A stretch of DNA of 64,000 nucleotides from Escherichia phage Eps7, in the sequence record NC_010583.1. One strand, written 5' to 3'. Both the position numbers and the translations under genes were made by a program. Below, piece after piece: positions 1 through 64,000 of the stretch. How positions within the stretch are numbered: the first letter of the stretch is position 1; every line of letters begins with the position of its first letter. Below the pieces are notes generated by a model. It was not told the origin of the DNA, did no database searches, and was given only the letters and a program-made list of their open reading frames with translations.

Positions 1-33
1 CATAATTATGTCCTTTATTGTTGTAGAAAACTA

Positions 34-246
34 TTAAAGAGCTGTCTCTTTAATAGACTCCCACTGTTTGGGGTCTTTCAGAGGAAGTTCCTCTTCTTCA
101 AACAGGTCTGTTCCATTTTCACTAACATCCCAGTTTTCTTCCATGATTTCTTCTAGAAGCTCATGTTTAGAAAGACGAGTGTAGTCTCTAGCAGACTTGT
201 GAGTGCTAGCACGGTTAAAATCATTCTTTGCAACGAAGTTACGCAT
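34..246 (-). CDS. hypothetical protein (70 aa, acidic)
   Basis: ORF followed by a GC hairpin; RBS-like GGAGAAACT upstream of the ATG on the minus strand. Confidence 0.4.
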   Translation of the reverse strand: MRNFVAKNDFNRASTHKSARDYTRLSKHELLEEIMEENWDVSENGTDLFEEEELPLKDPKQWESIKETAL

Positions 247-261
247 AGTTTCTCCAAATAA

Positions 262-279
262 GAGGGGCTTTCGCCCCCT
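262..279 (-). terminator. GGGGC-TTTC-GCCCC hairpin (GAAA tetraloop on the minus-strand RNA) followed by a T-rich tract
   Basis: perfect 5-bp GC stem with tetraloop; the transcript continues UCUUAUUUGG. Confidence 0.5.
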
Positions 280-287
280 GATTTAAA

Positions 288-503
288 TTACTTGCCCAGC
301 AGTTTAAGGATATTTTCCTTAATAGTTTGAGCAGATTTTTCACTCTTATTGGTTTCAGCCAGTTTCAGAGCGAGTTCTTCCTGCTGTTTCTGAATATCAG
401 CAGCAGTTTTCTGGTCAGCTTCAATACGAGCTTGAAGTTCATCAGTAATAGTGGTAAAGGAAGCAACGATTTCAGTAACGGAACGTGGTTTCTTAGAGAA
501 CAT
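288..503 (-). CDS. hypothetical protein (71 aa, coiled-coil-like)
   Basis: ORF with AAGGA RBS upstream; terminator hairpin immediately downstream. Confidence 0.45.
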   Translation of the reverse strand: MFSKKPRSVTEIVASFTTITDELQARIEADQKTAADIQKQQEELALKLAETNKSEKSAQTIKENILKLLGK

Positions 504-540
504 AAAAATATCCTTAATTAGTCAGAGAAAGAGTTAGTAT

Positions 541-557
541 ATGGGGCTTTCGCCCCA
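541..557 (-). terminator. second copy of the GGGGC-TTTC-GCCCC hairpin
   Basis: ATGGGGCTTTCGCCCCAT lies directly 3' of the 565..1080 gene on the minus strand. Confidence 0.4.
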
Positions 558-564
558 TCAATCA

Positions 565-1080
565 TTACTTCGCTTTACGCTTACGAGTAGGTTTAGCGGA
601 TTTACGATCAGAAGCACCAGTAAACTTAATACCGATACCGTAGCACAGAGCGCGAACGTTGTCACGGCTATACTCTACACCGAAAATATTCGGTTTAACG
701 GAGCCAAACTGTCCACGGGATTCACGCATTACGTCAGCCATTGGCTTACGCTTCTGATTGACTGCTTTTTCGTAGTCTTTCAGAGCCATACCGTTGCGGG
801 CGAACATCTCAGCACCGCCGTTAAAGCTCAGAGTTACCGGTACAGACTTATGACCTTCACCCTTGATGAACACAACCTGCTTAGCAGTTGCGCGAGTAGA
901 GTTCTTGGCCTTCGGCTTCTGGCGAACCGGAGCCGCAGACTTCAGGGCAGTCTGAGCCTGAGCATCAGTAGGATGCTTACGCAGATGACGTTCCAGACGA
1001 GCCTTACGATTGGCTTCGGTCTGAGCGAAAGTTTTAACTGCCGGAGCTGCCTGAGTTTTTGCGTTTTTCTGCTTAGCCAT
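565..1080 (-). CDS. basic (Lys/Arg/Ala-rich) protein, probably highly expressed; function unknown, possibly nucleic-acid binding
   Basis: 171-aa ORF with E. coli-optimal codons (CTG, CGT, GGT) and higher GC than neighbours; strong T5-type promoter just upstream. Confidence 0.6.
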   Translation of the reverse strand: MAKQKNAKTQAAPAVKTFAQTEANRKARLERHLRKHPTDAQAQTALKSAAPVRQKPKAKNSTRATAKQVVFIKGEGHKSVPVTLSFNGGAEMFARNGMALKDYEKAVNQKRKPMADVMRESRGQFGSVKPNIFGVEYSRDNVRALCYGIGIKFTGASDRKSAKPTRKRKAK

Positions 1081-1118
1081 TATTTGTTTTCCTTTTTGTT
1101 GATCAATTTATGAGATAT

Positions 1119-1147
1119 ATTATACGAAATTTTGAAGCGTTTAGCAA
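1119..1147 (-). promoter_or_regulatory. sigma70-type promoter (TTGCTA-17-TATAAT) with the T5-like downstream box ATATCTCATAAATTGA
   Basis: read on the minus strand; -35 complement at 1142-1147, -10 complement at 1119-1124. Confidence 0.6.
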
Positions 1148-1163
1148 ATGAATTTTTTAAAAA

Positions 1164-1442
1164 TTATCTGCCGATCATCTTAGCTTGTTCCTCACTGGAA
1201 ACGTACTGATAACCACCCTTATTGTATGCAGGAGCAGTACACAGTTTCTTACGCTCAATTTCTTCTTGAGCCTTGCGTTCCCTTTCGGCTAACTCTTCAT
1301 CTAGGTAAATTAGACGTTGCTCCGGAGGTGGTGGAAGCCTAGTTTCTGGCTCACCAATATTTGCCTTTCTGATCTGACGCGGAGATTGTGCGCGTTTTCT
1401 CAAAGGTTTAAATCCTAATGAATTTGAGTTGTAAATTCGCAT
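1164..1442 (-). CDS. hypothetical protein (92 aa)
   Basis: ORF with GAGGAGGG RBS; promoter TTGCTT-17-TATAAT upstream. Confidence 0.5.
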   Translation of the reverse strand: MRIYNSNSLGFKPLRKRAQSPRQIRKANIGEPETRLPPPPEQRLIYLDEELAERERKAQEEIERKKLCTAPAYNKGGYQYVSSEEQAKMIGR

Positions 1443-1467
1443 AAAGCCCTCCTCACTTTCAATACGA

Positions 1468-1496
1468 ATATTATACTAAATTAGAGGGCTTTAAGC
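1468..1496 (-). promoter_or_regulatory. sigma70-type promoter TTGCTT-17-TATAAT
   Basis: minus strand reads ACTTGCTTAAAGCCCTCTAATTTAGTATAATATTCG. Confidence 0.55.
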
Positions 1497-1518
1497 AAGT
1501 GAATTTTTAATTTATTTA

Positions 1519-2007
1519 TTACATCTCAGCAAGTTCTTGCTCAGTAATTACAGTATTGCATAGAGCATCAACTTCTTCATTACCACGAATACCTGAGTGA
1601 CCTTTAACCTTAACAAAGGTTGGATTGGTATCATGGAAGTTAATATACTGTTGAGTTAGTTTAAATGCTTCTTGCCAGAGTTCTAGATTAAGAGGAGTTT
1701 CACCATCTCCCTTCTTCCAGCCTTTCTTCTGCCAAGACCACATCCAGCTTTCCATACCATTTTTGCAGTAAGCAGAATCAGTGTAGATAATTACTGGACG
1801 ATTATCTTTCTTAGTAGACCAACGAAGAACTTCTACAATTGCAGTAAGTTCCATTTCGTTATTAGTAGTTTTAGGGCTGAAGCCAGATTTAGAGCCAATA
1901 CGATCATCATTATCATTATAGACAACGAATCCCCACGCACCTAAACCAGGATTGCCTTTACATGCACCATCTGTATATATGTGGAAAACCGACATTATTT
2001 GCTCCAA
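1519..2007 (-). CDS. rnh: ribonuclease H (RNase HI family)
   Basis: N-terminal YTDGACKGNPG motif, TNNEMEL, and C-terminal KGHSG..GNE..D motif; 162 aa. Confidence 0.9.
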   Translation of the reverse strand: MEQIMSVFHIYTDGACKGNPGLGAWGFVVYNDNDDRIGSKSGFSPKTTNNEMELTAIVEVLRWSTKKDNRPVIIYTDSAYCKNGMESWMWSWQKKGWKKGDGETPLNLELWQEAFKLTQQYINFHDTNPTFVKVKGHSGIRGNEEVDALCNTVITEQELAEM

Positions 2008-2264
2008 TCAATTTCAAGCCAAAAACCTTCACGCTGTTCATACTTAGCTTCTACAACATAACCTAGTTTGCTAAGTTTTTGCATGACGCTATTTCTAGCG
2101 TTTTCTGAGTATTCAGTTAATCCCTGGATGTGACAGTTAAATTCTTTATCTTTAATAGCTTTGTCAATCTCTACGGCAATAAGTGATTCTAGGTCAATTA
2201 CTTCCTTTTTAATGCTAGCAATAGTATTTTGTTTTGCTTCTAAAGCAGATAAAAGAATAGACAT
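1995..2264 (-). CDS. hypothetical protein (89 aa)
   Basis: ORF overlapping the rnh start by 13 nt (translational coupling). Confidence 0.45.
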   Translation of the reverse strand: MSILLSALEAKQNTIASIKKEVIDLESLIAVEIDKAIKDKEFNCHIQGLTEYSENARNSVMQKLSKLGYVVEAKYEQREGFWLEIDWSK

Positions 2265-2266
2265 AT

Positions 2267-2845
2267 TTATTCTCCAATTACTAAAACATCATGTTGGGAA
2301 GATACACCACACATATAATCTGCACAATGCGTAAAAGCCAGATCAATGATTTCAAATATATCATCTACATCTAAATCTGTGGCTCGACAATCCGCAATAG
2401 CTAAACCTGTACGAATACTGGAAAGTACATCTTCTCCTCCACAGCCTACACCGGCATATTCAACTTCTAGAATAGAAGCATTAGATTGGAAAATAAAGAT
2501 TCTTCCTTTGTAGAGCATAATAAATTGTCCCAGATTAGGTTCAGCATATTTTTCATTTTTCTTTTCGCCAAAATCTTTCTGGTTAAACATATCACGTAAT
2601 TTAGGTACTATTTCCGTATATAAATATTTATCATCGGAAATATCTGCTAAACGTGGTGGTACAGTAAAGCTATGCTCTAGTAATTGTCCCATGTAGAAGG
2701 AACTAGTGTATCCGAAGTACAAATCATCAGAGATTTTGAATACTTTCGGATTTTTAACCAGCAGTTTCGTATAGCCATTAGAACCCATACGATCACCAGC
2801 TAAGTATACTTTATCTTTATATTTAAATGCTACTATGGCTGTCAT
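2267..2845 (-). CDS. HslV/proteasome beta-like Ntn-hydrolase peptidase
   Basis: MTAIVAF..VYLAGDRMGS N-terminus (Thr2 nucleophile, AGD) and GVGCGGED matching the HslV GSGG region; 192 aa. Confidence 0.7.
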   Translation of the reverse strand: MTAIVAFKYKDKVYLAGDRMGSNGYTKLLVKNPKVFKISDDLYFGYTSSFYMGQLLEHSFTVPPRLADISDDKYLYTEIVPKLRDMFNQKDFGEKKNEKYAEPNLGQFIMLYKGRIFIFQSNASILEVEYAGVGCGGEDVLSSIRTGLAIADCRATDLDVDDIFEIIDLAFTHCADYMCGVSSQHDVLVIGE

Positions 2846-2875
2846 TATTAAATCCTTCTGTCAAATTAGAAGTAT

Positions 2876-2904
2876 ATTATATTTGAATTTCACTCAGTAA
2901 GCAA
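2876..2904 (-). promoter_or_regulatory. sigma70-type promoter TTGCTT-17-TATAAT
   Basis: minus strand reads CATTTGCTTACTGAGTGAAATTCAAATATAAT, upstream of an AAGGAT RBS. Confidence 0.55.
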
Positions 2905-2920
2905 ATGAAATTTAAATATA

Positions 2921-2938
2921 ATAGCCCCGAAGGGCTAT
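2921..2938 (-). terminator. hairpin with UUCG tetraloop, followed by a T-rich tract
   Basis: ATAGCCCCGAAGGGCTAT; minus-strand RNA forms C(UUCG)G stem-loop then UUAUAUUU. Confidence 0.5.
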
Positions 2939-2943
2939 TTGAA

Positions 2944-3297
2944 TTAGATTATAATCAAGATTATTAGGGCGTATGTCAGATAATGCAGTAACTGATCAAA
3001 TCCTAAAGCTATCCAAAACTTAGCATCGCTTATAGCATATTTACAGCGTTGTGCTTTCCAATAATCTATAATAAAGTGTAGAATTAATTCCATAATAGCT
3101 AAAGCTATAGACATTCCTGGTGATGTGAATAGGATTAGAATTGCAAATGTTAATCCAGCATGTACTAGCGAATGGGTTAATAATGGAAGTTTCCACCCTA
3201 TTTTATGCGTCTTTCTTAGCATATATGGTGTTTGGAGTGGATAATCGGCCATAAAATGTTTTAGAAAGAATATGACAAATAATAGTATAATTAACAT
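2944..3297 (-). CDS. hypothetical multi-pass membrane protein (His-rich)
   Basis: 117-aa ORF with three or four hydrophobic segments. Confidence 0.5.
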   Translation of the reverse strand: MLIILLFVIFFLKHFMADYPLQTPYMLRKTHKIGWKLPLLTHSLVHAGLTFAILILFTSPGMSIALAIMELILHFIIDYWKAQRCKYAISDAKFWIALGFDQLLHYLTYALIILIII

Positions 3298-3300
3298 ATG

Positions 3301-4155
3301 TTACACCGTAAATGGATATGCAATAGCAGGATGGTGTTCATAGCCACGAACAGTAAAATCATCCTTACTTACCCACGTTAATACATCATCCAAAGTTCTA
3401 ATATTTGGATTGATTTCTAAAGTAGGAGGTGCAAAAGGTTCACGATCGAATTGCTTGTGCTCCATCAGAACATTATACTGATCTTCATAGATATGAAGAT
3501 TAATAATCTTTTGACGAGCAATACCTGGCTTAAGACCTGTAATCTGTGCCATAATAGCTAGAAGTGCATAGCATTGCACCATATTAAATACTTGGCCCAG
3601 CAAGAAATCATTAGACCTCTGGAAAGAGTTTAGGTATAGTGTATCACCTAAAATAGAGAATTGATGGGTATGCATACACGGACGTAGGCATCCTTTACGA
3701 AATTCCCCACGGGTTCCAAAAGTTAAAATTTCTCCACGATCGTCAATCCCTCTTTTCAAATTATGATAGACTTTGGCTAACTGATCAAATACCATACCAT
3801 CAGAATTAGTCCAATGACGTCCTTGAACACCATAGACTCGTCCCATATCATCCTCGCCTTTACGGAATGGATTACCTAGCCAGGCAATATTTTCATTTGC
3901 ATTAGCATTCCATGTATTAACACCAATAGCGCGGAATTGTGCTGCTGAGTCGTACCCACGGAGATATCCGATCATTTCCATTATTGCTTGTTTAGCAAAT
4001 GCTTTACGAGTAGTTACTAGCGGCAGTTCTCCTGCTCCTACGTTAAAGGTAAAGTCTGCATCAATAATGGTTAGGCAACGAACCCCTGTTCTAGGATTCG
4101 TTACCCATACACCCTCTTCAAGAATACGTTTTCCAGTTTCAATATATTGCTTCAT
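3301..4155 (-). CDS. thyA: thymidylate synthase
   Basis: active-site region [10 protein letters not shown] (Cys nucleophile) and overall ThyA-like layout; 284 aa. Confidence 0.95.
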
Positions 4156-4680
4156 TTAAATATCACCAATTCTTGTAAGAATGAAAGCGTTTTATCTGCA
4201 TTCTGTCCTGCCACATAGTCCATTCTAGTTGCCATTGAATTATAAGTAATATGATGATGCAGATGTACATCAGCAGATAATGGTGTGGCTGAAGTAATAG
4301 TAGAGATATACGCCATATCTAGATGATTTTTTGACATACATTTCAAGAAGCAGAGTTGCTCCCCCTAATACTACAGTTACCTCTTCCTTGAGAAAATCAG
4401 GCAGACGGTATCCAATGTTGCTTATGCGTGTAGCTGATCTTATAGAGTTCGGTAGTGGTCTATTTGCATAAATAAATAGGTCAGAATCTCCTAGTATTCT
4501 TTTTTGCAGAGTCTCAGGGAATGCTAACCAAGTTCCTGCTCCTACAATAATATTGTCAGGTGCCAGAGAATCCAATGTAGCATAGAAGATATCTAGTTCT
4601 TCTTTGAAAGAACCCCAGGGGAGCTTACCATTGAGGCCGAACTCCCCATTCGGCCCAGTTGCATAGATTGCTGCTATCAT
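4152..4680 (-). CDS. frd: dihydrofolate reductase, interrupted by a frameshift in a homopolymer
   Basis: N-terminal [22 protein letters not shown] and GGATLL motifs; frame is lost at T6 (4327-4332) and a DHFR-like C-terminus resumes in the overlapping 64-aa ORF; total ~166 aa. Confidence 0.8.
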
Positions 4681-5825
4681 TAGAACATATCCTCAAATTC
4701 GTTGCCAAGATCTTTCAGAGTATCAGCAGATGTTTCTGTTACTTGACCTACACGATACGCTGCGCCAATCTGAATCTCTTGCGGAGCAGGTTGTAAAGAT
4801 GTAGTATCCAACCAGTTCATAATCCACGGAATAGGGTTCTTAGTAATTACAGGTAAGTGGCTTGGCCATTCTACACCAATGTGCATAAATGCGTTACGTC
4901 CTACAAAGTAAAGGTATTCTTCAAGCAGTTCTGCGTTCAAACCAATCAGACTGCGGCCTTTAAAGATAAAGTGGCCCCATTCAATCTCAGTTTTCAGAGT
5001 TTTTAGGAGTTGTGTTGGTGCTTTAGCTAATGCTTCATCTACCAGATCTTTATCAAATTGCTGGAACATAATCTGGATGATAGCTTTAGACATTTGAGTA
5101 TGTAGAGCTTCATCTTTAGCGATTAATTGCAGGTTCTTAGCAATACCTTGCAGAATATCGTTCTCTGCTAGAGCAAAGGTACATGCAAAGGATGCGTAGA
5201 ACTGCATTGCTTCCAGACCGTAGATTGCAAAGTAAGCATCTAACAGCTTAGCCTGAGTTTCACGTTTAACTTCAGGGAACTCAGTTTCTGGATAAGTATT
5301 ATCACCACGATGATCACGTACTGCAAGGAAATACTGACCTAACAGATACAATTCATCAAACAGTTCAACAGAATCTGCGATACGTGCAAATGCTTCTTGG
5401 TTTTTAGTTACAGAATCAATAAATTCTGCTGGATCAGTCAGAACGTTACGAATAATATTACTATACGCACGGCTGTGCAGATCTTCGAAGTAGCTCCACT
5501 GCTTGAGCATACCCTCCAATTCAGGACGGCTTACAAGCGGCATAATAGCTGCTTCAGGAGCACGGCTAATGAAAGAATCTGTTTGGGTCTGCCATGCTAA
5601 GTTCAGGAGAGTAATTTCCTGAATATCACGCGGAAGGTTTGGCCATTGTTTCTTATCGGCTTCCAGACTGATTTCAGTTTCAGTCCAAAATTGAGAACGT
5701 TGCAGAAGTGCTAGACGCTCAAGTTCAGGATGTGCTACACGAACGTAATCTGCGATACCAAGAGAATCGCCCAGGAAAAGGTCAGCGTTAGTATGATCCC
5801 AATTCAGGTTTAGTAAAGTAGTCAT
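4680..5825 (-). CDS. nrdB: ribonucleotide reductase class Ia beta subunit
   Basis: collinear with E. coli NrdB (EDLHSRAYS, FYASFA, AKDEALH iron-ligand regions); 381 aa. Confidence 0.95.
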   Translation of the reverse strand: MTTLLNLNWDHTNADLFLGDSLGIADYVRVAHPELERLALLQRSQFWTETEISLEADKKQWPNLPRDIQEITLLNLAWQTQTDSFISRAPEAAIMPLVSRPELEGMLKQWSYFEDLHSRAYSNIIRNVLTDPAEFIDSVTKNQEAFARIADSVELFDELYLLGQYFLAVRDHRGDNTYPETEFPEVKRETQAKLLDAYFAIYGLEAMQFYASFACTFALAENDILQGIAKNLQLIAKDEALHTQMSKAIIQIMFQQFDKDLVDEALAKAPTQLLKTLKTEIEWGHFIFKGRSLIGLNAELLEEYLYFVGRNAFMHIGVEWPSHLPVITKNPIPWIMNWLDTTSLQPAPQEIQIGAAYRVGQVTETSADTLKDLGNEFEDMF

Positions 5826-5856
5826 TGATTTTCCTCTTTCTCACTATTTCAGGAAT

Positions 5857-5885
5857 ATTATAGCAAATCTGGTAGCGATTAGCAA
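5857..5885 (-). promoter_or_regulatory. sigma70-type promoter TTGCTA-17-TATAAT upstream of nrdB
   Basis: minus strand reads ACTTGCTAATCGCTACCAGATTTGCTATAAT. Confidence 0.55.
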
Positions 5886-5891
5886 GTAAAA

Positions 5892-6374
5892 TTATAAACT
5901 ATCAAGCTCCAATAGTTTAGCATCGCGCCATTCTATAGCATCCTCTAATTCTTTAAATGTTTTAGTATGTTTTACACCTTTCCTAGCTATTTGGACTTGA
6001 TAAGATCCACTTGCTTTTTGGTGTATATTTTTAATACCTAACTTATTGTCCTTATGTGCTCCAACGTTCTTTCCATTACTAAATCTGTTAGAGGCTAGTA
6101 AATTAATTGCTCTATTATCATGACGTATTCTATTATCATGATCTACTTCTTTTGGGATGTACCCATGCGTAATATAGAATGCTAGGATATGTGCGTAGTA
6201 TTTTGTACCTCTTACCTGCATTACTATGTATCCTGAGCATTTTTCCAAAGAGCCTGCCTCTTTGCCTGCAAACTTAGTATTAAATGATTTATCTTCTCTA
6301 GGTTTGTGGGTAAAGATTCCGGTTTCTGGATTATAGTCAAATAACTCAGCTATTTCTTTGTATTTTTCTTCCAT
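5892..6374 (-). CDS. HNH homing endonuclease with AP2-type DNA-binding domain
   Basis: HILAFYITHGYIP..VDHDNRIRHDNRAINL (HNH) plus GVKHTKTFKELEDAIEWRD (AP2-like); sits between nrdA and nrdB. Confidence 0.8.
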   Translation of the reverse strand: MEEKYKEIAELFDYNPETGIFTHKPREDKSFNTKFAGKEAGSLEKCSGYIVMQVRGTKYYAHILAFYITHGYIPKEVDHDNRIRHDNRAINLLASNRFSNGKNVGAHKDNKLGIKNIHQKASGSYQVQIARKGVKHTKTFKELEDAIEWRDAKLLELDSL

Positions 6375-6406
6375 AATCTAAAATTACAGCCATTATAGGC
6401 CTAATA

Positions 6407-6425
6407 AAGGGGCTTTCGCCCCTTA
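6407..6425 (-). terminator. third copy of the GGGGC-TTTC-GCCCC hairpin, T-rich on both sides (possibly bidirectional)
   Basis: AAGGGGCTTTCGCCCCTT directly 3' of nrdA. Confidence 0.55.
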
Positions 6426-6429
6426 TTTA

Positions 6430-8822
6430 TTATAATTGACAACCACCAGATGCGCATCCAGCAGCAGCTTCCTCTCCTGCACCTCCACCATTTTCAGTGT
6501 TGAAGTTTGCATAATAAAAGGTTTTCCAACCGTACTTAACAGCAGTCATAAAGTCACGAACTACTACTGGGCCGGGAATGATTTCATTCTCGAACTTGGT
6601 GTAGTCATAGTACATATTCGTACTGATAGACTGGCTGAAGAATTTCTGCATGGTTGCTACCCATTTGATCCACTCGATACGATCTACATCATAAGCCAGT
6701 TTATAGCTCATTAATGTATCCCAATCAGTTGCACCTGGAGCAATTGCAATTACTTTATTAACTGCACTACCCTTGATAGATACGATCTTACGGGGCGGTT
6801 CGATAGAGTTAGTAACACCTAGCAGTACAGAGGAACTTTCACCTGGCATCTGAGCAGTCAGAACAGAGTTGCGCATACCATATTTCAGAATATCTGCACG
6901 CAGAGATTCCCAATCCATTTCTAGACCTACAGTTACCAGTTCATCAACAGTTTTCTTGTACGTGTCGATTACCAGAGTTCCTTGCGAAGGCTTAGTACGA
7001 TTAAACCAGTCACATGCACCTTGTTCTTTAGCCAGACGTACAGAGGCTTTATGTAGGAAGTAGGACAGCTTTTCAGCTTCACGGTGAATCCAGTTACGTG
7101 CTTCAACACCTTCGTAAGCCAAACCTTCTGCTGCCATTGCACCTGCTGCGTTCATCAGACCAATACCAACGTTACGACGTTTCTTAGCCGTGTACTTCCA
7201 TAGTTGGGAATGGGTAATCCTGAATCTCGATGATTGTATCAACGAATTTCAGAAGGATGTAGCAAGTTTTCTCCCATTCAGCCAGAGATTCCATGCGGCC
7301 TAGTACAACACCACCTAAGTTACACAGAGATACTTCACCAATATCTTCTGGACGCATATCGTCTAACTGATCTTGGGTTTTATACAGTTCCGTAACGTGA
7401 TGGAATGGACGGGTGGCTGAGTAATTCAACACAAAAGGGTTGGTCATACGAATCGGGTCAAGGAAGTTACCATGACGGTTAGATTCACCAATGTGATGAG
7501 CATACATACGCCCTGTTTCCATACGGATACGTAACCAAGTATCTAGGATTTCTTTTGCAGAGATTCTAGGAGCTGCTGGAATTGTTTTTCCTTCGTGGTC
7601 GATCTTTGTAAGAGAAGCCACACGTTTCTCCGCTGCCACGTAGATTTCTTCAAACTTAGCCTCATCTTCACCATAAAACGCTTCATGAACTTCTGGTGCG
7701 TAGAAGTAGGACATTAGCGTAATATCTTCGTTTTTCAGGTAACGTTTTAACAGAAGGTTGTTAAAGCTCAGAGAATAATCCATCTTATCGATTTTATTCT
7801 CGTCTGTAGCACGTTGCTGCTTAACCTGCATCAACTGAATGATTTCAGGATCGAAGTATGGATAAGACACAGTAGCAGAACCGCCACGGGTTTGCTGAGT
7901 GTTAGCTTTTACTGATCGGTCAATGTGTCGATAATATGGCAGTTTTCCGGAATGCGGGAATGCCCCATTTCGCACCGGATCAGCAATTGATCGGCTTTCA
8001 AGATGATACCCGATTCCCGCTCTGGCTGCGACCATTTTGAAGACGATGTGCTCGGCTGTGTCGATTGAATCCAGCGTGTCAGTGGAATCCACGAGACAGC
8101 AACTAGCAAATCCACGGTCACTAGAGCGCAGGCCAACCAGTGGCGGCGTAGGAACGTTGATTTTGTGGAGCGACATTGCATTGTAGAGGTCGATTGCATC
8201 TAGGATTGTCCAGTTAGGTTGAGATAACATCGCCATTGCCATACCCATGTAGGCAAACTGCGGGGTTTCATAAATTTCACCAGTTGCAATATTACGACGA
8301 GAATACTTGTCGAAGAACTGTTTCAGTCCACCACTGGTGAATAAACGATCGCGATCATGATCAATAACTTGGTTCAGAGCGTCAAACTGATCATCGCTAA
8401 TCCATGCACTCATGTCTTCCCAGCGCCAACACGAACCATATGATCGTGGAAGAAACGCAGAGAAGGGGTTCAAAGGAATCATATAGGCGTTTACGCATCT
8501 GCGCAAGACGTAATTCCTTTGCTACAGTATCATATGCTGGGTTGTCTTTGATAAGACCTTCAGCGGCTTTAATTAACACATCTTGGAGGGTATCGGAATC
8601 TACAACACCTTTTGGTAGATTTTTCTGGGCAGACATAACGACGGCAGACCAACTTACGTCAGTTGCTTTACATGCCCATGCAGCCCAATCATTGAGTTTT
8701 TCAGGAGCAAAGTCCTGAACAGTACCGTCACGTTTAATTACTTTTTCAATACTATGGCTCATTGGGGTTTCCTTTTTGTAGTTATCAGGATTTAGGAAAT
8801 ATTCTACTTTGTTTTGGGTCAT
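6430..8822 (-). CDS. nrdA: ribonucleotide reductase class Ia alpha subunit, split over three frames by single-base indels
   Basis: ATP-cone N-terminus (8397..8822), catalytic core (7184..8506) and C-terminus GIGLMN..CASGGCQL (6430..7242) are collinear with E. coli NrdA; frame breaks at G4 (8465-8468), CCC (8419-8421) and about 7181-7190. Confidence 0.9.
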
Positions 8823-8885
8823 TATGCAAGTACAATTTTACAGATAAAAAGAGCCCGGATATTTTCATACCCAGGCTCGTCTGTC

Positions 8886-9128
8886 TTACCATTTAAGTTT
8901 ATCGGTTATATCAATTAGCTTCTGTTGTATTTCTCGGTTGAAGAGAATATCTACAGAAGTACTTAGTTCATTATAGTTGAAAGGCCGATTTGGATTAGAG
9001 GCTACAATTTTCCACGCTAGGGTAGTCTTAGGACTTTCTTCCCCTTCCTTACGTGTAATCATGTTAGCAGCACTCAGTGAAGTACGGTGGATCTTAGTTT
9101 TGCGGTGCAGATGTACGACGTTTCCCAT
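8886..9128 (-). CDS. hypothetical protein (80 aa)
   Basis: start overlaps the stop of the upstream PhoH-like ORF (TAATG coupling). Confidence 0.45.
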   Translation of the reverse strand: MGNVVHLHRKTKIHRTSLSAANMITRKEGEESPKTTLAWKIVASNPNRPFNYNELSTSVDILFNREIQQKLIDITDKLKW

Positions 9129-9129
9129 A

Positions 9130-9429
9130 TTACACCTTCCCCATATCCTTAAAGATATCGTAGAATGCTTTAGACTCCGGTGAGCGAACGTTGTCGATCA
9201 GTTCGATCATAGAGAAAGGAGAGTTTTCGTACTTCTCATAGACTTCCATAAGAAGTGCTAGACCTGAATCACCCTTGATGTCTTTCTGAGCTATATCCCC
9301 ACAGATAATTAAACGACAATCTTGTCCTACACGAGTCAGGAGACAGATCATTGCTTCAACGGAGATATTCTGAGCTTCATCGACAATTACATAGGAGTTG
9401 TTGAATGTTGCCACGCTTTCTTGAACCAT
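9130..9429 (-). CDS. PhoH-like ATPase, C-terminal half only (Walker B onward)
   Basis: VIVDEAQN, LTRVG, GDIAQKD, SGL and VRS motifs; no Walker A upstream; an out-of-frame ATG with AGGAG RBS lies at about 9463. Confidence 0.65.
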   Translation of the reverse strand: MVQESVATFNNSYVIVDEAQNISVEAMICLLTRVGQDCRLIICGDIAQKDIKGDSGLALLMEVYEKYENSPFSMIELIDNVRSPESKAFYDIFKDMGKV

Positions 9430-9536
9430 TGCGGTTCTCTCTTTTTTGACGTGCTTTTCCCATAAATAACACTCCTATAGTGTACTTCGCTAACAGAGGA
9501 TCAACAAAAAGATCTTGTTTATCAACTTACAAATAT

Positions 9537-9565
9537 ATTATACCAATATATGCGGGAGAAAGCAA
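9537..9565 (-). promoter_or_regulatory. sigma70-type promoter TTGCTT-17-TATAAT with downstream ATATTTGTAAGTTGATAAAC box
   Basis: minus-strand reading of the divergent intergenic region. Confidence 0.55.
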
Positions 9566-9756
9566 CTACAATTTTAAATAAGCCTATGATATTGCATTTA
9601 AATAAAAAATTTGCTTGCTTTTATTGGGAGATGTATGGTACTAGATAATCATTTTATATCGCGTACACGGGCGCGTGATTATACTATTTTTAATAGAGGT
9701 TGGCAAATAAAATTTTTTGACCCAGATCAATTTACAGAATGTTATAGTAAAATATT

Positions 9757-9786
9757 GTTGACATCCGCCTTCGAATGAGTTATAAT
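9757..9786 (+). promoter_or_regulatory. sigma70 promoter TTGACA-18-TATAAT for nrdD
   Basis: TTGACATCCGCCTTCGAATGAGTTATAAT, then GAGAAGGAGGG RBS. Confidence 0.6.
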
Positions 9787-9815
9787 AGTAGTCTTAGTTA
9801 GAGAAGGAGGGTATA

Positions 9816-11690
9816 ATGAATCGCAATGAAGAACTAAAATATAAAGGAATGCAGTCCTTAATTCGAAACTGCAAAGAAATTATCGAAGGTTCAGCAGATG
9901 AAGAGCTGCTGTTTAATAATGCCAATAAACCCTCAGAACGTTTCCCTACACAAAGGGATATGCTTGCAGGGGAATTGAGTAAATATCTGATTCTGGAAGA
10001 AATGCCAATACAGATTCGAAATGCTCACATGATTGGTGATATTCACTTCCATGATGCTGATTACGCTGCGTTAGGTATGACTAACTGTTGCCTGGTTGCT
10101 TTGGAAGATATGTTGAAGAATGGTATGAAGGTTGGTAATGCTGAAATCAGTACACCAAACTCTATTACTACTGCGGCTGCTATTACAGCTCAGATTATCA
10201 CTCAAGTTAGCTCCCATCAGTATGGTGGTACTTCTGTAGACCGATTAGATGAAGTATTGGCTCCTTATGTTCGTAAGTCTTACGATAAGAATCATGCGTT
10301 TGCAAAGCGTTGGACTAAGGATGAAGCCAAAGCATCTGTAATGGCTACGGAAATGACTGAGAAAGAAGTGTACGATGCCTGTCAAGGTCTAGAATATGAA
10401 ATCAATACGATGTTCAACTCTAATGGTCAGAGTCCATTTATTACCTTTGGGTTTGGTCTAGGAACTTCTTGGGAAGCACGTCTTGTACAGAAAGCAATCC
10501 TAGAAGTGCGTATGGATGGTTTGGGTATCAATAAACGTACTGCTATCTTCCCTAAACTGGTATTTGTTCTGCGAGATGGCGTAAACATGAAGCCTGGAGA
10601 TGTCAACTACGATATCAAGAAGTTGGCTATGAAGTGTACTGCCGAACGTATGTATCCTGACTATATCAGCTATGATAAGGTTGTAGAAGTTACGGGAGAC
10701 TACAAAGTCTCTATGGGCTGTCGTTCATTCCTGGCTGCTGCGGAAGATGGTGAAACTTCTGGTCGTAACAACTTAGGCGTTGTTTCCGTAAACCTTCCTC
10801 GAATCGCTATCGAAGCGGAAGGAAATATTGATCTATTCTTCGATCTGCTTGAGCTGCGTGTGGATACCGCGTTAAAAGCATTGGAGTGGAGAGTTGATCG
10901 CTTAAAATACATTCAAGCTAACGCTGCGCCCATCCTCTATATGTCAGGAGCCTTTGGATTACGTCTGGGGCCAGATGAATATGTATTTGATCATTTCTAC
11001 AAGCGTGCTTCTGTATCCCTAGGATATATTGGCTGCCACGAAATGTTGCAGCTCATGTTTGGTAAAGATGTTGATACAATGTCTGAGTCTTGTATCAAGT
11101 TCGTTCAACGTGTGTTACAATACATGCGTGATCGTGCTGATCAGAAGAAGGAAGAGACTCAATTAGGGTATAGTCTGTATGCTACACCATCTGAATCTCT
11201 ATGTGATCGCTTCTGTCGTCTAGATCGTGAGTATTTCCCAGAGCATGAAGATATTCTGGCTAAAGGATATTACACTAACTCTCATCACCTTGATGTGGAG
11301 CGTAAGGTTGCTCCAAATGTGAAGTTTGATTATGAGTCTAACTTTACTCCTATTGCTTCTGGTGGGTGCATTTCCTATGTGGAATTACCCGATATGAAAC
11401 GATTCCCAGATGCGCTGGAATGGGTTATTAACTATGCTGCAAGTAAGGTTCATTACTTCGGTATTAATACTCCAGTAGACTCCTGTGGGGAATGTGGGTT
11501 CTTGGGTGAGACTATAGCTTCTGAGGATGGTTTCAAATGCCCTATTTGTGGCAACCATGACCCTGAGACTCTTGAGGTAACTCGTCGAGTTTGTGGATAT
11601 CTTGGAAATCCAGGTGCTCGTCCGTTTAACCCAGGCAAACAGCATGAGGTAATGGGTCGAGTGAAACATCAGGACATTCGCGCTAAATAA
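9816..11690 (+). CDS. nrdD: anaerobic ribonucleoside-triphosphate reductase (class III, glycyl-radical enzyme)
   Basis: C-terminal Zn ribbon CGECGF..CPICG and glycyl-radical motif RVCGYLGNP; 624 aa. Confidence 0.95.
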   Translation: MNRNEELKYKGMQSLIRNCKEIIEGSADEELLFNNANKPSERFPTQRDMLAGELSKYLILEEMPIQIRNAHMIGDIHFHDADYAALGMTNCCLVALEDMLKNGMKVGNAEISTPNSITTAAAITAQIITQVSSHQYGGTSVDRLDEVLAPYVRKSYDKNHAFAKRWTKDEAKASVMATEMTEKEVYDACQGLEYEINTMFNSNGQSPFITFGFGLGTSWEARLVQKAILEVRMDGLGINKRTAIFPKLVFVLRDGVNMKPGDVNYDIKKLAMKCTAERMYPDYISYDKVVEVTGDYKVSMGCRSFLAAAEDGETSGRNNLGVVSVNLPRIAIEAEGNIDLFFDLLELRVDTALKALEWRVDRLKYIQANAAPILYMSGAFGLRLGPDEYVFDHFYKRASVSLGYIGCHEMLQLMFGKDVDTMSESCIKFVQRVLQYMRDRADQKKEETQLGYSLYATPSESLCDRFCRLDREYFPEHEDILAKGYYTNSHHLDVERKVAPNVKFDYESNFTPIASGGCISYVELPDMKRFPDALEWVINYAASKVHYFGINTPVDSCGECGFLGETIASEDGFKCPICGNHDPETLEVTRRVCGYLGNPGARPFNPGKQHEVMGRVKHQDIRAK

Positions 11691-11695
11691 TGAAT

Positions 11696-11729
11696 CAGCC
11701 AGATCGCTAGTCGATCTGGCTTTTATTTT
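11696..11729 (+). terminator. rho-independent terminator
   Basis: GCCAGATCG-CTAG-TCGATCTGGC followed by TTTTATTTT. Confidence 0.7.
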
Positions 11730-11731
11730 AT

Positions 11732-11760
11732 TTGCTTTCGAGCTAAAACTTATGTATAAT
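11732..11760 (+). promoter_or_regulatory. T5-type promoter TTGCTT-17-TATAAT with downstream TGATTTATAAATTTGAGAGGAG box
   Basis: sequence match to the promoter family recurring on this strand. Confidence 0.65.
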
Positions 11761-11789
11761 TGATTTATAAATTTGAGAGGAGAAAGACT

Positions 11790-12071
11790 ATGAGCAAATT
11801 GCTTCCGAAAGTAGATGTTTCCCATCTTGGAGAGCCTAGTGAAGAACGTAAGGCTCTTGATTGGCTAGGTGGATTTGATTATCGTCGTGTTGTTGCAACA
11901 TGGAATACTGGTAAGGTTAAAAAATTTCGTGTGCATTATGTTGGCAAAGATAAGTGGCTCTGGATCGATTATGAAGAATCGAAGGGATCTACTAAGGCTG
12001 TAAAAGTCTATCGTATGAATGGGTATTATTATGCTCATTGTGATAAGAATGAATTTACAGTACAGAACTAA
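11790..12071 (+). CDS. hypothetical protein (93 aa from ATG 11790)
   Basis: GAGAGGAGAAAGACT-ATG RBS; the track ORF extends to 11760. Confidence 0.5.
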   Translation: MSKLLPKVDVSHLGEPSEERKALDWLGGFDYRRVVATWNTGKVKKFRVHYVGKDKWLWIDYEESKGSTKAVKVYRMNGYYYAHCDKNEFTVQN

Positions 12072-12080
12072 GGAACAAGA

Positions 12081-12284
12081 ATGAAGAACGTAAGACATCT
12101 TAAATATCGCTTAATTTACAACGGACGTATGGAAACAGAAGATCTAGCTCAGCTAGCGATCAATTCAGATGAAGTTACGGTTCGTGCTTTATCTATTGAG
12201 AAGCTGCGTGCTTCTTACGAAAATCGTATTATGGAACTGGAGGAGAAACTGTATGGACTTCTTGAATCAGAATCTAAAAAATAA
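12081..12284 (+). CDS. hypothetical protein (67 aa)
   Basis: AAGGAACAAGA-ATG RBS. Confidence 0.45.
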   Translation: MKNVRHLKYRLIYNGRMETEDLAQLAINSDEVTVRALSIEKLRASYENRIMELEEKLYGLLESESKK

Positions 12285-12447
12285 TCTAGAAAACATGCTT
12301 ATGGAGCAGTGGAACTCTGGGTATAATGCTGGGGTGGCTACTTGTATTGCGGGGTTGGATATGCTTATTAAGCAAGAAAAGGTACGTCCAGAAGAAGCAA
12401 TTCTACTCCAAAATATCATCGAAGGATTCAAGCAAGGAATCGTATAA
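12253..12447 (+). CDS. hypothetical protein (64 aa)
   Basis: GGAGGAG RBS 7 nt upstream of ATG 12253; overlaps previous ORF. Confidence 0.4.
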   Translation: MDFLNQNLKNNLENMLMEQWNSGYNAGVATCIAGLDMLIKQEKVRPEEAILLQNIIEGFKQGIV

Positions 12448-13261
12448 TGCGTAGACTAATCGTTGTTAGTGGTGCAGGTTTGAGTGTAGATAGTGGTGTT
12501 CGTGCTTTCCGTACTGATACTGCTAGTGGTAAAGCGTTGTGGGATGATTATGACCTAGAAGAGGTATGTAATATTCATGCCTTTCGTGGTAATTTTACCA
12601 TAAAACTCATATGTTTTACAACAAACGTCGTGAAGAGTTACAAACTGTTGAACCTAACCTAGCTCATTTGCGTATTGGTGAATGGTATAAACGGTATCCA
12701 AATCAAGTGGTAAACCTTACTACCAATGTTGATGATCTAATCGAACGTGCTGGAGTGCCGAGAGAAGATATACTCCATATTCATGGATATCTGAAAGAAA
12801 TTATTGTAGAGCATGCGTTCGACCAGACACGTGATGTTATTGATATTGGGTATAGTTCTATTGATCCAGATGACTTTGATTGGGTTAAACCTAACGTTAT
12901 CTTCTTTGGTGAGGTTGCTCCTGCCTATAAAACAATGTATGAGGTTTTTGATGGTATCACCAGTCATGATATGATCATCATTGTTGGGTGCTCTAACCAA
13001 GTAATTAACTTCTACTGGGAGCTATTTCCTGTTCTGAATCTTACTGCTGCAAAACTTATGGTAGTTAACTATTACGATAGTGCAGTAGCTATGGAACCAG
13101 GCTATCAGGGCATGACTCGTAGTGAAATGTATCAGTTAGAAGAACGTGGTATTCCTTACTGGAGTAAAGGTGCTGTGGATGCCTTTAGTGATCCCGATTT
13201 TATTGCTCGTGTGGAAGCTCATCTAGAAGGTAAACCCTATGTTCAACAAAAGCATGTGTGA
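12447..13261 (+). CDS. Sir2-family NAD-dependent deacetylase / ADP-ribosyltransferase-like protein, frameshifted
   Basis: VVSGAGLSVDSGVRAFR (GAGxS..SG..FR), TTNVDDLIERAG, HG, KPNVIFFGE, IIVGCS motifs; frame break at T4 (12594-12597). Confidence 0.8.
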
Positions 13262-13401
13262 TCTTTTAGTGTGGCCGGATGGTAGTTGGTGCTACCGTTT
13301 CGAATTTGCTACCGATGATTTCTCATGGAAGAGTGATGATTTCTGTGTTATCTATGAAGATACAGCAGAATGGAAAGAGTTCCTTATTAAGGAGGGAGAA
13401 T

Positions 13402-13587
13402 ATGGTGAAGAAGATTTTTAAGGGTATCTGGAAAGGTCTAGTATGGTTTGTCAACCTAATCGGTATGATTACCATTTATTCTCTGTTCCTATCTGTTATG
13501 TGGGGTAAAGGTGAATTGAAGGTTCCAGTTCCTTTTACTGATGAAGTTAAAGTCTGGACGTGGGATGCTACTGGTGGAAATAAGTAA
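13402..13587 (+). CDS. small membrane protein (61 aa)
   Basis: AAGGAGGGAGAAT-ATG RBS; hydrophobic segment GLVWFVNLIGMITIYSLFLSVMW. Confidence 0.4.
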   Translation: MVKKIFKGIWKGLVWFVNLIGMITIYSLFLSVMWGKGELKVPVPFTDEVKVWTWDATGGNK

Positions 13588-14080
13588 TACTCCTATAATT
13601 TTCCTGGATATTGATGGGGTGCTCAATTCGAGCATCTCTCACCATCATGCTCCAGATAGTGAAAAGCTATTCTTTGGTAGTGATTGGGTTTATAAGCCAT
13701 TACTCCAGGCTTTTCAGAACTTCCTTAAACCTTCTCCAATAATGATTGTTGGGGTATCTTCATGGTTTTCTGTACGAAACGAGATGGAGAACGTCCAGAG
13801 TATGACCGGGCTCGGTTTGATCGATCGTTTTCTTGGTACAACAGATTTTACTGGTGGCGGTTTATCTCGTGGTAATTCTGTCTTACGTTTCGTAGAAAAA
13901 CATAAGCTCAAGCATTGGTGCGTCCTAGATGATGCTGGTGCTATGATGTATCAATTTCCTACTGTTATTGTAAATGGCAGGACTGGAATAAACCTTCAAG
14001 ATTTAAATGCTATCAGCTATATGCTGGAGTTTAGTCCAGATCTTGAAATGTGTAAGGCTCTTCAGAAACTCAAGGTGTAA
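13541..14080 (+). CDS. HAD-superfamily phosphatase-like protein
   Basis: IIFLDIDGVLN (DxDG[V/T] motif I); true start may be ATG 13565. Confidence 0.6.
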   Translation: MKLKSGRGMLLVEISNTPIIFLDIDGVLNSSISHHHAPDSEKLFFGSDWVYKPLLQAFQNFLKPSPIMIVGVSSWFSVRNEMENVQSMTGLGLIDRFLGTTDFTGGGLSRGNSVLRFVEKHKLKHWCVLDDAGAMMYQFPTVIVNGRTGINLQDLNAISYMLEFSPDLEMCKALQKLKV

Positions 14081-14082
14081 AT

Positions 14083-14511
14083 ATGTTCGATAATCTTTTC
14101 ATGAAAGAGGTAAACCCTATGCTCCTCAACTTCTGGCGATCTCTCCCTGATGGTATGTATAATGAAACCATCAATCTGCTCAAGATTTGGTGTGAGAATA
14201 ACGATATCTTCTTATCCTTTAAAGGCCCACTAGAGGAAGCTCCGTGTATTGGAGTTAGCGTGGATTTAGGGGAGGGAGTAGAAGAGATTGTAGACTGGAA
14301 AGAACTAGATGAAATGGGTCTGGTTTTTGCCTTGAACCATAAGCTGTTTATGCCTGCAAATCACCGTCTTATTGTAAACTATCGCACTGGTGAAGCTCCT
14401 GCTTTCCAGGTAAATGAACGGGAGGGCTGGTCATATTCGCCCGAAGAAGTAAATGAGGGGATTCAGAAACTTCGTCGTTTCGGGTATATGATCCCAGGTT
14501 TAACTGCTTAA
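14083..14511 (+). CDS. hypothetical protein, tandem paralogue A
   Basis: shares W-EL-EMGL-ALN ... TGE-P ... R-GY-PGL pattern with the next ORF. Confidence 0.55.
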   Translation: MFDNLFMKEVNPMLLNFWRSLPDGMYNETINLLKIWCENNDIFLSFKGPLEEAPCIGVSVDLGEGVEEIVDWKELDEMGLVFALNHKLFMPANHRLIVNYRTGEAPAFQVNEREGWSYSPEEVNEGIQKLRRFGYMIPGLTA

Positions 14512-14520
14512 GGAGGCAGA

Positions 14521-14916
14521 ATGGAACAAGTATTTTGGCGTCAGATAGATCCTAGTTTGGTAGAGCGTGCTGAGGGGCTCCTTGCACGTTGGTTGGGGGT
14601 TGACAAGGTTAGTGTAACATTTCCGTTTACTTCTGTAACAGACCCTAGTGTAGGTGTCTTTGTGGACGAAGATGAAGATGATGGTTGGGAAGCTGACTGG
14701 AATGAATTGTCCAGTATGGGCTTGATTGTTGCCCTCAACTTCTCTATATTCCACCCACGTGGTTTAGCTATTACACGTGATCCCGAAACCGGTGAATCCC
14801 CTTATCTTTTGCAAGTAGAAGATGATATTTGGGAGTACACCGAAGATATTCTCGAAGAAGCTAAAGGTCAATTAAATCGCATTGGGATCTATGTTCCAGG
14901 CCTAAATGATGATTGA
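14521..14916 (+). CDS. hypothetical protein, tandem paralogue B
   Basis: paralogue of 14083..14511; AAGGAGG RBS. Confidence 0.55.
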   Translation: MEQVFWRQIDPSLVERAEGLLARWLGVDKVSVTFPFTSVTDPSVGVFVDEDEDDGWEADWNELSSMGLIVALNFSIFHPRGLAITRDPETGESPYLLQVEDDIWEYTEDILEEAKGQLNRIGIYVPGLNDD

Positions 14917-14939
14917 TTTTCATTAGTCCAATCCTGATT

Positions 14940-14967
14940 ACCGAGTCATTTTGGCTCGGTTTTCTCT
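14940..14967 (+). terminator. rho-independent terminator
   Basis: ACCGAG-TCATTTTGG-CTCGGT followed by TTTCTCT. Confidence 0.6.
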
Positions 14968-15010
14968 GTGCTCAAAGACACTGATAGCACCTTACGGAAA
15001 AATTTTACTT

Positions 15011-15038
15011 GCAGGATGGTCAAAATCTTGATATAATA
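15011..15038 (+). promoter_or_regulatory. T5-type promoter with extended -10 (TGATATAAT) and downstream ATTTATATTGAATTGAGAGAC box
   Basis: sequence match to the promoter family; no ORF follows for ~500 nt. Confidence 0.6.
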
Positions 15039-15533
15039 TTTATATTGAATTGAGAGACATTAGTAAAAATTGATTTTGCTAATTTTTCTTGTTTACAATC
15101 CGCAATACGGAACAGTTAGGCTGCCCCATTAAGGGTTGTTTTAACTATTACTAGTGTTTATACTGCATTAGTTAATTATCAATTAAGTGATCTGCGTACC
15201 CTGAATTCGGAAAGGTAAATCCAAACCGTGCATATTTAGCTCGTTATATAGGCAGAGCTTTATATGGGGGTGCGAACGAAAAGAGCAGCGAATGGTGACA
15301 CGTCCAGTAGCCACCTACCAATAGGATAGTGAGGGCAATCAGAATCGGCTTAGCGGCCAATGACCTAGGTTCTGATCTGGATAAGAGTTAAGAGAGCGCA
15401 GCACTGAGGTATGATAACTTATTCATACTGCTTGATGATGATTAATGTTTGTGTAAATGGTAGTAATAGTTGTTCTATTCTTTTGAATAGTCCTAAAGAA
15501 AGATATTCGAATAACCAACATAGGAGTATTGTT

Positions 15534-18323
15534 GTGTTCTCAATCCTACAAGGTCACGCAGGATTTTCCAGAGATAAAGCTACTGGCATCTGGAAAGAGA
15601 TCAAAGTGGAAGATTACACCTTTGCAAAGCGATTCTCTAAAGAGCATCCAGAAGGTAAACCAGCTTCCATGCCCTTCAAATTTGATGTACTTGAAGAACT
15701 TGACCCGCAAAACCTTGCTGAAATGTTACCTATCATGCGTCGTCTTACCAAAGACCCGCATATTGTAGCTATTCGTGGTAAATGTTTAGCCCCAAAAGAT
15801 AATGTGCGTCGTACCAGGGGAAACTTTAACGTATCCAATCCTAGTCATATTATTGCTATGGACGTGGATGGTATTGTAGATACTGGTGGCTATGACAAGT
15901 TTAATCTTGTTGGCATGGCACGTCATATTATTAAGATGTTGAATAGTATTAGTGAGGATATGTTTCCTCTTGATGCAGGGTTTATTGCCCATGCATCGTC
16001 TTCGGCTGGATTAAAACCAGGTATCCGAATGCACTTAATGCTAGAATCTAATGTCAAGGTAACGCAGGGACAGTTAAAGTTCTTATTTACATCTATCAAT
16101 GATAGTAGTAAGCAAAAGTACGGCTTTGATATTGCTGACTTAGCTTATTATTCTTCTGTTCAGCTTCACTATTTCGCAGATCCCTTATTTGATGATGGTA
16201 TAGTCGATCCGTTTAAAGCGGAGAATAAACCACGTCTTGTGTATGTTAAGGGTTCGAAGGTAAATCTACCTAATAACCTAGTTGACTTTGAAACAACTAG
16301 AGGTGAGTTTAAAGAAGAGTTCTACTCCTTACTTGACCAAATTAAAGGCAAGAAGGCTGCATCTGATAAAGTGGAAGAAACCATCAGCGAACTAGAAGAA
16401 GCTGAGGATGGAGTGTACCTGCGTATTATTCCAAAACTTTATCACAGAGCGTTAGAAGATGGTGTTGACTTTACGTGGTTAGAACGTGAAATTAAACCAG
16501 CTTTATCTGAGTATATTGCGACTAAAGATAATAGTCGTAATATTCAAGATTACTTTAATAACGGTCGTAAGCAGGCTCTCAAAGCCTTTGTAAATAACTC
16601 CAAACGTGAGATTCCACCAAACTTAAAAGGTGTACCATTAAAACGTCTAGACACAGATTCTCCACCAGAAGTTCCATACCTGAAAATTAACATTGTACCA
16701 CCAAAAGGACATTTAACATTTGTTAAGGCAAGTCTTGGTACGGGTAAAACTACCGCAGTAACTAAGTGGCTAGATGCAGGTGTTCTTCCAGGAAACTTTA
16801 TTGCAATCACAAATACTAGGGCACTTGTATCTTCTAACGCGAAGAAATTCGGTGCTGGCCAGTATGATAAGTCAGTTGATATGCTGAACTTCAAACGTGG
16901 TGCCATTGATCGTATGTCTTCAACTATTCACTCTATCCATAAGTTCAAGAGCTTTGTGGGTCAGATTGATACGATCTTTATTGATGAATGTGACGCAGTA
17001 ATGAATGATCTGTTATTCGCTCCGGTTGTTAAAAACCGTCGTGAATGTATTCAGGTTCTTCGTGATATCCTTATTACTGCTAAAACTGTTATCTTATCCG
17101 ATGGTGATATCAGTGCAGAAACGATTGAAGCCTATGGTTCTTTGATTGATTTTGATAAACCAGTCGCATTTTATAATCACCACCGTAAAATGCTGGCGAA
17201 AGCTCATGCTTATGAATTCCCTGATGAATCCAGTATTTGGGTTGCACTTCAAACATCTTTAGAGATGGGGGAGAAATCAATCCTAGTATCTGACTGTGGC
17301 CCGGATGAACTGAATGAGAAGGGAATGGCATTACGTCGTAATACTGGTGCGTTAGTTAAAGAAATTCACTCAAACTCTACGTCTGATGTAGATATCCGAC
17401 GTATTCTGGATTATACAACTAATGAGCTAATTGATCAACAGATTGATTGTTTATTATGTAGTCCATCTGTAACGAGTGGTGTTGACTTTAACTATTTTGA
17501 TAACGTATTCGTAATCACTAGAACCTCAAACCAAGCGCCAAACATGCGTTTTCAAGCAATCAGGCGCGACCGTGGTGCTCAGAACATTTATTATTTTATT
17601 GATAAATCTACGAGTGGATTTTCTGCGGGTTCCGAGCAATATAATATTGACGAAGGTTGGATTGAGTTAGCCCAACAACTGTACGCACGTCGTCGTGAGC
17701 TGGAATCTAGAAACTATACCAGTACTTTGCGGTATTATCTTCTCGATCAAGGTGCAACTATTGATATTTTCAGTGAAAGCTGGGGAACTATCGAAGGTGC
17801 AGGCAAAGAGTATACAGAAGAGCGAATCAAAGCTATTTTGCACTCAACTCCTGAATATTGCGCACCACGTCATGCAGACGCATATGAAGCTAAATTGCTT
17901 CTGGTTCGCTATTATCATCTGGATTCTATCAAAGATGTAACAGTGGAACATGTTGAACAGTATATCAAGGATAAACCGAATGATCGAGCTGCATTTTTCC
18001 ACAAGATGCACGACATGTTCTGGGAAGATATTAAAAAGTGTTCAAACGTAACAATCAAACCGTTTATCGAAGCTCTTAAGAATAAGAAGAAGGATTTCTT
18101 CCTTAAGACAGGTCAGAGCGCTAACCCAAAATATGCTCGTATGTATCTTGGCATGATGGGTATCGGTAAAGATCTGGATACGGAAAAGATTGTGGACTGG
18201 TACAGAACTTACTGTAAGATCGAATGTATGCCGATTCCAGTTAAGTTTATGACAGACGAAGAACGTCAGATGCACGAGGAAGCTCTTGCTGAATTGGGAG
18301 CTAGAAATGACAGTGAAGAATAA
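15534..18323 (+). CDS. replication helicase (SF2 ATPase) with an N-terminal primase-polymerase-like domain
   Basis: Walker A ASLGTGKTT, DExD box FIDECD, motif VI QAIRRDRGAQ, N-terminal AMDVDG; likely start GTG 15534 with AGGAG RBS (track ORF starts 15411). Confidence 0.75.
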   Translation: MFSILQGHAGFSRDKATGIWKEIKVEDYTFAKRFSKEHPEGKPASMPFKFDVLEELDPQNLAEMLPIMRRLTKDPHIVAIRGKCLAPKDNVRRTRGNFNVSNPSHIIAMDVDGIVDTGGYDKFNLVGMARHIIKMLNSISEDMFPLDAGFIAHASSSAGLKPGIRMHLMLESNVKVTQGQLKFLFTSINDSSKQKYGFDIADLAYYSSVQLHYFADPLFDDGIVDPFKAENKPRLVYVKGSKVNLPNNLVDFETTRGEFKEEFYSLLDQIKGKKAASDKVEETISELEEAEDGVYLRIIPKLYHRALEDGVDFTWLEREIKPALSEYIATKDNSRNIQDYFNNGRKQALKAFVNNSKREIPPNLKGVPLKRLDTDSPPEVPYLKINIVPPKGHLTFVKASLGTGKTTAVTKWLDAGVLPGNFIAITNTRALVSSNAKKFGAGQYDKSVDMLNFKRGAIDRMSSTIHSIHKFKSFVGQIDTIFIDECDAVMNDLLFAPVVKNRRECIQVLRDILITAKTVILSDGDISAETIEAYGSLIDFDKPVAFYNHHRKMLAKAHAYEFPDESSIWVALQTSLEMGEKSILVSDCGPDELNEKGMALRRNTGALVKEIHSNSTSDVDIRRILDYTTNELIDQQIDCLLCSPSVTSGVDFNYFDNVFVITRTSNQAPNMRFQAIRRDRGAQNIYYFIDKSTSGFSAGSEQYNIDEGWIELAQQLYARRRELESRNYTSTLRYYLLDQGATIDIFSESWGTIEGAGKEYTEERIKAILHSTPEYCAPRHADAYEAKLLLVRYYHLDSIKDVTVEHVEQYIKDKPNDRAAFFHKMHDMFWEDIKKCSNVTIKPFIEALKNKKKDFFLKTGQSANPKYARMYLGMMGIGKDLDTEKIVDWYRTYCKIECMPIPVKFMTDEERQMHEEALAELGARNDSEE

Positions 18324-18540
18324 AAAGTGGGAAACAAGGAAGTTTCCAGTAAAAGAACGTAAAACTTCTGTTTACGATACTGCGGAGAAACTATGTAGGG
18401 TTGTACCACCTCGTCTCGCTGGCATCCCTAATGTCTCCATATGGTTACTTAAACAACGGAAGACTCGTGTGTCTCTTCGCATTGGCTTTGAGTTAGATAA
18501 AGTCTATGCTGAACTTGCTTCTTTGCTCAAAGAATCATAA
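18307..18540 (+). CDS. hypothetical basic protein (~77 aa)
   Basis: small ORF overlapping the helicase 3' end. Confidence 0.35.
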   Translation: MTVKNKKWETRKFPVKERKTSVYDTAEKLCRVVPPRLAGIPNVSIWLLKQRKTRVSLRIGFELDKVYAELASLLKES

Positions 18541-18549
18541 AAATTTTAT

Positions 18550-18578
18550 TTGCTTTCAGGAAAAATTTTCTGTATAAT
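18550..18578 (+). promoter_or_regulatory. T5 PN25-type strong early promoter
   Basis: ATTTGCTTTCAGGAAAAATTTTCTGTATAATAGATTCATAAATTTGAGAGAGGAGTT matches the PN25 sequence as I recall it. Confidence 0.85.
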
Positions 18579-18609
18579 AGATTCATAAATTTGAGAGAGG
18601 AGTTTAAAT

Positions 18610-19314
18610 ATGGCTGGTTCTCGTAGAAAGAAACTTATCCATGAAATCCCTGATGAAACCTTTAAAAAGGTTATTGAACATCTGGAGAATGGTGGTACTA
18701 AGAAAGCAGCCTGTGAGATGCTCGGTGTTTCTTCTAACCCAACTATGGAACGAATGATCGAGGAATGGAGAGATCGTCAGGTTCAAGTTGCGGAAATGAA
18801 AAAGAAGAAGCGCGGAACACTAATTGAAGGTGTTGAGCTTGCAAACGTAATTGAACAGTATCTTTCTGGTGATTCTTTTGAAGAAATCGCAGATCGTAAC
18901 TATCGTTCTGTAGCGATGATTAAATCTGTTCTGGAACGTTATGGTGCTCTGCTTCGTTTAAACGATATTGTTGATCCATTGAATCCTCCATTGATTCCTG
19001 ATGATGCAATGGCAGAAGAATTTGAAGTTGGCGAACTTGTTTGGGTTCCCGGCTACCAGTGTATTGGTGAAATCAAGAAAGCAATGACTAACCCAGTTGG
19101 CTGCTACCGTGTTTGGTTGTTATCAGAAGGTAAACAACAGAACGTTCACTATATGCACTACGAATTAGCTTCTGTTAAACATCTGGAAAAGCTGGGAGTT
19201 GATGTTAAAGCTCTGGGCTTTAAATGGAGCCGTGAAGAAGTTATCACGTTGGTTAATGAAGCTGTTAAAGCCGCCCTGAAACTCGATAAAGAGAAAGGAA
19301 AACGTCGTGAGTAA
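18610..19314 (+). CDS. putative HTH DNA-binding protein
   Basis: N-terminal HTH-like GGTKKAACEMLGVS; 234 aa, directly downstream of the PN25-like promoter. Confidence 0.55.
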   Translation: MAGSRRKKLIHEIPDETFKKVIEHLENGGTKKAACEMLGVSSNPTMERMIEEWRDRQVQVAEMKKKKRGTLIEGVELANVIEQYLSGDSFEEIADRNYRSVAMIKSVLERYGALLRLNDIVDPLNPPLIPDDAMAEEFEVGELVWVPGYQCIGEIKKAMTNPVGCYRVWLLSEGKQQNVHYMHYELASVKHLEKLGVDVKALGFKWSREEVITLVNEAVKAALKLDKEKGKRRE

Positions 19315-19540
19315 ACTAACTGATCTGTTAAAAGCTGGAGACGTGAAATATCTCCAGCGAGATAGCTGGAAGAACACCCGAGACTTTACATTCTTGTTAA
19401 AATTTGATGTAGATAGTGACACTGTTAAGCTATATGAGTGGCCTAGTATACACTGCGTACGCCCGATAGTAACAGTAGTTAATCTTAGTCTAGAAGAAGC
19501 TCTGGCCGACGATTGGGAGATCGTTGAACTAGATGTGTAG
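19307..19540 (+). CDS. hypothetical protein (77 aa)
   Basis: overlaps the preceding stop. Confidence 0.4.
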   Translation: MSKLTDLLKAGDVKYLQRDSWKNTRDFTFLLKFDVDSDTVKLYEWPSIHCVRPIVTVVNLSLEEALADDWEIVELDV

Positions 19541-19560
19541 CAGTTACTGAAAAATTTCAG

Positions 19561-19589
19561 TTGCTTAATCCTGTAATTCTTGATATAAT
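19561..19589 (+). promoter_or_regulatory. sigma70 promoter TTGCTT-17-TATAAT
   Basis: TTGCTTAATCCTGTAATTCTTGATATAAT. Confidence 0.6.
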
Positions 19590-19647
19590 ATTCTCATAGT
19601 TTGAAAGAACTATTCTGTTTAATTCTTAATTAAGGAAATCGAAAAAT

Positions 19648-20058
19648 ATGACTACTCCAACTCAGTGGACTGATGAACTGTTCGAAAAAATGTCTTCCGA
19701 CTACGTTGCTCGTATGGAGCAATTCCCAGAAGATGAGCGTCCGGGCGTTAGCATGGAAATTGTTAGCGAAATTGCTCAGGAAAATGGTGTAACTCCGAAC
19801 GGTTTCCGTATGAAGCTGACCAAAGCAGGTCTGTATATCAAGAAAGCTGCTGGCTCTACTTCTAAATCAAGCGCATCTACTGGAGAAAAAGCTTCTGGTG
19901 GTTCTCGTACTTCCAAAGCTCAGGCGCACTCCGATCTTCGCTCTGCATTCTCTGATGCTGGCTTAGCACCGGACTTCCTGGACGACGCAATCATCGACAA
20001 GCTGACCGGTAAAGCAGCTGCTCATCTGGCAGAAGCTATCCGAGCTATCACTAAGTAA
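19648..20058 (+). CDS. hypothetical protein (136 aa), probably highly expressed
   Basis: strongly E. coli-optimal codon usage. Confidence 0.55.
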   Translation: MTTPTQWTDELFEKMSSDYVARMEQFPEDERPGVSMEIVSEIAQENGVTPNGFRMKLTKAGLYIKKAAGSTSKSSASTGEKASGGSRTSKAQAHSDLRSAFSDAGLAPDFLDDAIIDKLTGKAAAHLAEAIRAITK

Positions 20059-20094
20059 TTCTTAGATAAATCCACCAACACAAGGAATACAGTT

Positions 20095-20391
20095 ATGAAT
20101 AAAGCTGAAATTATTGCTCAATGCGAAAAATTTGGTGAGTTTTATCTTCATTACGAAAAACTTCGTCAGAAAGGAACCACGTACCTTCAGGGTACGATGG
20201 AGTTTGATCCAGCTCAGGATAAATACCTGGCTGAGCGTATTAAACGTGAGCGCATCCGTAAGCCGAAAGAAGATGAAATCCTAGTTTTCTCTCGTACTAA
20301 CGATAGCTTCCGTTTCATTCCTGTTGTGAAAGTTCGCCGTGTGACGAGCCTCCAGTCAGAGTTAGATCGTGCTTCTCCAGTAGGCCGATAA
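20095..20391 (+). CDS. hypothetical protein (98 aa)
   Basis: ORF followed by terminator. Confidence 0.5.
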   Translation: MNKAEIIAQCEKFGEFYLHYEKLRQKGTTYLQGTMEFDPAQDKYLAERIKRERIRKPKEDEILVFSRTNDSFRFIPVVKVRRVTSLQSELDRASPVGR

Positions 20392-20401
20392 GAAACCAAT
20401 T

Positions 20402-20423
20402 AGCCCCTATATGGGGCTTTTTG
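20402..20423 (+). terminator. rho-independent terminator
   Basis: GCCCC-TATAT-GGGGC followed by TTTTTG. Confidence 0.7.
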
Positions 20424-20441
20424 TGTATTTGGGATATGTAA

Positions 20442-20750
20442 ATGAGCGATCAGGTAAATCAAAACTATGAAGGACACATTGACGACCAGTCCATCATGCT
20501 TTGGGAGAAGGACGGGGAACAAGTAAGACTAACCGTATCTGAATTTCGTGGGAATCTATACATGGGAATTCGTTACTGGCTCCAAGATATTACTGGAGAG
20601 TGGTTTCCAACGAAATCCGGCTTCTCTTTTCCTTATACCCTAGAAACTACATCACAGCTATTTTACGCTTTTACGCAAATCCTCAGTGAATCCGAGGTCT
20701 TGCATGAAGTACAGAAACGAGCTGAAGAACTCAAAGCCAAGAATGCCTAG
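20442..20750 (+). CDS. hypothetical protein (102 aa)
   Basis: ORF between terminator and next promoter. Confidence 0.5.
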   Translation: MSDQVNQNYEGHIDDQSIMLWEKDGEQVRLTVSEFRGNLYMGIRYWLQDITGEWFPTKSGFSFPYTLETTSQLFYAFTQILSESEVLHEVQKRAEELKAKNA

Positions 20751-20777
20751 TTCTTGGCTTTTTCTTTATAAATGTAC

Positions 20778-20806
20778 TTGCTTTCGACTCAGTTTTGTTA
20801 TATAAT
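20778..20806 (+). promoter_or_regulatory. T5-type promoter TTGCTT-17-TATAAT with downstream ATTTATATAAATTGATGAGAGA box
   Basis: sequence match to the promoter family. Confidence 0.65.
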
Positions 20807-20837
20807 ATTTATATAAATTGATGAGAGATATAAATAA

Positions 20838-21809
20838 ATGACTAATGTAAAAGAATTTATTAAACGCTGTCAAGAAGCATATTATCAAGGTATGTCTTTA
20901 ATCTCTGACGAAGAATATGATCGTCTGATTAAAAGATTCCCACTAGAGGAAGAAATCGGACCGAAAGGTGATATTCCTCATTTGTATCGTATGTATTCTT
21001 TGCAGAAAGTCTATTACGGTCGCGGTGATAAAGCTCCATTCAATCCATTAGGTCAGGTTGAAACTGATAAGTTAGATGGTTGTGCGATTTCTCTATTATA
21101 TATTAATGGTGAATTTGTTCAAGCGTTAACTCGTGGTAACGGTATTCTAGGGAATGATGTAACGCATAATGTTAAAATGCTGAACATCCCCAAAACTATT
21201 TCCCAAAAAGTACCAACTCAAATCACTGGTGAAGTTCTCATTACTAAAGAAGTAGAGAACAAACGTAACTACGCTTCGGGTGCTATTAACCTGAAAGACA
21301 GCGATGATTTCATCCAACGTATTGGTGAAGGTGGTTTAATCTTCGTTGCATACGGTATCCAGTGTTCAGCGGAAACAGTCGGTATTACAGAAGCCTATTT
21401 AAAAGATATGCTTTGGCTAGAGAATGAGAACTTCTTGACAGTTGTTAATGTTCGTTCCTTTTTTAAATGGATTCCGACGGACGGTAAAGTTGTTCGTATT
21501 AACGACAACAATAAATTCTTCCGTGAAGGTTGGACTAATAAATTTCCTCGTGGTGCATTTGCTATTAAAGAGGATGAAGAAGGCGAAATTACCACACTTG
21601 TTAAAGTTGAATGGCAAGTAGGGGCTTCTGGTAAAGTAACTCCAGTTGGTTATTTCGAACCGGTGATTATTGATGATGCCACAATCGTTAAAGCAACTCT
21701 TAATAACGTTGATTATATTAACGCTCTCGATTTAGAGATCGGTTGCCAGATTCGAGTGATTCGTGCTGGTGGTGTAATCCCTTGTATAGTAGAGCGAGTA
21801 TACGACTAA
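20838..21809 (+). CDS. ligA: NAD-dependent DNA ligase, subunit A (adenylation domain)
   Basis: EYDRL N-terminal motif, KLDG adenylation lysine, TRGNG motif; 323 aa. Confidence 0.9.
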   Translation: MTNVKEFIKRCQEAYYQGMSLISDEEYDRLIKRFPLEEEIGPKGDIPHLYRMYSLQKVYYGRGDKAPFNPLGQVETDKLDGCAISLLYINGEFVQALTRGNGILGNDVTHNVKMLNIPKTISQKVPTQITGEVLITKEVENKRNYASGAINLKDSDDFIQRIGEGGLIFVAYGIQCSAETVGITEAYLKDMLWLENENFLTVVNVRSFFKWIPTDGKVVRINDNNKFFREGWTNKFPRGAFAIKEDEEGEITTLVKVEWQVGASGKVTPVGYFEPVIIDDATIVKATLNNVDYINALDLEIGCQIRVIRAGGVIPCIVERVYD

Positions 21810-21862
21810 TTCGTAACCCTTTGCTACCCGTTTACCATGTCGGAATTATAAAGTGGTTATTG

Positions 21863-21891
21863 ACATTTTCGCCGCTTAGGTATATACTATT
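21863..21891 (+). promoter_or_regulatory. sigma70 promoter TTGACA-17-TATACT
   Basis: in the spacer between the two ligase halves. Confidence 0.5.
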
Positions 21892-21953
21892 ATCATTCAG
21901 TTGAGGGATAGAAAGTTATGGCGAGGGTAAGCAAAGTTAGTTAAAATTGTAGT

Positions 21954-21981
21954 TGCTAAATGCTTAAATACTTGCTATAAT
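21954..21981 (+). promoter_or_regulatory. T5-type promoter with downstream ATTTATATAAATTGATAAGGAAG box
   Basis: TTGCTA-16-TATAAT. Confidence 0.6.
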
Positions 21982-22008
21982 ATTTATATAAATTGATAAG
22001 GAAGAAAT

Positions 22009-22790
22009 TTGATGAAAATCGAAATTCCAACACAATGTCCCTCTTGTGGTTCTAAGCTAGATCTTGTCAACGGGCAATTATTCTGTAGGAATAAGTCCAA
22101 CTGTCCAGCGCAATCAAGTAAGTTAATCGAGAACTTCTGCACAAAAATGAAGTTAAAGGGCTTTGGCCCGAAAACTATTGAGAAGCTGGAGCTGACTAAG
22201 ATCTCAGAACTGTTTTACCTGACCGAAGAAGATTTGGTCGGAGCTGTGGGTAGCAAGGTTGCCGCTAAATTGATTAGCGAGTTAAATACAAGGTTCGCGG
22301 AGACATTGACTTTGGTTCAGTTCTCGGTTCTTTAGGAATTCCTCTTATTGGAGAGGTTGCAGCAAAGAAACTGTCCCAAAATTGCACTAGCTTCCACGAT
22401 GTGAAGGCTGACGGCAAGGCTGGAGAAAATTACAAAACCTGGCTAAATTCCCCACAAGGCAAGGATGTTATTGAATTACCGTGGAAATTCTCAACTGGTA
22501 TCCGAGGTGCTAAAGCTGACATCATCATTACAGATGATTTAGTTGCCCAGCCAAATGGAATCACGGTCTGTATTACCGGATCTTTGCAAGATTTTGCAAA
22601 TCGAACGGATGCAACAAACTATTTAGAAAGTCTAGGGTATACGGTTAAGAAGTCCGTTACCAAAGACGTCAAATACCTAATCTGTGAGGATGAATCAAAA
22701 CGTTCTTCCTCATCTTATAAGAAAGCCGAAACGAATGGGATAGAAATCCTGTCGATTAAAGAACTATTGGAGAAAAATAATAATGTCTAA
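22009..22790 (+). CDS. ligB: NAD-dependent DNA ligase, subunit B (Zn finger, HhH, BRCT), frameshifted
   Basis: [15 protein letters not shown] Zn finger, [10 protein letters not shown] Hh[19 protein letters not shown]; frame break about 22303-22312. Confidence 0.85.
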
Positions 22791-23550
22791 ACTGAACTGG
22801 AACGTAGAAGGTGTAACCGAGTCTCTGAAAGCAAAAGCCACTGCTCTGGGTGTTGCTGTAATCTCTCAAGAACAAGTAGCTGCTATCGCTGCTGAACTGG
22901 CTACCGAGACTGGTAAAGACGTTACCGCTCGCTCTGTTGGCTCTAAGCTGCGTAAAGAAGGTTTCGAAGTACAGAAAGCTAACGAAGTACAGAAATCCCC
23001 GTGGACTCCTGAGCAGGAAGCTGAACTGGTTGATTTCCTGAACGCTCATGCGGGTCAGTATACTTACGCTGAAATCGCTGCTGCTGTAGCTGGTGGTCAG
23101 TTCGGTGCTAAGCAGGTTCAGGGTAAGATCCTGAGTCTGGAAATGACTGCTTCTGTTAAGCCAACCGAAAAAGCTGCTGCTGTTCGTTCCTTCACTCCTG
23201 ACGAAGAAACTGATTTCGTTAATCAGGTTGTTGCTGGTGCTACTATTGAAGCTATCGCTGCTCACTTCGGTCGCAATATTAAGCAGATCCGTGGTAAAGC
23301 TCTGAGTCTGCTTCGTGAAGGTCGTATCGCTGCTATGCCGGTACAGGAAACTTCAAGTGCTAAAACTCGTGAAGATCTGTTAGAAGGTCTGGATCTGGCT
23401 AACATGACTGTTGCTGAGATCGCTGAGAAAACTGGTAAGTCTGAGCGCGGTGTTAAATCTATGCTGTCTCGTCGTGGTCTGGTTGCTAAGGACTATGATG
23501 GTGCCGCTAAGCGTGCTAAACTGGATGCAAAAGCTGCGGCTGCTGAATAA
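22783..23550 (+). CDS. Ala-rich protein with four internal HTH-like repeats, putative DNA-binding protein
   Basis: repeated ..EIAA..G...V.(S/G)K..SL.. modules; optimal codon usage; 255 aa. Confidence 0.55.
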   Translation: MSKLNWNVEGVTESLKAKATALGVAVISQEQVAAIAAELATETGKDVTARSVGSKLRKEGFEVQKANEVQKSPWTPEQEAELVDFLNAHAGQYTYAEIAAAVAGGQFGAKQVQGKILSLEMTASVKPTEKAAAVRSFTPDEETDFVNQVVAGATIEAIAAHFGRNIKQIRGKALSLLREGRIAAMPVQETSSAKTREDLLEGLDLANMTVAEIAEKTGKSERGVKSMLSRRGLVAKDYDGAAKRAKLDAKAAAAE

Positions 23551-23567
23551 TCTGGTAAATTAAACCT

Positions 23568-23599
23568 AAGGGGAGGGGGCTATGCTCCTTCCCCTTTTT
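23568..23599 (+). terminator. rho-independent terminator
   Basis: AAGGGGAGG...CCTTCCCCTT followed by TTTTG. Confidence 0.7.
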
Positions 23600-23620
23600 G
23601 CATTTAGAAGGCACGAAAGC

Positions 23621-25105
23621 GTGCAAAGGAGAATGACCTTGTTTAACGTGCAAGCTGTAGTGTTGAAGATGCTTCTCGCTTCTGAACAGAAGCAAATAGC
23701 ATTGGAAACATTCTCAAAACTGCATAAAGATCATTTTAATGACGCTTTCTCCTCAATTTACCAAGCCGTCCAGAATTATTATAAGAAATATAACGCAATG
23801 CCGTCCATTGACGCACTGATGCTTGAGGCCAATAGGAACGCCCGCCTTTCTCAAGCTCTTGTCGTCTTAGCTAACACTCAAATTCCAGAAGTGAGCATGG
23901 AACAGGCGCTTGAAGTCCTAGAAGCCGAATATACACAGGATCTATTCCTGAAACTTCTAGAAACAGACGTGCTTCAAGATTTAACAATGCTGGATCAGGG
24001 AGAAATTCTCAACCGAGTTGCCTCCCTTCACTTAAAATTAGAAGAGAAAGTAACGAATACTGGAAAGGTATTCAACGCAGACACAATGCGTATTTTCCAG
24101 AGAGAAGAAGATACCAAACTGAACTTGATCGCTCTTGGTATTTGTAATGAGTTCGACGCTCAAATTGGTTTAGCTCGCACAGAAACGTTACTGCTTGGTG
24201 GTTGGCGTGGTACTGGTAAATCCATTATCTGTTCAAACATACAGGTTCAGCAATATTTGAATGGAGACATTGCTCCATATTTCTCAATTGAGATGAAGGA
24301 GCACGAAGTGTTTAGACGTAATCTGGCTATGTTAGCTGGAGTATCTGCATTAGCAATGCGTAATAACACTCTTGAAGGTGCTGCTCTGTTGAGATTAGCC
24401 AGAACTAGGGCTAGAATGTTTAATGGTGGTGAAGAGCTTTTCGATAACTTCGTTAAGCAATACACTATGGCTAAAATGAGTGACTTCTATGATATGGAAA
24501 GTAAACTCCTTGAAGGCTATGAGCTTCACACTCCTATGATCATCGTTTACGATCCTGAACTGTCTATTACGACGGTTGACGTAGAATTAAATAAACTAGT
24601 TGCTAAATATGGTGATAAGGTTACTGTAGCTCTTCTAGACTATATTAACCAAACAAGACTTCCAGATTCAAAGACCATTGACATGTATGACTGGAAAGAA
24701 CAGATGGTTGTTAGTTCATCTTTCAAATCTATCTGCCAGAAACATAACGTGGCTGGTGTTGCCCCTTACCAGATTGACCAAGATGGTAGAACGCGTATGT
24801 CTAAAGGGATTCTTGATTCCGCAGATATGGCTGCTAATCTTAACGCTGCAAAAGCTGATAATGGTCAAGGTGCTATTATGTTTGATTTCGTTAAGACTCG
24901 TTCCTCTGATAGTGTGAAGTTTATGCCTAAGATGAACTGGGAAACTCTACGAATGGATAACACTACCAACCTAGCAATGGAAGATATTGCGCAAATGGAA
25001 GCTGAGTTCGTTATTCCTATTGAAAAGGATAAACCAGCTCAACCTAAACGTGCTAAGAAAGACAAAGCTGAAAATTCAACAGGTGAACAGGCCAGCGATA
25101 TATGA
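23621..25105 (+). CDS. replicative helicase (DnaB-like / RecA-fold ATPase)
   Basis: Walker A LGGWRGTGKS and RecA-like core; start taken as GTG 23621 (track ORF starts inside the terminator). Confidence 0.75.
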   Translation: MQRRMTLFNVQAVVLKMLLASEQKQIALETFSKLHKDHFNDAFSSIYQAVQNYYKKYNAMPSIDALMLEANRNARLSQALVVLANTQIPEVSMEQALEVLEAEYTQDLFLKLLETDVLQDLTMLDQGEILNRVASLHLKLEEKVTNTGKVFNADTMRIFQREEDTKLNLIALGICNEFDAQIGLARTETLLLGGWRGTGKSIICSNIQVQQYLNGDIAPYFSIEMKEHEVFRRNLAMLAGVSALAMRNNTLEGAALLRLARTRARMFNGGEELFDNFVKQYTMAKMSDFYDMESKLLEGYELHTPMIIVYDPELSITTVDVELNKLVAKYGDKVTVALLDYINQTRLPDSKTIDMYDWKEQMVVSSSFKSICQKHNVAGVAPYQIDQDGRTRMSKGILDSADMAANLNAAKADNGQGAIMFDFVKTRSSDSVKFMPKMNWETLRMDNTTNLAMEDIAQMEAEFVIPIEKDKPAQPKRAKKDKAENSTGEQASDI

Positions 25106-25992
25106 GTAGAATAACAGAACTACTTGATCTGAAAGGCATTGAATACAAAGACACAGGTGGGGATATCCTCATCTGTTGTCTCAATCCAGATCATGATGAT
25201 AAACACCCAAGCTTGCGTATTGACCCTGAATCAGGTATTATGCATTGCTTGAGCTGTGGCTTCGGTAGAGGAATACCGAGCATTTACCATTATTTTAATG
25301 AGACTCAGTACAGACAGTCACCAAGATTGTCACAAGTACGTAAAAAGATTTCAGAGATTAGGAATGGATCTACGAATCTTGCAATTCCTGAATCTGCTTA
25401 CCTTTTCGAAGGTGATTTCCGAGGTATCAGTTCTAAGACCTTGAAGAAATATTTTGCTTTCCAACATCAAGCAGACTGGGAAGGCAGAATTGTATTCCCA
25501 ATAACAGATGCTGTTGGACGCAATATCCTATTCTTGGGACGTTCTATAAACAGTTCTGCCCCTCCTAAATACTTAGTAAAACCAAAACAAGTTTCACCAC
25601 CGATTTTCCCTGTACGATATAATACACCAGTTCTTATTCTAGTTGAAGGTATCTTTGATATGTTAAATCTAGAAGATAACGGTGTGGATTATGCTTCTTG
25701 CTGCTTTGGTACACATCAGTTTACATCTGATAACATTGCCGATAAGTTCAGTCCTTACATTATTGCTGGAGTAAGAGTAGTAGTTATCCTATTAGATAAT
25801 GATGCCTCTGGTAATAAAGCTGCGCAAGCATTGGCGAAGCTAATTCGTACAAAAACACGTTTAACACCTGTAATTGGTAACTTCCTTCTTCCAGAAGGCA
25901 AAGACCCAGGTGATTTAAATAAAGAAGAGATCGATATGTTGGCTCAACGTATTGAAATTTTAGTTGCCGAATCGCTCAAAGATTTGGTATAA
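25102..25992 (+). CDS. DNA primase (DnaG-like: zinc-binding domain plus TOPRIM)
   Basis: CLNPDHDDKHPSL..HCLSCGFG Zn motif; TOPRIM LVEGIFD and LLDNDASG. Confidence 0.85.
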   Translation: MSRITELLDLKGIEYKDTGGDILICCLNPDHDDKHPSLRIDPESGIMHCLSCGFGRGIPSIYHYFNETQYRQSPRLSQVRKKISEIRNGSTNLAIPESAYLFEGDFRGISSKTLKKYFAFQHQADWEGRIVFPITDAVGRNILFLGRSINSSAPPKYLVKPKQVSPPIFPVRYNTPVLILVEGIFDMLNLEDNGVDYASCCFGTHQFTSDNIADKFSPYIIAGVRVVVILLDNDASGNKAAQALAKLIRTKTRLTPVIGNFLLPEGKDPGDLNKEEIDMLAQRIEILVAESLKDLV

Positions 25993-25993
25993 T
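25985..25993 (+). promoter_or_regulatory. extended -10 element (TGGTATAAT) upstream of the polymerase gene
   Basis: lies inside the primase 3' end. Confidence 0.35.
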
Positions 25994-26054
25994 ATATTGG
26001 TAAGTTAGAGAAGAAACACTGAAGTTATACTTACTTACCAAAAGAAGACTAAAT

Positions 26055-28622
26055 TTGAAAATTGCAGTAGTTGATAAAGCTCTAAATAACACTCGTTATG
26101 ATAAACACTTCCAGCTTTATGGTGAGGAAGTTGATGTATTCCATATGTGTAACGAGAAGTTATCTGGCCGTTTGCTGAAAAAGCATATTACAATCGGAAC
26201 TCCAGATAACCCGTTCGATCCGAACGATTACGATTTTGTTGTACTAGTTGGTGCTGAACCTTTCCTGTATTTCGCAGGTAAGAAAGGTATCGGTGATTAT
26301 ACTGGTAAACGTGTAGAGCATGGCGGCTATGCCAATTGGATTGCAAGTATTAGTCCAGCTCAGTTACACTTTAAACCTGAAATGAAACCAGTTTTCGATG
26401 CAACTGTAGAAAGTATTCACGATATTATTAATGGTCGTGAGAAGATTGCAAAAGCTGGTGATTATCGTCCTATTACTGATCCAGATGAAGCTGAAGAATA
26501 CATCAAGATGGTATATAACATGGTTATCGGTCCTATCGCATTCGACTCCGAAACCTCAGCTTTGTACGCTCGTGATGGTTATCTGCTTGGTGTTTCTATG
26601 TCTCACCAAGAGTACCAGGGTGTTTATATTGACTCTGACAGCATCACCGAAGTAGCTGTACATTATCTCCAGAAAATTCTGGATAGCAAGAATCATCAGA
26701 TCGTTTTTCATAACTTGAAGTTTGATATGCACTTTTATTCCTATCATCTAGGACTTTCCTTTGAGAAAGCACATAAAGAGCGTAGACTTCACGATACCAT
26801 GTTACAACACTATGTTCTTGATGAACGTCGTGGTACTCACGGCCTGAAATCTCTGGCTATGAAGTATACTGACATGGGTGATTATGACTTTGAACTGGAT
26901 AAGTTCAAGGAGGATTATTGCAAAGCACATAAGATCAAGAAAGAAGATTTCAGCTATGATCTGATTCCATTTGATATTATGTGGCCTTATGCTGCAAAAG
27001 ATACCGATGCTACTCTGCGTCTGCATAACTTCTTCTTACCGAAAATTGAGAAGAATGAAAAGCTTTGCAGTCTATACTATGACGTTCTGATGCCTGGTTG
27101 TGTATTCTTGCAACGTGTTGAAGATCGTGGTGTACCAATTTCTGTTGATCGCTTGAAAGAAGCTCAGTATCAGTTAACTCACAACCTGAACAAGGCTCGT
27201 GAAAAGCTGTATACTTATCCAGAAGTCGTTCAGCTAGAGAAAGACCAGAACGAAGCATTTAACCCTAACTCTGTTAAGCAGCTCCGTGTTCTTTTATTTG
27301 ATTATGTTGGTCTGACTCCAACTGGTAAGCTGACAGATACAGGTGCAGATTCTACAAACGCAGAAGCTCTGAACGAACTGGCTACTCAGCATCCAATTGC
27401 TAAGACTCTGCTAGAGATTCGTAAGCTGACTAAGCTGATCTCTACTTATGTTGAGAAGATTCTTCTGAGCATTGATGCAGATGGTTGCATTCGTACTGGT
27501 TTCCATGAACACATGACTACTTCTGGTCGTCTGAGTTCTTCTGGTAAGCTGAACCTGCAACAGTTACCACGTGATGAATCTATTATCAAGGGTTGTGTAG
27601 TAGCTCCCCCTGGATATCGTGTAATCGCATGGGACTTAACAACTGCGGAAGTTTATTACGCTGCTGTACTGTCTGGTGACAGAAACATGCAACAAGTATT
27701 TATCAACATGAAGAATGAGCCAGATAAATATCCTGACTTCCACTCAAACATCGCACACATGGTATTTAAACTGACCTGTGAACCGCGTGATGTTAAGAAG
27801 TTGTTCCCAGCTCTGCGTCAGGCTGCTAAGGCAATTACCTTCGGTATTCTGTACGGTTCTGGCCCAGCTAAAGTAGCTCATTCTGTTAACGAAGCTCTTC
27901 TGGAACAGGCCGCTAAGACAGGCGAACCGTTTGTTGAATGTACCGTTGCAGATGCGAAGGACTATATCGAAACTTACTTCGGTCAATTCCCTCAGCTTAA
28001 GCGTTGGATTGATAAGTGCCACGATCAGATCAAGAACTTTGGATTCATCTACAGTCACTTTGGTCGTAAGCGTCGTCTGCACAATATCCATTCTGAAGAT
28101 CGTGGTGTTCAGGGTGAGGAAATCCGTTCTGGATTTAACGCAATCATTCAGTCTGCATCTTCGGATAGCCTGTTATTAGGTGCTATTGATGCTGATGAAG
28201 AAATCCTGTCCCTGGGTCTAGGAAAAGAGATGAAGATCGTCATGTTGGTTCACGACTCCGTGGTTGCCATTGTACGTGAAGATCTGATTGATCAGTATAA
28301 TGAGATTCTGATTCGTAACATCCAGAAGGATCGTGGTATTAGTATCCCTGGCTGCCCAATCGGTATTGATTCTGATTCTGAGAAAGGTGGTTCTCGTGAC
28401 TACTCTTGTGGTAAGATGAAGAAACAGCACCCATCAATCGCTTGTATTGATGATGATGAGTATACTCGTTATGTTAAAGGTGTATTACTCGATGCAGATT
28501 TCGAGTATAAGAAGTTAGCTGCAATGGATAAAGAGCATCCAGACCACAGCAAATACAAGGATGATAAGTTTATTGCTGTATGTAAAGATCTGGATAATGT
28601 GAAAAGGATTTTAGGTGCTTGA
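26055..28622 (+). CDS. DNA polymerase, family A with 3'-5' exonuclease domain (T5-type, 855 aa)
   Basis: TTG start; exo motifs IAFDSETS, Pol A motifs; length and N-terminus match T5 polymerase as I recall it. Confidence 0.97.
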   Translation: MKIAVVDKALNNTRYDKHFQLYGEEVDVFHMCNEKLSGRLLKKHITIGTPDNPFDPNDYDFVVLVGAEPFLYFAGKKGIGDYTGKRVEHGGYANWIASISPAQLHFKPEMKPVFDATVESIHDIINGREKIAKAGDYRPITDPDEAEEYIKMVYNMVIGPIAFDSETSALYARDGYLLGVSMSHQEYQGVYIDSDSITEVAVHYLQKILDSKNHQIVFHNLKFDMHFYSYHLGLSFEKAHKERRLHDTMLQHYVLDERRGTHGLKSLAMKYTDMGDYDFELDKFKEDYCKAHKIKKEDFSYDLIPFDIMWPYAAKDTDATLRLHNFFLPKIEKNEKLCSLYYDVLMPGCVFLQRVEDRGVPISVDRLKEAQYQLTHNLNKAREKLYTYPEVVQLEKDQNEAFNPNSVKQLRVLLFDYVGLTPTGKLTDTGADSTNAEALNELATQHPIAKTLLEIRKLTKLISTYVEKILLSIDADGCIRTGFHEHMTTSGRLSSSGKLNLQQLPRDESIIKGCVVAPPGYRVIAWDLTTAEVYYAAVLSGDRNMQQVFINMKNEPDKYPDFHSNIAHMVFKLTCEPRDVKKLFPALRQAAKAITFGILYGSGPAKVAHSVNEALLEQAAKTGEPFVECTVADAKDYIETYFGQFPQLKRWIDKCHDQIKNFGFIYSHFGRKRRLHNIHSEDRGVQGEEIRSGFNAIIQSASSDSLLLGAIDADEEILSLGLGKEMKIVMLVHDSVVAIVREDLIDQYNEILIRNIQKDRGISIPGCPIGIDSDSEKGGSRDYSCGKMKKQHPSIACIDDDEYTRYVKGVLLDADFEYKKLAAMDKEHPDHSKYKDDKFIAVCKDLDNVKRILGA

Positions 28623-29112
28623 TTTCAAATTGCCCGTATATGCTTTACGGGCATTTGTATCAATTGAGCAGGAAGGTGATTATTCCGTAATTACAACAAA
28701 ATATAATAAATATGTGCTAGATAACAGGAAGTTGCCCGGCACATTCTCCCAACGTAGGTTAGCCCTATTTGAGAAGCGGAAAGAATTACCGTATAAGCTC
28801 TATCCTATTCGTGGTAGAATATCAATGTTGTCCCAATTAGTAGGGTCAAAGCGTAGCCAGTTTATAGATTCTGATGGAAATCTTATTAACTGGAAGAAAA
28901 CTACGTTCTATGATGTTATCACATCTAAAGTTCTGCATTCTGCAAGAATTTATAATGGAAAGTATCAATGTTATGTGGCTAAAGTCCCATATCCATTCGT
29001 GCTATCCTATGTTCCAGCTTATATAAGCTATATTCTGGTAAATAATAGCCCTGTTATTTATCAAGTCCATCAAGAGGAGCCTGAAATTCCTAGACTTAGA
29101 ATAAAATTATGA
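28615..29112 (+). CDS. hypothetical protein (165 aa)
   Basis: ORF coupled between the polymerase and helicase genes. Confidence 0.5.
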   Translation: MLDFKLPVYALRAFVSIEQEGDYSVITTKYNKYVLDNRKLPGTFSQRRLALFEKRKELPYKLYPIRGRISMLSQLVGSKRSQFIDSDGNLINWKKTTFYDVITSKVLHSARIYNGKYQCYVAKVPYPFVLSYVPAYISYILVNNSPVIYQVHQEEPEIPRLRIKL

Positions 29113-30461
29113 AGGTTGTTATATCTAATAAAGCCTATTTCAAGCCCGATGATGAACTCTGGGATTACTGTAGTAAGCAAACCACTTATCACATCGAGAC
29201 AATGACTAGTAAATACCCTATTATGTATAAGAATAGTGGTGTTGTTGCTAAAGAGATTAAGTGGATTCCTATTACGCGTCTGGATTTACTAGATGCTAAG
29301 GGAGTAAAGTACGAATTAGTTGATAAACGTACGTTAGCTCCGGTAGAAATACCAGAACCTCAGTTCAAACTGCGTGAAGAAGATCAGCTTCCTATATATG
29401 AAGAGTGTGATGATACTTGTATTATCAATGGTAAGCCTGGGTTTGGTAAAACTATCCTAGCTCTTGCTCTTGCATATAAGTTTGGCCAGAAAACTCTGGT
29501 AATCTGCACCAACACATCCATTCGTGAAATGTGGGCTGCAGAAGTTCGTAAATGGTTTGGGTTTGAACCTGGTATTATTGGCTCTGGGAAGTATAATATT
29601 GATCCACCAATCGTGGTCAGTAATATACAAACAGTGAATAAACATGCGAATAATCTTTCTAAAGTGTTCGGTACTGTTATAGTTGATGAAGTACACCACT
29701 GTGTGGCTACAACTTTCACTAATTTCCTAGAGATCTCATGTGCTCACTATAAGATTGGTCTATCTGGTACGTTAAAGCGTAAGGATGGCCTGCAAGTTAT
29801 GTTCAAAGACTTCTTCGGATATAAGATCTTTAGTCCACCCGTTAATAATACTGTTCCACCTACAATCCATAGGTACTCCGTGCCTGTTGAGTTATCAGGT
29901 AACCAAAACGTACCCTGGGCATTACGTGCTAACGATGTGTATAATCATCCTGAATATCGAGAAACTATTATAAACCTAGCGCATTTATATGTGTCTATGG
30001 GACATAAGGTTCTCTTTGTAAGTGATAGGACGGAACTAATCCAAACAATACTAGAAGCTCTCGCACAACGTGGTGTTACAACCTATGAGATTATAGGTGC
30101 AACTCCTTTGGATGATCGATTGAGAATCCAGAAAGATGTAGCGGAGGGCGGACCTTGTGTACTTGCAGCAGCTCAGAGTATCTTCTCAGAAGGTATTTCT
30201 CTTAACGAGCTGTCTTGTTTAATAATGGGAAGTCTCATTAATAATGAATCTCTCATAGAACAGTTAGCAGGCCGCGTTCAACGTATTGTTGACGGAAAGC
30301 TAGATCCGATTGTTGTAGATTTAATTATGAAAGGAGGTACTGGTTTAAGACAGGCTTCTGGACGTATGGCCGTGTATCGCAATAATGCATGGAAAACTAT
30401 TACTATGACTCCGGAGAAAGCAGTACAATTAGCTAAAATTGCATTTGGCAACTGCTCATAA
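29109..30461 (+). CDS. ATP-dependent DNA helicase, SF2 (T5 D10-like)
   Basis: Walker A GKPGFGKT, DEVH box VIVDEVHH; 450 aa. Confidence 0.85.
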   Translation: MKVVISNKAYFKPDDELWDYCSKQTTYHIETMTSKYPIMYKNSGVVAKEIKWIPITRLDLLDAKGVKYELVDKRTLAPVEIPEPQFKLREEDQLPIYEECDDTCIINGKPGFGKTILALALAYKFGQKTLVICTNTSIREMWAAEVRKWFGFEPGIIGSGKYNIDPPIVVSNIQTVNKHANNLSKVFGTVIVDEVHHCVATTFTNFLEISCAHYKIGLSGTLKRKDGLQVMFKDFFGYKIFSPPVNNTVPPTIHRYSVPVELSGNQNVPWALRANDVYNHPEYRETIINLAHLYVSMGHKVLFVSDRTELIQTILEALAQRGVTTYEIIGATPLDDRLRIQKDVAEGGPCVLAAAQSIFSEGISLNELSCLIMGSLINNESLIEQLAGRVQRIVDGKLDPIVVDLIMKGGTGLRQASGRMAVYRNNAWKTITMTPEKAVQLAKIAFGNCS

Positions 30462-30473
30462 TTATTGTATAAT
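30445..30473 (+). promoter_or_regulatory. T5-type promoter TTGGCA-17-TATAAT with downstream ACACATAAATTTGAGAGAGAAAG box
   Basis: first of two tandem promoters. Confidence 0.6.
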
Positions 30474-30545
30474 ATACACATAAATTTGAGAGAGAAAGTT
30501 TCGGATTGATAAGAAAGTCCGAAGCAGAAAAAATAAAAATTGTAC

Positions 30546-30575
30546 TTGTCAAATCCTCCCGATTTAATGTATAAT
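30546..30575 (+). promoter_or_regulatory. T5-type promoter TTGTCA-18-TATAAT with downstream ATACATAAATTGATGAGAGAC box
   Basis: second tandem promoter. Confidence 0.6.
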
Positions 30576-30602
30576 ATATACATAAATTGATGAGAGACAA
30601 AA

Positions 30603-30965
30603 ATGAAATTCTTTGATTACGAGAGAATTTACCTCTTAGCTAGAGGAAACTCCGACCTGATTGTCAAGCTATTTAATAGAATGCTTGCAGAGCCTGATGC
30701 TCACCAGTTACTGGTCGGTTCTTCATTCATCTTGAATGAATCAACTATTGTTGATAACCCTTACAAATTGTCTAATAGACAACTGGCAGAATATCTAGGA
30801 ATTCTAAGTCTACGAAATTATGCCGAATATAAGTTTACAAACGATCCGAGTTTGGACATGCAATATGTTCCCATATGGATACCACGTTCTGTAATCGACA
30901 CTAACCCACTAATTGCAATCAATAAATCGAAGATAATCTTTAAAGAGGAAATAAAATATGGCTAA
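30603..30965 (+). CDS. hypothetical protein (120 aa)
   Basis: ORF downstream of tandem promoters. Confidence 0.5.
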   Translation: MKFFDYERIYLLARGNSDLIVKLFNRMLAEPDAHQLLVGSSFILNESTIVDNPYKLSNRQLAEYLGILSLRNYAEYKFTNDPSLDMQYVPIWIPRSVIDTNPLIAINKSKIIFKEEIKYG

Positions 30966-31731
30966 GTCTTGGGGCGAAACTACTGGCGGTTCTAACGATA
31001 AAATCGACTTCCTGAAATTCAACAACGGTGTAACTCGTGTTCGTATCGTTTCTGGTGTTCTTCCACGTTATGTCTACTGGCTGACTAACAAAGATGGTAA
31101 TGCAGCTCCGTTTGAGTGCCTGCGTTTCAACCGTACTAAAGAGAGCTTCGTTCGCGGTAAAGCTGACCCGATTCACGAAATGGGCTTCTTCGAGAAAGAG
31201 CTGGACAAAGATGGTAATCGTGTTCCGCTGAAACCGAAGAAAAACTACATCGCTTTCGTTATCGACCGTTCTGATAACAAACTGAAAGTTATGGAAGTTA
31301 AAGCTACTATCCTGAAAGGCATCCAGTCTATCATGAAGCAGCTTGAATTGGCAGATCCATTCGATATCGATATTTCTATCGAGAAGAAAGGTAAAGGCTT
31401 CGATACTGAGTACGATGTACAGCAGATCGCAGCAATGCAGTTCCAGATGAAACTGAAAGATCCTACCAGTGCTGAATCAAAACTGCACGCCGCAGATACT
31501 GATATTCTCGGTGAAGCACTGAGTGATGAAAATGGCGATTTCCTGAAGTTCGAAAAAGTTCCTTCTCTGGAAGAAACCTATCCGGTTCCGTCCTACGAAG
31601 AGCAGAAAGAAGCTATTCTCGCCTTCATGGAAGGTCGTGAGAAGCAAGACGGCGGTGACGCTAAGTCTGGTGGTGATGCTGGTTCTCAGAAAGGCATCGA
31701 CGCTGAAGCTGCTAGCGATCTGGACGACTAA
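30958..31731 (+). CDS. putative single-stranded DNA-binding protein (acidic C-terminal tail)
   Basis: optimal codon usage; acidic tail ending DLDD; function inferred only. Confidence 0.45.
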   Translation: MAKSWGETTGGSNDKIDFLKFNNGVTRVRIVSGVLPRYVYWLTNKDGNAAPFECLRFNRTKESFVRGKADPIHEMGFFEKELDKDGNRVPLKPKKNYIAFVIDRSDNKLKVMEVKATILKGIQSIMKQLELADPFDIDISIEKKGKGFDTEYDVQQIAAMQFQMKLKDPTSAESKLHAADTDILGEALSDENGDFLKFEKVPSLEETYPVPSYEEQKEAILAFMEGREKQDGGDAKSGGDAGSQKGIDAEAASDLDD

Positions 31732-31737
31732 TAAACC

Positions 31738-31765
31738 AAGGGGAGCTACGGCTCCCTTTCTTTTT
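31738..31765 (+). terminator. rho-independent terminator
   Basis: AAGGGGAGC-TAC-GGCTCCCTT followed by TCTTTTT. Confidence 0.7.
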
Positions 31766-31770
31766 AACTT

Positions 31771-32748
31771 ATGAGAATACTATTTAGTGCTGATCATCAT
31801 ATCAAACTAGGACAAGATAAAGTTCCAAAGGAATGGCAGAAGCGTCGCTTCCTGATGCTAGGAGAACGGTTAAATGACATATTCCATAATCATAACTGTG
31901 ATCTGCATATTGCTGGTGGTGATATTCTTGATGTTGCCGACCCATCGTCGGAAGAAATAGAACTTCTTGAGCAGTTCATGTCAAGACTTGATCATCCAGG
32001 CAAGATCTTCACTGGGAACCATGAAATGTTAACTAAAACTATTTCATGCCTGTATCATTATGCAGGGGTTATTAACAAAGTAACAAACGGAAATTGGGAA
32101 GTCATTACTAAACCATATCGTTCTCCTGAATTTGATATTATCCCTTACGATGAAATTCACAAACCAAAGTGGAAACCCTCTGAATCAAAATTATGTTTCA
32201 CGCATGTTCGTGGTGAAATCCCTCCACATGTAAAACCAGAGATTGATCTAACGAGGTATAACTGTTACGACACTGTAATTGCTGGCGATTTACATTCTTA
32301 TACTAATAGTCAAACTGTTGGTTCTACTAGACTTCTTTATCCAGGATCTCCATTAACTACATCGTTCCATAGAGAACGCACAAAAGGTACAAATGGTTGT
32401 TTTATCATTGATACCGACACATTAAAAGTAGAATGGATTGAACTTGGTGACTTACCACAACTGATTCGTAAAACAATCGGAGTCGGTGAGGAAATGGAGC
32501 CTAGTGACTATGACCGTGTAATTTATGAAGTCACTGGTGACGTCGTTCAGTTAAAGTCTATTAAAGATTCCGATCTCCTAGATAAAAAGATTAACCATCG
32601 AGTTACTAAAGATGCTAAGTTAAATCTTGTCGATCTTGATATGTTAGGCGAGCTTGAGCTTTACTTCCGTGAAGTTGAAAAGCTGTCTCAAGGCGACATT
32701 GATAGAATCTTAGCTAGAGCTGCTAAATATGTCAAAGATTACAATTAA
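31771..32748 (+). CDS. SbcD/Mre11-like nuclease (T5 D12-like)
   Basis: calcineurin-like phosphoesterase motifs SADHH, GGDILD, GNHE. Confidence 0.9.
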   Translation: MRILFSADHHIKLGQDKVPKEWQKRRFLMLGERLNDIFHNHNCDLHIAGGDILDVADPSSEEIELLEQFMSRLDHPGKIFTGNHEMLTKTISCLYHYAGVINKVTNGNWEVITKPYRSPEFDIIPYDEIHKPKWKPSESKLCFTHVRGEIPPHVKPEIDLTRYNCYDTVIAGDLHSYTNSQTVGSTRLLYPGSPLTTSFHRERTKGTNGCFIIDTDTLKVEWIELGDLPQLIRKTIGVGEEMEPSDYDRVIYEVTGDVVQLKSIKDSDLLDKKINHRVTKDAKLNLVDLDMLGELELYFREVEKLSQGDIDRILARAAKYVKDYN

Positions 32749-34567
32749 GACACTAAAATTCAGCAACGTTATGTCTTACGGTAAGGATATCGTAATTCAT
32801 TTCGATAAGAATCCAGTTACTCAGTTAATTGGAGGAAATGGTCTAGGGAAGTCCACTATTGCTACTGTTATTGAGGAATTGTTTTATAACAAGAACTCAC
32901 GTGGTATCAAGAAGGACGCCCTATTCTCTTGGGGTTCTCCGAAGAAAGAGTATGATATGCACGCTTACTTCTCGAAAGATGAAGATGAGTATGAATTGCA
33001 TAAAGTAGTTAAATCAACTGCTAAGGTTACGCTGATTAAGAACGGGGAAGATATCAGTGGGCACACAGCAACTCAAACGTACAAGATGATTGAAGAGATT
33101 ATGGGTGGTGACTTCCAAACATTCACTAAACTGATCTATCAATCTGTTGGTTCCAATCTAGACTTCCTCAAAGCAACTGATGCAACACGTAAAGCTTTTC
33201 TTGTTAATCTGTTCAATCAGGAACAGTATAAAGAGATGTCAGAAACTATTAAGGCTGATCGTAAAGAAGTGGCAAGTACGTTAAGTAACTTGCAAGGCCA
33301 GATGGCCGTAATTACGAAGATCCTCAATGGAAAAGGTAATCTCGGAAGTTTACAAGAACCAGTTGAAGTTCCAGAGTTTGATGAAGAACCGTTAGCACAA
33401 GAACTTACTGAATCGAAAATTAAGGCGGCATTAGCCAAGTCACAAGAGGCTAATATTACTAAACTCCGTAATTTGGACAAAGCTGTACAAGTTGCCGAAC
33501 AATCTTTCGAGCCTTTCAAAAATTTCCCTGCGCCCACTGACCAATCTGAAGAGATCTCAAGTGTTACGCGTGACCTAACGATCGTTACCTCACGTGCGGG
33601 AGAAGTCAAGAAACGTTATCAGAAGTTCAAGCAAGAGGCTTCAAATACTGAATGTCCTACTTGTGGCACTCACCTTGATACAACTGCTGCTCAAAAAGCC
33701 ATGGATATGGCTAGAACAGAATATGATCCTCTGTTTAAAGAGAAACAATCTCTTGAAGCTACATTGGAGCAGTTGAAGAAAGAACAAGTCGAGTACACTG
33801 CGTATACTAGAGCTAAGGATGCTTTGGATAAGGCAGTAGCAGCTAGAGACGAATTCAAAAATTCAATGAGTGATTCTTCTTTTGAAGAACTCAATGTGCA
33901 AATCCTACAGGTGCAAATCCGACAATTAGAACAGGAAATCGCAGATGGACGTTCTAAAGTTGCAATTGCCAAAGAACATAATGCAAATGTCGAATTAGCC
34001 AATGCAAAGTATAAAGCGAAACTAGAACAGATTGAGAAAGCTGAGGCAGAAATGTCTGAGATAACGTCCAAACTGGAAGGAGTATCAGAAGCTGTTGCTG
34101 ATCTTGATATTCTGATCGCTGCATTGAAAAATCTGGTAGGATATAAACTAGAGCATAGTGTGAAAGTATTTGAGGAATTAATTAATAAATATCTTTCTAT
34201 TATGACTGGTGGTAAGTTCGCACTTGGATTTGAACTTGATGAAACTAAATTACAAGTAGTAATCTTCAATGATGGAAATCGTACTAGTATGGAGAACTGC
34301 TCCACTGGTCAGCAAAGTAGAATTAATTTAGCAACTCTGTTAGCTATTCGAATGCTGTTAACATCTATCAGCAAAGTTAATATTAATCTTCTGTTCCTTG
34401 ACGAAGTTATTAGCTTTATTGATACGAAAGGACTTGATACTCTCGTTGAATTATTAAATGAGGAAGATAGTCTAAACTCTATCATTGTTTCTCATGGGCA
34501 TACGCATCCATTAGCCCATAAGATTACTGTCAAAAAAGATGCAGAAGGATTTTCCTACTTAGAATAA
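32729..34567 (+). CDS. SbcC/Rad50-like ATPase (T5 D13-like)
   Basis: Walker A GGNGLGKST, long coiled coil with CPTCG zinc hook, Walker B LLFLDEV. Confidence 0.9.
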   Translation: MSKITIKTLKFSNVMSYGKDIVIHFDKNPVTQLIGGNGLGKSTIATVIEELFYNKNSRGIKKDALFSWGSPKKEYDMHAYFSKDEDEYELHKVVKSTAKVTLIKNGEDISGHTATQTYKMIEEIMGGDFQTFTKLIYQSVGSNLDFLKATDATRKAFLVNLFNQEQYKEMSETIKADRKEVASTLSNLQGQMAVITKILNGKGNLGSLQEPVEVPEFDEEPLAQELTESKIKAALAKSQEANITKLRNLDKAVQVAEQSFEPFKNFPAPTDQSEEISSVTRDLTIVTSRAGEVKKRYQKFKQEASNTECPTCGTHLDTTAAQKAMDMARTEYDPLFKEKQSLEATLEQLKKEQVEYTAYTRAKDALDKAVAARDEFKNSMSDSSFEELNVQILQVQIRQLEQEIADGRSKVAIAKEHNANVELANAKYKAKLEQIEKAEAEMSEITSKLEGVSEAVADLDILIAALKNLVGYKLEHSVKVFEELINKYLSIMTGGKFALGFELDETKLQVVIFNDGNRTSMENCSTGQQSRINLATLLAIRMLLTSISKVNINLLFLDEVISFIDTKGLDTLVELLNEEDSLNSIIVSHGHTHPLAHKITVKKDAEGFSYLE

Positions 34568-34570
34568 AAC

Positions 34571-35053
34571 ATGGCCGTAGATAGTAGAGAGAAAGGTAAA
34601 CGTGGTGAATATCAGGTAAGAGATATACTGCGTGAACGTACAGGTCTTGAGTGGGAACGTGTTCCAGGCTCTGGTGCTTTTGGCCAGAGCCATGGACTGA
34701 AGGGTGACATCTACCTCCCACCACAAAGCGGACACATTAGTAAATACTGCTTCGAAGTTAAGTGGTATAAAGATGATAACATATCAAGTAATTTATTTAA
34801 CGTTGGTGAATCCACTCTAGAGAAGTGGTGGCAGCAGTGTTCCCGTGAAGGTGAACAGATGAACTCCAAACCAGCCTTAATATTCAAGAAAGACAGAGGA
34901 CAGTGGTTAATTGCTTTGGATAGCTCAGACCCGATGGTTGACAACTTAATGAGTCGTACCCATATGGTGTTAAATAAGAAAGACATGGAAATCGTAATAG
35001 GGTTATTCGAACCGTGGTTACATCACGCATCTGTTGAGGACTTAATTAAATAA
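34571..35053 (+). CDS. PD-(D/E)xK nuclease, Holliday-junction-resolvase-like (T5 D14-like)
   Basis: KGKRGEYQVRDIL, GDIY, FEVK motifs. Confidence 0.6.
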   Translation: MAVDSREKGKRGEYQVRDILRERTGLEWERVPGSGAFGQSHGLKGDIYLPPQSGHISKYCFEVKWYKDDNISSNLFNVGESTLEKWWQQCSREGEQMNSKPALIFKKDRGQWLIALDSSDPMVDNLMSRTHMVLNKKDMEIVIGLFEPWLHHASVEDLIK

Positions 35054-35928
35054 TGAGTAAATCCTGGGGAAAATTTATTGAAGAGGAAGAAGCTGAGCTG
35101 GCTTCTCGTCGCAACCTAATGATTGTTGACGGAACTAACTTAGGCTTCCGCTTTAAGCATAATAACAGTAAGAAACCTTTTGCTTCTAGTTATGTATCAA
35201 CGATTCAATCTTTAGCGAAATCTTACTCTGCTAGAACTACGATCGTCCTTGGTGATAAAGGGAAGTCTGTGTTCCGTCTTGAACATCTTCCTGATTATAA
35301 AGGCAATCGTGATGAAAAGTATGCACAACGTACAGAAGAAGAGAAAGCTCTAGATGAGCAGTTCTTTGAGTATCTTCGTGACGCTTTCGAGTTGTGTGAA
35401 ACTACATTTCCAACCTTCACTATTCGCGGTGTAGAAGCAGATGATATGGCAGCTTATATTGTTAAGCTCATTGGTCACTTATATGATCACGTTTGGCTGA
35501 TCTCTACTGATGGTGACTGGGATACTTTATTAACTGATCGAGTTTCTCGCTTCTCCTTTACCACACGTCGTGAATACCATCTTCGTGATATGTATGAACA
35601 CCATAACGTTGATGATGTTGACCAGTTTATCTCTCTGAAAGCAATCATGGGAGATCTTGGTGATAACATTCGTGGTGTTGAGGGCATTGGTGCAAAACGT
35701 GGTTATAATATTATACGTGAATTTGGTAATGTTCTGGATATTATTGATCAACTCCCGTTGCCTGGGAAACAGAAATATATACAGAATCTGAACGCATCGG
35801 AGGAGTTGCTTTTCCGAAACTTGATTCTGGTTGATTTACCGACCTATTGTGTAGATGCTATTGCTGCTGTAGGTCAAGACGTATTAGATAAGTTTACGAA
35901 AGATATTTTGGAGATCGCAGGACAATGA
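35053..35928 (+). CDS. D15: 5'-3' exonuclease / flap endonuclease (T5 D15)
   Basis: 291 aa; N-terminus MSKSWGKFIEEEEAELASRRNLMIVDGTNLGFRF matches T5 D15 as I recall it. Confidence 0.95.
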   Translation: MSKSWGKFIEEEEAELASRRNLMIVDGTNLGFRFKHNNSKKPFASSYVSTIQSLAKSYSARTTIVLGDKGKSVFRLEHLPDYKGNRDEKYAQRTEEEKALDEQFFEYLRDAFELCETTFPTFTIRGVEADDMAAYIVKLIGHLYDHVWLISTDGDWDTLLTDRVSRFSFTTRREYHLRDMYEHHNVDDVDQFISLKAIMGDLGDNIRGVEGIGAKRGYNIIREFGNVLDIIDQLPLPGKQKYIQNLNASEELLFRNLILVDLPTYCVDAIAAVGQDVLDKFTKDILEIAGQ

Positions 35929-36371
35929 TTAAAATTAAACTAACTCATCCAGATTGCATGCCGAAGATTGGTTCTGATGATGCCGCAGGTATGGATCTGC
36001 GTGCATTCTTCGGTACTAACCTTGCAGCAGATTTACGTGCTATTGCACCAGGCAAATCCCTTATGATTGACACCGGTGTCGCGGTGGAAATTCCGCGAGG
36101 TTGGTTTGGTTTGGTAGTTCCTCGCAGCTCTTTAGGTAAGCGTAAACTGATGATCGCAAACACCGCAGGAGTGATCGACTCAGACTACCGTGGTACTATT
36201 AAGATGAACCTTTATAACTACGGTTCTGAAATGCAAACTCTGGAGAATTTCGAGAGACTTTGTCAGCTAGTGGTACTACCACACTATTCAACCCATCATT
36301 TTGAAATCGTTGACGAACTAGAGGAGACTGATCGTGGAGAAGGCGGCTTTGGAAGCTCAGGAAGTAAATAA
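35925..36371 (+). CDS. dut: dUTPase
   Basis: AAGMDLRA, PRSSLG, GVIDSDYRG motifs; 148 aa. Confidence 0.95.
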   Translation: MIKIKLTHPDCMPKIGSDDAAGMDLRAFFGTNLAADLRAIAPGKSLMIDTGVAVEIPRGWFGLVVPRSSLGKRKLMIANTAGVIDSDYRGTIKMNLYNYGSEMQTLENFERLCQLVVLPHYSTHHFEIVDELEETDRGEGGFGSSGSK

Positions 36372-36600
36372 TTTTGCTGATCCTAATATGGTAGGGGTAG
36401 ATGTAGACCAACCTAATTTTTGCAAGATTGATATTAAATACGTTGAACCTGAGAAAATAGTATTGAGGGTTGATGTATCTGGTGTAGTAGAACAGTGGGA
36501 TGAAGAAGGATTTATCGCACTTTGCACTGAATCTCAAGATCATATGCTTAAAGCCATGCTAGCAGTATATAACTTAGGTAGTATTGCAGGTAGTAGATAA
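36334..36600 (+). CDS. hypothetical protein (88 aa), GTG start overlapping the dut 3' end
   Basis: GAGGAG RBS 7 nt upstream of GTG 36334. Confidence 0.4.
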   Translation: MEKAALEAQEVNNFADPNMVGVDVDQPNFCKIDIKYVEPEKIVLRVDVSGVVEQWDEEGFIALCTESQDHMLKAMLAVYNLGSIAGSR

Positions 36601-36606
36601 TAATAA

Positions 36607-36640
36607 ACCCCAGTGGACAATCCACTGGGGTTTTCTCTTA
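36607..36640 (+). terminator. rho-independent terminator closing the rightward early block
   Basis: CCCCAGTGGA-CAA-TCCACTGGGG followed by TTTTCTCTT. Confidence 0.75.
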
Positions 36641-36718
36641 TTTAGTAAGGAGTTGTTTTACTAATTCCTTTATTTTATTAATCTTTTTTTTTTTGAAAGG
36701 GTGCAAAACGAACCTCTT

Positions 36719-36748
36719 GCATTTTGCATTTTGCATTTTGCGTTTTCA
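36719..36748. repeat. tandem heptamer (GCATTTT) x4 next to a T11 tract at the convergent early/late junction
   Basis: TTGCATTTTGCATTTTGCATTTTGCGTTTTC; T11 run at about 36684-36694. Confidence 0.6.
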
Positions 36749-36882
36749 TATTGTACATAAGAACAGCCTAAGAATCAGCGAACTGTTAACATAGCAGAAC
36801 ACGCGTTGCGTTGCTAGGATAATCAATGTTCAGGCTTGTTTCGCAGCAATATTTTTCAGTGACAGATTGCACTCCACTTATA

Positions 36883-39833
36883 TTATGGTAGTTCTGTAAT
36901 TGTTGGAGCATTTCCGTTAAGCATTGATTTTACAAGGTTTTTCAGTTCATATAACTCATTGCGTAATACGTTAATTTCCTCCTGTTGATTATCAATCTTT
37001 GCTTTTTGCTCTTTGAATGCGTTAACAAGAAGTGCGACAACACCATTATAGTTAATGCCTTTGATTGCCTCGCCTTTTGGGTCTAGCTGACCATCGTTAT
37101 TCAAAGAATGAACCGCTTCCGGCAAAACCCTTTCAACATCTTGTGCGATCAATCCAGCCTCAATACTATAAACGCTGTTTTCATCTTCAATTAGATTGTT
37201 GCGCTTGTAGTAAGTATAACCAGTTAGATAATCAATTTTGTCGGATGCCGTTTCGATCTCTTTTAGATGTGCTTTTAATCTAATGTCAGACCTGCTAACC
37301 CAATTTGATGCGCTACCATTTCCAGCACTATCAAAAATAAAGTCAGCGCCCTTAACATAAAGATGTGTTTCAGCGCCGCCAGAAGTCCACGGAACAACAT
37401 CCATGCCAGCTATCCAATCTTTCCCCAATAAACAGATTTAAATATGGCAACCGCAGAATCAAATCCAATGTGCTCAACAAGCAATCCAGACGCACGACTA
37501 CGCCAGTCGGCAAATGAACCACCCTCAACTTGACCAGCAATAAGAGCGTTTGGATCACCGCGCCTAACTCCATTTACATACATACCCCTTGCGTTATCAT
37601 CAACATAAGATGATATGACCCTGTAAGTGTTTATTCCTGATGGAGTCCATGCAAATATTCTCGCTGAATCAGCAAACGCGCTTATGTGACCATCACGATC
37701 CCATTTAAGACCTGAATCATGATCCCCAATTGCTATAGAGTAATCACCAAGAGCCGATTGAGCATCCGGACTTAATAACATCAATTGCCTATCAGATCTT
37801 GCTATCCTGTACCATCCACCCCAAGAGCCAGCACTGCAAATGATACCCCATTTATTACCGTTCATTGCGGTTGCAACAATATTTCCATACTCAACATGAC
37901 CGTTTGCATTTTTACCGTGAACATGCAATTCATACATCCACCAACCAGAGGCTTCAGGTGGTTGATATGTAACAAGTTCTCCGCTTGAGTAATAACCGCT
38001 TTCTGCGTATGTTGACATAAACCCAAGAATGTTTGAATTATTAGGAATAATAATTGCTTGACCACCAACAGGAGTATTTAAGTTCTTTCTTGCTCCAACT
38101 TCAGTATTAGATCCAGTGCCGCCAGCATCAATTGAAAGAGGAATCCATCTTCCAGTTTCATCAGTCCAAACACCCCACGCCGCATCAGGTCTAATTGTGA
38201 TTCGATAAGGTGAGTTACTCCCTGGTGCATACATCATAGTTTCTGTTTCTGTTTGCTTTAAACGATCAATGCCAAAGTTTATTTTTGCGCCCTCAACGTT
38301 TTCAGCACCAGTACCGCCAGCACCAATAGAAAGCGCAGATGTGCTGTTATTGTCATTACGCGCAACGCGCCATTCCCCATTGTTAGCGATCCGTAATTCA
38401 TAAGTCCATGCAGGATTACGAAAAGAATTATAAGCGCCAGCATATTGATCTTTTACAGAATTAACAGCCTCAACTTTTAGCGCCTCCCTTGCAAGGTCTT
38501 TGTTTGCAAGATCATTAAGGTTCTGATCCTTCTTTAACGACGCTTGCATAACCTGTTCTGCTGATGCAGCCGCTGTCTCCGCTCTATCTGCTGCACTGGT
38601 GGCATTAGTAGCTTTCTCTCCTGCTATTGTAGCGCTACCAGCGGCCTCCAGGGCCTTGTCTGTTGCTGTCGTTGCAGCAGTAGTGGCGGTATTTTTAAAT
38701 ACCTCTGCTTCGTCTCTGTAGCCTTTGGTTGTGGTCATCGCTTGCGTAGCTGTATTCGCACTACCTGATGCACTTTGCTGAGCTAGCTTAGCAGCGTCTT
38801 CACTAGCTTTTGAGTTAATTTCACTAGTCTTTGTATTAGTTTCTGAGTTTTTTGCTGCTAATGCTGATGTGGAGGCTTGTGCAGCGAATGCTTCTGCTTC
38901 ATCCCTGAATCCTTTGGAGTCAGAAGCAGAGGCAGCGGAATCAGCAGCATTAGTCTCACTAGTTTTTGCTGCTGCTGCATATGCTGCTGCATTAGTCTCA
39001 CTAGTTTTTGCATTAGTCTCACTAGTTTTTGCATTAATCTCACTAGTTTTTGCTGCAGCTGATGATTCTATAGCAGTAGTTTCACTAATTTTTGCTGCAG
39101 CTGATGATTCTGCAGCTTTAGTAGCGGATGCAGCAGATTGAGAAGCAGAAATAGCAGACTGAGAAGCAGAAGCTTCAGAAGCTTCAGCAGAAATAGCAGA
39201 TTCATTCTCAGAATTCTTAGCATTAAGTTCTGAAGTCTTAGCAGCTATCTCGGAGTCTTTTGCAGTAGTAGCGTATTCTCCCGCCTCTGTAGCAGAACCA
39301 GCAGCAGCAATAGCCTGATTGGTAGACTCAGTAGCAGATGTAGCAGCATTTTGCTCAGAAGTAGCAGCAGCAGTCTTAGCAGCCTCAGCGTCCTTCTTAG
39401 CTTGTTCAGCTAATAGACGACTCTGTTCAGCATTTTGTGCAGCAAGTTCAGCAGAATCACGGAATCCTTTGGATTCCTCAGCTGACGTAGCAGAGGCATC
39501 AGCACTATCTTTAGATAAACCAGCTTGTCTCTCCGCTTCAGTAGCAGAAGCAGCAGATTGAGTTGCAGAAGTTTCTGAAGAGTTAGCGTAAATTGCAGCT
39601 AGGTTCTCCGAGTCCTTAGCATTTGTTTCAGATTCTTTTGCTGCAATTTCAGAATCTTTTGCTGCCGCAGCAGAAGCAGCAGAGGCCTCAACAGCCCCTG
39701 TTAGTTCACTAGCAGTAATAGAACTAATAGAAGTACCTAAAACTACCGTATACTTAGGATATTTACTAGCAGTAGTTGTAGTGTCATCTATGTTCAGAAT
39801 CTGCTGTACAATAATTTTAGTTTTAAGTGCCAT
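36883..39833 (-). CDS. ltf: L-shaped tail fibre (pb1-like) with C-terminal intramolecular chaperone domain, frameshifted
   Basis: Ala/Ser/Thr-rich fibrous repeats, then a Gly-rich globular domain, then chaperone motif IEAGLIAQDVERVLPEAV; frame break at C4/G4 (37423-37426). Confidence 0.8.
38947..39115. repeat. 21-bp tandem repeats inside the tail fibre gene (encoding KTSETNA heptads)
   Basis: ATTAGTCTCACTAGTTTTTGC x3 in tandem at 38990-39052 plus further partial copies. Confidence 0.7.
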
Positions 39834-40255
39834 TATTGAGTTACTCCATCGCTGATGTATACTTTACCTTCCATAATACGGAAAGAATTGACTTCAGAGC
39901 CAATTACATCACGAGTCATTAGGATATCATAATAACCAGCAAAACGTTGTCTTGGGTTATACTTATCACGTTCTTTAGATGCTTTTTCACCAATATTAGT
40001 AGTGTCTGCAATGGAAAGACTAATTGCAGCAGCACCTTGAGCAGCATCAATAACATGAGTTTTAAAATTAGCTAGAACCTCGGCGTTCTCATCTAAACTA
40101 GATTTAATAGTTCCTCTGAGTGAATACCCTGTCAAGTTAACAGGAAATTCTGTTGGCGGATATACGCTATCATCAACATCCATAAATTGCATGATAAGAC
40201 TATAAGGCACTTTCTCATCAACAACAATATCAATAACTCGGTTTTCTGTACTCAT
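39833..40255 (-). CDS. collar protein (T5 p132-like)
   Basis: 140 aa; position between pb4 and the tail fibre gene. Confidence 0.55.
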
Positions 40256-40260
40256 TATAA

Positions 40261-42319
40261 TTACCTTATATGGATATACCCACTATTTAGGTCTATCTTC
40301 ATCTTGTAGTATGCTTCAGGGTTTCCTGATAACGCAGCATTTCTATCGTAGATTATATTAACACCTATTTGTGATAAGAAGGCATTTCCTGCCACAATCT
40401 TATCAGCAGTTACAGTTCCATTAACAATCATGTTGCCATGAAGAACCATTGCAGGGTTAATCCATCCAGCCCCGTTCCATTGACGGGTAAATGCTGTTTG
40501 TGGAGCATTACTGTTAAATTGTGTTAGAACATCGTATTTAACCGGAGGTTTTCCAAAGTTATTTTGAAAGAATGCGTTAGCTTGTCCATCATCCCAACCG
40601 CCTAATCCAGGAATACCCATGGAGTACATCCCAGGACCACGCTGTCCATCATGTCCTATAGTACCTTCAGTACCACTCCATTGAACTACATCAGACCAGC
40701 TAGTACCTTCAAGAAGTTTGTTAGTAACTGGATCAAGTGTACCTGTAGTCGCATAGATATTTTGTGTCATATCTGTACGATTAGGTGGAGTTTTTGACCA
40801 ACCAGGAGGTGGATAATCTTGTTCTAACGGTTTGGCCGGTAAAGATGTTGCTAACTTATAAACAAATACTGTTTGCTTACCTTGTAAACCAGTTCCAATA
40901 TCTACGTCACCATTTGGTGTTCCAATTACTACACCACTAGAAATACGCAGAGTAGTACCATCATAACGTATCCATTGTGTAGCATTACCAATGTCTAACT
41001 TAGCTTTGGCAGAGGTATTATCCATACCCATCCAAATACCAGAGTTATTATCTCCCCAAGATTTACCTTGAGTATAAATTGCTGGATTATCTTTACCAGA
41101 TAAGTTAGTCATGATAAAGTTCGCAGCATTAATATCTCTAGTAATTACTTTACCATCGACGTTAACAACACGATTTATAGGGTCGAAAGAAATAGGTGCT
41201 TTTCCTTCTTCATCTAGCAGACCAATGTTAATAGCACCAGTAGCTGCATCAATTAAGAATGTCTGTCTCCAGATTTCTCCATCTTTCATACTACCCTTAA
41301 TAAAGGCATAGTTAACATCAATACCAGTCTCATTGACAAAACTATTATCTAGAGGAGTATCTTCATTCAATATAAATGTTACAGGAGCTGATTCTGTTAT
41401 ATCTTGCTTATTTGGTCCCCAGGCAATTGATGAAACCTTAAAGGTATGTTCAACTTTCCATGGGAATGATATAATCGTTGCAGCTCTAGCAGCACCCACG
41501 TTTATCTTTTGAGCTTTAGCCCATCCGGTTTTAGCGTATTCCTCGGAGTTTATATAAGTAACCAAGAACTCACGAACGTTAGCACCAGCACCACGTTCCC
41601 ATTCCCACTCAATTCTAACATCATATCGTTCTTTACCATCAGCAATTCGTGCAGCTTTAAAAACAATATCGATAGGTGCAGTAGGTGGAACAAAGTTATA
41701 AGCTACAGTTAGAATATTAGGAAACTCGTAGTATCCTGAAGAATCAACTGTAACACCATCAGGCATAGTTACTTGACCAGATATTCTGATCTTATAGTCT
41801 CCGATAGGAACTCCACCAAATTTAATAGTAGAACCTAAAGCCCCAATATAATATTTAGTCCAAGGACTGTCTTCAGTGGCTGTACTTTTTAACTCAATAG
41901 TACAGTAACTTGCTTCACCAGTTGTTTCCACAACAACTATCGGTGCGCCCACCCCAACATCCACAGGTTCTGACTCAGATCTTGCTGCGACAATTATTGG
42001 CTTCTCTTTTGTTTTAAAGTTAGTTTCATTAGAGAGGTTAATACCAATTTTTGCATTTAAAAGTTCTGAGTCAATAATCGAGTCATAAAAAAGCTCCCTG
42101 AACCTGATAGGTAGTTGAGGGAGTTAAATTATTGATCATAACAAAGAAAGTGTCGATTCCAGTGAAATCTCTTCTATCCACTTCTTCGCCAAGTTTAAGC
42201 CAGAATGATCTACCGATAACATCGTAGTCGGTATAGATAGAATGCTGGATATACGCCATCGTATACCCAGTCATAATACTATTTAAGACCATCTTGGCTG
42301 GTGCATTATTCGAAATCAT
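40261..42319 (-). CDS. baseplate/tail-tip protein pb4-like, frameshifted
   Basis: 78-aa and 567-aa ORFs join into ~686 aa if the A6 run (42087-42092) is read as A5. Confidence 0.7.
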
Positions 42320-45169
42320 TTAAATAGATGCCCAATCCACAGATTGCTCGCCATTATCACCTTCTGCTCTTATACGGAAGCGTAACTTCCTATTAATACC
42401 CAGAGCATCCTCATTATGAAGAGCATAGTCTGCCTTATTGTATATCAGTAGATAATCGTAGACATACTGATCTTCAATTCGTACACTTCTTAATAAACGA
42501 TCTAGGTTATCGTAGATTTCGAGAGTGTAGAAGATTCCATCAATGATATCTTCTTCTGGAATTCTATCCCAGGCCAATTTAACGTCTGGTCCTACAAACT
42601 CCGAAGCATCTCCTGAAGCTGTATTAGTAACCCTGAAGTTACTAACGACGCTTAAGTTTTTAGCAGAGTTAAGTTCTACTGATAATGTTACAGGAGAACT
42701 TCGTCTACCATTAATATCTACAGCTCTAATCTCAAAGACTGCTAAACCAGCAGGTTCTCCAATAATTTCTTGGATCATTCGTAGATTTGGATTAGTTTCT
42801 AGTTGCTGTACGATATAAGGATCAGCATGTCCAGAATGAACGATGGAGTAATAAACAACGTTATTAGTTAAGCTAGGAAGCCAAGATAGCTCACCATTCT
42901 TACCAATAGACCCTACTTGTCCACCTGGTGTTGGTGTATACATAAAGTCTCTAGGAGGCAGTACGTTATTACTAACATCAGGGATATCGTTACCACTATT
43001 ATCAACCTGCTCGGAGTTAATGAATACATCCTCACCATACTCTTGCAGTGTAATATTAATCTTACCTTCTCTAGAGTTTTCAACTTCATCAACTAGGAAG
43101 TATTTCTTATCCCAACCATAACGACCATATGTAAAAGCAACCGGATCGTTAGGCTCAATACCTATGAAATGATATGGTAATGAGAATGTGAGAGTTCGTG
43201 AGTAACGAGATTTTTTCAGTTCTCTATCTGCAAAGCTACGTGCAGTATAATAGTTAGTGATGTTTGCAAAAGAAAGCTGAAGTTTTTTATCTAATCCTTT
43301 ATCTTGTTCTTTAAATATAGAGTTAAAGAATGTAATGGAGTTAGTTTTCCAGCTTAATGCGGGATCTAGTATAGAGGCCTGTACTGAGTTGAATTTATTT
43401 CTGCCAGTAGTATCTGACAATTCCAGATCACCATAGGTATCTAAGAAGTCAATCTCCAGTGGAGTATTCGAGAACTTCTCAACAGTTATTCTATACTGAC
43501 CAGATAAGTTGTTGATAGCACCCCCATAAGACTCTATTAATCCCTGCACGTTTTTAAATACTGACTCAGAGGTATCGAGAATAGTGTTCATTTGAACTAT
43601 TTGTCTATTCTCTCCTACAGCATCAGTCCATCCAACGTATCTCCAGTAGGGTTGCCAAGAAACCTGATAGGATTCATCAATTATATCCAGAATAGCTGCT
43701 TCTTGAATAAGTTGCTGGAGAGGGAACTGATCAATAGTGATATTAGCACCATAGCGATCAGAGGTTAGGTAGTCCAGAGTTTGCCAGATACCATTTAAGC
43801 TAGTCTTATCAGCAGTTACTCTACCATCTGAATGATAGATCTTAATCTTCTTACCTTGAACTTCAGCGCTAACTTCTGGAATTTCTGTTCTGTTTTCATT
43901 AATAGTAAAGCGAACAATAGCGTAAGCAGTATCTAACAGTTTATAACGAGAGTCCCAGTATTCTGGTCCATTCTCATTCATGTTCTGTAGGTAGAAACCT
44001 TTCTCTTTTGCAATGTTAACTAGAACATCCGCAGCAGATTGGTCTGCTTTACCATGATAAGTCCAGATACGTATATCGCCATTACCATCGTTATACCTAT
44101 ATTCCTGTCCATGAACAGAGGGTTCAGAGCTTGATTGACCAGAAGCAATACGTTGCATGGTATCTCCAGCTACTTTCTTAGTACCAAAGCAAGTACGAGA
44201 CTTACTATCGTTAGGATCAATACAGATCATTGGTACATCACCAAAGTAGAAATCTAGAAATCCATCAATCTCACCCTCACAGAAGGCATATACTATATAT
44301 ACGATATTAGGGTTATGCAGCTCAGTATCCGCAAATACGGGGATTCCAGGGATTTTCTGAGTTCCATACACTACTGGAAGGAACTTAGCCGCTAAGTTAA
44401 AATCGATGTCAACTTCCTTAGTCACAGTCTCATAGTATTTCTTTAGGCTATAGCTTCTAGAAAGACCAAATAACTTTTTCTTAGACTGTAACTTGTAACG
44501 TTCTTCCTGAACCTGATACTTAGCGAGAATAGAAATACTTTTATTAGCATGGAAGAATCCGTAGTCCTCTTGATACTCAGGTCGCTTAGCACCATTAGAT
44601 GGAACTAATTGGCCAGCAACAATCTCAAGTCCCCTATGGTCAGCATCGTCTGTGAAACGTCCGTTTACTCTATCAAAGTCGTAAAACTGGTTCGAACAGT
44701 TCCATGTGATAGTGGATGTGCTAATTCCAGAAGTACCAATGTTATCCTTAATACCACCACCAGTGATTTTACCACGGAAGTAAAGTAAAGGACCATTAGT
44801 GTCTGGATCCACAGGAAGAATGTTACCTTCTTCATCAATAACCGCTTGATGGATTGAGATGGATCTATCTAGGAATGATACACCATTTTGGACTAGTTTT
44901 AATACTTCATCCTCAGCAGTACCTGTGATAGTAAAAGAAAGACTACCAATGGAAAGATCTCTATTTTGTTTATGTGTTGTTATAGACTTAACCTTACCGG
45001 ATGTATAAAGAATCCCATTATATCTTACATCTCTAAAATAATCTGTAAGATATATGTAGGCAGAACTTGATCCAGTAGAGCTTGGCAATTCAAGAGTAAT
45101 AAGGCATGCAGTTTTTATTTTATTATTAGTTCTTAAATACTCTCTTGCACTGTCAAGAATTTTCTTCAT
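42320..45169 (-). CDS. baseplate hub protein (pb3-like)
   Basis: 949 aa, immediately downstream of the distal tail protein. Confidence 0.75.
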   Translation of the reverse strand: MKKILDSAREYLRTNNKIKTACLITLELPSSTGSSSAYIYLTDYFRDVRYNGILYTSGKVKSITTHKQNRDLSIGSLSFTITGTAEDEVLKLVQNGVSFLDRSISIHQAVIDEEGNILPVDPDTNGPLLYFRGKITGGGIKDNIGTSGISTSTITWNCSNQFYDFDRVNGRFTDDADHRGLEIVAGQLVPSNGAKRPEYQEDYGFFHANKSISILAKYQVQEERYKLQSKKKLFGLSRSYSLKKYYETVTKEVDIDFNLAAKFLPVVYGTQKIPGIPVFADTELHNPNIVYIVYAFCEGEIDGFLDFYFGDVPMICIDPNDSKSRTCFGTKKVAGDTMQRIASGQSSSEPSVHGQEYRYNDGNGDIRIWTYHGKADQSAADVLVNIAKEKGFYLQNMNENGPEYWDSRYKLLDTAYAIVRFTINENRTEIPEVSAEVQGKKIKIYHSDGRVTADKTSLNGIWQTLDYLTSDRYGANITIDQFPLQQLIQEAAILDIIDESYQVSWQPYWRYVGWTDAVGENRQIVQMNTILDTSESVFKNVQGLIESYGGAINNLSGQYRITVEKFSNTPLEIDFLDTYGDLELSDTTGRNKFNSVQASILDPALSWKTNSITFFNSIFKEQDKGLDKKLQLSFANITNYYTARSFADRELKKSRYSRTLTFSLPYHFIGIEPNDPVAFTYGRYGWDKKYFLVDEVENSREGKINITLQEYGEDVFINSEQVDNSGNDIPDVSNNVLPPRDFMYTPTPGGQVGSIGKNGELSWLPSLTNNVVYYSIVHSGHADPYIVQQLETNPNLRMIQEIIGEPAGLAVFEIRAVDINGRRSSPVTLSVELNSAKNLSVVSNFRVTNTASGDASEFVGPDVKLAWDRIPEEDIIDGIFYTLEIYDNLDRLLRSVRIEDQYVYDYLLIYNKADYALHNEDALGINRKLRFRIRAEGDNGEQSVDWASI

Positions 45170-45780
45170 AGACTTTCCCTCAAGGAAAGTGAAATACCAG
45201 TATATGTACCATTGCTATTTAACGTAGAGCCGAAGCTGTCTCCATTCATTAATTTAGTTCTAAATAGAATACCATTAAATACCGGTTTCTCACTACCCGT
45301 AGTAGTAATGAATAGATCAGGATAAACACTTATATTCCAAGTATTTCCTGCTGTGTTGATAGAAGTGATTTTATACACTTTTGGATGATTGGACAACTTA
45401 AATAAATCTCCTGGTTTAGGCAGTCCACGAAGTGTACCTTTAGTGTCCATAATAACTGTTGAACCTTTTTGTCCAGCAGGAATATTTACAGCACTAGTAT
45501 CACCACGAACTCGGAAAGCCTCATATTGTGGTAATAACACATCAATATAGCTACCTGTTCTTTTATAATCTAGGATGAATGAGTCTAATTTAGCAAATTC
45601 ATCTGGGAATAATTCTGGATAAGAGATATTAATACCCCAATATTGAGCAGACACCTTAACCTCCCTAACTTTACCATTAGGTAATTCATCACGAATCATA
45701 GGGTCATTGTCTACTAAGTTAACGCTTTCAAAACCTAACCCTGATAGCTCTGGGTTCGTGTATGGGTCTGGTAGTCTCAT
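45166..45780 (-). CDS. distal tail protein (Dit, pb9-like)
   Basis: 204 aa, directly downstream of the tape measure; AGAGGAG RBS. Confidence 0.65.
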   Translation of the reverse strand: MRLPDPYTNPELSGLGFESVNLVDNDPMIRDELPNGKVREVKVSAQYWGINISYPELFPDEFAKLDSFILDYKRTGSYIDVLLPQYEAFRVRGDTSAVNIPAGQKGSTVIMDTKGTLRGLPKPGDLFKLSNHPKVYKITSINTAGNTWNISVYPDLFITTTGSEKPVFNGILFRTKLMNGDSFGSTLNSNGTYTGISLSLRESL

Positions 45781-45844
45781 AGTTAATTTCTCCTCTTAAT
45801 AACAATATTATAATAGGATTGGAAAATTTTATCAAGAAATTTTT

Positions 45845-45882
45845 ATTTTTCCATAAAGAAAGGAGGACATAAAGTCCTCCTC
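45845..45882 (-). terminator. rho-independent terminator after the tape measure gene
   Basis: AGGAGGAC-UUUA-GUCCUCCU followed by a U-rich tract on the minus strand. Confidence 0.6.
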
Positions 45883-45887
45883 CAGTA

Positions 45888-48800
45888 TTAAGAATTACCA
45901 AGTGATTTCAGGGTGGTTCCATTCTCATTAAGAGCCTGTTCCACGGCATCCCTGAAAGCAGCACTGTTACTCGAAGCAAAGTCTCGGAAGCTAGCCGCAT
46001 CCATCGTACTGATGTTCAGCACAATAGGCCTACCCGATGTACCCTTTGAAGATCCTTTGAGTTCATCAGTAGGAGTAGCCTTCATCGGAACCATAGGAGT
46101 GATTACTTCGGTACCATGCTCACCCATCTGGTAACTAACTCCAGGGTACATATTACCACCTTCTGCACGAGGTACGAAAGAGTTCGCATTACCAATCCCT
46201 TGATCTCCTCGAATATAAGAAAGTTCTCCTGCGTTAGCCGACATAGAAACGTCTACGTTCTTCTGGCGCTCTCCAAGAGACAAGTATTGAGCTGTCTCAG
46301 TACCCGAGTCTCCAATAGAAGACATACCAGATGCAGAGGATGCTTGTGCAAGAGACAATGCACCTGCAACACCTGCTGCAATCATAAGAGGGATAGACCA
46401 CGGGTAAGGAACAGCTGTTGCTGCTTGCATCACCGCTACTGCCGTCTGAATTATGATCTGCTTCTTAGCTGCGTCTTGCTGGATCTTAACCTTTTCCGCT
46501 TCCAGTTTCTTGAGCTTAGCTTTAGATGCTTCGGATTTACCGTCACGTTTTTGCTCTGCTGCAATAGCCTGGTCAATAGCTGATACTTGATTACTTACTC
46601 CCATAGCAATCATTGAAGAAACCATCTGCATACCTGCCGCCACAGTGCTAACAGTATCTAAAGATCCCTGAGAGAACTGCATCATGGCATTAGTAAGATT
46701 TCCCATACTCTGGCCAACTTCCGTTGCTTGGCTATTTAATGCTCCAAGTTTAGAAATAGCTTCGTCGTAAGAGGCCATCTGGTTCTGCATATCAGCATAC
46801 TTCTTATCATCCCCAGATAAACCAGTCGTAGGAGTATAAGTAGCTCCAACAGAAGAACCTACCTGTTGCTGCATCTGAGCATTACGTTGTGCTGTTAAAG
46901 CCGACATCTGAGCCCTTGTCTTGGCTATTTCAGCATTCCAGCGCATTTGCTCGTTAGCATTACCTTTGGTAAGTTCTTTCATCTTGGTATAAAAATCTAA
47001 CTGCATTTCCATTTTTTTGCATTTCCCCTGCCAGAGGGAACATGGAAGTTAGAGTATTTTCAAAGGCTTCTTGCCTTTTACTGGTCATTTCAGCTTGCTG
47101 GTCTTGGCGGAATTTCCAGATTTCACGCCCTATCTGTGCTTGAGCACGTCTTGATTGTTCAGCTTCTTTCTGCTTATCAGCTTGTTTTGTATACCATTCG
47201 TACTTCTCTTTTTCAATAGTCAATTCAAGATTTAACTGTGCTAGACGATACTGAGTATCTGTCATAGTACGGTTATTTAAGAGAGCTATTTCACGATCAA
47301 CACCAAGAATCTTATCCGTATAGTCCTTAACTTTCTTCTGAGCTTCCATGTCCTGGTTAGTAATTTTGATACGTTCTAACTGAACCTTAGCTATTTCATT
47401 CTCAATTGCCTTGTTACCTTTGTTAGTTTCTAGGACACGCTTAAGAGCTGCTTCCTGTTCTTCTAACTGTTGGATTTCTAGACGTCTACCCGCTTCCTGT
47501 GCTTTCTCTTTATCCTTGGTCTGGTTGTACACTTCGGCAATCTTTTGCTGAACTTCTAGCTGATTTTTAGTCTCATTACTAGTTAATTTTACATAACCAG
47601 CAAGAGCTTGTGAGGCAGTCTTCATCTCACTAAGAGTATTATACCCTAAGTTCAGACTCTTAACATACTCATCAGCATTTTTACCAGTGCCGGCAGATAG
47701 AGACTCAATAGTCTTAATCGTATCCGATAGGGATGCACTAGTTTTAGCCGCAGTATTAGTATTTTCGGCAATGTTCTGGATATCGTTAGCTAAATCACTA
47801 GCAGTTTTCTTAGCCTGATCATATGCTTTCTGCTGTTCCGTCAGTCCTTTCAGAGTTGCGGAGTTAAAGTCATAAACCGCATCAGGGTCATTCATATCCT
47901 TCTGCAGATTAATCTGCTTCTGAAATTCTGGATTAGTCTTAGCAGCCGCAGCACCAGCAGCTTGATACGCAGATTTCCAAGCATTAAGGTTTTCAGTAGA
48001 GTCATCAACTTCTTTACCTAACCTTGCTACCTGTAGTCCCATAGCTGCGGTTTCTTCTACAAACTTTTTGTTAGCTTCGGAAGAACCTATGCGCACTCCC
48101 CCTACTTCAAATCCCCCAGCAGCTAATCCAACAGGCATTCCCTCACCCACTAATCTAATAGCGGCAGCAGTACTAGCATCTGCTTGGGACATACGTTTAT
48201 CAAACTCAGTCTTTAGTTTATTACGCTTATCCAGAGACTCTTTATACATATCAAGAGCTTTATTATATCCTTCCTCGGAAGCGGAAAGACTTAAAGCTAC
48301 AGCACCAACGTTAGTTGGGTCAATCTGACGGTTAGTTTCTTCTTGTGCTCTAGCAGCAGAAGCCGAGATAGATGCTTGAGAAGTATAGAATACTGCGTTA
48401 ATAGAATCAATTACCGGCCCTAAATACTTAGCAGCAGCCTGTTGAACCTTTCTTAGTGCAGCATCAGCGTTAGCAGCAAACTGTTCCCATGGAGTTGCAC
48501 GGAGTACGTCATCCAAGTAGCCGAAACGTTTAGTAGATTCAGCAATTACTGCGTTAGCATATGCTTGTTGCTTTTGGAAAGTGGAAAGACTATTGACGTT
48601 ATATGTGATACCTGTGTTAGCAGCATTTAACTGTTTAACGTAGTCAGCGTAAGCATCATTAAGACGAATAGTAACACCAAGTTCGTCCAGAAGTTCGATT
48701 TCTTGTTTAGATACACCTTTGATTACACGGTTAAGTGCATCAGTCATATCAACACCAAGAACAGCAGCAGCACGACGGGCTACTAGACCAAATTTATTAA

Positions 48801-49599
48801 GTTGTTCAGCATCGAATCCATATGCAGAAGCAGAGGATGCCTGTCTCATTGCTTCTTCGAAGGAGATTGCATAACCAGCAGCCTCTTGTAGAGATCTAGC
48901 TAGAGTTTGTACCGGAGTACCTGTTTGAGTACCTACAATAGTACCGAACTTCTCCAGACGGTTTAACTGGTCACCCATCTTAAGTTGTTCGAATGCAGAT
49001 TGTAGAACGAACACGTTAGATGCGATAGCAGCATACATAAGAGGTAGAGAACCACCAACTTTAGCCATTGCTGCGAAGTCACGAGTAGCACCACGTGCAG
49101 AACCAGAGGTATTACCTAGAGCACGACTAGCACGACCTGCGGATGTGGTAGTATCATTGAAGCCTCTAGTAGTACCCGACAAAACACGGTTTGTATCATA
49201 TAATCTATCTTGAACTTTTTCAGTTGCAGCAGCTACATCGTTACCCATCGCCTTAACAGATTTACCAACATGTGTAAATCCAGACTCTAGCTTATCGGAT
49301 ACCTCAATCATAGCAATAGCAAGGTCATCTAACTTAGCACCAATACTATCCATAGATTTGGTGATACCCATCATACCTCTGCTAGCCTGCATTTTTGTTA
49401 GACTTTTAGCTGCTCTATCCGCCGCCCTCTCAATGGAGTAAAGAGTTTTGGGCATTTTTCCCAACTGCTCGTTAGTCAGTTCGGAAGCGGCAGCAGCATT
49501 TTCTAACGCATCGGAAACGTTCTCAATAGATTTTGCAGTACGGGTTGCCCCTTTCTGCTTTACATCTATAAGTAGTTCTCGTATTAGCTTATCAGTCAT
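45888..49599 (-). CDS. tail tape measure protein (pb2-like), frameshifted
   Basis: long coiled-coil protein; 879-aa and 374-aa ORFs join (~1236 aa) if the T7 run (47013-47019) is read as T6. Confidence 0.9.
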
Positions 49600-49610
49600 T
49601 TATTTTTCCC

Positions 49611-49645
49611 AATAAAAAAAGGCTCTGGGCAAATCACCCAGAGCC
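49611..49645 (-). terminator. rho-independent terminator immediately upstream of the tape measure start
   Basis: GGCUCUGGG-UGAUUUG-CCCAGAGCC followed by U7. Confidence 0.7.
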
Positions 49646-49680
49646 AAGCCTCATCGTGGAACGCCCATTGGAGGAAACTT

Positions 49681-50049
49681 TTACTGAGCTCGAGATCTAG
49701 CATGCGGTTTAATGTTCGGAGTACGACCATTAGGTTTACTATGCTTCTCGGCTCTCTTACGAGCTGCATCTACAGCTTTCGAATCAAATATATTGATGAT
49801 GTGTAGAACAAACTCTTTTTCTATAGGATCAGTAACCCCATAGATATCAAATAAAACACCTAGTGCACTTTTATCTTTTCCTATAAAGATAGGAAAGTCA
49901 CCTGGTATGAAACAGTCAATAAGGCTGTTATAAATATTCATACTAGTAGATACAATAGGTGGAAAATCTTCGAGTTCAACAGGCATTGCCTTAGGATCAG
50001 GTTCAATACCTAGTGAATCACAAAGCATTAAATATTGTTGTTTTGTCAT
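49681..50049 (-). CDS. putative tail assembly chaperone
   Basis: 122-aa ORF directly upstream of the tape measure. Confidence 0.45.
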   Translation of the reverse strand: MTKQQYLMLCDSLGIEPDPKAMPVELEDFPPIVSTSMNIYNSLIDCFIPGDFPIFIGKDKSALGVLFDIYGVTDPIEKEFVLHIINIFDSKAVDAARKRAEKHSKPNGRTPNIKPHARSRAQ

Positions 50050-50110
50050 TTTAGACGCTGAGGATTTAATACATTTATCTGCAAAATCGGCAACAGCATC
50101 TAGTAACTGC

Positions 50111-50515
50111 TTACGCTTTTGAGCTACGAAAAGTGTCTAAGTGGAACACTGTCTGGTTGATCCAAGAATCAAACGCAGCAGAGTTCTGCATAAGCATGAT
50201 AGCGTTATCGCGACTAAATGGAACTTCAGTAGTAGGATCAGCTTCAGTTTCGATAAGCATCAGCTTCTCAACATCTCCAATCGTCAAGCCAGTCCAGCCA
50301 GCAATTGCAGTGTCAACGAAAGCTTCAATAAACTTATCATCGTCCTGAACTTGAATCATAGTACCGTTAACCCACTCATCACGCTTAGCGGAAGAGATAA
50401 CACGCTTAGATGCAGCACGAGACATGTAGTTTAGTTGCAGCTTGAAGTTAGGCATACCTGGGTAAGCCAGCTCAATAGTACGAGTTTCAAGGGTAATATC
50501 TTTTAAATTGATCAT
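50111..50515 (-). CDS. putative tail assembly chaperone
   Basis: 134-aa acidic ORF upstream of the tape measure. Confidence 0.45.
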   Translation of the reverse strand: MINLKDITLETRTIELAYPGMPNFKLQLNYMSRAASKRVISSAKRDEWVNGTMIQVQDDDKFIEAFVDTAIAGWTGLTIGDVEKLMLIETEADPTTEVPFSRDNAIMLMQNSAAFDSWINQTVFHLDTFRSSKA

Positions 50516-51410
50516 TTCTTTATTTCTCCAAAGAAGTCGATTCTTACCGGATCAGAGTCTGCAGTAGGGATTACATCCCATTCAACTCTGTATATATCCG
50601 AGAATTGTAGGCGTTTTGTTATACGTGCTGAAGGAAAATCAATCGAAATATGTTCATTTCGGATGGTTAATGGTATGTCAGTTTCGGGTTCAATATTATA
50701 AAACATATCACCAGCAAATCGCTTGGTGTAGTAAAATGCAATTGTTGCCGAAGCATTCATCTCATTAACATAAGCTCTCTTATTATTATATATTTTGTTT
50801 ATGTCAAATACGCTTTTATCTTCTCTCCAAGAACATTGTTGCTGGAATGACATAGAAGCGGATAAAAGAGCCGGTAAAACGTTACTGTTAGTAGATACTC
50901 TAGGAGGACTATATGACATAACTTCACCCTGAATAATAGAACCAGCAGGAGTAAAAGTAGACACCTCAGAGAACTTACCAGATTCAATTCCTACGTTTAG
51001 AATAGGAACGCTTTTATCTAGAGAAAAGTCTACAGTAGATACATAGCAATTCTCAAAATACACACAGTTATTATCTTTATTAACTATGTATATATTAAAC
51101 ATTATTGGCTCAATATTTGTACTATAAAGTGGTAGTAGGAATGTGTTACCCCCTCGGTCAAAGCCCATCCATTCAAAGAAGTTAGCTTCAGTAAGGGTAT
51201 TATAAAATTTATAGCCAGCGATATTGAAGATGGAGTTTGTGCATTAATAATAGAGTCAGCATAGTTGGTTCTACGATGTATAGTCCTACGAAGAGTTTTA
51301 AATTCCTCATAGGACGTATTTATATCATAGTTTGACAGGGCATCAAAATGATAAGCCCTGCCATCGTACTCAACTATAACTTTTGACTCTCGCATTAGAG
51401 AGTAGTACAT
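50512..51410 (-). CDS. tail protein (~300 aa), frameshifted
   Basis: 102-aa and 218-aa ORFs overlap out of frame at 51102-51168; the upstream reading frame of the 218-aa ORF encodes plausible protein back to about 51235. Confidence 0.45.
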
Positions 51411-51414
51411 TTAA

Positions 51415-52824
51415 TTAGCCACCAGAAGCAGTAACTGTAATGCTCTTAGTACCTTCTACACCAGAACCATCTTTAGCTACGGCTTTTACAGTAACTGCAC
51501 CAGTCTTAGAAGCATCAGCGGTCAGTAAACCAGAAGTTGCATCAATAGTAGCAGCAGTACCAGAGGAAATAGACCAAGTTACTTCCTTATTAGTAGCTTC
51601 AGCAGGCAAAACATCTACAGTCATCTGAAGAGTTGCGCTATTCTCAACGGAAGTTGCATCACCCGCAGATTTAACAGTAATACCTGTTACCTTAACAGGA
51701 GCTGCTTTACCACCATCACCAGTTGCAATCAGATTTGCAATAGTAGTTTTAGTATACTTATTAGAGAAACCAAGATAACCTTCATCACCAGTATCCAGAT
51801 CAGTAGGAATTGCTTTGAACTCTACAGAAGTACCAAGTACATCGTCAGTCTCAATAGTTGGGATGTTTACGTGAGCTTGCTTAGCAACCAGAACAGCAGC
51901 AGGGCGCTCATCATCATATTCACCACCAAGTACTAGAGCGATTTCGAAACGGTTAACTACTTTCAGGGTCTTAATTAGATCTTTGTACAGATCCATAGAA
52001 CCTAGAGCTTTATCGTTAAGATAAGCAGTTAGAGAACCAGTTAATTCGAATGCACCAGTAAATGAACCGATTGGGATGTTAACACGGGACATGACGTTCG
52101 GAGTCAGATAGGTGATGTTGTTGTTGATTGTAAAGCTACCACCAGTGATCGGAATGTCATACGCCTTACCAGTATCCATATCCTTAATTTTGAGGATAGT
52201 CAGTTTGTTCTTGATGTAAGAACCCTGGATAGTCATGTAAGTTTCATCATCAATACCTACAGTATCAGGATCAAATGGGGCAGCATCCAGAGGGATTAGC
52301 TGGTTACCATTACCTGACCAAGTTACACGACCGATATCTTCGATATCAACGTTTACTTCAGCCTGGTTGATCTGGCAGGAATCGATGTAGCTCCATGCTT
52401 TATCAGTAAGGATGTAAATATGTAGCATTGCCAGTTCGTGGTATGCGTTATCCTTAAAGTTAACCATGAAGTTAGTTTCGTTAGTGTGTGCACCTGTATC
52501 ACCATCTAGGTTAATAGGTTTACCGCTAGAAAGAGCATGCCACAGCATGTAGTCCGGAACGATCTGCTTACTAGTAGTCTTATCTAAGTAAGGCAGGATG
52601 TAAGTAGAGAAACTCCACTCAGCTGCGTTCAGGGAGTCGTTGAAACGTTTTGAACCACGAGTTGGACGCGGACCAGCTTCGTTAACAGTAATATCGGTTG
52701 AGTTACTGTCCTGACCCCAAGAAATATCATCTTGAACTAGAATCTCTTGCGTGTTGGTCTTATCGTGACCAGTCTTAACCGTAGACACGAAGATTCGAGT
52801 ATTACGTAATAGTTGTAAAGACAT
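51415..52824 (-). CDS. major tail tube protein (pb6-like) with C-terminal Ig-like domain
   Basis: 469 aa; C-terminal Ig-like region TVKAVAKDGSG..TKSITV. Confidence 0.85.
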   Translation of the reverse strand: MSLQLLRNTRIFVSTVKTGHDKTNTQEILVQDDISWGQDSNSTDITVNEAGPRPTRGSKRFNDSLNAAEWSFSTYILPYLDKTTSKQIVPDYMLWHALSSGKPINLDGDTGAHTNETNFMVNFKDNAYHELAMLHIYILTDKAWSYIDSCQINQAEVNVDIEDIGRVTWSGNGNQLIPLDAAPFDPDTVGIDDETYMTIQGSYIKNKLTILKIKDMDTGKAYDIPITGGSFTINNNITYLTPNVMSRVNIPIGSFTGAFELTGSLTAYLNDKALGSMDLYKDLIKTLKVVNRFEIALVLGGEYDDERPAAVLVAKQAHVNIPTIETDDVLGTSVEFKAIPTDLDTGDEGYLGFSNKYTKTTIANLIATGDGGKAAPVKVTGITVKSAGDATSVENSATLQMTVDVLPAEATNKEVTWSISSGTAATIDATSGLLTADASKTGAVTVKAVAKDGSGVEGTKSITVTASGG

Positions 52825-52850
52825 TTATTTATATTCTCCTAATCTGTAAC

Positions 52851-53337
52851 TTATCTGCGAAGTGCCCTACGAGGTGGCTGATACCTCACTGTTACATTTA
52901 TTTCCGCTAAACCATATGGGGCCAGTAGACCTTCATCTGTAGCTACTGAGGTAATGCTCATATCAGTTGCCTCACATGGGAAGGTCGATCCATTAGGTTT
53001 ACTAACAGTATATTCTAAATTTCCACCTGTGTCAATGACGGTTTTTTATGTCAGCTACGAGTTTTTCAAGTTGCTCTTGAATATCTGTTTTCTCTTTGTC
53101 ATACACGAAGATTGGAAGTTCTAAAAACATCCACTGTTGGCCTGAAGGAAGATACTGCCCAGTTTCAGTTCCGATATGGACTGCCACATAAGGAAATTCT
53201 CGGATTTCCTCAAATTTATAAGTTTGACGAGAAACGTTTCCATAAAGGTTATTGAAATACTCGTCAGGTTGTGAACCATCCATTTGTGTGGCGATTCGGT
53301 CAACCACTGCTTGTGCAATACTTGTTCTGTGATCCAT
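52851..53337 (-). CDS. neck/tail-terminator protein candidate, probably frameshifted
   Basis: 101-aa ORF continues 58 codons to the pb6 RBS if the T6 run (53042-53047) is read as T5. Confidence 0.4.
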
Positions 53338-53340
53338 TTA

Positions 53341-54108
53341 TTAGGTTCCTTGATTAACCTTGATTTTATATCTAGAGTGAATCAGGTCTCTTGCAGCTTT
53401 TGCGATTGCTTCCCCAATAAGTTTTTGAGGGTTTCGAGCGCCAGGGTAAGGTCGTAGAGAAAGTCTTCGATATGTAGAAACTGCGGGGTTGAACACAGAA
53501 TAAGGACGAACCATATAATTATACGTCACATTCAGCTCTGAAGCACCTTTACTAGTTTCTGCATCACGTAGCATAACGTCTTTAATCTTTAAGGAGTTAG
53601 CAAAGCGACCAGTTCTGAACTTCAATGGTGCTCCTGCTTTTTTCATATCCTTGATTAAGTATTCCTTAGCTACTATCTCAAGAATAGCACGCATGTTACT
53701 ATTCGATACGAAACGACCGGAAGCACCTGTTACTGCACCAGAATAGCCATCTTCAGTATCTCTAGGATCTCCAAAGTTTACCTGAACTCTACCGGTAGAA
53801 CGTTTTTTACCAACAGCAGAACGTTTACCTGCGGTTGCTTGAATTAGATTCTCTAGAGCACCTAAATCACCAGAAAGATCTAAGTTAGAAGAGACGGCCT
53901 TCAATATAGATGCTGTCCTAACATTTAATAAGTCTTGAGATACTGGTTTTGAGAATTTGAAAGATACCTGTGCAACTGTACCATCTCTTGTAGGATCTTT
54001 CAAACCTGTCTCAACTGTATACACAACAGTATTCTTATTATTCTCAGATCGTCCTGCAGTATCTAGCTGCTCTTTAATAATTTGTCTAGCTAGATCAGAA
54101 AGAGCCAT
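53341..54108 (-). CDS. structural protein (255 aa), neck or tail completion candidate
   Basis: position between head and tail genes. Confidence 0.45.
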   Translation of the reverse strand: MALSDLARQIIKEQLDTAGRSENNKNTVVYTVETGLKDPTRDGTVAQVSFKFSKPVSQDLLNVRTASILKAVSSNLDLSGDLGALENLIQATAGKRSAVGKKRSTGRVQVNFGDPRDTEDGYSGAVTGASGRFVSNSNMRAILEIVAKEYLIKDMKKAGAPLKFRTGRFANSLKIKDVMLRDAETSKGASELNVTYNYMVRPYSVFNPAVSTYRRLSLRPYPGARNPQKLIGEAIAKAARDLIHSRYKIKVNQGT

Positions 54109-54620
54109 TATACTCTCCTATAGACTTCGATGATTGTACGAATATGCTCTGGAATACCAGACTTAGTATTGTTAAACGTAACTGTCTCACCACCAATAGT
54201 CTTGGCTTGACGATAATCTTGCTTATGCCAGTGATCTACTAACAGACATGCCGCCAGTTTAAGATCTTCAGGCATTGGATTGAAACCACCTTGAGTATAC
54301 TCTACATCCATGTATCCTTCAGGAGGATTAAACTTAAGGAGAATAACACCATCAGGATACAGTTTAAACTGTTCCGGGTCTATTTCATTCTCGTTAATAG
54401 TCATCTTTGTAATAGATGTGGCTGAGGGAGAACTCAGGAAATATTTCCTACGGCTAGGTTTAGTAGTGATTAATTGATCTACCGCATCCGCGTCGTCCAT
54501 ACCTAAAAGGCTAGTAATCAGCGTATTGGCAGATTTAATCATCATATCTACTTGAGTTTCAATTTCAGGACGTTTTGCGTTAGCATATAGTCTGTAATCT
54601 TCAACAGTGATGATTTGCAT
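54108..54620 (-). CDS. head completion / head-tail connector candidate (170 aa)
   Basis: immediately downstream of the capsid gene. Confidence 0.45.
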   Translation of the reverse strand: MQIITVEDYRLYANAKRPEIETQVDMMIKSANTLITSLLGMDDADAVDQLITTKPSRRKYFLSSPSATSITKMTINENEIDPEQFKLYPDGVILLKFNPPEGYMDVEYTQGGFNPMPEDLKLAACLLVDHWHKQDYRQAKTIGGETVTFNNTKSGIPEHIRTIIEVYRRV

Positions 54621-54632
54621 TTATTTTTCCCA

Positions 54633-54660
54633 ATAAAAAAGGAGAGCCGAAGCTCTCCTT
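54633..54660 (-). terminator. rho-independent terminator after the capsid gene (UUCG tetraloop)
   Basis: AAGGAGAGC-UUCG-GCUCUCCUU followed by U6. Confidence 0.7.
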
Positions 54661-54679
54661 ATCGGCTGAAAAGCCTGTA

Positions 54680-56056
54680 TTAAGCGGCAGCGTAAGCACC
54701 AGATACAACGCCGTTCTCGAAGTAACGTTGCAGGTTAACACGCTGAGTAACGTAGTATGCGTCACGCTGTTTGCCAGCTTGGCGCTCACGTTCAACAGTA
54801 ACAGCACGCTGACGCGGCATTACGAAGTTATCTTTATAAACAATAACTGCGAATTCTGCAGAAGCAGCTTTAGCTGGGAAATACTCAGAAACTACAACCG
54901 GCAGACCGTAAATACGACCAACCTGACCTTGCAGTTTAACAGCATCGTTACCAACCTGGGCAACATCCTGCCATTCTTCATCTTCCAGCAGATCGTAGTA
55001 AGCATCCATAGATACGATCAGTACCAGTTTGCTCAGTTTCAGACCATGACGGCCCAGTTTACGACGCAGCTTGGAGATAGTCTTAGCAGTTACCAGAACA
55101 GAACCGTCAGCTTTAGCTTCGGTAACAACCTTAGCACCATCATCAGCAGCCAGTTTCAGCAGACCCTTAGGCTGACCAGTACCATTACCAGACATGAAAG
55201 CTTCTTCGATAGAAACAGCGTGTGCTTCGATCAGACGCTTACGCAGCAGAGGCAGCAGGGAGAAGATTGCATCTTCTTCAGTTTCATCAGTGATGAAGGA
55301 TTTAGCAGCCAGCTTGTAAGTTTTGAAGCTGATTTCAGTCAGTTGACCTTTAACTTCGTCACCAACAGTTTCGTCAGTACCGAATTTGGAAGCATCTACC
55401 CAAGTAGCGCGACCAGCTTCTGGTTCAACGAGCATAGTAAGGATTTTGCTGGACATTGGCAGTTCATCGAACAGTGCACCAACTACCAGTTCCTTCTGCA
55501 GGTCACGAATAATACGGGTAGAGAAGATAGTTTCGTATGCTTCGCTAGACATGGAAACGGAAGAAGAACCGTTAACAGCTTTAATGTGAGCCTTACCATG
55601 TTCAGTTTCGAATACGTCTTTCTCCATCATATAAGACAGAAGAACCAGTTTCTCAACTTCATCTTCGAAAGCATCCTGAGTGCCATAAAGAGCTTTAGCT
55701 ACGCTATCACCAACGAAGGAACGACCTTCACGAGCTGCCAACAGAGACTTGATTTCGTCCTGAAGACCAACGATGGTTTCCTGTTGCTTTTCTACAGTCT
55801 GTGCAAACAGTTCTGCGCTCTTCTTAGACTTCTCATCCAGGTTCTTAACCAGATCCAGAGCTTCTTCCAGACGCTTACGGTCTTCACCAACAGCTTTAGA
55901 TACTAGGTCGTTCATACGAGCCAGTTCTTTTTCTTCCTGCTCTTCACGCAGACGCTTAGCTTCCGCAGCTTTCTGAGCAGCGGTCAGACCTTCCAGAGAT
56001 TTAGCCAGATCACCCAGACCAAGTTCTTCCTTCAGCTTATTAATATCAATAGTCAT
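54680..56056 (-). CDS. major capsid protein precursor (pb8-like, HK97 fold, with N-terminal scaffold/delta domain)
   Basis: 458 aa; coiled-coil N-terminal ~160 aa then capsid core; optimal codon usage. Confidence 0.9.
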   Translation of the reverse strand: MTIDINKLKEELGLGDLAKSLEGLTAAQKAAEAKRLREEQEEKELARMNDLVSKAVGEDRKRLEEALDLVKNLDEKSKKSAELFAQTVEKQQETIVGLQDEIKSLLAAREGRSFVGDSVAKALYGTQDAFEDEVEKLVLLSYMMEKDVFETEHGKAHIKAVNGSSSVSMSSEAYETIFSTRIIRDLQKELVVGALFDELPMSSKILTMLVEPEAGRATWVDASKFGTDETVGDEVKGQLTEISFKTYKLAAKSFITDETEEDAIFSLLPLLRKRLIEAHAVSIEEAFMSGNGTGQPKGLLKLAADDGAKVVTEAKADGSVLVTAKTISKLRRKLGRHGLKLSKLVLIVSMDAYYDLLEDEEWQDVAQVGNDAVKLQGQVGRIYGLPVVVSEYFPAKAASAEFAVIVYKDNFVMPRQRAVTVERERQAGKQRDAYYVTQRVNLQRYFENGVVSGAYAAA

Positions 56057-56073
56057 TTTTAAATAATTCTCCG

Positions 56074-56706
56074 TTATTCTTTAACGTAGCCTAAAGCTAT
56101 CGCAAGTTTTTCTAGTTCAGAAAGATTACGTTCTTGAGCTGGGACAGCCTTAGAACTTGTTGCAGTAAAAGATTTGCGCCATTCAGTGTAATCGTGGCCA
56201 TTCATACTCTTAGCGAGGTTGAACGTTGAGTCCTGATTACAGGGTACAGAAACTACCGAAACTTCGTATAGTTCTAAATCTTTAATAATAAATATGTCAG
56301 TAGCTTCATCCCATTCTGCGTCTAGGCAGCGGAATCCGATACTGAAGGTTTTCAGTACACCGTTTTTAATTAGTGAGAAGATAGCTGGATCAGAACTTTC
56401 ATAAATCTCGCATTCAATTTCGAGACCCATTTCAGTAGGGTTAAGATCAATACACTTGCCGATTGGACGACGATGGTCGTGGCCGAAAAGAATAATCGGG
56501 TTTTTCATGTAGTTAGCAAGTGCATTAGACGTTTTCCATGCCGAAGCAGGAATTACGTCACCAGCGCGATCTTTACTAATTGTATTAGCGAATCCACGGA
56601 TTTTTACAACACCCTCTTTGGATTCGCTATCAATAGACTTAATGTAAGCGTCTAAATGAACCGGTGCTGATTTTAACTTGTTATAGTCAATAGCAGCATT
56701 TGTCAT
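56074..56706 (-). CDS. prohead protease (HK97-type serine protease)
   Basis: GHDH and SIGF motifs; 210 aa. Confidence 0.8.
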   Translation of the reverse strand: MTNAAIDYNKLKSAPVHLDAYIKSIDSESKEGVVKIRGFANTISKDRAGDVIPASAWKTSNALANYMKNPIILFGHDHRRPIGKCIDLNPTEMGLEIECEIYESSDPAIFSLIKNGVLKTFSIGFRCLDAEWDEATDIFIIKDLELYEVSVVSVPCNQDSTFNLAKSMNGHDYTEWRKSFTATSSKAVPAQERNLSELEKLAIALGYVKE

Positions 56707-56709
56707 TTA

Positions 56710-57192
56710 TTAAGCCTCCGGCGCAGGGTTGATAGTTGTTACGCACTCGTTAGAAGTAATAGAAGTAGATTTACTATCCGTTACAACAACTTTGTAAGTA
56801 CCAGCATCTTCTGCAGCAGCTGTAGCTTTGTTGAAATTAGGACCAGTAACACCACTAAGTGGAGAACCGTCTTTAGTCCAAGCATAAGTATATGGTGCAG
56901 TACCACCAGTAACTGTTACGCCCAGATTAATTGCTGCACCAGTATCAACAGCTAGAGTTTTAGCCAGATTCTTCGTGAAAGCTAGAGCCGGAACAACCGG
57001 AGCAGTAACTTCGTATACTTCTTTGAACTTATTCCAAACCTTGCGGTTGGTATGTGCAGTGGTCATTCCAAACTCTTTACGTAGAGTAGCGTAGTTTGGA
57101 ACGAACTTGTGTGCTGCAACCGTAGCAAAGAAGATATGAGATTCTGGCAGCTTTTCACCAAAAATGGCCTTTAGACCATCATAATCAATCAT
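56710..57192 (-). CDS. capsid decoration protein candidate with C-terminal Ig-like domain (pb10-like)
   Basis: 160 aa; C-terminal Ig-like region GTYKVVVTDS. Confidence 0.55.
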   Translation of the reverse strand: MIDYDGLKAIFGEKLPESHIFFATVAAHKFVPNYATLRKEFGMTTAHTNRKVWNKFKEVYEVTAPVVPALAFTKNLAKTLAVDTGAAINLGVTVTGGTAPYTYAWTKDGSPLSGVTGPNFNKATAAAEDAGTYKVVVTDSKSTSITSNECVTTINPAPEA

Positions 57193-58406
57193 TCTTTATC
57201 CCCATCGGCAGTGCCTTGCGGTCTACCACCTTCTTGACCAGATACACCTGTTGCAGAACCAGCAACGTTAGCAGGAATACGAATCTTATTCATCTGCTCA
57301 TCATCTAAAGGTTCAAGGTTAAGCTCTTCACGAGCTTCGTTACCAGTCATGATACCGTTATTAACCAAAGAGGTTAAATGTTTAGCCTCAGCTTCTTTAT
57401 CTGGCGTCAGTGCAGCTACTTCCTTAGTATTAGGAGTAACCTTGTAGCCAAAGAAGAAAGTAAGAGAACTAGTCAGCTTGTTCAGCATAGGAATGATAGT
57501 CATGTAATAGAACAATTCGATGTTTGGTCGAATGTTAGCGTTATTACCACCATCAAGTAGCACTTGCGGAACACCAAAGGCAAGACAGATGGATTTATTA
57601 AATCCTTCGATATCTTCCTTGAAGTCTAGATCTTTAAAAGAGGATATTTGGGAGTACGGTTTTGCTTTCATACCACCATCTAGAATCAGGACAGTAGACT
57701 GACCCGTACTAGGATTATAATCGAGTTGTAATTCTTCTTGTTTACGCTCACGCAATTTCTTGTTCAGGATTTCATCCGTCTCAAGAATAAGACCAATCAC
57801 AGTGCCGTTATCGAGGAATTTCTCTTTAAAGTTAAGCATTTTAGAACGCTTCTCAAGAGAGTCAATAACTGTAGCAACACGAGATTGTCCAGAAATTTGG
57901 GAGTTTGTGCCACACACGTAACTGTTATCCTTTATAAAGATAATCTCATCTACGCGATAGTCTATCTGGTTATTAAATATGAATTTTTTGATAAACTTAT
58001 TGGCATCTGCCTCTACTTGCATTAGTGCAGCAGGGACATGGTAAAGTGCTGTGCCATCCCAATAGATGTATGCACAACCCTCAAAAAGTAGGTCAGTGAC
58101 TACAAGTCTACGGAATGTGCTTATATCCATGAATGGATTAGGTCGTACATTTAAGAGAGTGTCTAGAGTCTTTGCCTTGACGCCATTAGCGTACGTGACA
58201 ATATTATATTTATCTCCGACAGTATAAGAACACTCAGCCGCACTATCAATAACCATGTTAGCAGTTCGGTTGAGAATCTCAATCTTACTGTAGGCTTGTC
58301 CAGTGGTAAATGGCTTACGGTTAGTACGATGACTAACTGGTTCCATGTCTCTTATAATACGTTGACCCGGATTTAGCTTTTCAGTAATCCAGCTTTTTAA
58401 ACCCAT
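57189..58406 (-). CDS. portal protein
   Basis: 405 aa, between terminase and protease; acidic/Gly-rich C-terminus. Confidence 0.8.
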   Translation of the reverse strand: MGLKSWITEKLNPGQRIIRDMEPVSHRTNRKPFTTGQAYSKIEILNRTANMVIDSAAECSYTVGDKYNIVTYANGVKAKTLDTLLNVRPNPFMDISTFRRLVVTDLLFEGCAYIYWDGTALYHVPAALMQVEADANKFIKKFIFNNQIDYRVDEIIFIKDNSYVCGTNSQISGQSRVATVIDSLEKRSKMLNFKEKFLDNGTVIGLILETDEILNKKLRERKQEELQLDYNPSTGQSTVLILDGGMKAKPYSQISSFKDLDFKEDIEGFNKSICLAFGVPQVLLDGGNNANIRPNIELFYYMTIIPMLNKLTSSLTFFFGYKVTPNTKEVAALTPDKEAEAKHLTSLVNNGIMTGNEAREELNLEPLDDEQMNKIRIPANVAGSATGVSGQEGGRPQGTADGDKE

Positions 58407-58946
58407 TATAAGAACCTTGCGAATCCTGATTTAGTTTCAGTCTTGACTTGTGTCTTTTCTTGAGGATTCTGTAGCTTTTCCTTTTGTTTAAGAACCCATG
58501 CCTTCTGCTTATTAGCAGAGAAAAGGGGAGGTTCTTTAGTGTACACCTTATGTAATAGTTGGTGATGGTGGACACAAAGGGTAACAGTGTCATCTACTAG
58601 CTCATGCCTATATCTTTCATAGAATGCCGTCCTATTTGAGAGGACTGTTTCTTCGTCAGTGAAATCCAACTGGAGTTCTTTAGCAAATTTTTTAACTAGT
58701 AGAGACACTGTATGGTAATGATGAAGCTCTAATTCTTCACCACAACCACAGATTTCGCAGCGATCGGCTTTTTTTATATTGACTTTTTATACCGTCTCGC
58801 ATGAGTGATATAGCATCACGTTTATATTTTACATTTCCTGCCACAGTATTCTCCTCAACTGTATGAATATAGTATACATAATCATGTCGAATTTGTAAAG
58901 GGATTTTAAAATGCAGGAATGGGATACCAACTGAGTAGTATCCCAT
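58406..58946 (-). CDS. HNH endonuclease, frameshifted
   Basis: CEICGCGEELELHHYH ... LCVHHHQLLH motifs restored if the T7 run (58769-58775) is read as T6. Confidence 0.65.
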
Positions 58947-58957
58947 CCTATACTTAT

Positions 58958-60274
58958 TTATTTCCCACGGGAAATTGAGTAAATTCCATAACGCAGTGCG
59001 TCACAAAGGTGAGAGTTCGCATCATGACGTGGTTTTTCACGTGATAATTTCTCTTCGCCTTCCTGGAAGTCCCACTTGTAGTTCGCTAGGGCGTGGATCA
59101 ATGAGGTACATGAAGCATCTACGATGATCTTGCCTTGCTGGAACAGTGCTTGTAGACATGCCAAACCATCTAGGACAGATTTCTTAGCAGGTGCAGAAGC
59201 GATTTCATGTTCATATGCTAAGTCTTGACGGAACTGAGCAGCAGCGGAGTCTACAAATATACGATCAACATTATAACGATCTATGCAGTGTTGGATATAA
59301 GTAGCGTGTTGAGCTGTAGTCTTTTCAGCTTGCTGATATTCTTCCAGTACGTAATAAACATCAGTATCATAGTGATACTTGATAGTAAGAACTGCTGTAG
59401 GGTCACGATAACCAACGTCGATACCAAGTAGTGTTTCGAAAGCCTCATCATCTTTAAAGAAGTGGCGCATACCTTTGAGGTCTTTAACATGTTCGATAGC
59501 ATTGAAGGTGTCAAAGATCTGACCTTCGAATACAGAGAAGTCAGCCTCATATTCTTGACGGAAGTAGTTTTTACTAACAGTACGACGCGCTTCTTCGATA
59601 TCGTTCAGATCAGCACGTGGGTTATCACGATATGTACCATGAATAGATACCCAGTTAGGTAGAGTTTCGTTAAATCCTTTCTCATAGAACTCTTTAAACC
59701 AGTTACCACCACGAGGTGTGGAAATAAACAGAGCTTTAGAGTTTGGCTTATCTAGAGTAGGACGTAACTGAATATCGAAAGCTGCACCACCAACGTCGGA
59801 AATCGCTGCTTCGTCAAAAATGATGAAGTCATATGAACGACCAACCGCGGAGTCAGCCTGCGCCGCAGAAGCCAGCTTAAAGAGAGAACCATTCGCTAGT
59901 TCAATCTCTTTATCTTTTGCGTTCTCACGTTCAGTCTGTAATCCATACTTCTTAATAAGACCACGAATCTGTGACCAACCTATGTTAGCCAGTGAGTAGT
60001 TAGGTGCAACTACCAGCACCTTCACATTGGGTTCCAGAAGTTTTAGGAACCCAAGTGTATATGCGATGAATGACTTACCTACACGACGTGATACACATGC
60101 AGTCACGAAGCGGTGTCTTGGGTCTTCCAGCGCATTAATGATTGCAATCTGAGGGGCATTAGGTGTAATTCCCTCTTGAGCTAGAATGCTAGAGACTGGC
60201 AGACGGAAGAATCGTTTGTCAATACCAAAGTCAATAACATCTGTGGTGTTAATATAGTCTCTAGAGACTTTCAT
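58958..60274 (-). CDS. terminase large subunit
   Basis: Walker A-like RRVGKSF, Walker B FIIFDEAA, C-terminal nuclease domain; 438 aa. Confidence 0.9.
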   Translation of the reverse strand: MKVSRDYINTTDVIDFGIDKRFFRLPVSSILAQEGITPNAPQIAIINALEDPRHRFVTACVSRRVGKSFIAYTLGFLKLLEPNVKVLVVAPNYSLANIGWSQIRGLIKKYGLQTERENAKDKEIELANGSLFKLASAAQADSAVGRSYDFIIFDEAAISDVGGAAFDIQLRPTLDKPNSKALFISTPRGGNWFKEFYEKGFNETLPNWVSIHGTYRDNPRADLNDIEEARRTVSKNYFRQEYEADFSVFEGQIFDTFNAIEHVKDLKGMRHFFKDDEAFETLLGIDVGYRDPTAVLTIKYHYDTDVYYVLEEYQQAEKTTAQHATYIQHCIDRYNVDRIFVDSAAAQFRQDLAYEHEIASAPAKKSVLDGLACLQALFQQGKIIVDASCTSLIHALANYKWDFQEGEEKLSREKPRHDANSHLCDALRYGIYSISRGK

Positions 60275-60756
60275 TATCTCTTACCTCCTCCTGCTAGAGC
60301 GGTAATAAGATTCATATAGTTTTCGTCACCACTTCCAGCAATAATATTATTCTGAATATTAGTCTGGTTAGCCGGAGTACGGGCTGCTGCCTTCACTTTC
60401 TCCAGTTCTACCATCATTTTCATTTCTTCCATCTTCATCTTGTGCGCCTTCCAGAGAATATCCATGATATCCTGGTCAGAACCCATGCCAGTTTCTTCGA
60501 GTTCTTCCAACTTGCGCTTGATAACTTCATCAAGAACTCCGAATAAGCGGTCACGATTACGGAAGCCGCTTTCCATAAAGATATCGTTAAGATAGTTTTT
60601 AACTTCCCCACGATTCATTATATCACGGAATGCAATCTCGGACATCCCAAGACTACGAGCAGCGGCAGGAACATCACTACCGCACTGTAAATAGGCTTCA
60701 ATAACATCCATGCCTTCGGGAGACATGAGATCGGGAACTAATACATCATTTGCCAT
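60274..60756 (-). CDS. terminase small subunit candidate (HTH)
   Basis: 160 aa immediately upstream of TerL; HTH-like [14 protein letters not shown]. Confidence 0.55.
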
Positions 60757-60860
60757 ATATCCTCCTTTAGGTTAGGCGTTGAACTGTTACACGTAGTCTT
60801 GGCAAGAAAACAGCTGCCGCTTCTGCAGCGTGAATGATAACACCCAACTCAACGTTGCCA

Positions 60861-62548
60861 TTACCAAGGTTTTTTATTATAAATATATCCATTTCTACGA
60901 AAAGCCATCTCATCAGGTCTACTAGCCCACGTTTGGGTATAGCTATATGAAGTTGTACTGTGATATGGTACTAGATAGCCAGGTGGCAGAGTAAGAATCT
61001 GATGAAATACACCATCACCAGCTGTATAACTTTGTTGACGTCTACCTTGTACCTGCCAAGCACTACCACCGTAAGTACGTACAGGCATACCAGCAGTATT
61101 AAGATTACCCATAATAACTTCAGTAGTTAATATAACAGTAGAGTGAGCATTTGGTAATCCCAACCAAACTGTAGCCAAAGGTGTGTAGAAGTCACCAGCA
61201 CCAGGGTAGGATGGAGTTATATCATCCCCAACATAAGTACTCGCAACGTTGCCTGGGAATAATCTAAGTGGTACGGTACTAGGACTCCATACAGGGCCAT
61301 GCTCATTACCTATAGAGTTGGTATTAGTATCTACATACCACTGTTTACCAACACCAAATTTATAAAGGCTAATTTGAGAAGCAGCACCCCCATAGTTAAC
61401 AGGAGACCACAAACCCCCATTACTAGAGCCGATAAATTCACATCGTGCAGTATTATCACCAAAAACTCCGGTATACGCGGTATTATTACCAACATACTCC
61501 ATATCAGGGCGATAACCTAAGTTTCCAAAAGCATTCTGGTTAATAAATTTATAGCCTGAGTTGGGTAAGCTAACACCTTTAATAGTAAAGTTAGATGGAG
61601 ATATCAGGATATCTGAACCAGTAAATGGATTACCAGAAATCCCCATACTACCATTAGAATAGCGTAGATTTAGCACATACCAAATAACTTTAGTAGGTGT
61701 AACATTATACCAGTCTTGCACATATACCTTTCTAGCTGACTGAGCAGCCATATTAGAAGTAGAACCTCTACAAACATATATTTTTTCTGGGTATGCAGGA
61801 GATTGGTAAAGAACGTTTACGTTATCTGGTAGTACTACCTTTTTTTACCGGCAAAGCCACGAATATTGGAACTACAAACGTAAAACCAATCATGACCTCT
61901 ACCAGCAGACCCGATAGGCGCTTGCCAGTTAGGCTCCCAATAGTCTGCATTACCACCATCTATAGGAACTGTAGATACACCCGTTGGAAAGCCCATTAAT
62001 CCCCAGGCTCTAGAAATAGCTTCACCAGCAGAAACACCACCAGGTCTAAAGATCTGGAAACCGGAAGATTGTAGCAAAGTACCGCCAGTTCCTTGTCTAG
62101 CAATAGATTCCTCATGACCTAGGCTACCATTATAAATATAGGTACCATGAGCTAAACTATCACCGATTGCAAAGGCAGATGTTATTGCCAATTCAGCACC
62201 AGCACGTGGTTGGTCTTCAAAGAATGTTAAAAACTGGCCAACCTGAGATTGTGTACCATTAAGGAAACCCCTATGAGTACCGTTTATCTCAATAGCAGTT
62301 AATATAACTCTACCAGGATCATTGGATTTAATGTTTATAATATCCCAAGGCATCTGAGTAACAAAATACCCATTACCTGCATCACCTAGAGCAGCCTCGT
62401 AAGTCCCATCAACTAGGACAAATGGCATATCTGAGTGGAAGATACTATTAGTATTTGGAGAGTAGTGCTGATTTATATCACCACCATTAGCAGCGTTTAG
62501 AGATAATACAGTTTTACCATCACTAAATTTTCCTGCGAAAAAACTCAT
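60861..62548 (-). CDS. receptor-binding tail protein (functional analogue of T5 pb5/Oad), frameshifted
   Basis: 237-aa and 296-aa ORFs join (~560 aa) if the T7 run (61840-61846) is read as T8; divergent from an Llp-like lipoprotein gene. Confidence 0.6.
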
Positions 62549-62573
62549 ACAATCTCCTTCTTTAAAAATGTAT

Positions 62574-62602
62574 TTGCTTAGATCCCTCTATTTTGCTATA
62601 AT
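62574..62602 (+). promoter_or_regulatory. T5-type early promoter TTGCTT-17-TATAAT with downstream ATTTATAAATTAAACAGAGGAACG box
   Basis: sequence match to the promoter family. Confidence 0.65.
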
Positions 62603-62631
62603 ATATTTATAAATTAAACAGAGGAACGATT

Positions 62632-62901
62632 ATGAAAAAGTTACTAGCCATCGTAGTTGCAGCAGCAGTAGTGTTGACGGGTTGTGTACCAGCTCCCGAG
62701 CCATTCTGTAAGGCATACGTGAAGTCTTATGGTCATGTTGGTGAAGAACACTATGCTTTAGATATTCGAGAAGCACGTACTGTGGGCTACCGATTCCCTA
62801 AAACTCAGTTACGCACTAAGTTTGGGTGGTGGGATTTGTCACAGTTTGCTCTCAAATATGGCGATTGCAAATTTAAACTAGAACAATCTGGTCACTTGTA
62901 A
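62632..62901 (+). CDS. llp: Llp-like lipoprotein (putative receptor-blocking superinfection-exclusion protein)
   Basis: signal peptide MKKLLAIVVAAAVVLTGC with LTGC lipobox; 89 aa; divergent from the receptor-binding protein gene. Confidence 0.75.
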   Translation: MKKLLAIVVAAAVVLTGCVPAPEPFCKAYVKSYGHVGEEHYALDIREARTVGYRFPKTQLRTKFGWWDLSQFALKYGDCKFKLEQSGHL

Positions 62902-62975
62902 TTAGTATAAAGTAAAAAGATCTCGAAGTAAACAAAAATTTTTATTTCTGGGATGAGGTACAGGTAGCAAACACA

Positions 62976-63290
62976 ATGCAAGATGAAGAAAAGTCCTTTC
63001 AGGAACCTGTTAACTTTGAAATAGATCCCAGGACTAAAGCAATACATGATGCAATTAACGAAATCATTCAAGACGTCATAGAAGATACAATAGAAGACGT
63101 GATGAGAACATCCTTCTTACTAGAAGAGTCCGGCTTCGACGAAGTAATGGATCTAATCGGGACAGTCGTAATGGTTCGTGCAATTGCTAGGATATTCCAA
63201 ATACCGGGCTTACAGGAGAAGCAAAGAGATGTCAGACGACAACAGAAGAAAGAACAGACGCGGGGAAGTGTACGAAAGTTGGATAAATAG
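62976..63290 (+). CDS. hypothetical acidic protein (104 aa)
   Basis: ORF with weak RBS. Confidence 0.35.
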   Translation: MQDEEKSFQEPVNFEIDPRTKAIHDAINEIIQDVIEDTIEDVMRTSFLLEESGFDEVMDLIGTVVMVRAIARIFQIPGLQEKQRDVRRQQKKEQTRGSVRKLDK

Positions 63291-63363
63291 TTTCGGATTC
63301 GGAACTGTATTATTCTTTATCTTTGTACTCTTTTGGTTAGCAGCTATGGCGGGGTGGTTATAA
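63239..63363 (+). CDS. small membrane protein (41 aa)
   Basis: AGGAGA RBS; basic N-terminus plus C-terminal TM segment. Confidence 0.3.
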
Positions 63364-63467
63364 TGGAAGTAGTGATTATTGCTTTACTAGTTGTGGTAAT
63401 TATCGGACAGTGCATTCTAGATAACCACTTAGCTCGTATAGAATGTAAGCTGCGGGGAGATAAATAA
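63363..63467 (+). CDS. small membrane protein (34 aa)
   Basis: TAATG coupling; TM segment VVIIALLVVVIIG. Confidence 0.3.
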   Translation: MEVVIIALLVVVIIGQCILDNHLARIECKLRGDK

Positions 63468-63661
63468 TGGATTGGCTAGGACTTATTACACTTGTAGTAT
63501 GGCTTGTCTGGATTGTTGGATATATGACGTCACATCGTAATCGTATACAGCGGCTAGAGGATAAAGTCACCCAACTGAACATTAATATGGATAAGTTACT
63601 GGACTCCCAACGTAATGATCGGGCACGTATTCACCAACTTGAGAGGGAATTAGATGTTTAG
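63467..63661 (+). CDS. small membrane protein with N-terminal TM and coiled coil (64 aa)
   Basis: GGGGAGATAAATA-ATG RBS; LITLVVWLVWIVGY. Confidence 0.45.
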   Translation: MDWLGLITLVVWLVWIVGYMTSHRNRIQRLEDKVTQLNINMDKLLDSQRNDRARIHQLERELDV

Positions 63662-63881
63662 TTTTGTAGCTATCTTCATTATCGGGGTGCTTGCGGGAAT
63701 CTTCGGAACACTCGGGGCGATTAATAAGCATCGTGAATATATTGCGGGAGTATCGCGGGAGCTTTCGGAAAGGGAGCGGAAGTTTGCGGAGAAACGTGCG
63801 GAGTTTGAGCGAGAGTGGTCGGAGGGATCTCGGGCGTCGCGGCGGAGATTTCGGGCTGATTCCGTGAGTTCCCCTAAATAG
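63654..63881 (+). CDS. small membrane protein with N-terminal TM and charged C-terminus (75 aa)
   Basis: overlaps the preceding stop; FVAIFIIGVLAGIFGTLGA. Confidence 0.45.
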   Translation: MFSFVAIFIIGVLAGIFGTLGAINKHREYIAGVSRELSERERKFAEKRAEFEREWSEGSRASRRRFRADSVSSPK

Positions 63882-64000
63882 CGCTAATTTGACTTTTGCC
63901 AAATCTCATAAGATTACACATGAAGGTGTGCCCAGAGGTTCCCTAGATGAGAATGAGTCTCATTACCGCCCCGGTACTTAGCAAGCTAATAGTCACGGCA

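What the first reader, a model, noticed from the sequence alone, without database searches (positions are those of the whole stretch)
5892..6374. HNH homing endonucleases at two classic insertion sites
One HNH-AP2 gene sits between nrdB and nrdA, and a second (frameshifted) HNH sits between the portal and terminase genes at 58406-58946. Both are typical free-standing homing endonuclease locations and signs of mobile-element traffic.
Basis: partly seen in the sequence, partly recalled or inferred. Interest (0 to 1): 0.4.

Follow-up and report, generated by a model that had tools for sequence, protein, structure and literature searches.

The report
One homing endonuclease, one conserved nickase
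In this T5-like phage, the gene between nrdA and nrdB is a typical mobile homing-endonuclease gene that most relatives lack, whereas the "second HNH" between terminase and portal is the conserved T5 SciA DNA-nicking enzyme, here split by one extra base that is probably a sequencing error; both gene families are already known.

Summary
The window comes from a T5-like phage (Demerecviridae; 98-99% identical to Salmonella/Escherichia Epseptimavirus records).

Site 1 (5892-6374, minus strand) is confirmed. It is an intact 160-aa HNH_3 protein with an AP2-like C-terminal domain, lying between nrdA and nrdB.
- It is sporadic: 46 of 437 related GenBank records carry it.
- Of 27 IMG/VR genomes, 15 have an empty 106-109 bp spacer. 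The other 12 carry one of at least four distinct HNH_3 lineages, including T5's own hegH.
- The roughly 534-bp cassette replaces the nrdA terminator, and the last ~60 nt of nrdA co-vary with it.
- dN/dS is 0.02-0.03.
This is an ordinary free-standing homing endonuclease gene in a hot spot.

Site 2 is not a homing endonuclease.
- The gene is 58406-58844, not -58946.
- It is the ortholog of T5 gene T5.153, SciA, the site-specific nicking endonuclease solved in PDB 9QGV/9QGX bound to GCGC DNA.
- It is single-copy, present in 433 of 440 T5-like records, and keeps its place between terL and portal as far out as Vibrio phages.
- The frameshift is one extra A in an A6 run. The window has seven other single-base indels (frd, nrdA, one intergenic), so a sequencing error is likely.
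- The truly sporadic element at this locus is a T5orf172 gene (T5.154), which this window lacks.

Both gene families are already known, so interest is low.

The parts
4680..5825 (-). nrdB, the ribonucleotide reductase small subunit; conserved flank downstream of the HEG
   Evidence: Pfam Ribonuc_red_sm E 1.7e-35; 96-99% identical protein in 27 IMG/VR T5-like genomes
5857..5885 (-). Conserved nrdB promoter (TTGCTA-17-TGnTATAAT); homology with empty-site alleles resumes here, marking the nrdB-side edge of the insertion
   Evidence: Promoter scan; the 68 bases at 5826-5893 are 98-100% identical in ~390 records that lack the HEG
5892..6374 (-). Free-standing homing endonuclease gene: 160 aa, an N-terminal I-HmuI-like HNH_3 nuclease plus a C-terminal AP2-like DNA-binding domain
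   Evidence: (phrog_99); conserved D78-H79, N91 and N100 are present; dN/dS 0.02-0.03 against the FFH_1 and SP01 copies
5892..6425 (.). Inserted cassette of about 534 bp that replaces the ~37-bp nrdA terminator found in empty-site alleles
   Evidence: Alignments with Bf23, Sw2 and GEC_vB_N7, which have 106-109 bp spacers
6407..6424 (.). GC-rich hairpin (GGGGC-GAAA-GCCCC) brought in with the cassette, just after the nrdA stop; it replaces the native terminator hairpin
6430..6490 (-). Last ~60 nt of nrdA, whose sequence variant co-varies with presence of the HEG (candidate co-conversion tract or target-site region)
   Evidence: Identity to empty-site alleles drops to 77-86% in the first 100 nt, against 92-100% further away. 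HEG-carrying Tequintavirus genomes keep 93-95% in the same stretch
6430..8822 (-). nrdA, the upstream flank of the HEG; split into three ORFs in this sequence by single-base indels
   Evidence: Pfam ATP-cone, Ribonuc_red_lgN and Ribonuc_red_lgC spread over three ORFs; indels at 7195, 7413, 7430, 8421 and 8466 relative to chee130_1
57189..58406 (-). Portal protein gene, immediately downstream of sciA
   Evidence: Pfam Phage_portal E 2e-51
58406..58844 (-). sciA ortholog (T5.153-type nicking endonuclease, 145 aa once repaired); here split into 58406..58708 and the tail of 58737..58946
58769..58775 (.). Homopolymer of 7 (A7 on the coding strand) where relatives have 6; the extra base causes the frameshift after codon 25, upstream of C29, C32 and H41/H42
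   Evidence: Alignments
58845..58957 (-). terL-sciA spacer: a terminator-like hairpin (58917-58948) and a promoter-like TTTACA-17-TATACT (58871-58899). This is the slot where T5 and 74 of 435 relatives carry the T5orf172-type gene T5.154; it is empty here
58958..60274 (-). Large terminase subunit gene
   Evidence: Pfam Terminase_6N and Terminase_6C

Best explanation
The two genes are unrelated in kind.

(1) The ORF at 5892-6374 is a functional, free-standing HNH_3/AP2-type homing endonuclease gene. It occupies a hot spot, the ~107-bp spacer between nrdA and nrdB of T5-like phages. Inferred mechanism: when a HEG-carrying phage and a HEG-less phage co-infect the same cell, the enzyme recognises the intact nrdA-3'-end/terminator region of the empty allele through its AP2-like domain. 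It nicks or cuts there, as its structural neighbour I-HmuI does. Recombinational repair from the HEG-carrying genome then copies in the ~534-bp cassette together with the adjacent ~60 nt of nrdA. The carrier's own allele is immune because the cassette replaces that region.

(2) The gene at 58406-58844 is the ortholog of phage T5 SciA. SciA is a small zinc-binding, His-Me-finger-like endonuclease conserved in nearly all Demerecviridae records searched. It is encoded between terL and portal and makes the classical site-specific single-strand interruptions at GCGC-containing sites in T5 virion DNA. It is a resident gene of the late/packaging module, not a mobile element.

Its frameshift in this window is a +1 error in an A6 run. 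The most likely cause is a sequencing or assembly artefact.
For: Site 1:
- Pfam HNH_3, and a family of 33,809 representatives.
- Model pLDDT 91, with best fold matches to I-HmuI and AP2 domains. AP2 is found in 17 of 57 homologues.
- Only 46 of 437 related records carry it.
- Of 27 IMG/VR genomes, 15 are empty (106-109 bp spacer), 2 carry this type, 2 carry a 75-78% variant, 5 carry hegH, and 3 carry two further types.
- T5 hegH is 34% identical and is inserted at a different point of the same spacer.
- The terminator is precisely replaced, and the 3' end of nrdA co-varies with the HEG.
- dN/dS is 0.02-0.03, and the highly conserved catalytic residues are present.
- Published work says HNH homing endonucleases account for most differences between T5-like genomes (PMC10644984) and cluster next to RNR and terminase genes (PMC10448857).

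Site 2:
- Present in 433 of 440 T5-like records.
- Found in 899 records at 902 places, with identity graded from 99% to 46%.
- The order terS-terL-sciA-portal is kept in Thalassavirus, Sugarlandvirus and Tequintavirus.
- C29, C32, E39, H41, H42, C90, H93, H94 and H98 are invariant.
- dN/dS against T5 is 0.11 after removing one base.
- sciA/sciB nicking genes map to the T5 late region, and the nick consensus is R/GCGCRGG (PMC3517423).

Artefact reading: the A7-versus-A6 difference and a neighbouring C3-versus-C4 difference. There are six further 1-nt indels, in frd and nrdA, within ~15 kb compared at 98-99% identity. Another GenBank record (KKP_3831) has a different homopolymer frameshift in the same gene.
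Against: - No cleavage or homing assay exists for the site-1 protein, and its target site is inferred only.
- No convincing promoter of its own or strong Shine-Dalgarno sequence was found.
- The nearly invariant R63 is Ile in this lineage.
- dS of ~0.5 between copies in different genera shows long residence rather than recent spread. Much of its present distribution could therefore reflect vertical inheritance plus loss.
- The variable 3' tail of nrdA might simply be a fast-evolving region.
- For site 2, the paper behind the PDB entries was not in the searchable library, so the activity rests on the PDB titles and on older genetics cited second-hand.
- Nickless T5 mutants are viable (PMC11780129, PMC3517423), so a genuine frameshift cannot be excluded.
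- The T5 nick consensus is not enriched in the window: 4 found against 2.0 expected.
Confidence: 0.85

Rival explanations
1. One reading: the portal-terminase gene is a decaying, frameshifted free-standing HNH homing endonuclease that invaded a classic insertion site.
For: It lies next to the terminase, a known HEG hot spot (PMC10448857). It has a CxxC/HH His-Me-finger-like motif. It is frameshifted in this sequence. A genuine T5orf172 HEG-like gene sits right beside it in T5.
Against: It is present at the same place in 433 of 440 T5-like records and in 899 records across three Demerecviridae lineages. It is single-copy, and its identity tracks phage phylogeny. It is orthologous to the characterised SciA nickase. 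Apart from one base the ORF is undamaged and under purifying selection.
Confidence: 0.03
2. The sciA frameshift is real. This phage would then be a natural sciA-null, 'nickless' T5-like phage. It may also carry decayed frd, nrdA and phoH genes, which would point to relaxed selection on accessory functions.
For: The frameshift removes C29, C32 and H41/H42 from any product. Nickless T5 mutants are viable (PMC11780129, PMC3517423). Several other accessory genes in the window also look broken.
Against: The lesion is a single extra base in a homopolymer, and a second homopolymer length change lies 130 nt away. Seven other 1-nt indels, including a compensating pair 17 nt apart in nrdA, look like base-calling errors. 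The rest of sciA is 98-99% identical to intact relatives.
Confidence: 0.2
3. The terL-portal gene acts mainly as a terminase cofactor, like the HK97 gp74-type HNH proteins that stimulate terminase cutting, and is not a dedicated genome-nicking enzyme.
For: Its position between terL and portal is conserved. Many phages encode HNH nickases beside terminase genes, and a packaging role has been proposed for them (PMC3592412, PMC10448857). The two roles are not mutually exclusive.
Against: There is no Pfam HNH or gp74-like sequence match. The only strong structural match is SciA bound to GCGC DNA. sciA mutants lack nicks yet are viable, so the gene is not essential for packaging (PMC3517423, PMC11780129). 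T5-type phages package genomes with long terminal repeats rather than cos ends (established knowledge, not tested here).
Confidence: 0.1
4. The nrdA-nrdB HNH gene no longer homes. It would be a domesticated or inert resident, for example a nickase or regulator used by the phage, inherited vertically and occasionally lost.
For: dS of ~0.5 between copies in different genera indicates long residence. R63 is replaced by Ile. No dedicated promoter or strong ribosome-binding site was found. Bioinformatics alone cannot show active homing (PMC10448857).
Against: Strong purifying selection (dN/dS 0.02-0.03) and intact catalytic residues. The same spacer holds at least four distinct HNH_3 lineages inserted at different points, and it is empty in most close relatives, including a 97-100% identical backbone (Sw2). 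The flanking nrdA tail co-varies with the HEG.
Confidence: 0.15

Closest known systems
Free-standing HNH_3 homing endonucleases of T5-like phages (T5 heg genes such as hegH/P-TflVIII; F-TflI/II/IV) and the HNH-AP2 HEG family; structural prototype I-HmuI
   Same: It has an HNH_3 nuclease domain and an AP2-like DNA-binding domain. It is intergenic, next to ribonucleotide reductase genes, and sporadically distributed. It sits in the very spacer that T5 hegH occupies. GenBank already annotates identical genes as 'homing endonuclease' or 'HNH endonuclease'.
   Different: It is only 34% identical to T5 hegH. It is inserted upstream of the nrdB promoter, where it replaces the nrdA terminator, whereas hegH lies downstream of that promoter. 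Pfam's AP2 model does not detect its AP2 domain. No biochemical data exist for this lineage.
Phage T5 SciA nicking endonuclease (gene T5.153; PDB 9QGV, 9QGX)
   Different: The window copy carries a +1 frameshift in an A-run after codon 25. T5 has an extra T5orf172 gene (T5.154) between terL and sciA that this phage lacks.
Terminase-associated HNH endonucleases (HK97 gp74, N.phiGamma and relatives)
   Same: These are also small zinc-binding nicking endonucleases encoded beside terminase and portal genes as a fixed part of the late module rather than as mobile elements (PMC3592412, PMC10448857).
T5orf172 (GIY-YIG-like) homing-endonuclease-like genes, for example T5.154
   Same: This is the element that behaves like a HEG at the terminase-portal locus. 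It is present in T5 and in 74 of 435 relatives, inserted between the sciA promoter and the sciA start.
   Different: It is absent from this window. Only the conserved leader, which the T5.154 annotation uses as its first ~28 codons, is present at 58864-58946.

Membership tests
Free-standing HNH homing endonuclease (site 1, 5892-6374) | HNH_3-type nuclease domain with the conserved DH...N...N residues intact | tested here: met
   Pfam HNH_3 at E 4.7e-9, above the gathering score. D78, H79, N87, N91 and N100 are present, and only R63 deviates. Best fold match is I-HmuI.
Free-standing HNH homing endonuclease (site 1, 5892-6374) | Separate DNA-binding domain (AP2 type in the HNH-AP2 family) | tested here: met
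   Pfam AP2 is not detected in the protein itself. It is detected in 17 of 57 full-length homologues. The model shows three strands plus a helix at residues 117-156, which Foldseek matches to AP2 domains (probability 0.98-0.99, weak E 0.2-0.3).
Free-standing HNH homing endonuclease (site 1, 5892-6374) | Sporadic distribution with empty-site alleles in close relatives | tested here: met
   46 of 437 records carry it. 15 of 27 IMG/VR genomes have an empty 106-109 bp spacer. Sw2 is 97-100% identical in the flanks but empty.
Free-standing HNH homing endonuclease (site 1, 5892-6374) | Intergenic insertion between conserved genes, not inside an intron or intein | tested here: met
   The cassette lies between the nrdA stop and the nrdB promoter and replaces 37 bp of terminator.
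Free-standing HNH homing endonuclease (site 1, 5892-6374) | Co-conversion of flanking sequence with the HEG | tested here: inconclusive
   The last ~60-100 nt of nrdA co-vary with HEG presence across two genera. Only 10 alleles were compared, and that tail may be intrinsically variable.
Free-standing HNH homing endonuclease (site 1, 5892-6374) | Site-specific cleavage of the HEG-less allele and super-Mendelian inheritance | not testable with these tools
   This needs an in vitro nuclease assay and mixed-infection crosses.
Homing endonuclease (site 2, 58406-58844) | Sporadic distribution with empty-site alleles | tested here: not met
   Present in 433 of 440 T5-like records. Found in 899 records at 902 places, i.e. 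single copy, with identity graded from 99% to 46%. Synteny is conserved in Vibrio, Klebsiella and Escherichia phages.
T5 SciA nicking endonuclease (site 2) | Sequence and fold similarity to T5 SciA | tested here: met
T5 SciA nicking endonuclease (site 2) | Conserved Cys/His metal-binding and catalytic residues, including H42, the residue mutated in the PDB constructs | tested here: met
   C29, C32, E39, H41, H42, C90, H93, H94 and H98 are invariant in 78 homologues and are present in the repaired reading.
T5 SciA nicking endonuclease (site 2) | Uninterrupted open reading frame | tested here: not met
   An extra A at 58769-58775 splits the gene. The longest downstream ORF starts at residue 46 and lacks C29, C32, H41 and H42. 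It is undecided whether the extra base is real or a sequencing error.
T5 SciA nicking endonuclease (site 2) | Position between the large terminase and portal genes in the late region | tested here: met
T5 SciA nicking endonuclease (site 2) | Produces strand-specific nicks at GCGC-containing sites in virion DNA | not testable with these tools
   Only sequence counts were possible. RGCGCRGG occurs 4 times against 2.0 expected, which is not significant. GCGC occurs 66 times against 99+-9 expected.
HK97 gp74-type terminase-associated HNH (site 2) | Recognisable canonical HNH domain similar to gp74/N.phiGamma | tested here: not met
HK97 gp74-type terminase-associated HNH (site 2) | Required for terminase cleavage of the genome ends | not testable with these tools
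   Cited literature says nickless sci mutants are viable (PMC3517423, PMC11780129), which argues against an essential packaging role.

The most novel reading that the evidence does not exclude
The sciA frameshift is genuine, as perhaps are the lesions in nrdA, frd and phoH. This would then be a naturally occurring 'nickless' T5-like phage. It would offer a wild-type-background test of what the long-unexplained T5 genome nicks are for.
Probability: 0.2. Interest if true: 0.35.

Novelty: already known. Interest (0 to 1): 0.15.

Why it matters
The main value is as a correction. A nuclease gene beside the terminase is not automatically a homing endonuclease. In this window it is the conserved SciA nickase, which has a solved structure. 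The real mobile element at that locus, a T5orf172 gene, is absent.

The nrdA-nrdB spacer is a clear textbook example of a homing-endonuclease hot spot. Among near-identical backbones there are empty alleles and at least four different HNH lineages. That makes it a convenient natural system for studying target choice and turnover of these selfish genes.

The indel pattern also warns that this sequence is error-prone. 'Pseudogenes' in it should not be taken at face value.

Tried and rejected
- Pfam scans of the two site-2 fragments and of the repaired protein found no family.
- A PDB sequence search with the site-1 protein found nothing useful.
- The word-indexed homologue search for site 1 gave only 7 hits, so the exhaustive representative search was used instead.
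- Seven literature searches for the paper behind the SciA structures failed, and the two classical sci-mutant papers could not be opened. SciA function therefore rests on PDB titles and on PMC3517423 and PMC11780129.
- The T5 nick consensus RGCGCRGG was not enriched and showed no strand bias in the window.
- A dedicated sigma-70-type promoter for the HEG was not found.
- I considered an intron or intein as the reason nrdA is split. I rejected this because the breaks are single-base indels relative to 98%-identical intact genes.
- I considered that the ATG at 58946 is the true start of the site-2 gene. I rejected this because relatives and the PDB construct start at the GTG/ATG equivalent to 58844, and the upstream in-frame stretch exists only because of a second homopolymer change.
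- I considered programmed or transcriptional slippage on the A7 run. There is no evidence for it, since relatives encode the protein in a single frame with A6.

Full report
**Context.** The window is part of a T5-like phage genome (Demerecviridae).
- The nrd region is 98% identical to Salmonella/Escherichia Epseptimavirus records such as SB6, chee130_1 and bombadil.
- The portal-terminase region is 99% identical to KKP_3831 and phage 1-29.
- All genes discussed here lie on the minus strand.

**Site 1, the observation.**
- The ORF at 5892..6374 (160 aa) lies between nrdB (4680..5825) and nrdA (stop at 6430).
- It matches Pfam HNH_3 at E 4.7e-9 and PHROG 99, 'HNH endonuclease', at E 1e-49.
- Pfam does not find an AP2 domain in it, even at E<=10.
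- An exhaustive HMMER search shows an enormous family: 33,809 cluster representatives at E<=0.001.
- Of 57 full-length homologues, all match HNH_3 and 17 also match Pfam AP2, with a best E of 3.8e-8.
- The AlphaFold model (pLDDT 91.4) has a C-terminal three-strand-plus-helix domain at residues 117-156.
- Foldseek's best whole-protein match is the HNH homing endonuclease I-HmuI (E 8e-3, probability 0.99). AP2 domain structures 7ET4 and 3IGM follow (probability 0.77-0.99, weak E values).
- The 'HNH-AP2' description therefore holds, by homology and fold rather than by a direct Pfam hit.
- The nearly invariant residues of the family are all present except R63, which is Ile.

**Site 1, distribution.**
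- A blastn search with 5826-6429 hits 437 T5-like records. Only 46 cover the gene.
- The others match only the 68 bases at 5826-5893, which contain the nrdB promoter and ribosome-binding site.
- BF23, Sw2 and GEC_vB_N7 have nrdA followed directly by a ~107-bp spacer (terminator plus promoter) and then nrdB.
- Alignment shows that a ~534-bp cassette (about 5892-6425) replaces the ~37-bp native terminator. The cassette brings its own GC-rich hairpin (6407-6424) and ends exactly at the conserved nrdB promoter.
- T5 itself has a different HNH_3 gene in this spacer: hegH/P-TflVIII, 34% identical. It is inserted downstream of the promoter rather than upstream. hegH occurs in 75 records.

| Spacer state | Genomes |
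|---|---|
| Empty (106-109 bp) | 15 |
| Window-type gene (97% aa identity) | 2 |
| 75-78% variant of the window type | 2 |
| hegH | 5 |
| Two further types, 31-44% identical to both | 3 |

- tblastn finds relatives in 2,366 phage records, often several per genome. Only 42 are above 90% identity, and nearly all the rest are below 60%. This is the patchy pattern expected of a mobile nuclease gene.

**Site 1, signs of function and homing.**
- Against the copies in the Tequintaviruses FFH_1 and SP01, the gene differs at 38-41 of 480 nucleotides but only 4-5 of 160 residues.
- That gives dN/dS of 0.02-0.03 with dS of about 0.5. The protein is under strong purifying selection and has been resident for a long time.
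- Sw2 has an empty site and is 97-100% identical to the window through nrdB and most of nrdA. Identity falls to 86% in the last 100 nt of nrdA. For BF23 and N7 it falls to 77-78% against a ~92% background.
- The HEG-carrying FFH_1 and SP01 keep 93-95% identity in that same stretch.
- The multiple alignment shows that all HEG-carrying alleles share one nrdA tail variant.
- This fits co-conversion or target-site differences, but only ten alleles were compared.
- No dedicated promoter was found for the gene.
- Published work agrees that HNH homing endonucleases account for most differences among T5-like genomes (PMC10644984). It also agrees that phage HEGs cluster next to ribonucleotide reductase and terminase genes (PMC10448857).
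- The homing mechanism itself is inferred, not shown. It comprises recognition of the empty allele, nicking or cutting, and repair that copies in the cassette.

**Site 2, the observation.**
- Between portal (57189..58406) and terL (58958..60274), the ORF list shows two pieces in different frames: 58406..58708 (100 aa) and 58737..58946 (69 aa).
- Relatives annotate a single 438-bp gene equivalent to 58406..58844. Some label it 'nicking endonuclease'.
- The alignment shows two homopolymer differences in the window. One is A7 in place of A6 inside the gene (58769-58775). The other is C3 in place of C4 in the upstream spacer (about 58899).
- The first-stage end coordinate of 58946 is the ATG of a spurious upstream ORF that crosses the leader. 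That stretch holds a 13-bp-stem hairpin and a TTTACA-17-TATACT promoter-like site.
- It is also the sequence that the T5 annotation uses as the first ~28 codons of T5.154.

**Site 2, identity.**
- With one A removed, the 145-aa protein has no Pfam match. It belongs to phrog_3497 (unknown function) and weakly matches phrog_8048, 'HNH endonuclease', at E 9e-6.
- Against the PDB it matches 9QGV and 9QGX, 'Nicking endonuclease', at E 7.5e-77 over its full length.
- An AlphaFold model built from 78 homologues (pLDDT 86) matches 9qgv_A by Foldseek at E 1.6e-16 with TM 0.98. That entry is titled 'SciA(H42Q) endonuclease from Escherichia phage T5 in complex with 10 bp DNA (GCGC sequence 2)', released 2026-03-25.
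- The protein is therefore at most a very divergent His-Me-finger enzyme.
- C29, C32, E39, H41, H42, R71, C90, H93, H94 and H98 are invariant in the family.
- In T5 the ortholog is T5.153.
- PMC3517423 records that sciA and sciB, the genes responsible for T5's single-chain interruptions, map to the late region. It gives the major nick consensus as 5'-R/GCGCRGG-3' and notes that nickless mutants are viable. PMC11780129 makes the same point about viability.

**Site 2, distribution.**
- The 1.7-kb region is covered in 433 of 440 T5-like records.
- tblastn finds the protein in 899 phage records at 902 places, i.e. one copy per genome.
- Identity falls smoothly:

| Host group of the phages | Identity to the window protein |
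|---|---|
| Salmonella / Escherichia | 99% |
| Klebsiella | 69% |
| Vibrio | 46-49% |

- The order terS-terL-gene-portal is kept in Vibrio phage River4 (Ermolyevavirinae), Klebsiella phage PWKp9S (Sugarlandvirus) and Escherichia phage IrisVonRoten.
- This is a vertically inherited core gene.
- dN/dS against T5 is 0.11.

**The real mobile element at this locus.**
- T5 carries an extra gene, T5.154, between terL and sciA.
- It has T5orf172/MUG113 nuclease and zinc-finger domains.
- It is inserted between the conserved sciA promoter and the sciA start codon.
- It is present in 74 of 435 relatives. The rest, including this window, match only the 38-nt conserved leader.
- BASEL phage IrisVonRoten annotates the two neighbours separately, as 'putative homing endonuclease' and 'nicking endonuclease'.

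**Is the frameshift real?**
- About 15 kb of the window was aligned to 98-99%-identical relatives. It shows single-base indels at 4327 (frd), at 7195, 7413, 7430, 8421 and 8466 (nrdA), at 58769 (sciA) and at 58899 (intergenic).
- Several of these lie in short homopolymers, and one pair in nrdA is compensating.
- Structural genes (terL, portal, major capsid) are intact.
- KKP_3831 has a different homopolymer frameshift near the 3' end of the same gene.
- Apart from the one extra base, the window's sciA is undamaged.
- I judge a sequencing or assembly error the more likely explanation, at about 0.75-0.8.
- Because sciA is dispensable in the laboratory, a natural null allele cannot be excluded.

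**Comparison with known families, and verdict.**
- Site 1 belongs to the well-known family of free-standing HNH_3/AP2 homing endonucleases. Identical genes are already annotated as such in GenBank.
- Site 2 is the known SciA nickase, not a homing endonuclease. It is not demonstrably an HK97 gp74-type terminase cofactor either.
- Nothing here is new in kind.
- The useful outcomes are the corrected identity and coordinates of the second gene, and the documentation of two HEG hot spots, one occupied and one empty in this phage.
- A further outcome is the warning that this sequence carries many single-base indels.

Noticed in passing
window 6430-8822 (indels at 7195, 7413, 7430, 8421, 8466): nrdA is split into three ORFs by five single-base indels relative to a 98%-identical intact gene. 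Two of them, 17 nt apart, compensate each other. This looks like base-calling error rather than an intron or intein.
   Followed up: partly
window 4270-4680 (indel at 4327): The dihydrofolate reductase gene (frd) is truncated to 136 aa by an extra T in a T-run. There is also a 3-nt deletion at 4242. Relatives encode 175-177 aa.
   Followed up: partly
window ~9405 (phoH remnant 9130-9429): Relative to chee130_1, about 410 bp are missing from inside phoH (L006 7819-8227). Only a 99-aa C-terminal ORF is left. A two-HSP blastn confirms the deletion, but its cause is unknown.
   Followed up: partly
whole window: The tetranucleotide GCGC, the core of the SciA nick site and a palindrome, occurs 66 times against 99 +- 9 expected from dinucleotide-preserving shuffles. 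The full T5 nick consensus RGCGCRGG occurs 4 times (two per strand) against 2.0 expected.
   Followed up: no
window 58845-58957: The terL-sciA spacer holds a 13-bp-stem hairpin (58917-58948) and a promoter-like site (58871-58899). It is the empty insertion slot for a T5orf172-type gene that T5 (T5.154) and 74 of 435 relatives carry. The C-run length difference at ~58899 abuts the -35 hexamer.
   Followed up: yes
L008 (Salmonella phage SB6) 2747-3073; L007 (SP76) 5245-5730: SB6 has a second, partial 'homing endonuclease' ORF overlapping the start of the window-type HEG, possibly a tandem partial duplication. SP76 has an extra 486-bp ORF just upstream of nrdA. The surroundings of nrdA thus hold further variable insertions.
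   Followed up: no
L033, L034, L035 (IMG/VR T5-like genomes), nrdA-nrdB spacer: Two further HNH_3 lineages, 31-44% identical to both the window gene and T5 hegH, occupy the same spacer (575 and 621 bp). That makes at least four distinct occupants of a single 107-bp site.
   Followed up: partly
window 5892-6374, residue 63: The nearly invariant Arg of the family's 'HR' motif (52 of 57 homologues) is Ile in this lineage and in its 98%-identical cluster representative. The 77%-identical variant keeps Arg, and T5 hegH lacks both the His and the Arg.
   Followed up: no

What the first reader, a model, noticed from the sequence alone, without database searches (positions are those of the whole stretch)
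6430..8822. nrdA is split into three reading frames by three single-base indels
Alignment-guided reading shows frame loss at G4 (8465-8468; the E. coli-like FEPP needs one more base), at CCC (8419-8421) and at about 7181-7190. All other parts are collinear with class Ia NrdA. Three hits in an essential gene argue for sequencing error, but a genuinely inactivated nrdA in a phage that also carries nrdD would be biologically meaningful.
Basis: seen in the sequence. Interest (0 to 1): 0.5.

Follow-up and report, generated by a model that had tools for sequence, protein, structure and literature searches.

The report
Sequencing-error frameshifts in phage nrdA
The large-subunit ribonucleotide reductase gene of this T5-like phage (the published EPS7 genome) looks broken into pieces, but the breaks are almost certainly mistakes in the deposited sequence and not a dead gene, so the finding is ordinary.

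Summary
The split is real in the sequence but under-counted. nrdA (8822..6430, minus strand) differs from the intact 2394-nt gene of its relatives by eight inserted or deleted bases at four places, not three. The missed place (7414-7439, net length change 0) rewrites the catalytic motif NLCVEITQPT as NPFVLNYSAT.

Two as-written products match GenBank proteins of Escherichia phage EPS7 exactly, so the window is that 2008 record of a plaque-forming isolate.

Evidence for error in the deposited sequence:
- No allele is shared by any of 397-526 T5-like phage records, by IMG/VR contigs, or (for the two alleles scanned) by metagenome contigs.
- Beyond codon 100 there are 9 substitutions against the nearest relative, all synonymous.
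- Between the indels the DNA is 99.5-100% identical to database relatives.
- The same record has private frameshifts in virion genes the phage cannot do without (tape-measure pb2, receptor-binding pb5, two other tail genes).
- Restoring the eight bases gives an intact 797-aa NrdA.

Several indels fall on synonymous sites that vary among relatives. The catalytic-site cluster starts at an intein insertion point used in related phages. This hints at a consensus built from mixed templates on an indel-prone platform. A real, very recent inactivation is not excluded (about 5-8%).

The parts
6430..8822 (-). Whole nrdA (class Ia ribonucleotide reductase alpha subunit). It is 2393 nt as written; relatives have 2394 nt / 797 aa.
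   Evidence: Restoring 8 bases gives one 797-aa ORF with 789/797 residues identical to phage phagemcphageface NrdA.
8467..8822 (-). Segment 1: codons 1-119 in the original frame (ATP-cone). As written, this frame runs on to a TAG at 8397-8399.
   Evidence: tblastn frames; Pfam ATP-cone; as-written translation.
8465..8468 (-). Indel 1: one base missing. The window has GGGG where relatives have GG[T/A/C]GG, which is the third base of a Pro codon (CCA/CCT/CCG).
   Evidence: No record among 468 shares the allele.
8423..8466 (-). Segment 2: codons 120-134, shifted by -1 and 100% identical to relatives when read in that frame.
8419..8423 (-). Indel 2: one base missing. The window has CCCAG where relatives have CCCAAG or CCCAGG, which is the third base of an Ala codon (GCT/GCC/GCA).
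   Evidence: Private.
7197..8422 (-). Segment 3: codons 135-543, shifted by -2 (all-alpha domain and the first half of the barrel). It is deposited in GenBank as a 409-aa 'large subunit' starting at the ATG at 8413.
   Evidence: Exact match to ACB97552.1 / YP_001837032.1 of Escherichia phage EPS7.
7414..7439 (-). Indels 3-6: +C, +T, -A, -A on the coding strand, net 0. Codons 463-470 are scrambled, so NLCVEITQPT becomes NPFVLNYSAT. Catalytic Cys464 and Glu466 (E. coli Cys439, Glu441) are lost. The cluster starts at the point where related phages carry a LAGLIDADG intein.
   Evidence: Private among 397 records; absent from IMG/VR and metagenome contigs. Intein site.
7195..7197 (-). Indel 7: one extra base. 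The window has GTACTTCC where relatives have GTATTCC or GTACTCC. On the coding strand this is GAAG where relatives have GAA or GAG (Glu).
   Evidence: Private among 526 records; absent from metagenome contigs.
7184..7186 (-). Premature TAA that ends segment 3 as written.
6430..7196 (-). Segment 4: codons 544-797 plus the stop, shifted by -1 (second half of the barrel, the Tyr-Tyr pair, the C-terminal Cys pair).
4680..5825 (-). nrdB, the partner subunit. It is intact: 381 aa, 99.5% identical to relatives.
5892..6374 (-). Free-standing HNH homing endonuclease gene between nrdA and nrdB, intact. It is present, absent or duplicated in different relatives.

Best explanation
The phage has a normal, working class Ia nrdA. 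The breaks are errors in the deposited consensus of the 2008 EPS7 genome record.

Shown:
- The eight single-base differences exist only in this record.
- They are the only meaningful difference from intact relatives.
- The same record has equivalent errors in genes the phage cannot live without.

Inferred: how the errors arose. The lesions are purely insertions and deletions, mostly changes in the length of short runs. Five of them fall on synonymous sites that vary among close relatives; the variable base is either dropped or both variants are kept. One cluster begins at an intein insertion point. This fits a consensus called on an indel-prone (flow-type) platform and/or from templates that were not uniform in this patch, for example a stock holding two nrdA alleles, one perhaps with the intein. 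I put about 0.85 on 'artefact' overall and only about 0.3-0.4 on this particular origin.
For: 1. Identity of the record. The as-written 409-aa NrdA fragment, scrambled motif included, and the 99-aa PhoH fragment are exactly ACB97552.1 and ACB97554.1 of Escherichia phage EPS7 on a 111,382-bp contig. EPS7 is a BtuB-dependent infective isolate.

2. The alleles are private.
- The best of 397, 468 and 526 phage records differ from the window by exactly the gap columns at the three queried stretches, and none reaches 99%.
- The cluster allele is absent from IMG/VR. The cluster allele and the 7195 allele are absent from metagenome contigs.
- PSa2, a member of the same species, has an intact nrdA and shows the same set of differences.

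3. Selection signature.
- Beyond codon 100 there are 9 differing codons against chee130_1, all synonymous.
- Stretches between the indels have 0-2 mismatches to the best database relative.
- nrdA has the lowest private-substitution density in the window (about 2.5 per kb, against about 17 per kb for the window as a whole) but about 3 indels per kb.
- Under neutral decay, 7 indels with no non-synonymous change has P about 6e-5.

4. Record-wide errors. Private frame-breaking indels also sit in:
- pb2, the tape-measure / pore-forming protein (47012, T6 to T7 against alleles 99.7% identical);
- the receptor-binding protein (60877 -2, 61836 +1, 61840 +1);
- a pb4-like tail protein (42087);
- a minor tail protein (51203);
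- ligase subunit B (22290);
- frd (4327).

5. Repairing the 8 bases gives an uninterrupted 797-aa protein. nrdB and nrdD are intact.

6. Placement of the indels.
- All 4 deletions can be read as loss of a polymorphic third-codon base (null 0.33 each, P about 0.012).
- The insertion keeps both alleles of a GAA/GAG polymorphism.
- The cluster begins at the intein site before catalytic Cys464 seen in L044 and L045 (chance about 0.02).
Against: - No reads or quality values are available, so the error is inferred and not observed.
- The indels are about 15 times denser in nrdA than in other coding sequence of the window (P about 5e-7). Simple uniform error does not explain them and a local cause must be assumed.
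- Their neighbours are also damaged: thyA has a compensated pair, frd a frameshift, and phoH a private 419-bp deletion. These are all dispensable nucleotide-metabolism genes. The phoH deletion is flanked by an imperfect direct repeat and looks like a real deletion rather than a base-calling slip.
- The +2 change at 7433-7439 is not explained by the simple 'drop or keep both alleles' rule.
- The EPS7 paper with the sequencing method could not be read.
Confidence: 0.85

Rival explanations
1. Real, very recent pseudogene. The sequenced EPS7 stock truly carries these eight changes. nrdA is dead, and the phage lives on host ribonucleotide reductase and its own anaerobic nrdD.
For: - Lesions concentrate in nrdA.
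- Adjacent dispensable metabolism genes are also hit: frd frameshift, thyA pair, phoH 419-bp microhomology-flanked deletion.
- nrdD is intact.
- As written, catalytic Cys464 and Glu466 are gone.
Against: - There are 0 non-synonymous substitutions alongside 7 indels, and all 9 substitutions are synonymous.
- nrdB is intact at 99.5%.
- One frameshift is enough to kill the gene, so six more within a span of near-zero divergence need an indel-only mutator.
- The same kind of lesion breaks pb2 and the receptor-binding protein, which an infective phage must have.
- No other record carries any of the alleles.
Confidence: 0.07
2. Mixed case. One or a few lesions are real and tied to mobile-element traffic, and the rest are errors. 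For example, the catalytic-site cluster could be damage to, or an escape change of, the intein homing site. The junction-associated indels could come from recombination between co-infecting relatives.
For: - The cluster begins exactly at the insertion point of a LAGLIDADG intein present in related phages.
- Indels at 7195 and at 8422/8467 lie where the window switches between chee130_1-like and 3-29-like alleles.
- A homing endonuclease gene sits next to nrdA.
Against: - A single double-strand-break repair does not give four separate one-base changes over 24 nt with net length 0.
- Destroying the catalytic residues buys nothing, since homing itself is harmless.
- The allele is found nowhere else.
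- Mosaic switching of alleles is common in these phages without indels.
Confidence: 0.05
3. Functional split gene or recoding. The pieces are translated separately and assemble, as in Aeromonas phage Aeh1, or ribosomes shift frame at the three sites.
For: There is a precedent for a working two-piece NrdA (PMC3045599). The three large ORFs each hold whole domains or half-barrels.
Against: - No inserted gene lies between the pieces, and there are no new starts, ribosome-binding sites or tails. The flanks are base-for-base those of intact relatives.
- Catalytic Cys and Glu are missing as written.
- There are no slippery motifs or long runs at the sites (read directly).
- No relative conserves any of the shifts.
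Confidence: 0.01

Closest known systems
Intact class Ia NrdA of Epseptimavirus phages (PSa2 of the species Epseptimavirus EPS7, chee130_1/saus132, SB6, 3-29, phagemcphageface)
   Same: - Same locus order: thyA-frd-nrdB-(HNH)-nrdA-orf-phoH, with nrdD divergent.
- 96-97% DNA identity over the gene.
- 99.5-100% identity between the indels.
- Same domains.
   Different: Eight private inserted or deleted bases, which break the frame three times and scramble eight codons at the active site.
Genes-in-pieces nrdA of Aeromonas phage Aeh1 (nrdA-a / mobE / nrdA-b; PMC3045599)
   Same: A phage class Ia large subunit encoded in more than one ORF, with a homing endonuclease gene in the neighbourhood.
   Different: - In Aeh1, an endonuclease gene is inserted between the Cys439 and Cys462 equivalents.
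- Both Aeh1 pieces have their own starts and charged tails, and every catalytic residue is kept.
- Here nothing is inserted, the breaks are at codons 119, 134 and 543, and the catalytic motif is lost.
Intein-interrupted nrdA alleles of T5-like phages in IMG/VR (L044, L045 before catalytic Cys464; L038, L044 after Gln311)
   Same: The insertion point before Cys464 coincides with the start of the window's four-indel cluster.
   Different: Those alleles carry an in-frame insert of about 1 kb with a LAGLIDADG domain and intact exteins. The window has no insert, only four single-base changes.
Ordinary phage pseudogene (decayed accessory gene)
   Same: Premature stops and a lost active site as written.
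   Different: There is no sign of relaxed selection, no shared ancestry of the lesions, and the partner gene is intact.

Membership tests
Class Ia ribonucleotide reductase alpha subunit (NrdA) | ATP-cone, all-alpha and ten-stranded barrel domains in the usual order | tested here: met
   Pfam finds ATP-cone (8400-8822), Ribonuc_red_lgN plus barrel positions 1-275 (7187-8506) and barrel positions 274-522 (6433-7242). The E. coli R1 structure matches at E = 1.6e-64.
Class Ia ribonucleotide reductase alpha subunit (NrdA) | Catalytic Asn-x-Cys-x-Glu motif (E. coli N437/C439/E441) | tested here: not met
   As written the motif reads TNPFVLNYSAT where relatives have TNLCVEITQPT. It is restored when the four bases at 7414-7439 are corrected.
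Class Ia ribonucleotide reductase alpha subunit (NrdA) | One continuous reading frame of about 760-800 codons | tested here: not met
   As written there are three ORFs of 141, 440 and 270 aa. The relatives checked individually have a single CDS; chee130_1, SB6 and phagemcphageface have a 797-codon frame, and 433 records cover at least 80% of the 2.7-kb query.
Class Ia ribonucleotide reductase alpha subunit (NrdA) | Adjacent intact beta subunit gene (nrdB) | tested here: met
   nrdB at 4680-5825 is 381 aa and 99.5% identical to relatives.
Genuine pseudogene | Relaxed selection: non-synonymous changes accumulate alongside the disabling lesions | tested here: not met
   Beyond codon 100 there are 9 synonymous and 0 non-synonymous differences against chee130_1. 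P about 6e-5 under neutral decay.
Genuine pseudogene | The lesions are reproducible in independent sequence of the same or related genomes | tested here: not met
   No other record or contig carries them. Reads from the same stock are not available.
Genes-in-pieces NrdA (Aeh1 type) | A mobile gene inserted between the pieces, with each piece having its own start and all catalytic residues retained | tested here: not met
   There is no insert, the flanks are identical to intact relatives, and the catalytic motif is lost.
Programmed frameshift / transcriptional slippage | A slippery motif or long homopolymer at the shift site, with the shift conserved in relatives | tested here: not met
   The sites are GAACCCCTT, GCGCTGGG and GGAAGTAC. 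All relatives are in frame.
Sequencing / consensus artefact | Disagreement with raw reads or with resequencing of the same stock | not testable with these tools
   No reads are available, and the paper describing the sequencing could not be opened.
Sequencing / consensus artefact | The same error type elsewhere in the record, including in genes that must work in an infective phage | tested here: met
   Private frameshifts occur in pb2, the receptor-binding protein, two other tail genes, ligB and frd. The record is EPS7, an infective isolate.

The most novel reading that the evidence does not exclude
The eight changes are real in the EPS7 stock. nrdA would then have been destroyed very recently by an indel-only process. 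The four-indel scramble sitting exactly on the homing site of the catalytic-Cys intein would be collateral damage from, or escape from, intein/homing-endonuclease attack during co-infection. The phage would get by on nrdD and the host reductase.
Probability: 0.05. Interest if true: 0.55.

Novelty: not a real feature. Interest (0 to 1): 0.08.

Why it matters
The main value is data hygiene. EPS7 is the name-giving genome of the genus Epseptimavirus, and its record supplies a 409-aa 'large subunit' fragment and a 99-aa PhoH fragment to protein databases. Anyone using it to study ribonucleotide reductase content, gene splitting or tail proteins would be misled. Correcting eight bases restores a normal gene. 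If the lesions were real, it would be a rare snapshot of a lytic phage discarding its aerobic reductase, but the evidence is strongly against that.

Tried and rejected
- Uniformly poor sequence. Rejected as the whole story: indels are about 15 times denser in nrdA than in other coding sequence.
- Low-quality Sanger read tails. Unlikely: there are no accompanying base substitutions, and stretches between the indels are 99.5-100% identical to relatives.
- Errors in the relatives instead of the window. Rejected: the relatives checked individually annotate a single intact nrdA CDS, and none of the 397-526 records compared shares any of the window's indel alleles.
- My guess that the source was phage H8 (AC171169). 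Wrong: exact protein look-up identifies EPS7.
- Independent occurrences of the indel alleles. Searches of IMG/VR (cluster allele) and metagenome contigs (cluster and 7195 alleles) found none. The wild-type 37-mer was found in 3 IMG/VR contigs.
- Literature comment on the EPS7 nrdA split or the sequencing method. Nothing found, and the EPS7 paper itself is not held.
- Recoding or split-gene function. Rejected; see rival explanations.
- The 'both alleles or neither' rule. It does not account for the +2 change at 7433-7439, nor for the indels in thyA, ligB and the pb4-like gene, where the three relatives compared show no variation.

Full report
**What is there**

The minus strand of 6430-8822 encodes a class Ia ribonucleotide reductase large subunit. 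As written it is read in three long ORFs: 8822..8397 (141 aa), 8506..7184 (440 aa) and 7242..6430 (270 aa). These carry the ATP-cone, the all-alpha domain plus barrel positions 1-275, and barrel positions 274-522. The middle ORF matches E. coli R1 at E = 1.6e-64.

The locus is that of a T5-like phage of the genus Epseptimavirus. The gene order is thyA, frd, nrdB, an HNH endonuclease gene, nrdA, a small ORF and phoH, with nrdD divergent.

**Checking the observation**

The relatives checked individually annotate a single intact nrdA CDS; in chee130_1, SB6 and phagemcphageface the frame is 2394 nt / 797 codons. The window has 2393 nt. Alignment with five complete relatives (chee130_1, SB6, phagemcphageface, 3-29, PSa2) always gives the same seven events, eight bases in all:

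| Window position | Change (plus strand unless stated) |
|---|---|
| 8465-8468 | one base missing inside G4; relatives have GG[T/A/C]GG |
| 8422/8423 | one base missing beside CCC 8419-8421 |
| 7433-7439 | two bases extra (AAAA for AAA, GGG for GG) |
| 7425-7426 | one base missing (TT for TTT) |
| 7414 | one base missing (T for TT) |
| 7195-7197 | one base extra |

The third was placed 5-14 nt off; the range 7181-7190 contains the resulting stop codon at 7184-7186, not the indel.

That cluster has net length change 0, so it does not alter the frame downstream. It does replace eight codons and turns TNLCVEITQPT into TNPFVLNYSAT. This removes the equivalents of E. coli Cys439 and Glu441.

The gene therefore passes through four frame segments: codons 1-119, 120-134, 135-543 and 544-797. 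Each is 98-100% identical to relatives in its own frame beyond the divergent N-terminal ATP-cone.

**Where the window comes from**

An exact-sequence look-up found two as-written products in GenBank:
- The fragment starting at the ATG at 8413 (409 aa, with the scrambled motif) is ACB97552.1 / YP_001837032.1, 'ribonucleoside-diphosphate reductase large subunit [Escherichia phage Eps7]'.
- The 99-aa PhoH remnant is ACB97554.1.

Both sit on a 111,382-bp contig. The window is therefore the 2008 EPS7 genome record. EPS7 is an isolated, infective phage that uses BtuB as its receptor. The record itself is not in the phage collection searched, which is why the best DNA hits stop at 97%.

**Are the lesions real mutations or errors?** Five lines of evidence point to errors.

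1. *The lesions are private.* Short queries around each place matched 397, 468 and 526 T5-like records. The best hits differ from the window by exactly the gap columns, and none reaches 99%. The cluster allele is absent from IMG/VR, where the wild-type 37-mer occurs. The cluster allele and the 7195 allele are absent from metagenome contigs. PSa2, classified in the species Epseptimavirus EPS7, has an intact gene.

2. *The gene shows purifying selection right up to the present.*
   - Beyond codon 100, only nine codons differ from chee130_1, and all nine changes are synonymous.
   - Stretches between the indels have 0-2 mismatches to the best relative.
   - nrdA has the lowest private-substitution density in the window, about 2.5 per kb against about 17 per kb for the window as a whole, but about 3 indels per kb.
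   - If the gene were decaying neutrally, seven indels with no non-synonymous substitution would have probability about 6e-5, even allowing one neutral mutation in five to be an indel.

3. *The partner nrdB is intact*, at 381 aa and 99.5% identity. So is nrdD.

4. *The same record has the same kind of private lesion in genes an infective phage needs.*
   - The tape-measure / pore-forming protein pb2 has T6 to T7 at 47012, against alleles 99.7% identical.
   - The receptor-binding protein has -2 at 60877 and +1 at 61836 and 61840. This puts about 320 conserved codons out of frame.
   - A pb4-like tail protein (42087), a minor tail protein (51203), ligase subunit B (22290) and frd (4327) are also broken.

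5. *Restoring the eight bases gives one 797-aa ORF*, with 789/797 residues identical to a relative's NrdA.

**Why so many in nrdA?**

The errors are not evenly spread. From the rate elsewhere in coding sequence, 0.45 events are expected in nrdA and seven are seen (P about 5e-7). Some local cause is needed. Three observations suggest one.

- *Polymorphic sites.* Five of the seven events (all four deletions and the 7195 insertion) sit on synonymous third-codon positions that vary among relatives.
  - The base missing at 8467 is the CCA/CCT/CCG position.
  - The base missing at 8422 is the GCT/GCC/GCA position.
  - The one at 7425 can be the GAA/GAG position.
  - The one at 7414 can be the CCA/CCT position.
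  - At 7195 the window has GAAG where relatives have GAA or GAG, so both alleles are kept.
  - All four deletions being explainable this way has P about 0.012 against a null of 0.33 each.
- *Allele switches.* The indels at 7195 and at 8422/8467 lie where the window switches between chee130_1-like and 3-29-like alleles.
- *Intein site.* The catalytic-site cluster starts exactly between codons 463 and 464. At that point IMG/VR relatives L044 and L045 carry an in-frame intein of about 1 kb with a LAGLIDADG domain, immediately before the catalytic Cys. The chance of such a coincidence is about 0.02.

The lesion profile is indel-only and mostly changes the length of short runs. Taken together, this is what I would expect from two things acting together. 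One is consensus calling on an indel-prone, flow-type platform. The other is templates that were not uniform across this patch. An example would be a stock holding two nrdA alleles, one possibly with the intein.

This last step is inference from general knowledge of how such consensus errors arise. It does not explain the +2 change at 7433-7439 or the indels in thyA, ligB and the pb4-like gene.

**Rivals**

- *A real, fresh pseudogene.* This keeps some weight. The neighbouring dispensable genes are also affected: a thyA compensated pair at 3710/3718, the frd frameshift, and a private 419-bp phoH deletion flanked by an imperfect direct repeat. The phoH deletion looks like a true deletion or a misjoin rather than a base-calling slip.
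- *A mixed case.* The catalytic-site cluster could be real damage at the intein homing site. This cannot be excluded, but it has no mechanism that gives four separate one-base changes with net zero length.
- *A working split gene of the Aeh1 kind (PMC3045599), or recoding.* This is contradicted by the lost catalytic residues, by flanks identical to intact relatives, and by the absence of slippery sites.

**Comparison with the known, and verdict**

The gene is an ordinary Epseptimavirus nrdA. It fails two defining tests of a functional NrdA only as written (continuous frame, catalytic motif) and passes both after eight corrections. It fails the tests for a genuine pseudogene: there is no relaxed selection and the lesions are not reproducible. 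The feature reported is therefore best filed as not real, that is, an artefact of the EPS7 record. Interest is low. The practical consequence is that the EPS7 reference should be resequenced or corrected, because its fragment proteins are propagated in databases.

Noticed in passing
window 9130-9463 (junction at about 9406-9415): phoH has a private 419-bp, frame-breaking deletion. All 442 matching phage records span 870 bp where the window has 451 bp. The junction lies between imperfect direct repeats, GTTCGGCCACG and GTTGCCACG. The 99-aa remnant is annotated in GenBank as EPS7 PhoH (ACB97554.1). It could be a real deletion or a misjoin of contigs.
   Followed up: partly
window 47012; 60877, 61836, 61840; 42087; 51203; 22290; 4327: Private frame-breaking indels split pb2 (tape-measure / pore-forming protein), the receptor-binding protein (three frames), a pb4-like tail protein, a minor tail protein, ligase subunit B and dihydrofolate reductase. 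Eight conserved genes in the window, counting nrdA and phoH, are broken as written.
   Followed up: yes
window 3710 and 3718 (thyA); 4243 (frd): thyA has a compensated +1/-1 pair 8 nt apart that changes three codons. frd has a 3-nt in-frame deletion near its 3' end. Both are private to the window.
   Followed up: partly
L044 301-2766, L045 301-3651, L038 301-3600 (IMG/VR T5-like contigs): Some T5-like phages carry inteins in nrdA. One, with a LAGLIDADG domain, sits immediately before the catalytic Cys464 (L044, L045). A second sits after Gln311, before SRGGSA (L038, L044); it had no Pfam hit at E <= 0.001. L044 appears to hold both.
   Followed up: partly
window 5892-6374: The free-standing HNH endonuclease gene between nrdA and nrdB varies among close relatives. 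It is absent in 3-29 and PSa2, annotated as only 109 aa in chee130_1 (100% identical over those residues), and accompanied by a second endonuclease gene in SB6.
   Followed up: partly
window 8520-8822 (nrdA codons 1-100): The ATP-cone end of nrdA is a different allele from the rest of the gene. It has 21 non-synonymous differences from chee130_1 but is much closer to phagemcphageface and 3-29. This is mosaic exchange inside the gene.
   Followed up: partly
window 46883-47130; 12600-13260; 19300-19540; 36630-39600: Short patches are replaced by divergent alleles relative to chee130_1, SB6 and phagemcphageface: a pb2 internal patch, the Sir2-like gene, a small ORF and the L-shaped tail fibre. 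The pb2 patch is 99.7% identical to phages ende, bastian and PMBT27.
   Followed up: partly
window 14994, 18544, 30533, 45859, 49620, 53047, 58769, 58900: Private one-base length changes occur in intergenic homopolymer runs (for example A5 to A6, T6 to T7, G4 to G3). This is the same error type as in the genes.
   Followed up: no

What the first reader, a model, noticed from the sequence alone, without database searches (positions are those of the whole stretch)
9130..9470. PhoH-like ATPase reduced to its C-terminal half
Walker B (VIVDEAQN) and the downstream PhoH motifs are present, but no Walker A region exists upstream. An ATG with a strong AGGAG RBS lies out of frame and would extend the protein by only ~11 aa if an A6 run were A5. 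This is either a decayed gene or a partner-dependent fragment.
Basis: seen in the sequence. Interest (0 to 1): 0.45.

Follow-up and report, generated by a model that had tools for sequence, protein, structure and literature searches.

The report
Deletion-truncated phoH gene in phage EPS7
The short "PhoH" reading frame is the leftover 3' end of an ordinary 250-residue T5-type phoH gene that has lost 419 internal bases in this one phage record (EPS7), so it is a dead gene remnant or possibly a sequencing artefact, not a new kind of half-ATPase.

Summary
ORF 9130-9429 (-) encodes 99 aa that match only the C-terminal part of the Pfam PhoH domain (profile 117-204 of 205, E 6e-23). Walker B is present, Walker A is absent, and an out-of-frame ATG with an AGGAG RBS sits at 9463.

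The cause is not the A6 run, which is identical in relatives. The window is the phage EPS7 reference record; the 99-aa product is exactly ACB97554.1. Relatives, including PSa2 of the same species, encode a 250-aa PhoH at this locus. The window lacks nt 59-477 of that gene (419 nt, codons 20-159, including Walker A GEPGTGKT), with the junction at 9406|9405.

The deletion shifts the frame. The native start now yields a 28-aa peptide, and the annotated ORF starts at a non-native ATG. None of 442 related phage records and no public viral, metagenome or genome contig carries this junction. The promoter, RBS and all retained codons are unchanged, so the lesion is either recent or artefactual.

The record also has private 1-nt frameshifts in nrdA, dhfr, ligase, tail proteins and the tape measure, so a cloning or assembly artefact is about as likely as a real deletion. 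T5 phoH knock-down has no fitness cost, so a real loss would be tolerated. Ordinary; low interest.

The parts
9130..9429 (-). Annotated 99-aa ORF (EPS7 ACB97554.1 / YP_001837034.1, 'phosphate starvation inducible protein'). Residues 1-7 (MVQESVA) are read out of frame from the native 5' end. Residues 8-99 are native PhoH residues 159-250, containing Walker B and the downstream motifs.
9130..9405 (-). Retained 3' part of phoH (nt 478-753 of the 753-nt gene, plus stop TAA 9132-9130). It has two synonymous differences from PSa2, and the protein is 100% identical to SB6 PhoH residues 159-250.
9405..9406 (-). Deletion junction. 419 nt (phoH nt 59-477, codons 20-159, with Walker A GEPGTGKT) are missing between these two bases. 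In relatives both breakpoints are preceded by an imperfect direct repeat: CGTGGC-AAC(A) on the left and CGTGGCCGAAC(T) on the right.
9406..9463 (-). Retained native 5' end of phoH (58 nt: ATG 9463-9461 plus codons 2-19), identical to relatives including the A6 run.
9377..9463 (-). Reading frame now opened by the native start: 28 codons, MGKARQKRENRNGSRKRGN (native) followed by IQQLLCNCR (frameshifted), ending at TGA 9379-9377.
9472..9476 (-). Native Shine-Dalgarno AGGAG of phoH. The duplex with the 16S 3' end is -7.1 kcal/mol, against -4.9 for the sequence upstream of ATG 9429.
9537..9565 (-). Promoter-like site, read by eye: TTGCTT, 17 nt, TGG-TATAAT (extended -10). It is identical in relatives. 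The -35 hexamer (3 of 6 matches) falls below the scan's threshold.
   Evidence: read from the sequence; not reported by the scan
9678..9706 (-). Promoter-like site TTGCCA, 17 nt, TATAAT (11 of 12 matches), upstream of phoH in the nrdD-phoH divergent intergenic region.
8886..9128 (-). Downstream 80-aa DUF7430 gene. Its ATG lies 1 nt after the phoH stop (TAATATG) and it has its own strong SD (-9.0 kcal/mol). It is the last gene of the unit.
8851..8878 (-). Terminator-like hairpin (12 pairs) followed by a T-run, closing the phoH-DUF7430 unit.

Best explanation
The feature is the 3' remnant of a canonical T5-type phoH gene (250 aa in all relatives) in the phage EPS7 genome record.

**The lesion.** A single 419-nt internal deletion (phoH nt 59-477, junction at window 9406|9405) removed codons 20-159. 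That segment holds the Q motif, Walker A (GEPGTGKT) and the RNA-binding loops. The deletion also shifted the frame.

**Consequences for translation.**
- Ribosomes starting at the intact native RBS and ATG (9463) make a 28-aa basic peptide and stop at 9377.
- The Walker B to C-terminus segment can only be translated from a fortuitous ATG (9429). This ATG lies in another frame of the native 5' end and has a weaker SD.
- A product from ATG 9429 would lack the P-loop and the central strand of the ASCE core, so it could not bind or hydrolyse ATP. The locus is therefore a null allele.
- The downstream DUF7430 gene keeps its own SD.

**Origin.** The breakpoints sit beside short imperfect direct repeats (CGTGGC..AAC). 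This is typical of slippage or illegitimate recombination, which could have occurred in the phage or in a shotgun clone.

**What is shown.** The deletion, its exact borders, the frameshift, its uniqueness to this record, and the integrity of the flanks.

**What is inferred.** Loss of function, low or irrelevant expression of the 99-aa ORF, tolerance of the loss, and the repeat-mediated origin. Whether the deletion exists in the virus or only in the 2008 record is unresolved, at roughly even odds.
For: - **Family match.** The Pfam PhoH match covers only profile 117-204 of 205 in the window ORF, against 4-204 of 205 in the PSa2 orthologue.
- **Deletion.** Alignment A1 shows a clean 419-column gap with identical flanks. 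Its borders and the frameshift were computed.
- **Uniqueness.** An 81-nt query across the junction splits into two pieces spanning 500 nt in 428 of 442 related phage records, and none has the junction. The junction 24/35-mers have 0 hits in viral, metagenome and genome contigs.
- **Source.** The ORF product is exactly EPS7 ACB97554.1, from a 111,382-bp contig. PSa2, classified in species Epseptimavirus EPS7, has an intact 753-nt gene at the same locus.
- **Conservation.** PhoH is single-copy and at least 95% identical in 429 phage records. T5 phoH is 753 nt.
- **Dispensability.** T5 phoH is classed 'Not Fit', meaning no fitness cost on knock-down, in CRISPRi-ART (PMC11879866 supplementary files 8 and 16).
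- **Motif map.** The PhoH motif order is Q, Walker A, RRB1/2, Walker B, Sensor I, SRH, motif III, Sensor II (PMC7390352). PDB 3b85 aligns to PSa2 PhoH residues 45-233.
- **Start sites.** SD strengths are.
Against: - Nothing in the sequence contradicts the deletion reading.
- Loss of function is inferred, not measured.
- ATG 9429 has a moderate SD-like match (-4.9 kcal/mol), so some 99-aa product could be made.
- Only 64 kb of the 111-kb genome was available, so a second phoH copy elsewhere in EPS7 is excluded only by analogy with relatives (one place per record).
- The CRISPRi-ART T5 screen also scored primase as 'Not Fit', so its sensitivity is limited.
Confidence: 0.9

Rival explanations
1. 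The deletion is a cloning or assembly artefact of the 2008 EPS7 record. The phage itself carries an intact 250-aa phoH. The 419 nt were lost in a shotgun clone or mis-joined in a poorly covered stretch just downstream of very strong early promoters, which are hard to clone in E. coli.
For: - The record has many private 1-nt indels relative to both SB6 and PSa2 that break genes a viable phage should need intact. These include the tape measure pb2 (47017), two tail proteins (37423, 42087) and ligase B (22290), plus nrdA (three frames) and dhfr.
- PMC5816814 Table 4 lists EPS7 pb2 as two CDS.
- Private indels are concentrated next to phoH. In 7-9.5 kb the ratio of private indels to substitutions is 8:19, against 1:79 in 10-13 kb. 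That ratio looks like error, not evolution.
- The retained codons, RBS and 196 nt upstream show no decay at all.
- The junction is found nowhere else.
- Near-consensus promoters flank the gene. The difficulty of cloning strong T5 promoters comes from my own knowledge and was not tested here.
Against: - The demonstrable errors in the record are 1-2 nt base-calling-type indels. A clean 419-nt loss is a different class of event.
- nrdD on the other side of the promoters is clean.
- phoH knock-down is tolerated in T5, so a real deletion is biologically plausible.
- The sequencing method could not be checked because Hong et al. 2008 is not held.
Confidence: 0.45
2. The 99-aa protein is a functional stand-alone or partner-dependent half-ATPase. 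It would complement a separately encoded Walker A module or a host PhoH/YbeZ.
For: - An ORF with Walker B and the downstream motifs is open.
- It has a moderate SD-like sequence.
- It is annotated as a protein in GenBank.
Against: - No Walker A or N-terminal PhoH module is present elsewhere in the window.
- No relative has the short form.
- The other short members of its 90% cluster are contig-end partials or come from an assembly in which the neighbouring genes are all called in fragments, MG969412.1.
- Its first 7 residues are out-of-frame read-through of the native 5' end.
- Its start codon lies inside the frame translated from the stronger native start.
- The fragment lacks the P-loop strand that sits at the centre of the ASCE sheet (from established knowledge of P-loop NTPases; motif order).
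Confidence: 0.03
3. One reading: a 1-nt error in the A6 run (9440-9450) separates the true start from the ORF, and correcting it restores the gene.
For: The arithmetic works. ATG 9463 and ATG 9429 are 34 nt apart, so A6 to A5 would fuse them.
Against: - The A6 run is identical in PSa2 and saus132, where it lies in the correct frame of the full-length gene.
- The fused product would be 110 aa, still without Walker A, and its residues 8-18 would be non-native.
Confidence: 0.01

Closest known systems
PhoH of T5-like phages (T5.098 phoH, 753 nt; Epseptimavirus PSa2 UIR90682.1, saus132 YP_009794931.1, SB6 QDB70778.1; 250 aa; phrog_170)
   Same: It occupies the same locus between nrdD (divergent) and DUF7430-nrdA, with the same promoter region, RBS and start codon. 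The 19 N-terminal and 92 C-terminal residues that remain are 100% identical.
   Different: It lacks codons 20-159 (Walker A and the RNA-binding loops) and is frameshifted. Only profile positions 117-204 of 205 of PF02562 are left.
PhoH-like ATPase of Corynebacterium glutamicum (PDB 3B85) and the bacterial PhoH/YbeZ family (PF02562)
   Same: The full-length relative aligns to 3b85 over residues 45-233 (E 2e-31). The window fragment keeps the segment from Walker B (DEAQN) through the GD..Q.D region.
   Different: The window product corresponds only to about residues 120-196 of the 208-residue chain. The P-loop half is missing.
PhoH2 (PIN-PhoH) RNA helicase/RNase of mycobacteria
   Same: It has the same PhoH-domain motif series. 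PhoH2 shows ATP-dependent RNA unwinding, the best biochemical lead for what an intact phage PhoH does (PMC7390352).
   Different: There is no PIN domain in T5-type PhoH. The window remnant lacks the Q motif, Walker A and RRB1/2, so it cannot work like PhoH2.
Ordinary deletion or frameshift pseudogenes and error-split genes in early phage genome records
   Same: This is a single record-specific lesion in a gene that is otherwise conserved. The remnant was annotated under the parent gene's name. The same record has further split genes: nrdA, pb2, tail proteins and ligase.
   Different: The lesion is a 419-nt deletion rather than the 1-nt indels that split the other genes.

Membership tests
PhoH-like ATPase (Pfam PF02562 / phrog_170) | Significant match to the family profile | tested here: met
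   PF02562 E 5.6e-23, 81.9 bits (cut-off 27); phrog_170 E 9e-32.
PhoH-like ATPase (Pfam PF02562 / phrog_170) | Complete domain (profile covered end to end) | tested here: not met
   Only profile positions 117-204 of 205 are covered. The orthologue in PSa2 covers 4-204 of 205.
PhoH-like ATPase (Pfam PF02562 / phrog_170) | Walker A P-loop (GxxGxGKT) | tested here: not met
   GEPGTGKT (residues 66-73 of the orthologue) lies inside the deleted 419 nt. No copy is found elsewhere in the window.
PhoH-like ATPase (Pfam PF02562 / phrog_170) | Walker B (hhhhDEAQN) and downstream Sensor I / motif III region | tested here: met
   VIVDEAQN at residues 14-21 and IICGDIAQKD downstream, aligned to 3b85 VILDEAQN and VVTGDITQVD through the orthologue.
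PhoH-like ATPase (Pfam PF02562 / phrog_170) | ATP binding and hydrolysis | not testable with these tools
   Inferred to be lost because the P-loop is absent.
Gene remnant (pseudogene) of T5-type phoH | Full-length orthologue at the syntenic position in close relatives | tested here: met
   A 753-nt gene lies between nrdD and DUF7430-nrdA in PSa2, saus132 and SB6. In 428 of 442 records the flanks lie 419 nt further apart.
Gene remnant (pseudogene) of T5-type phoH | Lesion that destroys the reading frame or an essential motif | tested here: met
   The 419-nt deletion is not a multiple of 3. The native frame stops after 28 codons and Walker A is removed.
Gene remnant (pseudogene) of T5-type phoH | No intact second copy in the genome | tested here: inconclusive
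   There is none in the 64-kb window and relatives have one copy per genome. The other 47 kb of EPS7 were not available.
Gene remnant (pseudogene) of T5-type phoH | Lesion present in the organism, not only in the record | not testable with these tools
   The record carries many error-like frameshifts. No reads or independent EPS7 sequence are available.

The most novel reading that the evidence does not exclude
EPS7 really is a viable natural phoH-null T5-like phage. It would be a ready-made knockout with a ~98% identical phoH-plus relative of the same species (PSa2) as comparator. The pair could be used to find out what the very widespread but functionally unassigned phage PhoH does, for example under phosphate limitation or at the level of RNA metabolism.
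Probability: 0.45. Interest if true: 0.3.

Novelty: already known. Interest (0 to 1): 0.08.

Why it matters
It matters little biologically. The main value is curation.

- The EPS7 reference, which is the type genome of Epseptimavirus, annotates a 99-aa gene remnant as "phosphate starvation inducible protein". The same record splits nrdA, pb2, two tail proteins and ligase by frameshifts that look like errors. Users of this reference should not read these as real architectures, whether for core-gene sets, phoH marker-gene studies or protein-family seeds.
- If the deletion is real, it is independent natural evidence that phoH is dispensable for lytic growth of a T5-like phage. That agrees with the CRISPRi-ART result for T5.

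Tried and rejected
- **A6 to A5 correction.** Rejected, because the run is invariant in relatives.
- **Separately encoded Walker A module.** tblastn and blastn of the deleted segment against the window gave only chance hits.
- **Conserved short architecture.** Rejected. The other roughly 100-aa members of the 90% protein cluster are contig-end partials (contigs of 389-4229 bp). The exception is P0006 from MG969412.1, where nrdD, phoH and nrdA are all called in fragments.
- **Same junction elsewhere.** Searches of 442 related phage records, IMG/VR, JGI metagenomes and GTDB genomes gave 0 hits.
- **The 419 nt as an insertion in relatives (mobile element or intron).** Rejected, because it encodes the conserved N-terminal half of the PhoH domain.
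- **The EPS7 record itself.** It is not in the annotated phage collection.
- **The EPS7 genome paper.** Hong et al. 2008 is not held, so the sequencing method could not be checked.
- **Literature mention of the truncation.** None was found. PMC5816814 Table 4 lists other EPS7 differences but not phoH.
- **HIDEN-SEQ preprint.** It has no T5-like essentiality data.
- **Structure prediction of the fragment.** I judged it uninformative and did not run it.

Full report
**What is in the sequence**

On the minus strand, an ORF runs from ATG 9429 to the stop at 9132-9130 and encodes 99 aa.
- It matches Pfam PF02562 (PhoH) with E 5.6e-23, but only over profile positions 117-204 of 205. It also matches phrog_170 with E 9e-32.
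- Walker B (VIVDEAQN) is at residues 14-21. There is no Walker A.
- A second ATG lies 34 nt upstream, at 9463, preceded by AGGAG (9476-9472). It is in a different frame.

This includes the arithmetic that removing one A from the A6 run would fuse the two starts and add 11 codons.

**Where the window comes from**

The 99-aa sequence is exactly ACB97554.1 / YP_001837034.1, 'phosphate starvation inducible protein' of Escherichia phage Eps7, on a 111,382-bp contig. The 80-aa downstream product is exactly EPS7 ACB97553.1. The window is therefore part of the EPS7 reference genome. That record is not in the annotated phage collection used here; the best hits are 97-98% identical relatives.

**What the lesion is**

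- A 1101-nt query around the ORF matches relatives as two pieces that span 1520 nt.
- In PSa2 (classified in species Epseptimavirus EPS7), saus132 and SB6, the same locus carries a 753-nt, 250-aa phoH. It lies between the divergently transcribed nrdD and a small DUF7430 gene followed by nrdA.
- The three-way alignment shows identical sequence through the promoter region, RBS, ATG and first 58 nt, including the A6 run. A clean 419-column gap in the window follows, and then near-identical sequence to the stop.
- The computed borders are phoH nt 59-477, with the junction between window 9406 and 9405. The deleted peptide spans residues 20-159 and contains Walker A, GEPGTGKT.
- Because 419 is not a multiple of three, the native start now gives MGKARQKRENRNGSRKRGN plus nine frameshifted residues and a stop at 9377.
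- The annotated ORF begins at an ATG that lies in another frame of the native 5' end. Its first seven residues (MVQESVA) are non-native, and only residues 8-99 are PhoH residues 159-250.
- In relatives, both breakpoints are preceded by an imperfect direct repeat (CGTGGC-AACA on the left, CGTGGCCGAACT on the right). This is the usual context for slippage or illegitimate recombination; that origin is my inference.

**Is the short form shared or compensated?**

- An 81-nt query centred on the junction splits into two pieces spanning exactly 500 nt in the rows listed. It covers at least 80% of the query in 428 of 442 related records. No record has the junction as one piece.
- Exact junction words have no match in IMG/VR, JGI metagenomes or GTDB genomes.
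- tblastn with the intact protein finds PhoH in 3098 phage records. In 429 of them identity is at least 95%, with one place per record in the rows shown. T5 phoH is also 753 nt.
- The deleted segment has no copy elsewhere in the window at protein or DNA level.
- Other roughly 100-aa members of the same 90% cluster are contig-end partials. The exception comes from MG969412.1, where nrdD, phoH and nrdA are all called in fragments.

The 'conserved stand-alone domain' and 'separate Walker A partner' readings are therefore not supported.

**Functional consequence (inferred)**

- The intact relative covers the whole PhoH profile (4-204 of 205, 207 bits) and aligns to the solved PhoH-like ATPase 3b85 over residues 45-233.
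- The PhoH domain motifs run in the order Q, Walker A, RRB1, RRB2, Walker B, Sensor I, SRH, motif III, Sensor II, and in PhoH2 they support ATP-dependent RNA helicase activity (PMC7390352).
- The deletion removes everything before Walker B. A product without the P-loop strand cannot bind ATP or complete the ASCE core (from established knowledge of P-loop NTPases).
- The native start has the stronger SD (-7.1 kcal/mol). ATG 9429 has a moderate one (-4.9) and lies inside the frame translated from the native start. The downstream DUF7430 gene has its own strong SD (-9.0).
- The locus is best described as a null allele of phoH that may still yield a 28-aa basic peptide and perhaps traces of an inert 99-aa fragment.

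**Real deletion or artefact?**

The lesion shows no sign of age.
- The 196 nt upstream are identical to relatives.
- The retained 111 codons carry no amino-acid change.
- The retained 3' part has only two synonymous differences from PSa2.

So the lesion is either very recent or not biological.

The record is demonstrably error-prone.
- Relative to both SB6 and PSa2, the window has private 1-nt indels that split several genes:
  - nrdA, into three frames;
  - dhfr;
  - ligase B;
  - two tail proteins;
  - the tape measure pb2.
- There is also a compensating pair in thyA.
- The pb2 split is visible in the published comparison of EPS7 with chee130_1 (PMC5816814).
- A viable phage should not carry frameshifts in its tape measure and baseplate genes (my inference).
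- In 7-9.5 kb, right next to phoH, the ratio of private indels to substitutions is 8:19. In 10-13 kb it is 1:79. The first ratio looks like base-calling error rather than evolution.
- One frameshift, in SIR2 at 12593, is shared with PSa2 and is probably real.

A 419-nt loss is a different class of event from 1-nt errors. It could have arisen in a shotgun clone of this region, which is rich in strong promoters (promoter-like sites; the cloning difficulty is from my own knowledge).

On the other hand, a real deletion would be tolerated. In the T5 transcriptome-wide CRISPRi-ART screen, phoH, nrdA, nrdB and nrdD are all 'Not Fit' (PMC11879866 supplement). That screen also scored primase as 'Not Fit', so its sensitivity is limited.

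I put the two possibilities at roughly even odds.

**Comparison with what is known, and verdict**

The ORF belongs by descent to the T5-type PhoH family. It fails the family's defining features of a complete domain and a Walker A motif because of a record-specific deletion. It is a gene remnant of a well-known, already annotated gene in a published genome.

The proposed homopolymer cause and the partner-dependent alternative are not.

Interest is low. The useful outcomes are a curation warning about the EPS7 reference and, if PCR confirms the deletion, a natural phoH-null T5-like phage with a near-isogenic phoH-plus relative.

Noticed in passing
window 6430-8822 (-): nrdA (777-797 aa in relatives) is split into three frames: ORFs 8397-8822, 7184-8506 and 6430-7242. 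The cause is private 1-nt indels at 8467, 8422 and 7195, plus a locally compensated cluster at 7414-7437. The protein is otherwise 98-99.6% identical to relatives downstream of residue 120; residues 1-119 are only 82% identical to SB6. The indels look like sequencing errors.
   Followed up: partly
window 3710/3718 (thyA), 4327 (dhfr), 22290 (ligase B subunit): These are private 1-nt indels relative to both SB6 and PSa2. thyA has a compensating pair 8 nt apart. dhfr and ligase B are frameshifted.
   Followed up: partly
window 36883-39833, 40261-42319, 45888-49599 (-): Three structural genes are each split by one private 1-nt indel in a homopolymer: a 983-aa tail protein (37423), a 685-aa tail protein (42087) and the tape measure pb2 (47017). 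The pb2 split also appears as two CDS in the EPS7 annotation cited in PMC5816814. This is implausible for a viable phage, so these are probably record errors.
   Followed up: partly
window 12447-13258 (+): The Sir2-like gene is frameshifted at 12593 relative to SB6. PSa2 has the same split (SIRT5_1 / SIRT5_2), so this one looks like a real shared polymorphism.
   Followed up: partly
window 5892-6374 (-): A 160-aa homing-endonuclease ORF lies between nrdB and nrdA. It is present in the window and in SB6, where a second, partly duplicated copy follows, but it is absent from PSa2. It appears to be a mobile insertion polymorphism.
   Followed up: no
window 8886-9128 (-): The 80-aa DUF7430 protein (phrog_5357) sits directly after phoH in the early nucleotide-metabolism region, with its ATG 1 nt after the phoH stop. 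It is labelled 'tail length tape measure protein' in RefSeq and PHROGs. That label looks like a propagated misannotation for so small an early-region protein.
   Followed up: no
window 9470-9815: The nrdD-phoH intergenic region carries divergent near-consensus sigma-70 promoters. One is a perfect 12/12 TTGACA-17-TATAAT at 9758-9786 (+); another is 11/12 at 9706-9678 (-). There is also a G+C-rich hairpin at 9658-9679. The region downstream of 9599 is base-for-base identical to PSa2 and saus132 (alignment A1); the part holding these two promoters and the hairpin was not compared base by base.
   Followed up: no
window 36684-36735: The intergenic region has length polymorphism relative to relatives: a T-run and extra copies of a TTTGCAT(T) unit, 7-14 nt longer than in PSa2 and SB6.
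   Followed up: no
L004 (MG969412.1, 62500-68805): This public T5-like assembly of 148,669 bp has nrdD, phoH and nrdA all called as multiple short fragments, which suggests a heavily frameshifted assembly. It is the source of another spurious 'short PhoH' (P0006, 101 aa).
   Followed up: partly

Follow-up and report, generated by a model that had tools for sequence, protein, structure and literature searches.

A promoter family in the early region

The 64-kb window, by which we mean the whole stretch of DNA analysed, comes from a T5-like phage, an Epseptimavirus with 95–99% identity to Salmonella phage BSP22A. A single promoter architecture recurs in it, in 15 strong copies and one weak copy, with its elements in the order A-tract, TTGCTw, 17–18 bp, TATAAT, AT-rich discriminator, ATAAAT(T)TGA and C-free purine run. 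The copies are listed below with the –35 and –10 hexamers, the downstream box and the gene that follows.

1093..1161, minus strand: early promoter, ortholog of T5 PH207 and near-identical to it as annotated; –35 TTGCTA 1147-1142, –10 TATAAT 1124-1119, predicted +1 near 1112-1111, box CATAAATTGA; reads into a 171-aa ORF (ATG 1080).
1444..1512, minus strand: early promoter, ortholog of a T5 'putative promoter'; TTGCTT-17-TATAAT, –10 at 1475-1470, weaker box ATTGAAAGTGAGGAGG; reads into a 92-aa ORF (ATG 1442).
2850..2918, minus strand: early promoter; TTGCTT-17-TATAAT, –10 at 2881-2876, box CTAATTTGACAGAAGGA; reads into a 192-aa ORF (ATG 2845).
5831..5899, minus strand: early promoter with a T5 ortholog; TTGCTA-17-(TGc)TATAAT, –10 at 5862-5857, then a purine-rich initial transcribed sequence (ITS); reads into an nrdB-like ORF (ATG 5825).
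8775..8843, minus strand: weak or possible member; TTGCAT-17-TAGAAT, –10 at 8806-8801, degenerate box; upstream of an nrdA-like ORF (ATG 8762).
9511..9579, minus strand: early promoter toward a phoH-like gene; TTGCTT-17-(TGg)TATAAT, –10 at 9542-9537, box ATATTTGTAAGTTGATAAAC, downstream part identical in T5; leader of ~67 nt, ATG read at 9463.
11718..11786, plus strand: early promoter after nrdD; TTGCTT 11732-11737, TATAAT 11755-11760, predicted +1 at 11767, ATAAATTTGAGAGGAG; 23-nt leader to ATG 11790.
14995..15063, plus strand: early promoter; TTGCAG 15009-15014, (TGa)TATAAT 15032-15037, box ATTTATATTGAATTGAGAGAC; no start codon next to it, but a 370-490 nt leader, then an origin-binding / primase-C-like gene.
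18536..18604, plus strand: PN25 ortholog; TTGCTT 18550-18555, TATAAT 18573-18578, discriminator AGATTC, +1 A at 18585 by homology to PN25 numbering, ITS ATAAATTTGAGAGAGGAGTT at 18585-18604; reads into the D2 gene (ATG 18610).
19547..19615, plus strand: PN26 ortholog; TTGCTT 19561-19566, (TGa)TATAAT 19584-19589, box ATTCTCATAGTTTGAAAGAAC; 52-nt leader to the D3 ATG at 19648.
20764..20832, plus strand: ligA early promoter; TTGCTT 20778-20783, TATAAT 20801-20806, box ATTTATATAAATTGATGAGAG; 25-nt leader to ATG 20838.
21939..22007, plus strand: PK28a ortholog 5' of ligB; TTGCTA 21953-21958, (TGc)TATAAT 21976-21981, box ATTTATATAAATTGATAAGGAAG; ATG 22012.
25950..26019, plus strand: polymerase-gene promoter, ortholog of T5 'Ppol'; TTGCCG 25964-25969, 18-bp spacer, (TGg)TATAAT 25988-25993, box ATATTGGTAAGTTAGAGAAG.
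30431..30499, plus strand: upstream promoter of a tandem pair; TTGGCA 30445-30450, TATAAT 30468-30473, box ATACACATAAATTTGAGAGAGAAAG; no start codon adjoining, 123 nt to ATG 30603.
30532..30601, plus strand: downstream promoter of the pair; TTGTCA 30546-30551, 18-bp spacer, TATAAT 30570-30575, box ATATACATAAATTGATGAGAGAC; reads into a T5p123 homolog (ATG 30603).
62560..62628, plus strand: early promoter of an llp-like receptor-blocking lipoprotein gene; TTGCTT 62574-62579, (TGc)TATAAT 62597-62602, box ATATTTATAAATTAAACAGAGGAAC, the same box as in T5 Pllp; ATG 62632.

Terminator hairpins lie directly 5' of the 11718..11786 promoter (11697-11721) and ahead of the ligA promoter (20733-20761).

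The window contains the exact string TTGCTT-N17-TATAAT 8 times, where shuffles predict 0.08. With a position weight matrix that ran from the A-tract through +16 we obtained 17 matches above 12 bits, the top score over 30 shuffles being 1.9, and no family match in the window's late block (binomial p = 3e-4). The –10 is a perfect TATAAT at 15 sites, and the –35 is TTGCTT or TTGCTA at about 10 of 15, with TTGnnn variants at the remainder and a spacing of 17–18 bp across the family. Directly 5' of the –35, near –43, is an A-rich UP-like block with the consensus ttAAAATTttA (0.8–1.2 bits per position). The weak minus-strand site at 8806 scores 23.9 bits, its downstream part being negative.

A sequence-only reading of the same DNA had named 11 sites as sharing TTGCTT, a spacing of 17, TATAAT and a downstream motif. 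All 11 are promoter-like and carry the motif. TTGCTT is exact in six of them (11732, 18550, 19561, 20778, 62574 and, on the minus strand, 9537); the other hexamers are TTGCTA (21953 and minus-strand 1119), TTGCAG (15009), TTGGCA (30445) and TTGTCA (30546), the last followed by an 18-bp spacer. The site that it placed at 15011 is a real promoter whose TTGCAG begins at 15009. Five members had been overlooked (1475, 2881, 5862 and the weak 8806 on the minus strand, 25988 on the plus strand), and the description of a 'plus-strand early block' does not cover the whole family, since six members belong to a minus-strand early block and one precedes the llp-like gene at 62.6 kb.

Position and composition of the downstream box

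We transferred +1 positions at all window sites from PN25, with the numbering of 18585 taken from the –12/+2 oligonucleotide in PMC7472727. The 'downstream box' of the cassettes thus consists of the discriminator together with the initial transcribed sequence. Of the 8 occurrences of its core, ATAAAT(T)TGA, in the window, 7 begin 6-7 nt 3' of a TATAAT. The register of the box is fixed relative to the –10 and not to the start codon, from which it is separated by 21 to ~490 nt. A short leader of 21-25 nt is found in 8 of the 16 copies, where the purine run is the Shine-Dalgarno sequence; comparison of the listed box scores revealed no visible difference between long-leader and short-leader copies.

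When a downstream matrix trained on Klebsiella, Serratia and Vibrio phages only was scored on the window, the 15 family sites had a median of ~16 bits compared with a mean of –17 at the other 75 TATAAT hexamers (Mann-Whitney p = 1.4e-9). Composition was assessed on 54 sites picked without downstream information. TTGA lies at +6/+7 in 30 of these (background 3.5%), C is at or below 9% through +14, and purines make up 78-96% over +11..+18. In a separate count over +1..+20, the non-template strand averaged 14.0 purines per 20 nt, the background being 10.0 ± 2.35. The palindrome ATTTATATAAAT appears only in copies with the discriminator ATTTAT, 2 of 16 in the window, the others being asymmetric. 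Inspection of the site lists by eye found no dyad symmetry conserved across copies, which speaks against an operator for a dimeric repressor.

Orthology, class restriction and constraint

Judged by sequence, the window copies are one-for-one orthologs of mapped or annotated T5 early promoters, including the polymerase and llp promoters. They are syntenic with PN25, PN26, PK28a, PH207 and 'putative promoters' annotated in T5, which bears out their earlier assignment to a family of T5-type strong promoters. PN25, PN26 and PK28a are annotated both in the T5 st0 record and in phage S114, and PH207 in the T5 record only. The copy at 18550, which had been taken as essentially PN25, is just that, with two substitutions relative to the T5-annotated promoter and identity from the –10 through the start codon. 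The T5 early promoters (GenBank AY692264) match the window copies in architecture and genomic positions and are near-identical in sequence; they differ by small substitutions in the A-tract and spacer, the window phage being an Epseptimavirus of Salmonella and not T5, and the T5 record has no annotation of the weak minus-strand 8806 site or the tandem partner at 30468. Primer extension shows early-promoter behaviour for T5 Ppol (PMC7472727).

The box was not found at the T5 late promoters PJ5 and PG25 or the pre-early promoters PD/E20 and PH22, and the T5 pre-early region (1-10 kb) held no strong match and a single weak one (18.9 bits, at 6075). T5-like phages of Klebsiella, Serratia and Vibrio have kept the box. 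Among its targets are products that are not translated, as in T5, where P13b lies ahead of RNA2H, and in Vibrio phage VPT02, where the box precedes tRNA-Thr. In nine ortholog pairs between T5 and the window phage, divergence was 0.02 in the discriminator, 0.04 over +1..+10, 0.14 over +11..+20, 0.16 in the spacer and 0.24 in the flank, so that constraint is concentrated at –6..+10 (Fisher p = 2.5e-5). We thus observe a motif in register with the –10 that is orthologous, class-restricted, conserved across genera and constrained at –6..+10.

A probable role of the box in promoter escape

We conclude that the copies are very probably host-sigma-70-dependent, early-class T5-like promoters in which the box, as discriminator and ITS, serves promoter escape. 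The mechanism is taken from published experiments on PN25. According to PMC12464699 and PMC5961368, both of which cite Kammerer et al. 1986, swapping +3..+20 (the DSR or initial transcribed sequence) lowers productive RNA ~10-fold through impaired promoter escape, and Kammerer et al., as cited in PMC5961368, reported a >10-fold effect in vivo. Productive yield also correlates with ITS purine content (PMC5961368), and RNAP holoenzyme binds the –5/+2 segment, where part of the discriminator falls (PMC7472727). By analogy with PN25, we infer that escape is served in all copies; use of the sigma-70 holoenzyme, a start 7 nt past the –10 and early kinetics would likewise carry over (PMC7472727, PMC12464699).

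The ~70-bp cassette combines a UP-like A-tract at about –43, a TTGCTw –35, a spacer of 17–18 bp that in many copies ends in an extended –10 TGn, and a perfect TATAAT with a 3' half made up of a 6-bp discriminator ATwTwy, a y-A(+1)-T start, the ITS A-T-A-A-A-T-T-(T)-G-A and a C-free purine run. In the model we propose, very tight upstream binding would make promoter escape rate-limiting, and an AT-rich, C-free, purine-rich transcript start would allow fast clearance by RNA polymerase and hence a high yield of productive RNA. Where the leader is minimal (21-25 nt), as it is in about half of the copies, the purine run doubles as its Shine-Dalgarno sequence, and the cassette therefore also supplies a ready-made ribosome-binding site. 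The earlier statement that the box merges with the ribosome-binding site applies only to the 3' purine run of these short-leader copies. It had also been suggested that the box acts as a translation enhancer or as an RNA polymerase contact; a role at the level of RNA polymerase comes closer, in the form of an effect on initial transcription and not of a simple 'contact'.

Some observations weigh against the escape reading. The mechanism is known for PN25 alone, and PN25 has an unusual discriminator (AGATTC, with G at –5) for a family that is mostly ATxTxx. A generic need for a purine-rich, C-free start leaves the words ATAAAT and TTGA, present from Escherichia to Vibrio phages, unexplained. 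The T-G step at +7/+8 is moreover similar to a (T/C)G motif that reportedly slows escape (PMC5961368). In short-leader copies, transcription and translation constraints are inseparable by sequence alone.

Alternative explanations

It is distinctly unlikely that the box is conserved mainly for translation, as an unstructured AU-rich 5' leader (an S1-binding or 'epsilon-like' enhancer) joined to a Shine-Dalgarno sequence that the promoter merely precedes. The short-leader half of the copies would suit such a role, since there the purine run is the Shine-Dalgarno sequence; the AU-rich +1..+8 would fall at –25..–17 from the start codon, and ATAAATTTGAGA is loosely like what we take to be the T7 gene 10 leader, TTAACTTTAAGAAGGAG. 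However, the core follows the –10 and not the start codon, is not found at the window's internal ribosome-binding sites, and is equally strong ahead of long leaders (15032, 30468, 19584, 9542). It also stands ahead of tRNA and stable RNA in relatives, and the Shine-Dalgarno-overlapping +11..+20 diverges at background rate, the constraint being on –6..+10. Register, a leader range of 21 to ~490 nt and stable RNA targets thus speak against translation enhancement as the general cause of conservation. It is highly improbable that the copies are alike because a mobile regulatory cassette was recently duplicated or recombined, and not because of selection at each position. T4-type phages do exchange promoter-bounded modules, and the cassette at 11755 recalls this in being kept relative to T5 up to the Shine-Dalgarno sequence with unrelated genes behind it. 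Yet spacers and flanks are wholly different among the copies and the functional positions alone are common, which largely refutes this idea; furthermore, the synteny of orthologous copies extends over T5 and the Klebsiella, Serratia and Vibrio phages, and the copies are therefore ancient.

We consider it unlikely that the box is an early-class identity tag, a cis target of a phage factor that lowers early transcription at late onset, with the factor being D5 or a gpT5.026-type RNAP-binding protein that would weaken RNAP binding to the –5/+2 non-template segment. Consistent with a tag, the box belongs to early promoters alone in both T5 and the window, its specific words are conserved across distant hosts well beyond purine richness, and the exact motif is multi-copy solely in T5-sized viral contigs of ~104-121 kb. 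The ATATT discriminator that early promoters share has also been proposed to underlie a differential effect of gpT5.026, but the same source reports no strong effect of gpT5.026 in vitro (PMC7472727). By inspection, no dyad symmetry is conserved across the copies, and the confinement to one class is accounted for just as well if early promoters are the only ones that require maximal constitutive strength on unmodified host RNAP. A more specific proposal, which we hold to be rather unlikely, is that the –6..+10 word (ATwTwy-ATAAATTGA), which early-class promoters alone retain and which is nearly unchanged from Escherichia and Salmonella to Vibrio T5-like phages, serves as a class tag in the course of initial transcription and is read through a programmed T-G pause at +7/+8 or through a gpT5.026-type RNAP-binding protein.

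Relation to known promoters and significance

T5 early promoters have been sequenced, ranked and exploited since the 1980s, with PN25 used in pQE/pDS-type vectors and tet systems, and the transcribed-region effect of PN25 is a textbook model of promoter escape. PN25, PN26, PK28a and PH207 were reportedly treated as T5 early promoters by Gentz and Bujard in 1985. The consensus published for the T5-like phage AKFV33 (TTGCTw / 17-18 bp / TATAATA, with AAAAATT at –43 and TAAATT at +1; PMC3326045) and the ATATT early discriminator (PMC7472727) represent the same motif in sister phages, with no substantive difference. The window ITS at 18585-18604 is the AT-rich-start, C-free, purine-rich sequence of the N25 DSR and of the N25/N25anti work of the Hsu laboratory. 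Those experiments concern one promoter, whereas here –6..+10 is a family-wide early-class motif conserved to Vibrio T5-like phages; that +11..+20, unlike –6..+10, keeps composition only is an addition beyond the N25 DSR work. The strong sigma-70 early promoters T7 A1 and lambda PL/PR resemble the family in their use of unmodified host RNAP, near-consensus hexamers with UP-like elements and an ITS that affects escape (PMC12464699), but the ATAAATTGA word is missing from them and they are not part of a family with ~30 copies per genome.

The promoter family and its transcribed-region effect were thus already known; since a role of the box in promoter escape is known from PN25, the finding is real but ordinary. 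Its by-products are a complete coordinate-level promoter map of the window, a quantified constraint that falls on –6..+10 instead of the Shine-Dalgarno-overlapping part, and the persistence of the same early-class word in Demerecviridae of different host genera. This cross-genus word bears on a problem that is still unsolved, the switching of temporal classes by T5 with one host sigma factor. If the word is a class tag, it would let the phage turn down its whole early regulon at the early-to-late switch.

A family of T5-type early promoters

The exact pattern TTGCTT-N17-TATAAT was observed 8 times against 0.08 expected, and 33 times against 14.7 expected when up to 2 mismatches were tolerated. 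A matrix built from 14 sites gave 17 matches above 12 bits, with the best of 30 shuffles reaching 1.9. A scan with the generic TTGACA/TATAAT consensus showed no enrichment (45 found, 52.9 expected) and is thus unable to detect the family; the enrichment belongs to the family-specific pattern. With spacers of 16–18 bp allowed, 15 strong members were obtained:

Family members in the window, named by the first T of the -10
1124, 1475, 2881, 5862, 9542: minus strand, strong members
11755, 15032, 18573, 19584, 20801, 21976, 25988, 30468, 30570, 62597: plus strand, strong members
8806: minus strand, weak member from the matrix scan

All 11 sites listed by the sequence-only reading are confirmed as family members, and five members are absent from its list. 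Its statement that the sites share TTGCTT holds literally for six of the 11, the other five being without it. By inspection of the sequences, 7 of 16 copies carry an extended -10 (TGn). An alignment across copies anchored on the -10 upheld the proposed likeness well past the hexamers: common features are an A-tract 5' of the -35, 'AT' right after TATAAT, and ATAAAT(T)TGA followed by purines. We also observed intrinsic-terminator-like hairpins at 11697-11721, 14940-14960 and 20733-20761 that directly adjoin promoters 11755, 15032 and 20801, the terminator T-run continuing into the promoter's upstream A/T block to form terminator-promoter cassettes. The 11755 promoter, 3' of nrdD, is kept relative to T5 up to the Shine-Dalgarno sequence, but the two phages have unrelated small genes following it (window 11718-12410 versus 2651-3400 of the T5 locus L004), which places this cassette at the edge of a gene-replacement module.

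Identity with annotated T5 promoters

Megablast of 17500-21500 returned 460 phage records, every match being T5-like Demerecviridae, with Salmonella phage BSP22A on top (99.7% over the segment). Identity to BSP22A over the first 35 kb of the window is 94.6-98.5%, with several indels, which makes the window a close relative of BSP22A and not BSP22A itself. The interval 9757-30575 holds the plus-strand early replication genes (nrdD, Sir2-like, origin-binding/primase-C-like, D2, D3, ligA, ligB, D5, helicase, primase, polymerase and D10), and the late structural block lies on the minus strand at 36-62.5 kb. In the 8397-9463 region the phoH-like gene has lost ~407 bp relative to BSP22A (junction near 9406-9415), and the nrdA-like gene is broken into two overlapping ORFs (8822-8397 and 8506-7184). 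Either genuine decay or a frameshift in the source sequence could account for this.

The T5 st0 GenBank record has annotated promoters at syntenic positions:

Promoters annotated in T5 st0
P-N25: before D2 (named D3 in the T5 record)
P-N26: before the gene next after D2
Putative promoter: before ligA
P-K28b and P-K28a: before ligB
Putative promoters: after nrdD, and before the origin-binding gene, the polymerase gene and T5p123
P-H207 and others: minus-strand early block
One promoter: before llp

Corresponding sites in the related Salmonella phage S114 are labelled 'P-N-25-like', 'P-N-26-like' and 'P-K 28a/b-like'. Direct alignment paired every window site with a T5 counterpart. Between the 18573 copy and PN25 it showed a single substitution in the A-tract and another in the spacer, two in all, with -10 through start codon identical. 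The earlier proposal of a T5-type strong promoter family whose copy at 18550 (the same site, named by its -35) is essentially PN25 is therefore borne out by alignment and synteny. A published consensus for T5-like phages reads TTGCTw, 17-18 bp, TATAATA, with AAAAATT at -43 and TAAATT at +1 (PMC3326045), and ATATT occurs in the discriminator of all known T5 early promoters (PMC7472727). From the T5 and S114 annotations, the alignment, and the published consensus and discriminator, it follows that both the family and the homology downstream had been described before.

Anatomy of the downstream box and its coupling to the -10

Numbered from PN25, in which TATAATAGATTCAT spans -12..+2 (PMC7472727), the box comprises an AT-rich discriminator of 6 bp, a y(-1)-A(+1)-T(+2) start that fits the YRY 'start element' (PMC12641261), and the initial transcribed sequence (ITS) A-T-A-A-A-T-T-(T)-G-A, followed by a purine run. 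No usable T5 transcriptome or transcription-start-site data came out of a literature search. Among 54 sites from five genomes, picked without downstream information, 32 have ATA at +1..+3; of the 30 with TTGA within +4..+12, 29 have it begin at +6 or +7 (background 3.5%). C stays at or below 9% at each position through +14, and purines make up 78-96% at +11..+18; in the window, mean purines in +1..+20 are 14.0 against a background of 10.0 +/- 2.35. Inspecting the site lists led us to reject an operator or palindrome: although ATTTATATAAAT is perfectly palindromic, it is confined to the few copies whose discriminator is ATTTAT.

Across both strands (128 kb), 8 occurrences of the core ATAAAT(T)TGA were counted, of which 7 begin 6-7 nt after TATAAT. 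When sites were selected on upstream and -10 features only, as a guard against circularity, the downstream score was positive in 15 of 16 window sites, the exception being 9678-9706, the one site in which the upstream architecture comes without the box. A downstream matrix trained on Klebsiella, Serratia and Vibrio phages only split the window's family sites from the other 75 TATAAT hexamers (p = 1.4e-9). Atypical promoters and promoter-like sites are as follows:

9678-9706, minus strand: promoter-like site, A-tract and TTGCCA-17-TATAAT with GC-rich CACGCGCCCGTGTACGCG in place of the box; kept in T5; situated in the phoH/nrdD divergent region, where it precedes the 9542 promoter in tandem
9758-9786, plus strand: second promoter type with consensus -35, TTGACA-17-TATAAT (12/12 match), before nrdD
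21860-21888, plus strand: also of this second type, PK28b ortholog, TTGACA-17-TATACT, ~90 bp upstream of PK28a

Downstream sequence at the latter two is just loosely box-like.

Probable action in transcription rather than translation

Nine T5/window ortholog pairs were used for a phylogenetic footprint:

Divergence, T5 versus window
Upstream flank: 0.24
A-tract: 0.056
-35: 0.056
Spacer: 0.16
-10: 0
Discriminator: 0.019
+1..+10: 0.044
+11..+20: 0.144
Beyond +20: 0.117

Positions -6..+10 are more constrained than spacer, flank and everything from +11 pooled (p = 2.5e-5, Fisher), and because of this contrast we regard them as the constrained unit. A box that is primarily translational, its 3' part overlapping the Shine-Dalgarno sequence, is unlikely. 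The overlapping part, +11..+20, keeps purine composition alone, and the register of the box is fixed to the -10 while leader length varies from 21 to ~490 nt. The start codon lies 21-25 nt past +1 in 8 copies and 32 nt past it in 2; the leaders of 19584, 25988 and 9542 are ~52-67 nt long, that of 30468 is 123 nt, and the one at 15032 spans 370-490 nt. By our own comparison, box scores are alike in short- and long-leader copies. The box also precedes RNAs that are not translated: the T5 P13b promoter, with ATAAATTGATGAGGAG, is followed by the stable RNA2H gene, which has no start codon, and a member in Vibrio phage VPT02, with ATAAAGTTGAGAAAC, sits 23 nt 5' of tRNA-Thr. The core was not found at internal ribosome-binding sites in the window. 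Given the register, the untranslated RNAs, the absence at internal ribosome-binding sites and the footprint, these sequence comparisons point to transcription as the level at which the box would act.

The long leader at 15032 (non-coding, window 15044-15533) precedes the origin-binding/primase-C-like gene, whose start is ATG 15411 by ORF listing and whose homologs are annotated from ~15534. The leader RNA is predicted to fold at -141.5 kcal/mol (z = -4.6), with a 21-nt long-range inverted repeat (15143-15163 / 15451-15471) around a ~290-nt core. T5, Klebsiella phage Spivey and Serratia phage Kamaji all have a matching gap between promoter and gene, and the 4-sequence consensus fold contains some compensatory pairs. 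Rfam gave no match in the whole window at gathering thresholds or in 14950-15600 at E <= 1. Candidate identities for this stretch are a structured leader, a non-coding RNA and an origin region.

Promoter escape as the best-supported function of the box

N25 (PN25) binds RNA polymerase extremely tightly, and its rate limit is escape. Changing its +3..+20 to 'antiDSR' lowered full-length RNA to 1/10 and greatly increased abortive products (PMC12464699); Kammerer et al. found a >10-fold effect in vivo, as recounted in PMC5961368, where productive yield is also correlated with ITS purine content. According to the N25 literature, the anti-algorithm turns the non-template strand from purine-rich to pyrimidine-rich, favouring the pre-translocated state and backtracking. 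Promoter escape via the ITS is thus the best-supported function of the box for PN25, and we infer that it would extend to the entire family. The earlier guess of a translation enhancer or polymerase contact is accordingly divided: the ITS effect on escape is experimentally established for PN25, and a primarily translational role is unlikely. A sigma-70-dependent promoter-proximal pause, with TAAATT at +2..+7 as a -10-like hexamer, found no support, the N25-sequence paper on this subject having used the artificial N25anti ITS.

Restriction to the early class

The box is not present in T5 late (PJ5, PG25, putative others) or pre-early (PD/E20, PH22) promoters; the T5 llp promoter carries it. Scanning T5 from 1 to 46 kb gave 16 strong matches, all past 16 kb in the early region, and the pre-early terminal repeat held no strong match and one weak one (18.9 bits, at 6075). 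All 15 strong window members lie within early regions (p = 3e-4, binomial). At 45807-45835 (minus strand) a PG25-like late promoter has an A-tract and TTGATA-17-TATAAT followed by ATTGTTATTAAGAGGAG, with no ATAAATTGA box. The architecture including the box is also found in Spivey and Kamaji (~68% DNA identity) and, in another subfamily, in the Vibrio phages VPT02 and River4. The IMG/VR contigs that carry several copies of exact TATAAT-N6-ATAAATTGA are almost all T5-sized (104-121 kb); elsewhere the motif is single-copy. Two or three tandem family promoters precede the T5p123-homolog gene in Spivey (L003, 32606/32698/32798) and Kamaji (L005, 24821/24922); the -10 of the last adjoins the annotated ATG (TATAATaatcATG in Spivey, TATAATatATG in Kamaji), too near for a normal leader.

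Simple cassette duplication would make copies alike, and is essentially excluded because spacers are unrelated between copies and copies are syntenic across distant genera. A tie between the cassettes and the T5 st0 deletion recombination site was also rejected, that 10-bp site being unrelated sequence. A generic requirement for a purine-rich, C-free ITS does not explain why exact words are conserved across such distances in the early class only. The T-G step at +7/+8 resembles a (T/C)G motif reported to slow escape (PMC5961368), and the early discriminator has been suggested to underlie the differential effect of the RNA polymerase-binding protein gpT5.026 (PMC7472727). On account of the conserved words, the T-G step and this suggestion, we retain as a tentative and rather doubtful idea that -6..+10 might additionally be a class tag used in temporal switching. 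For such class specificity the T5 PG25 ortholog at 45807-45835 is a useful contrast.
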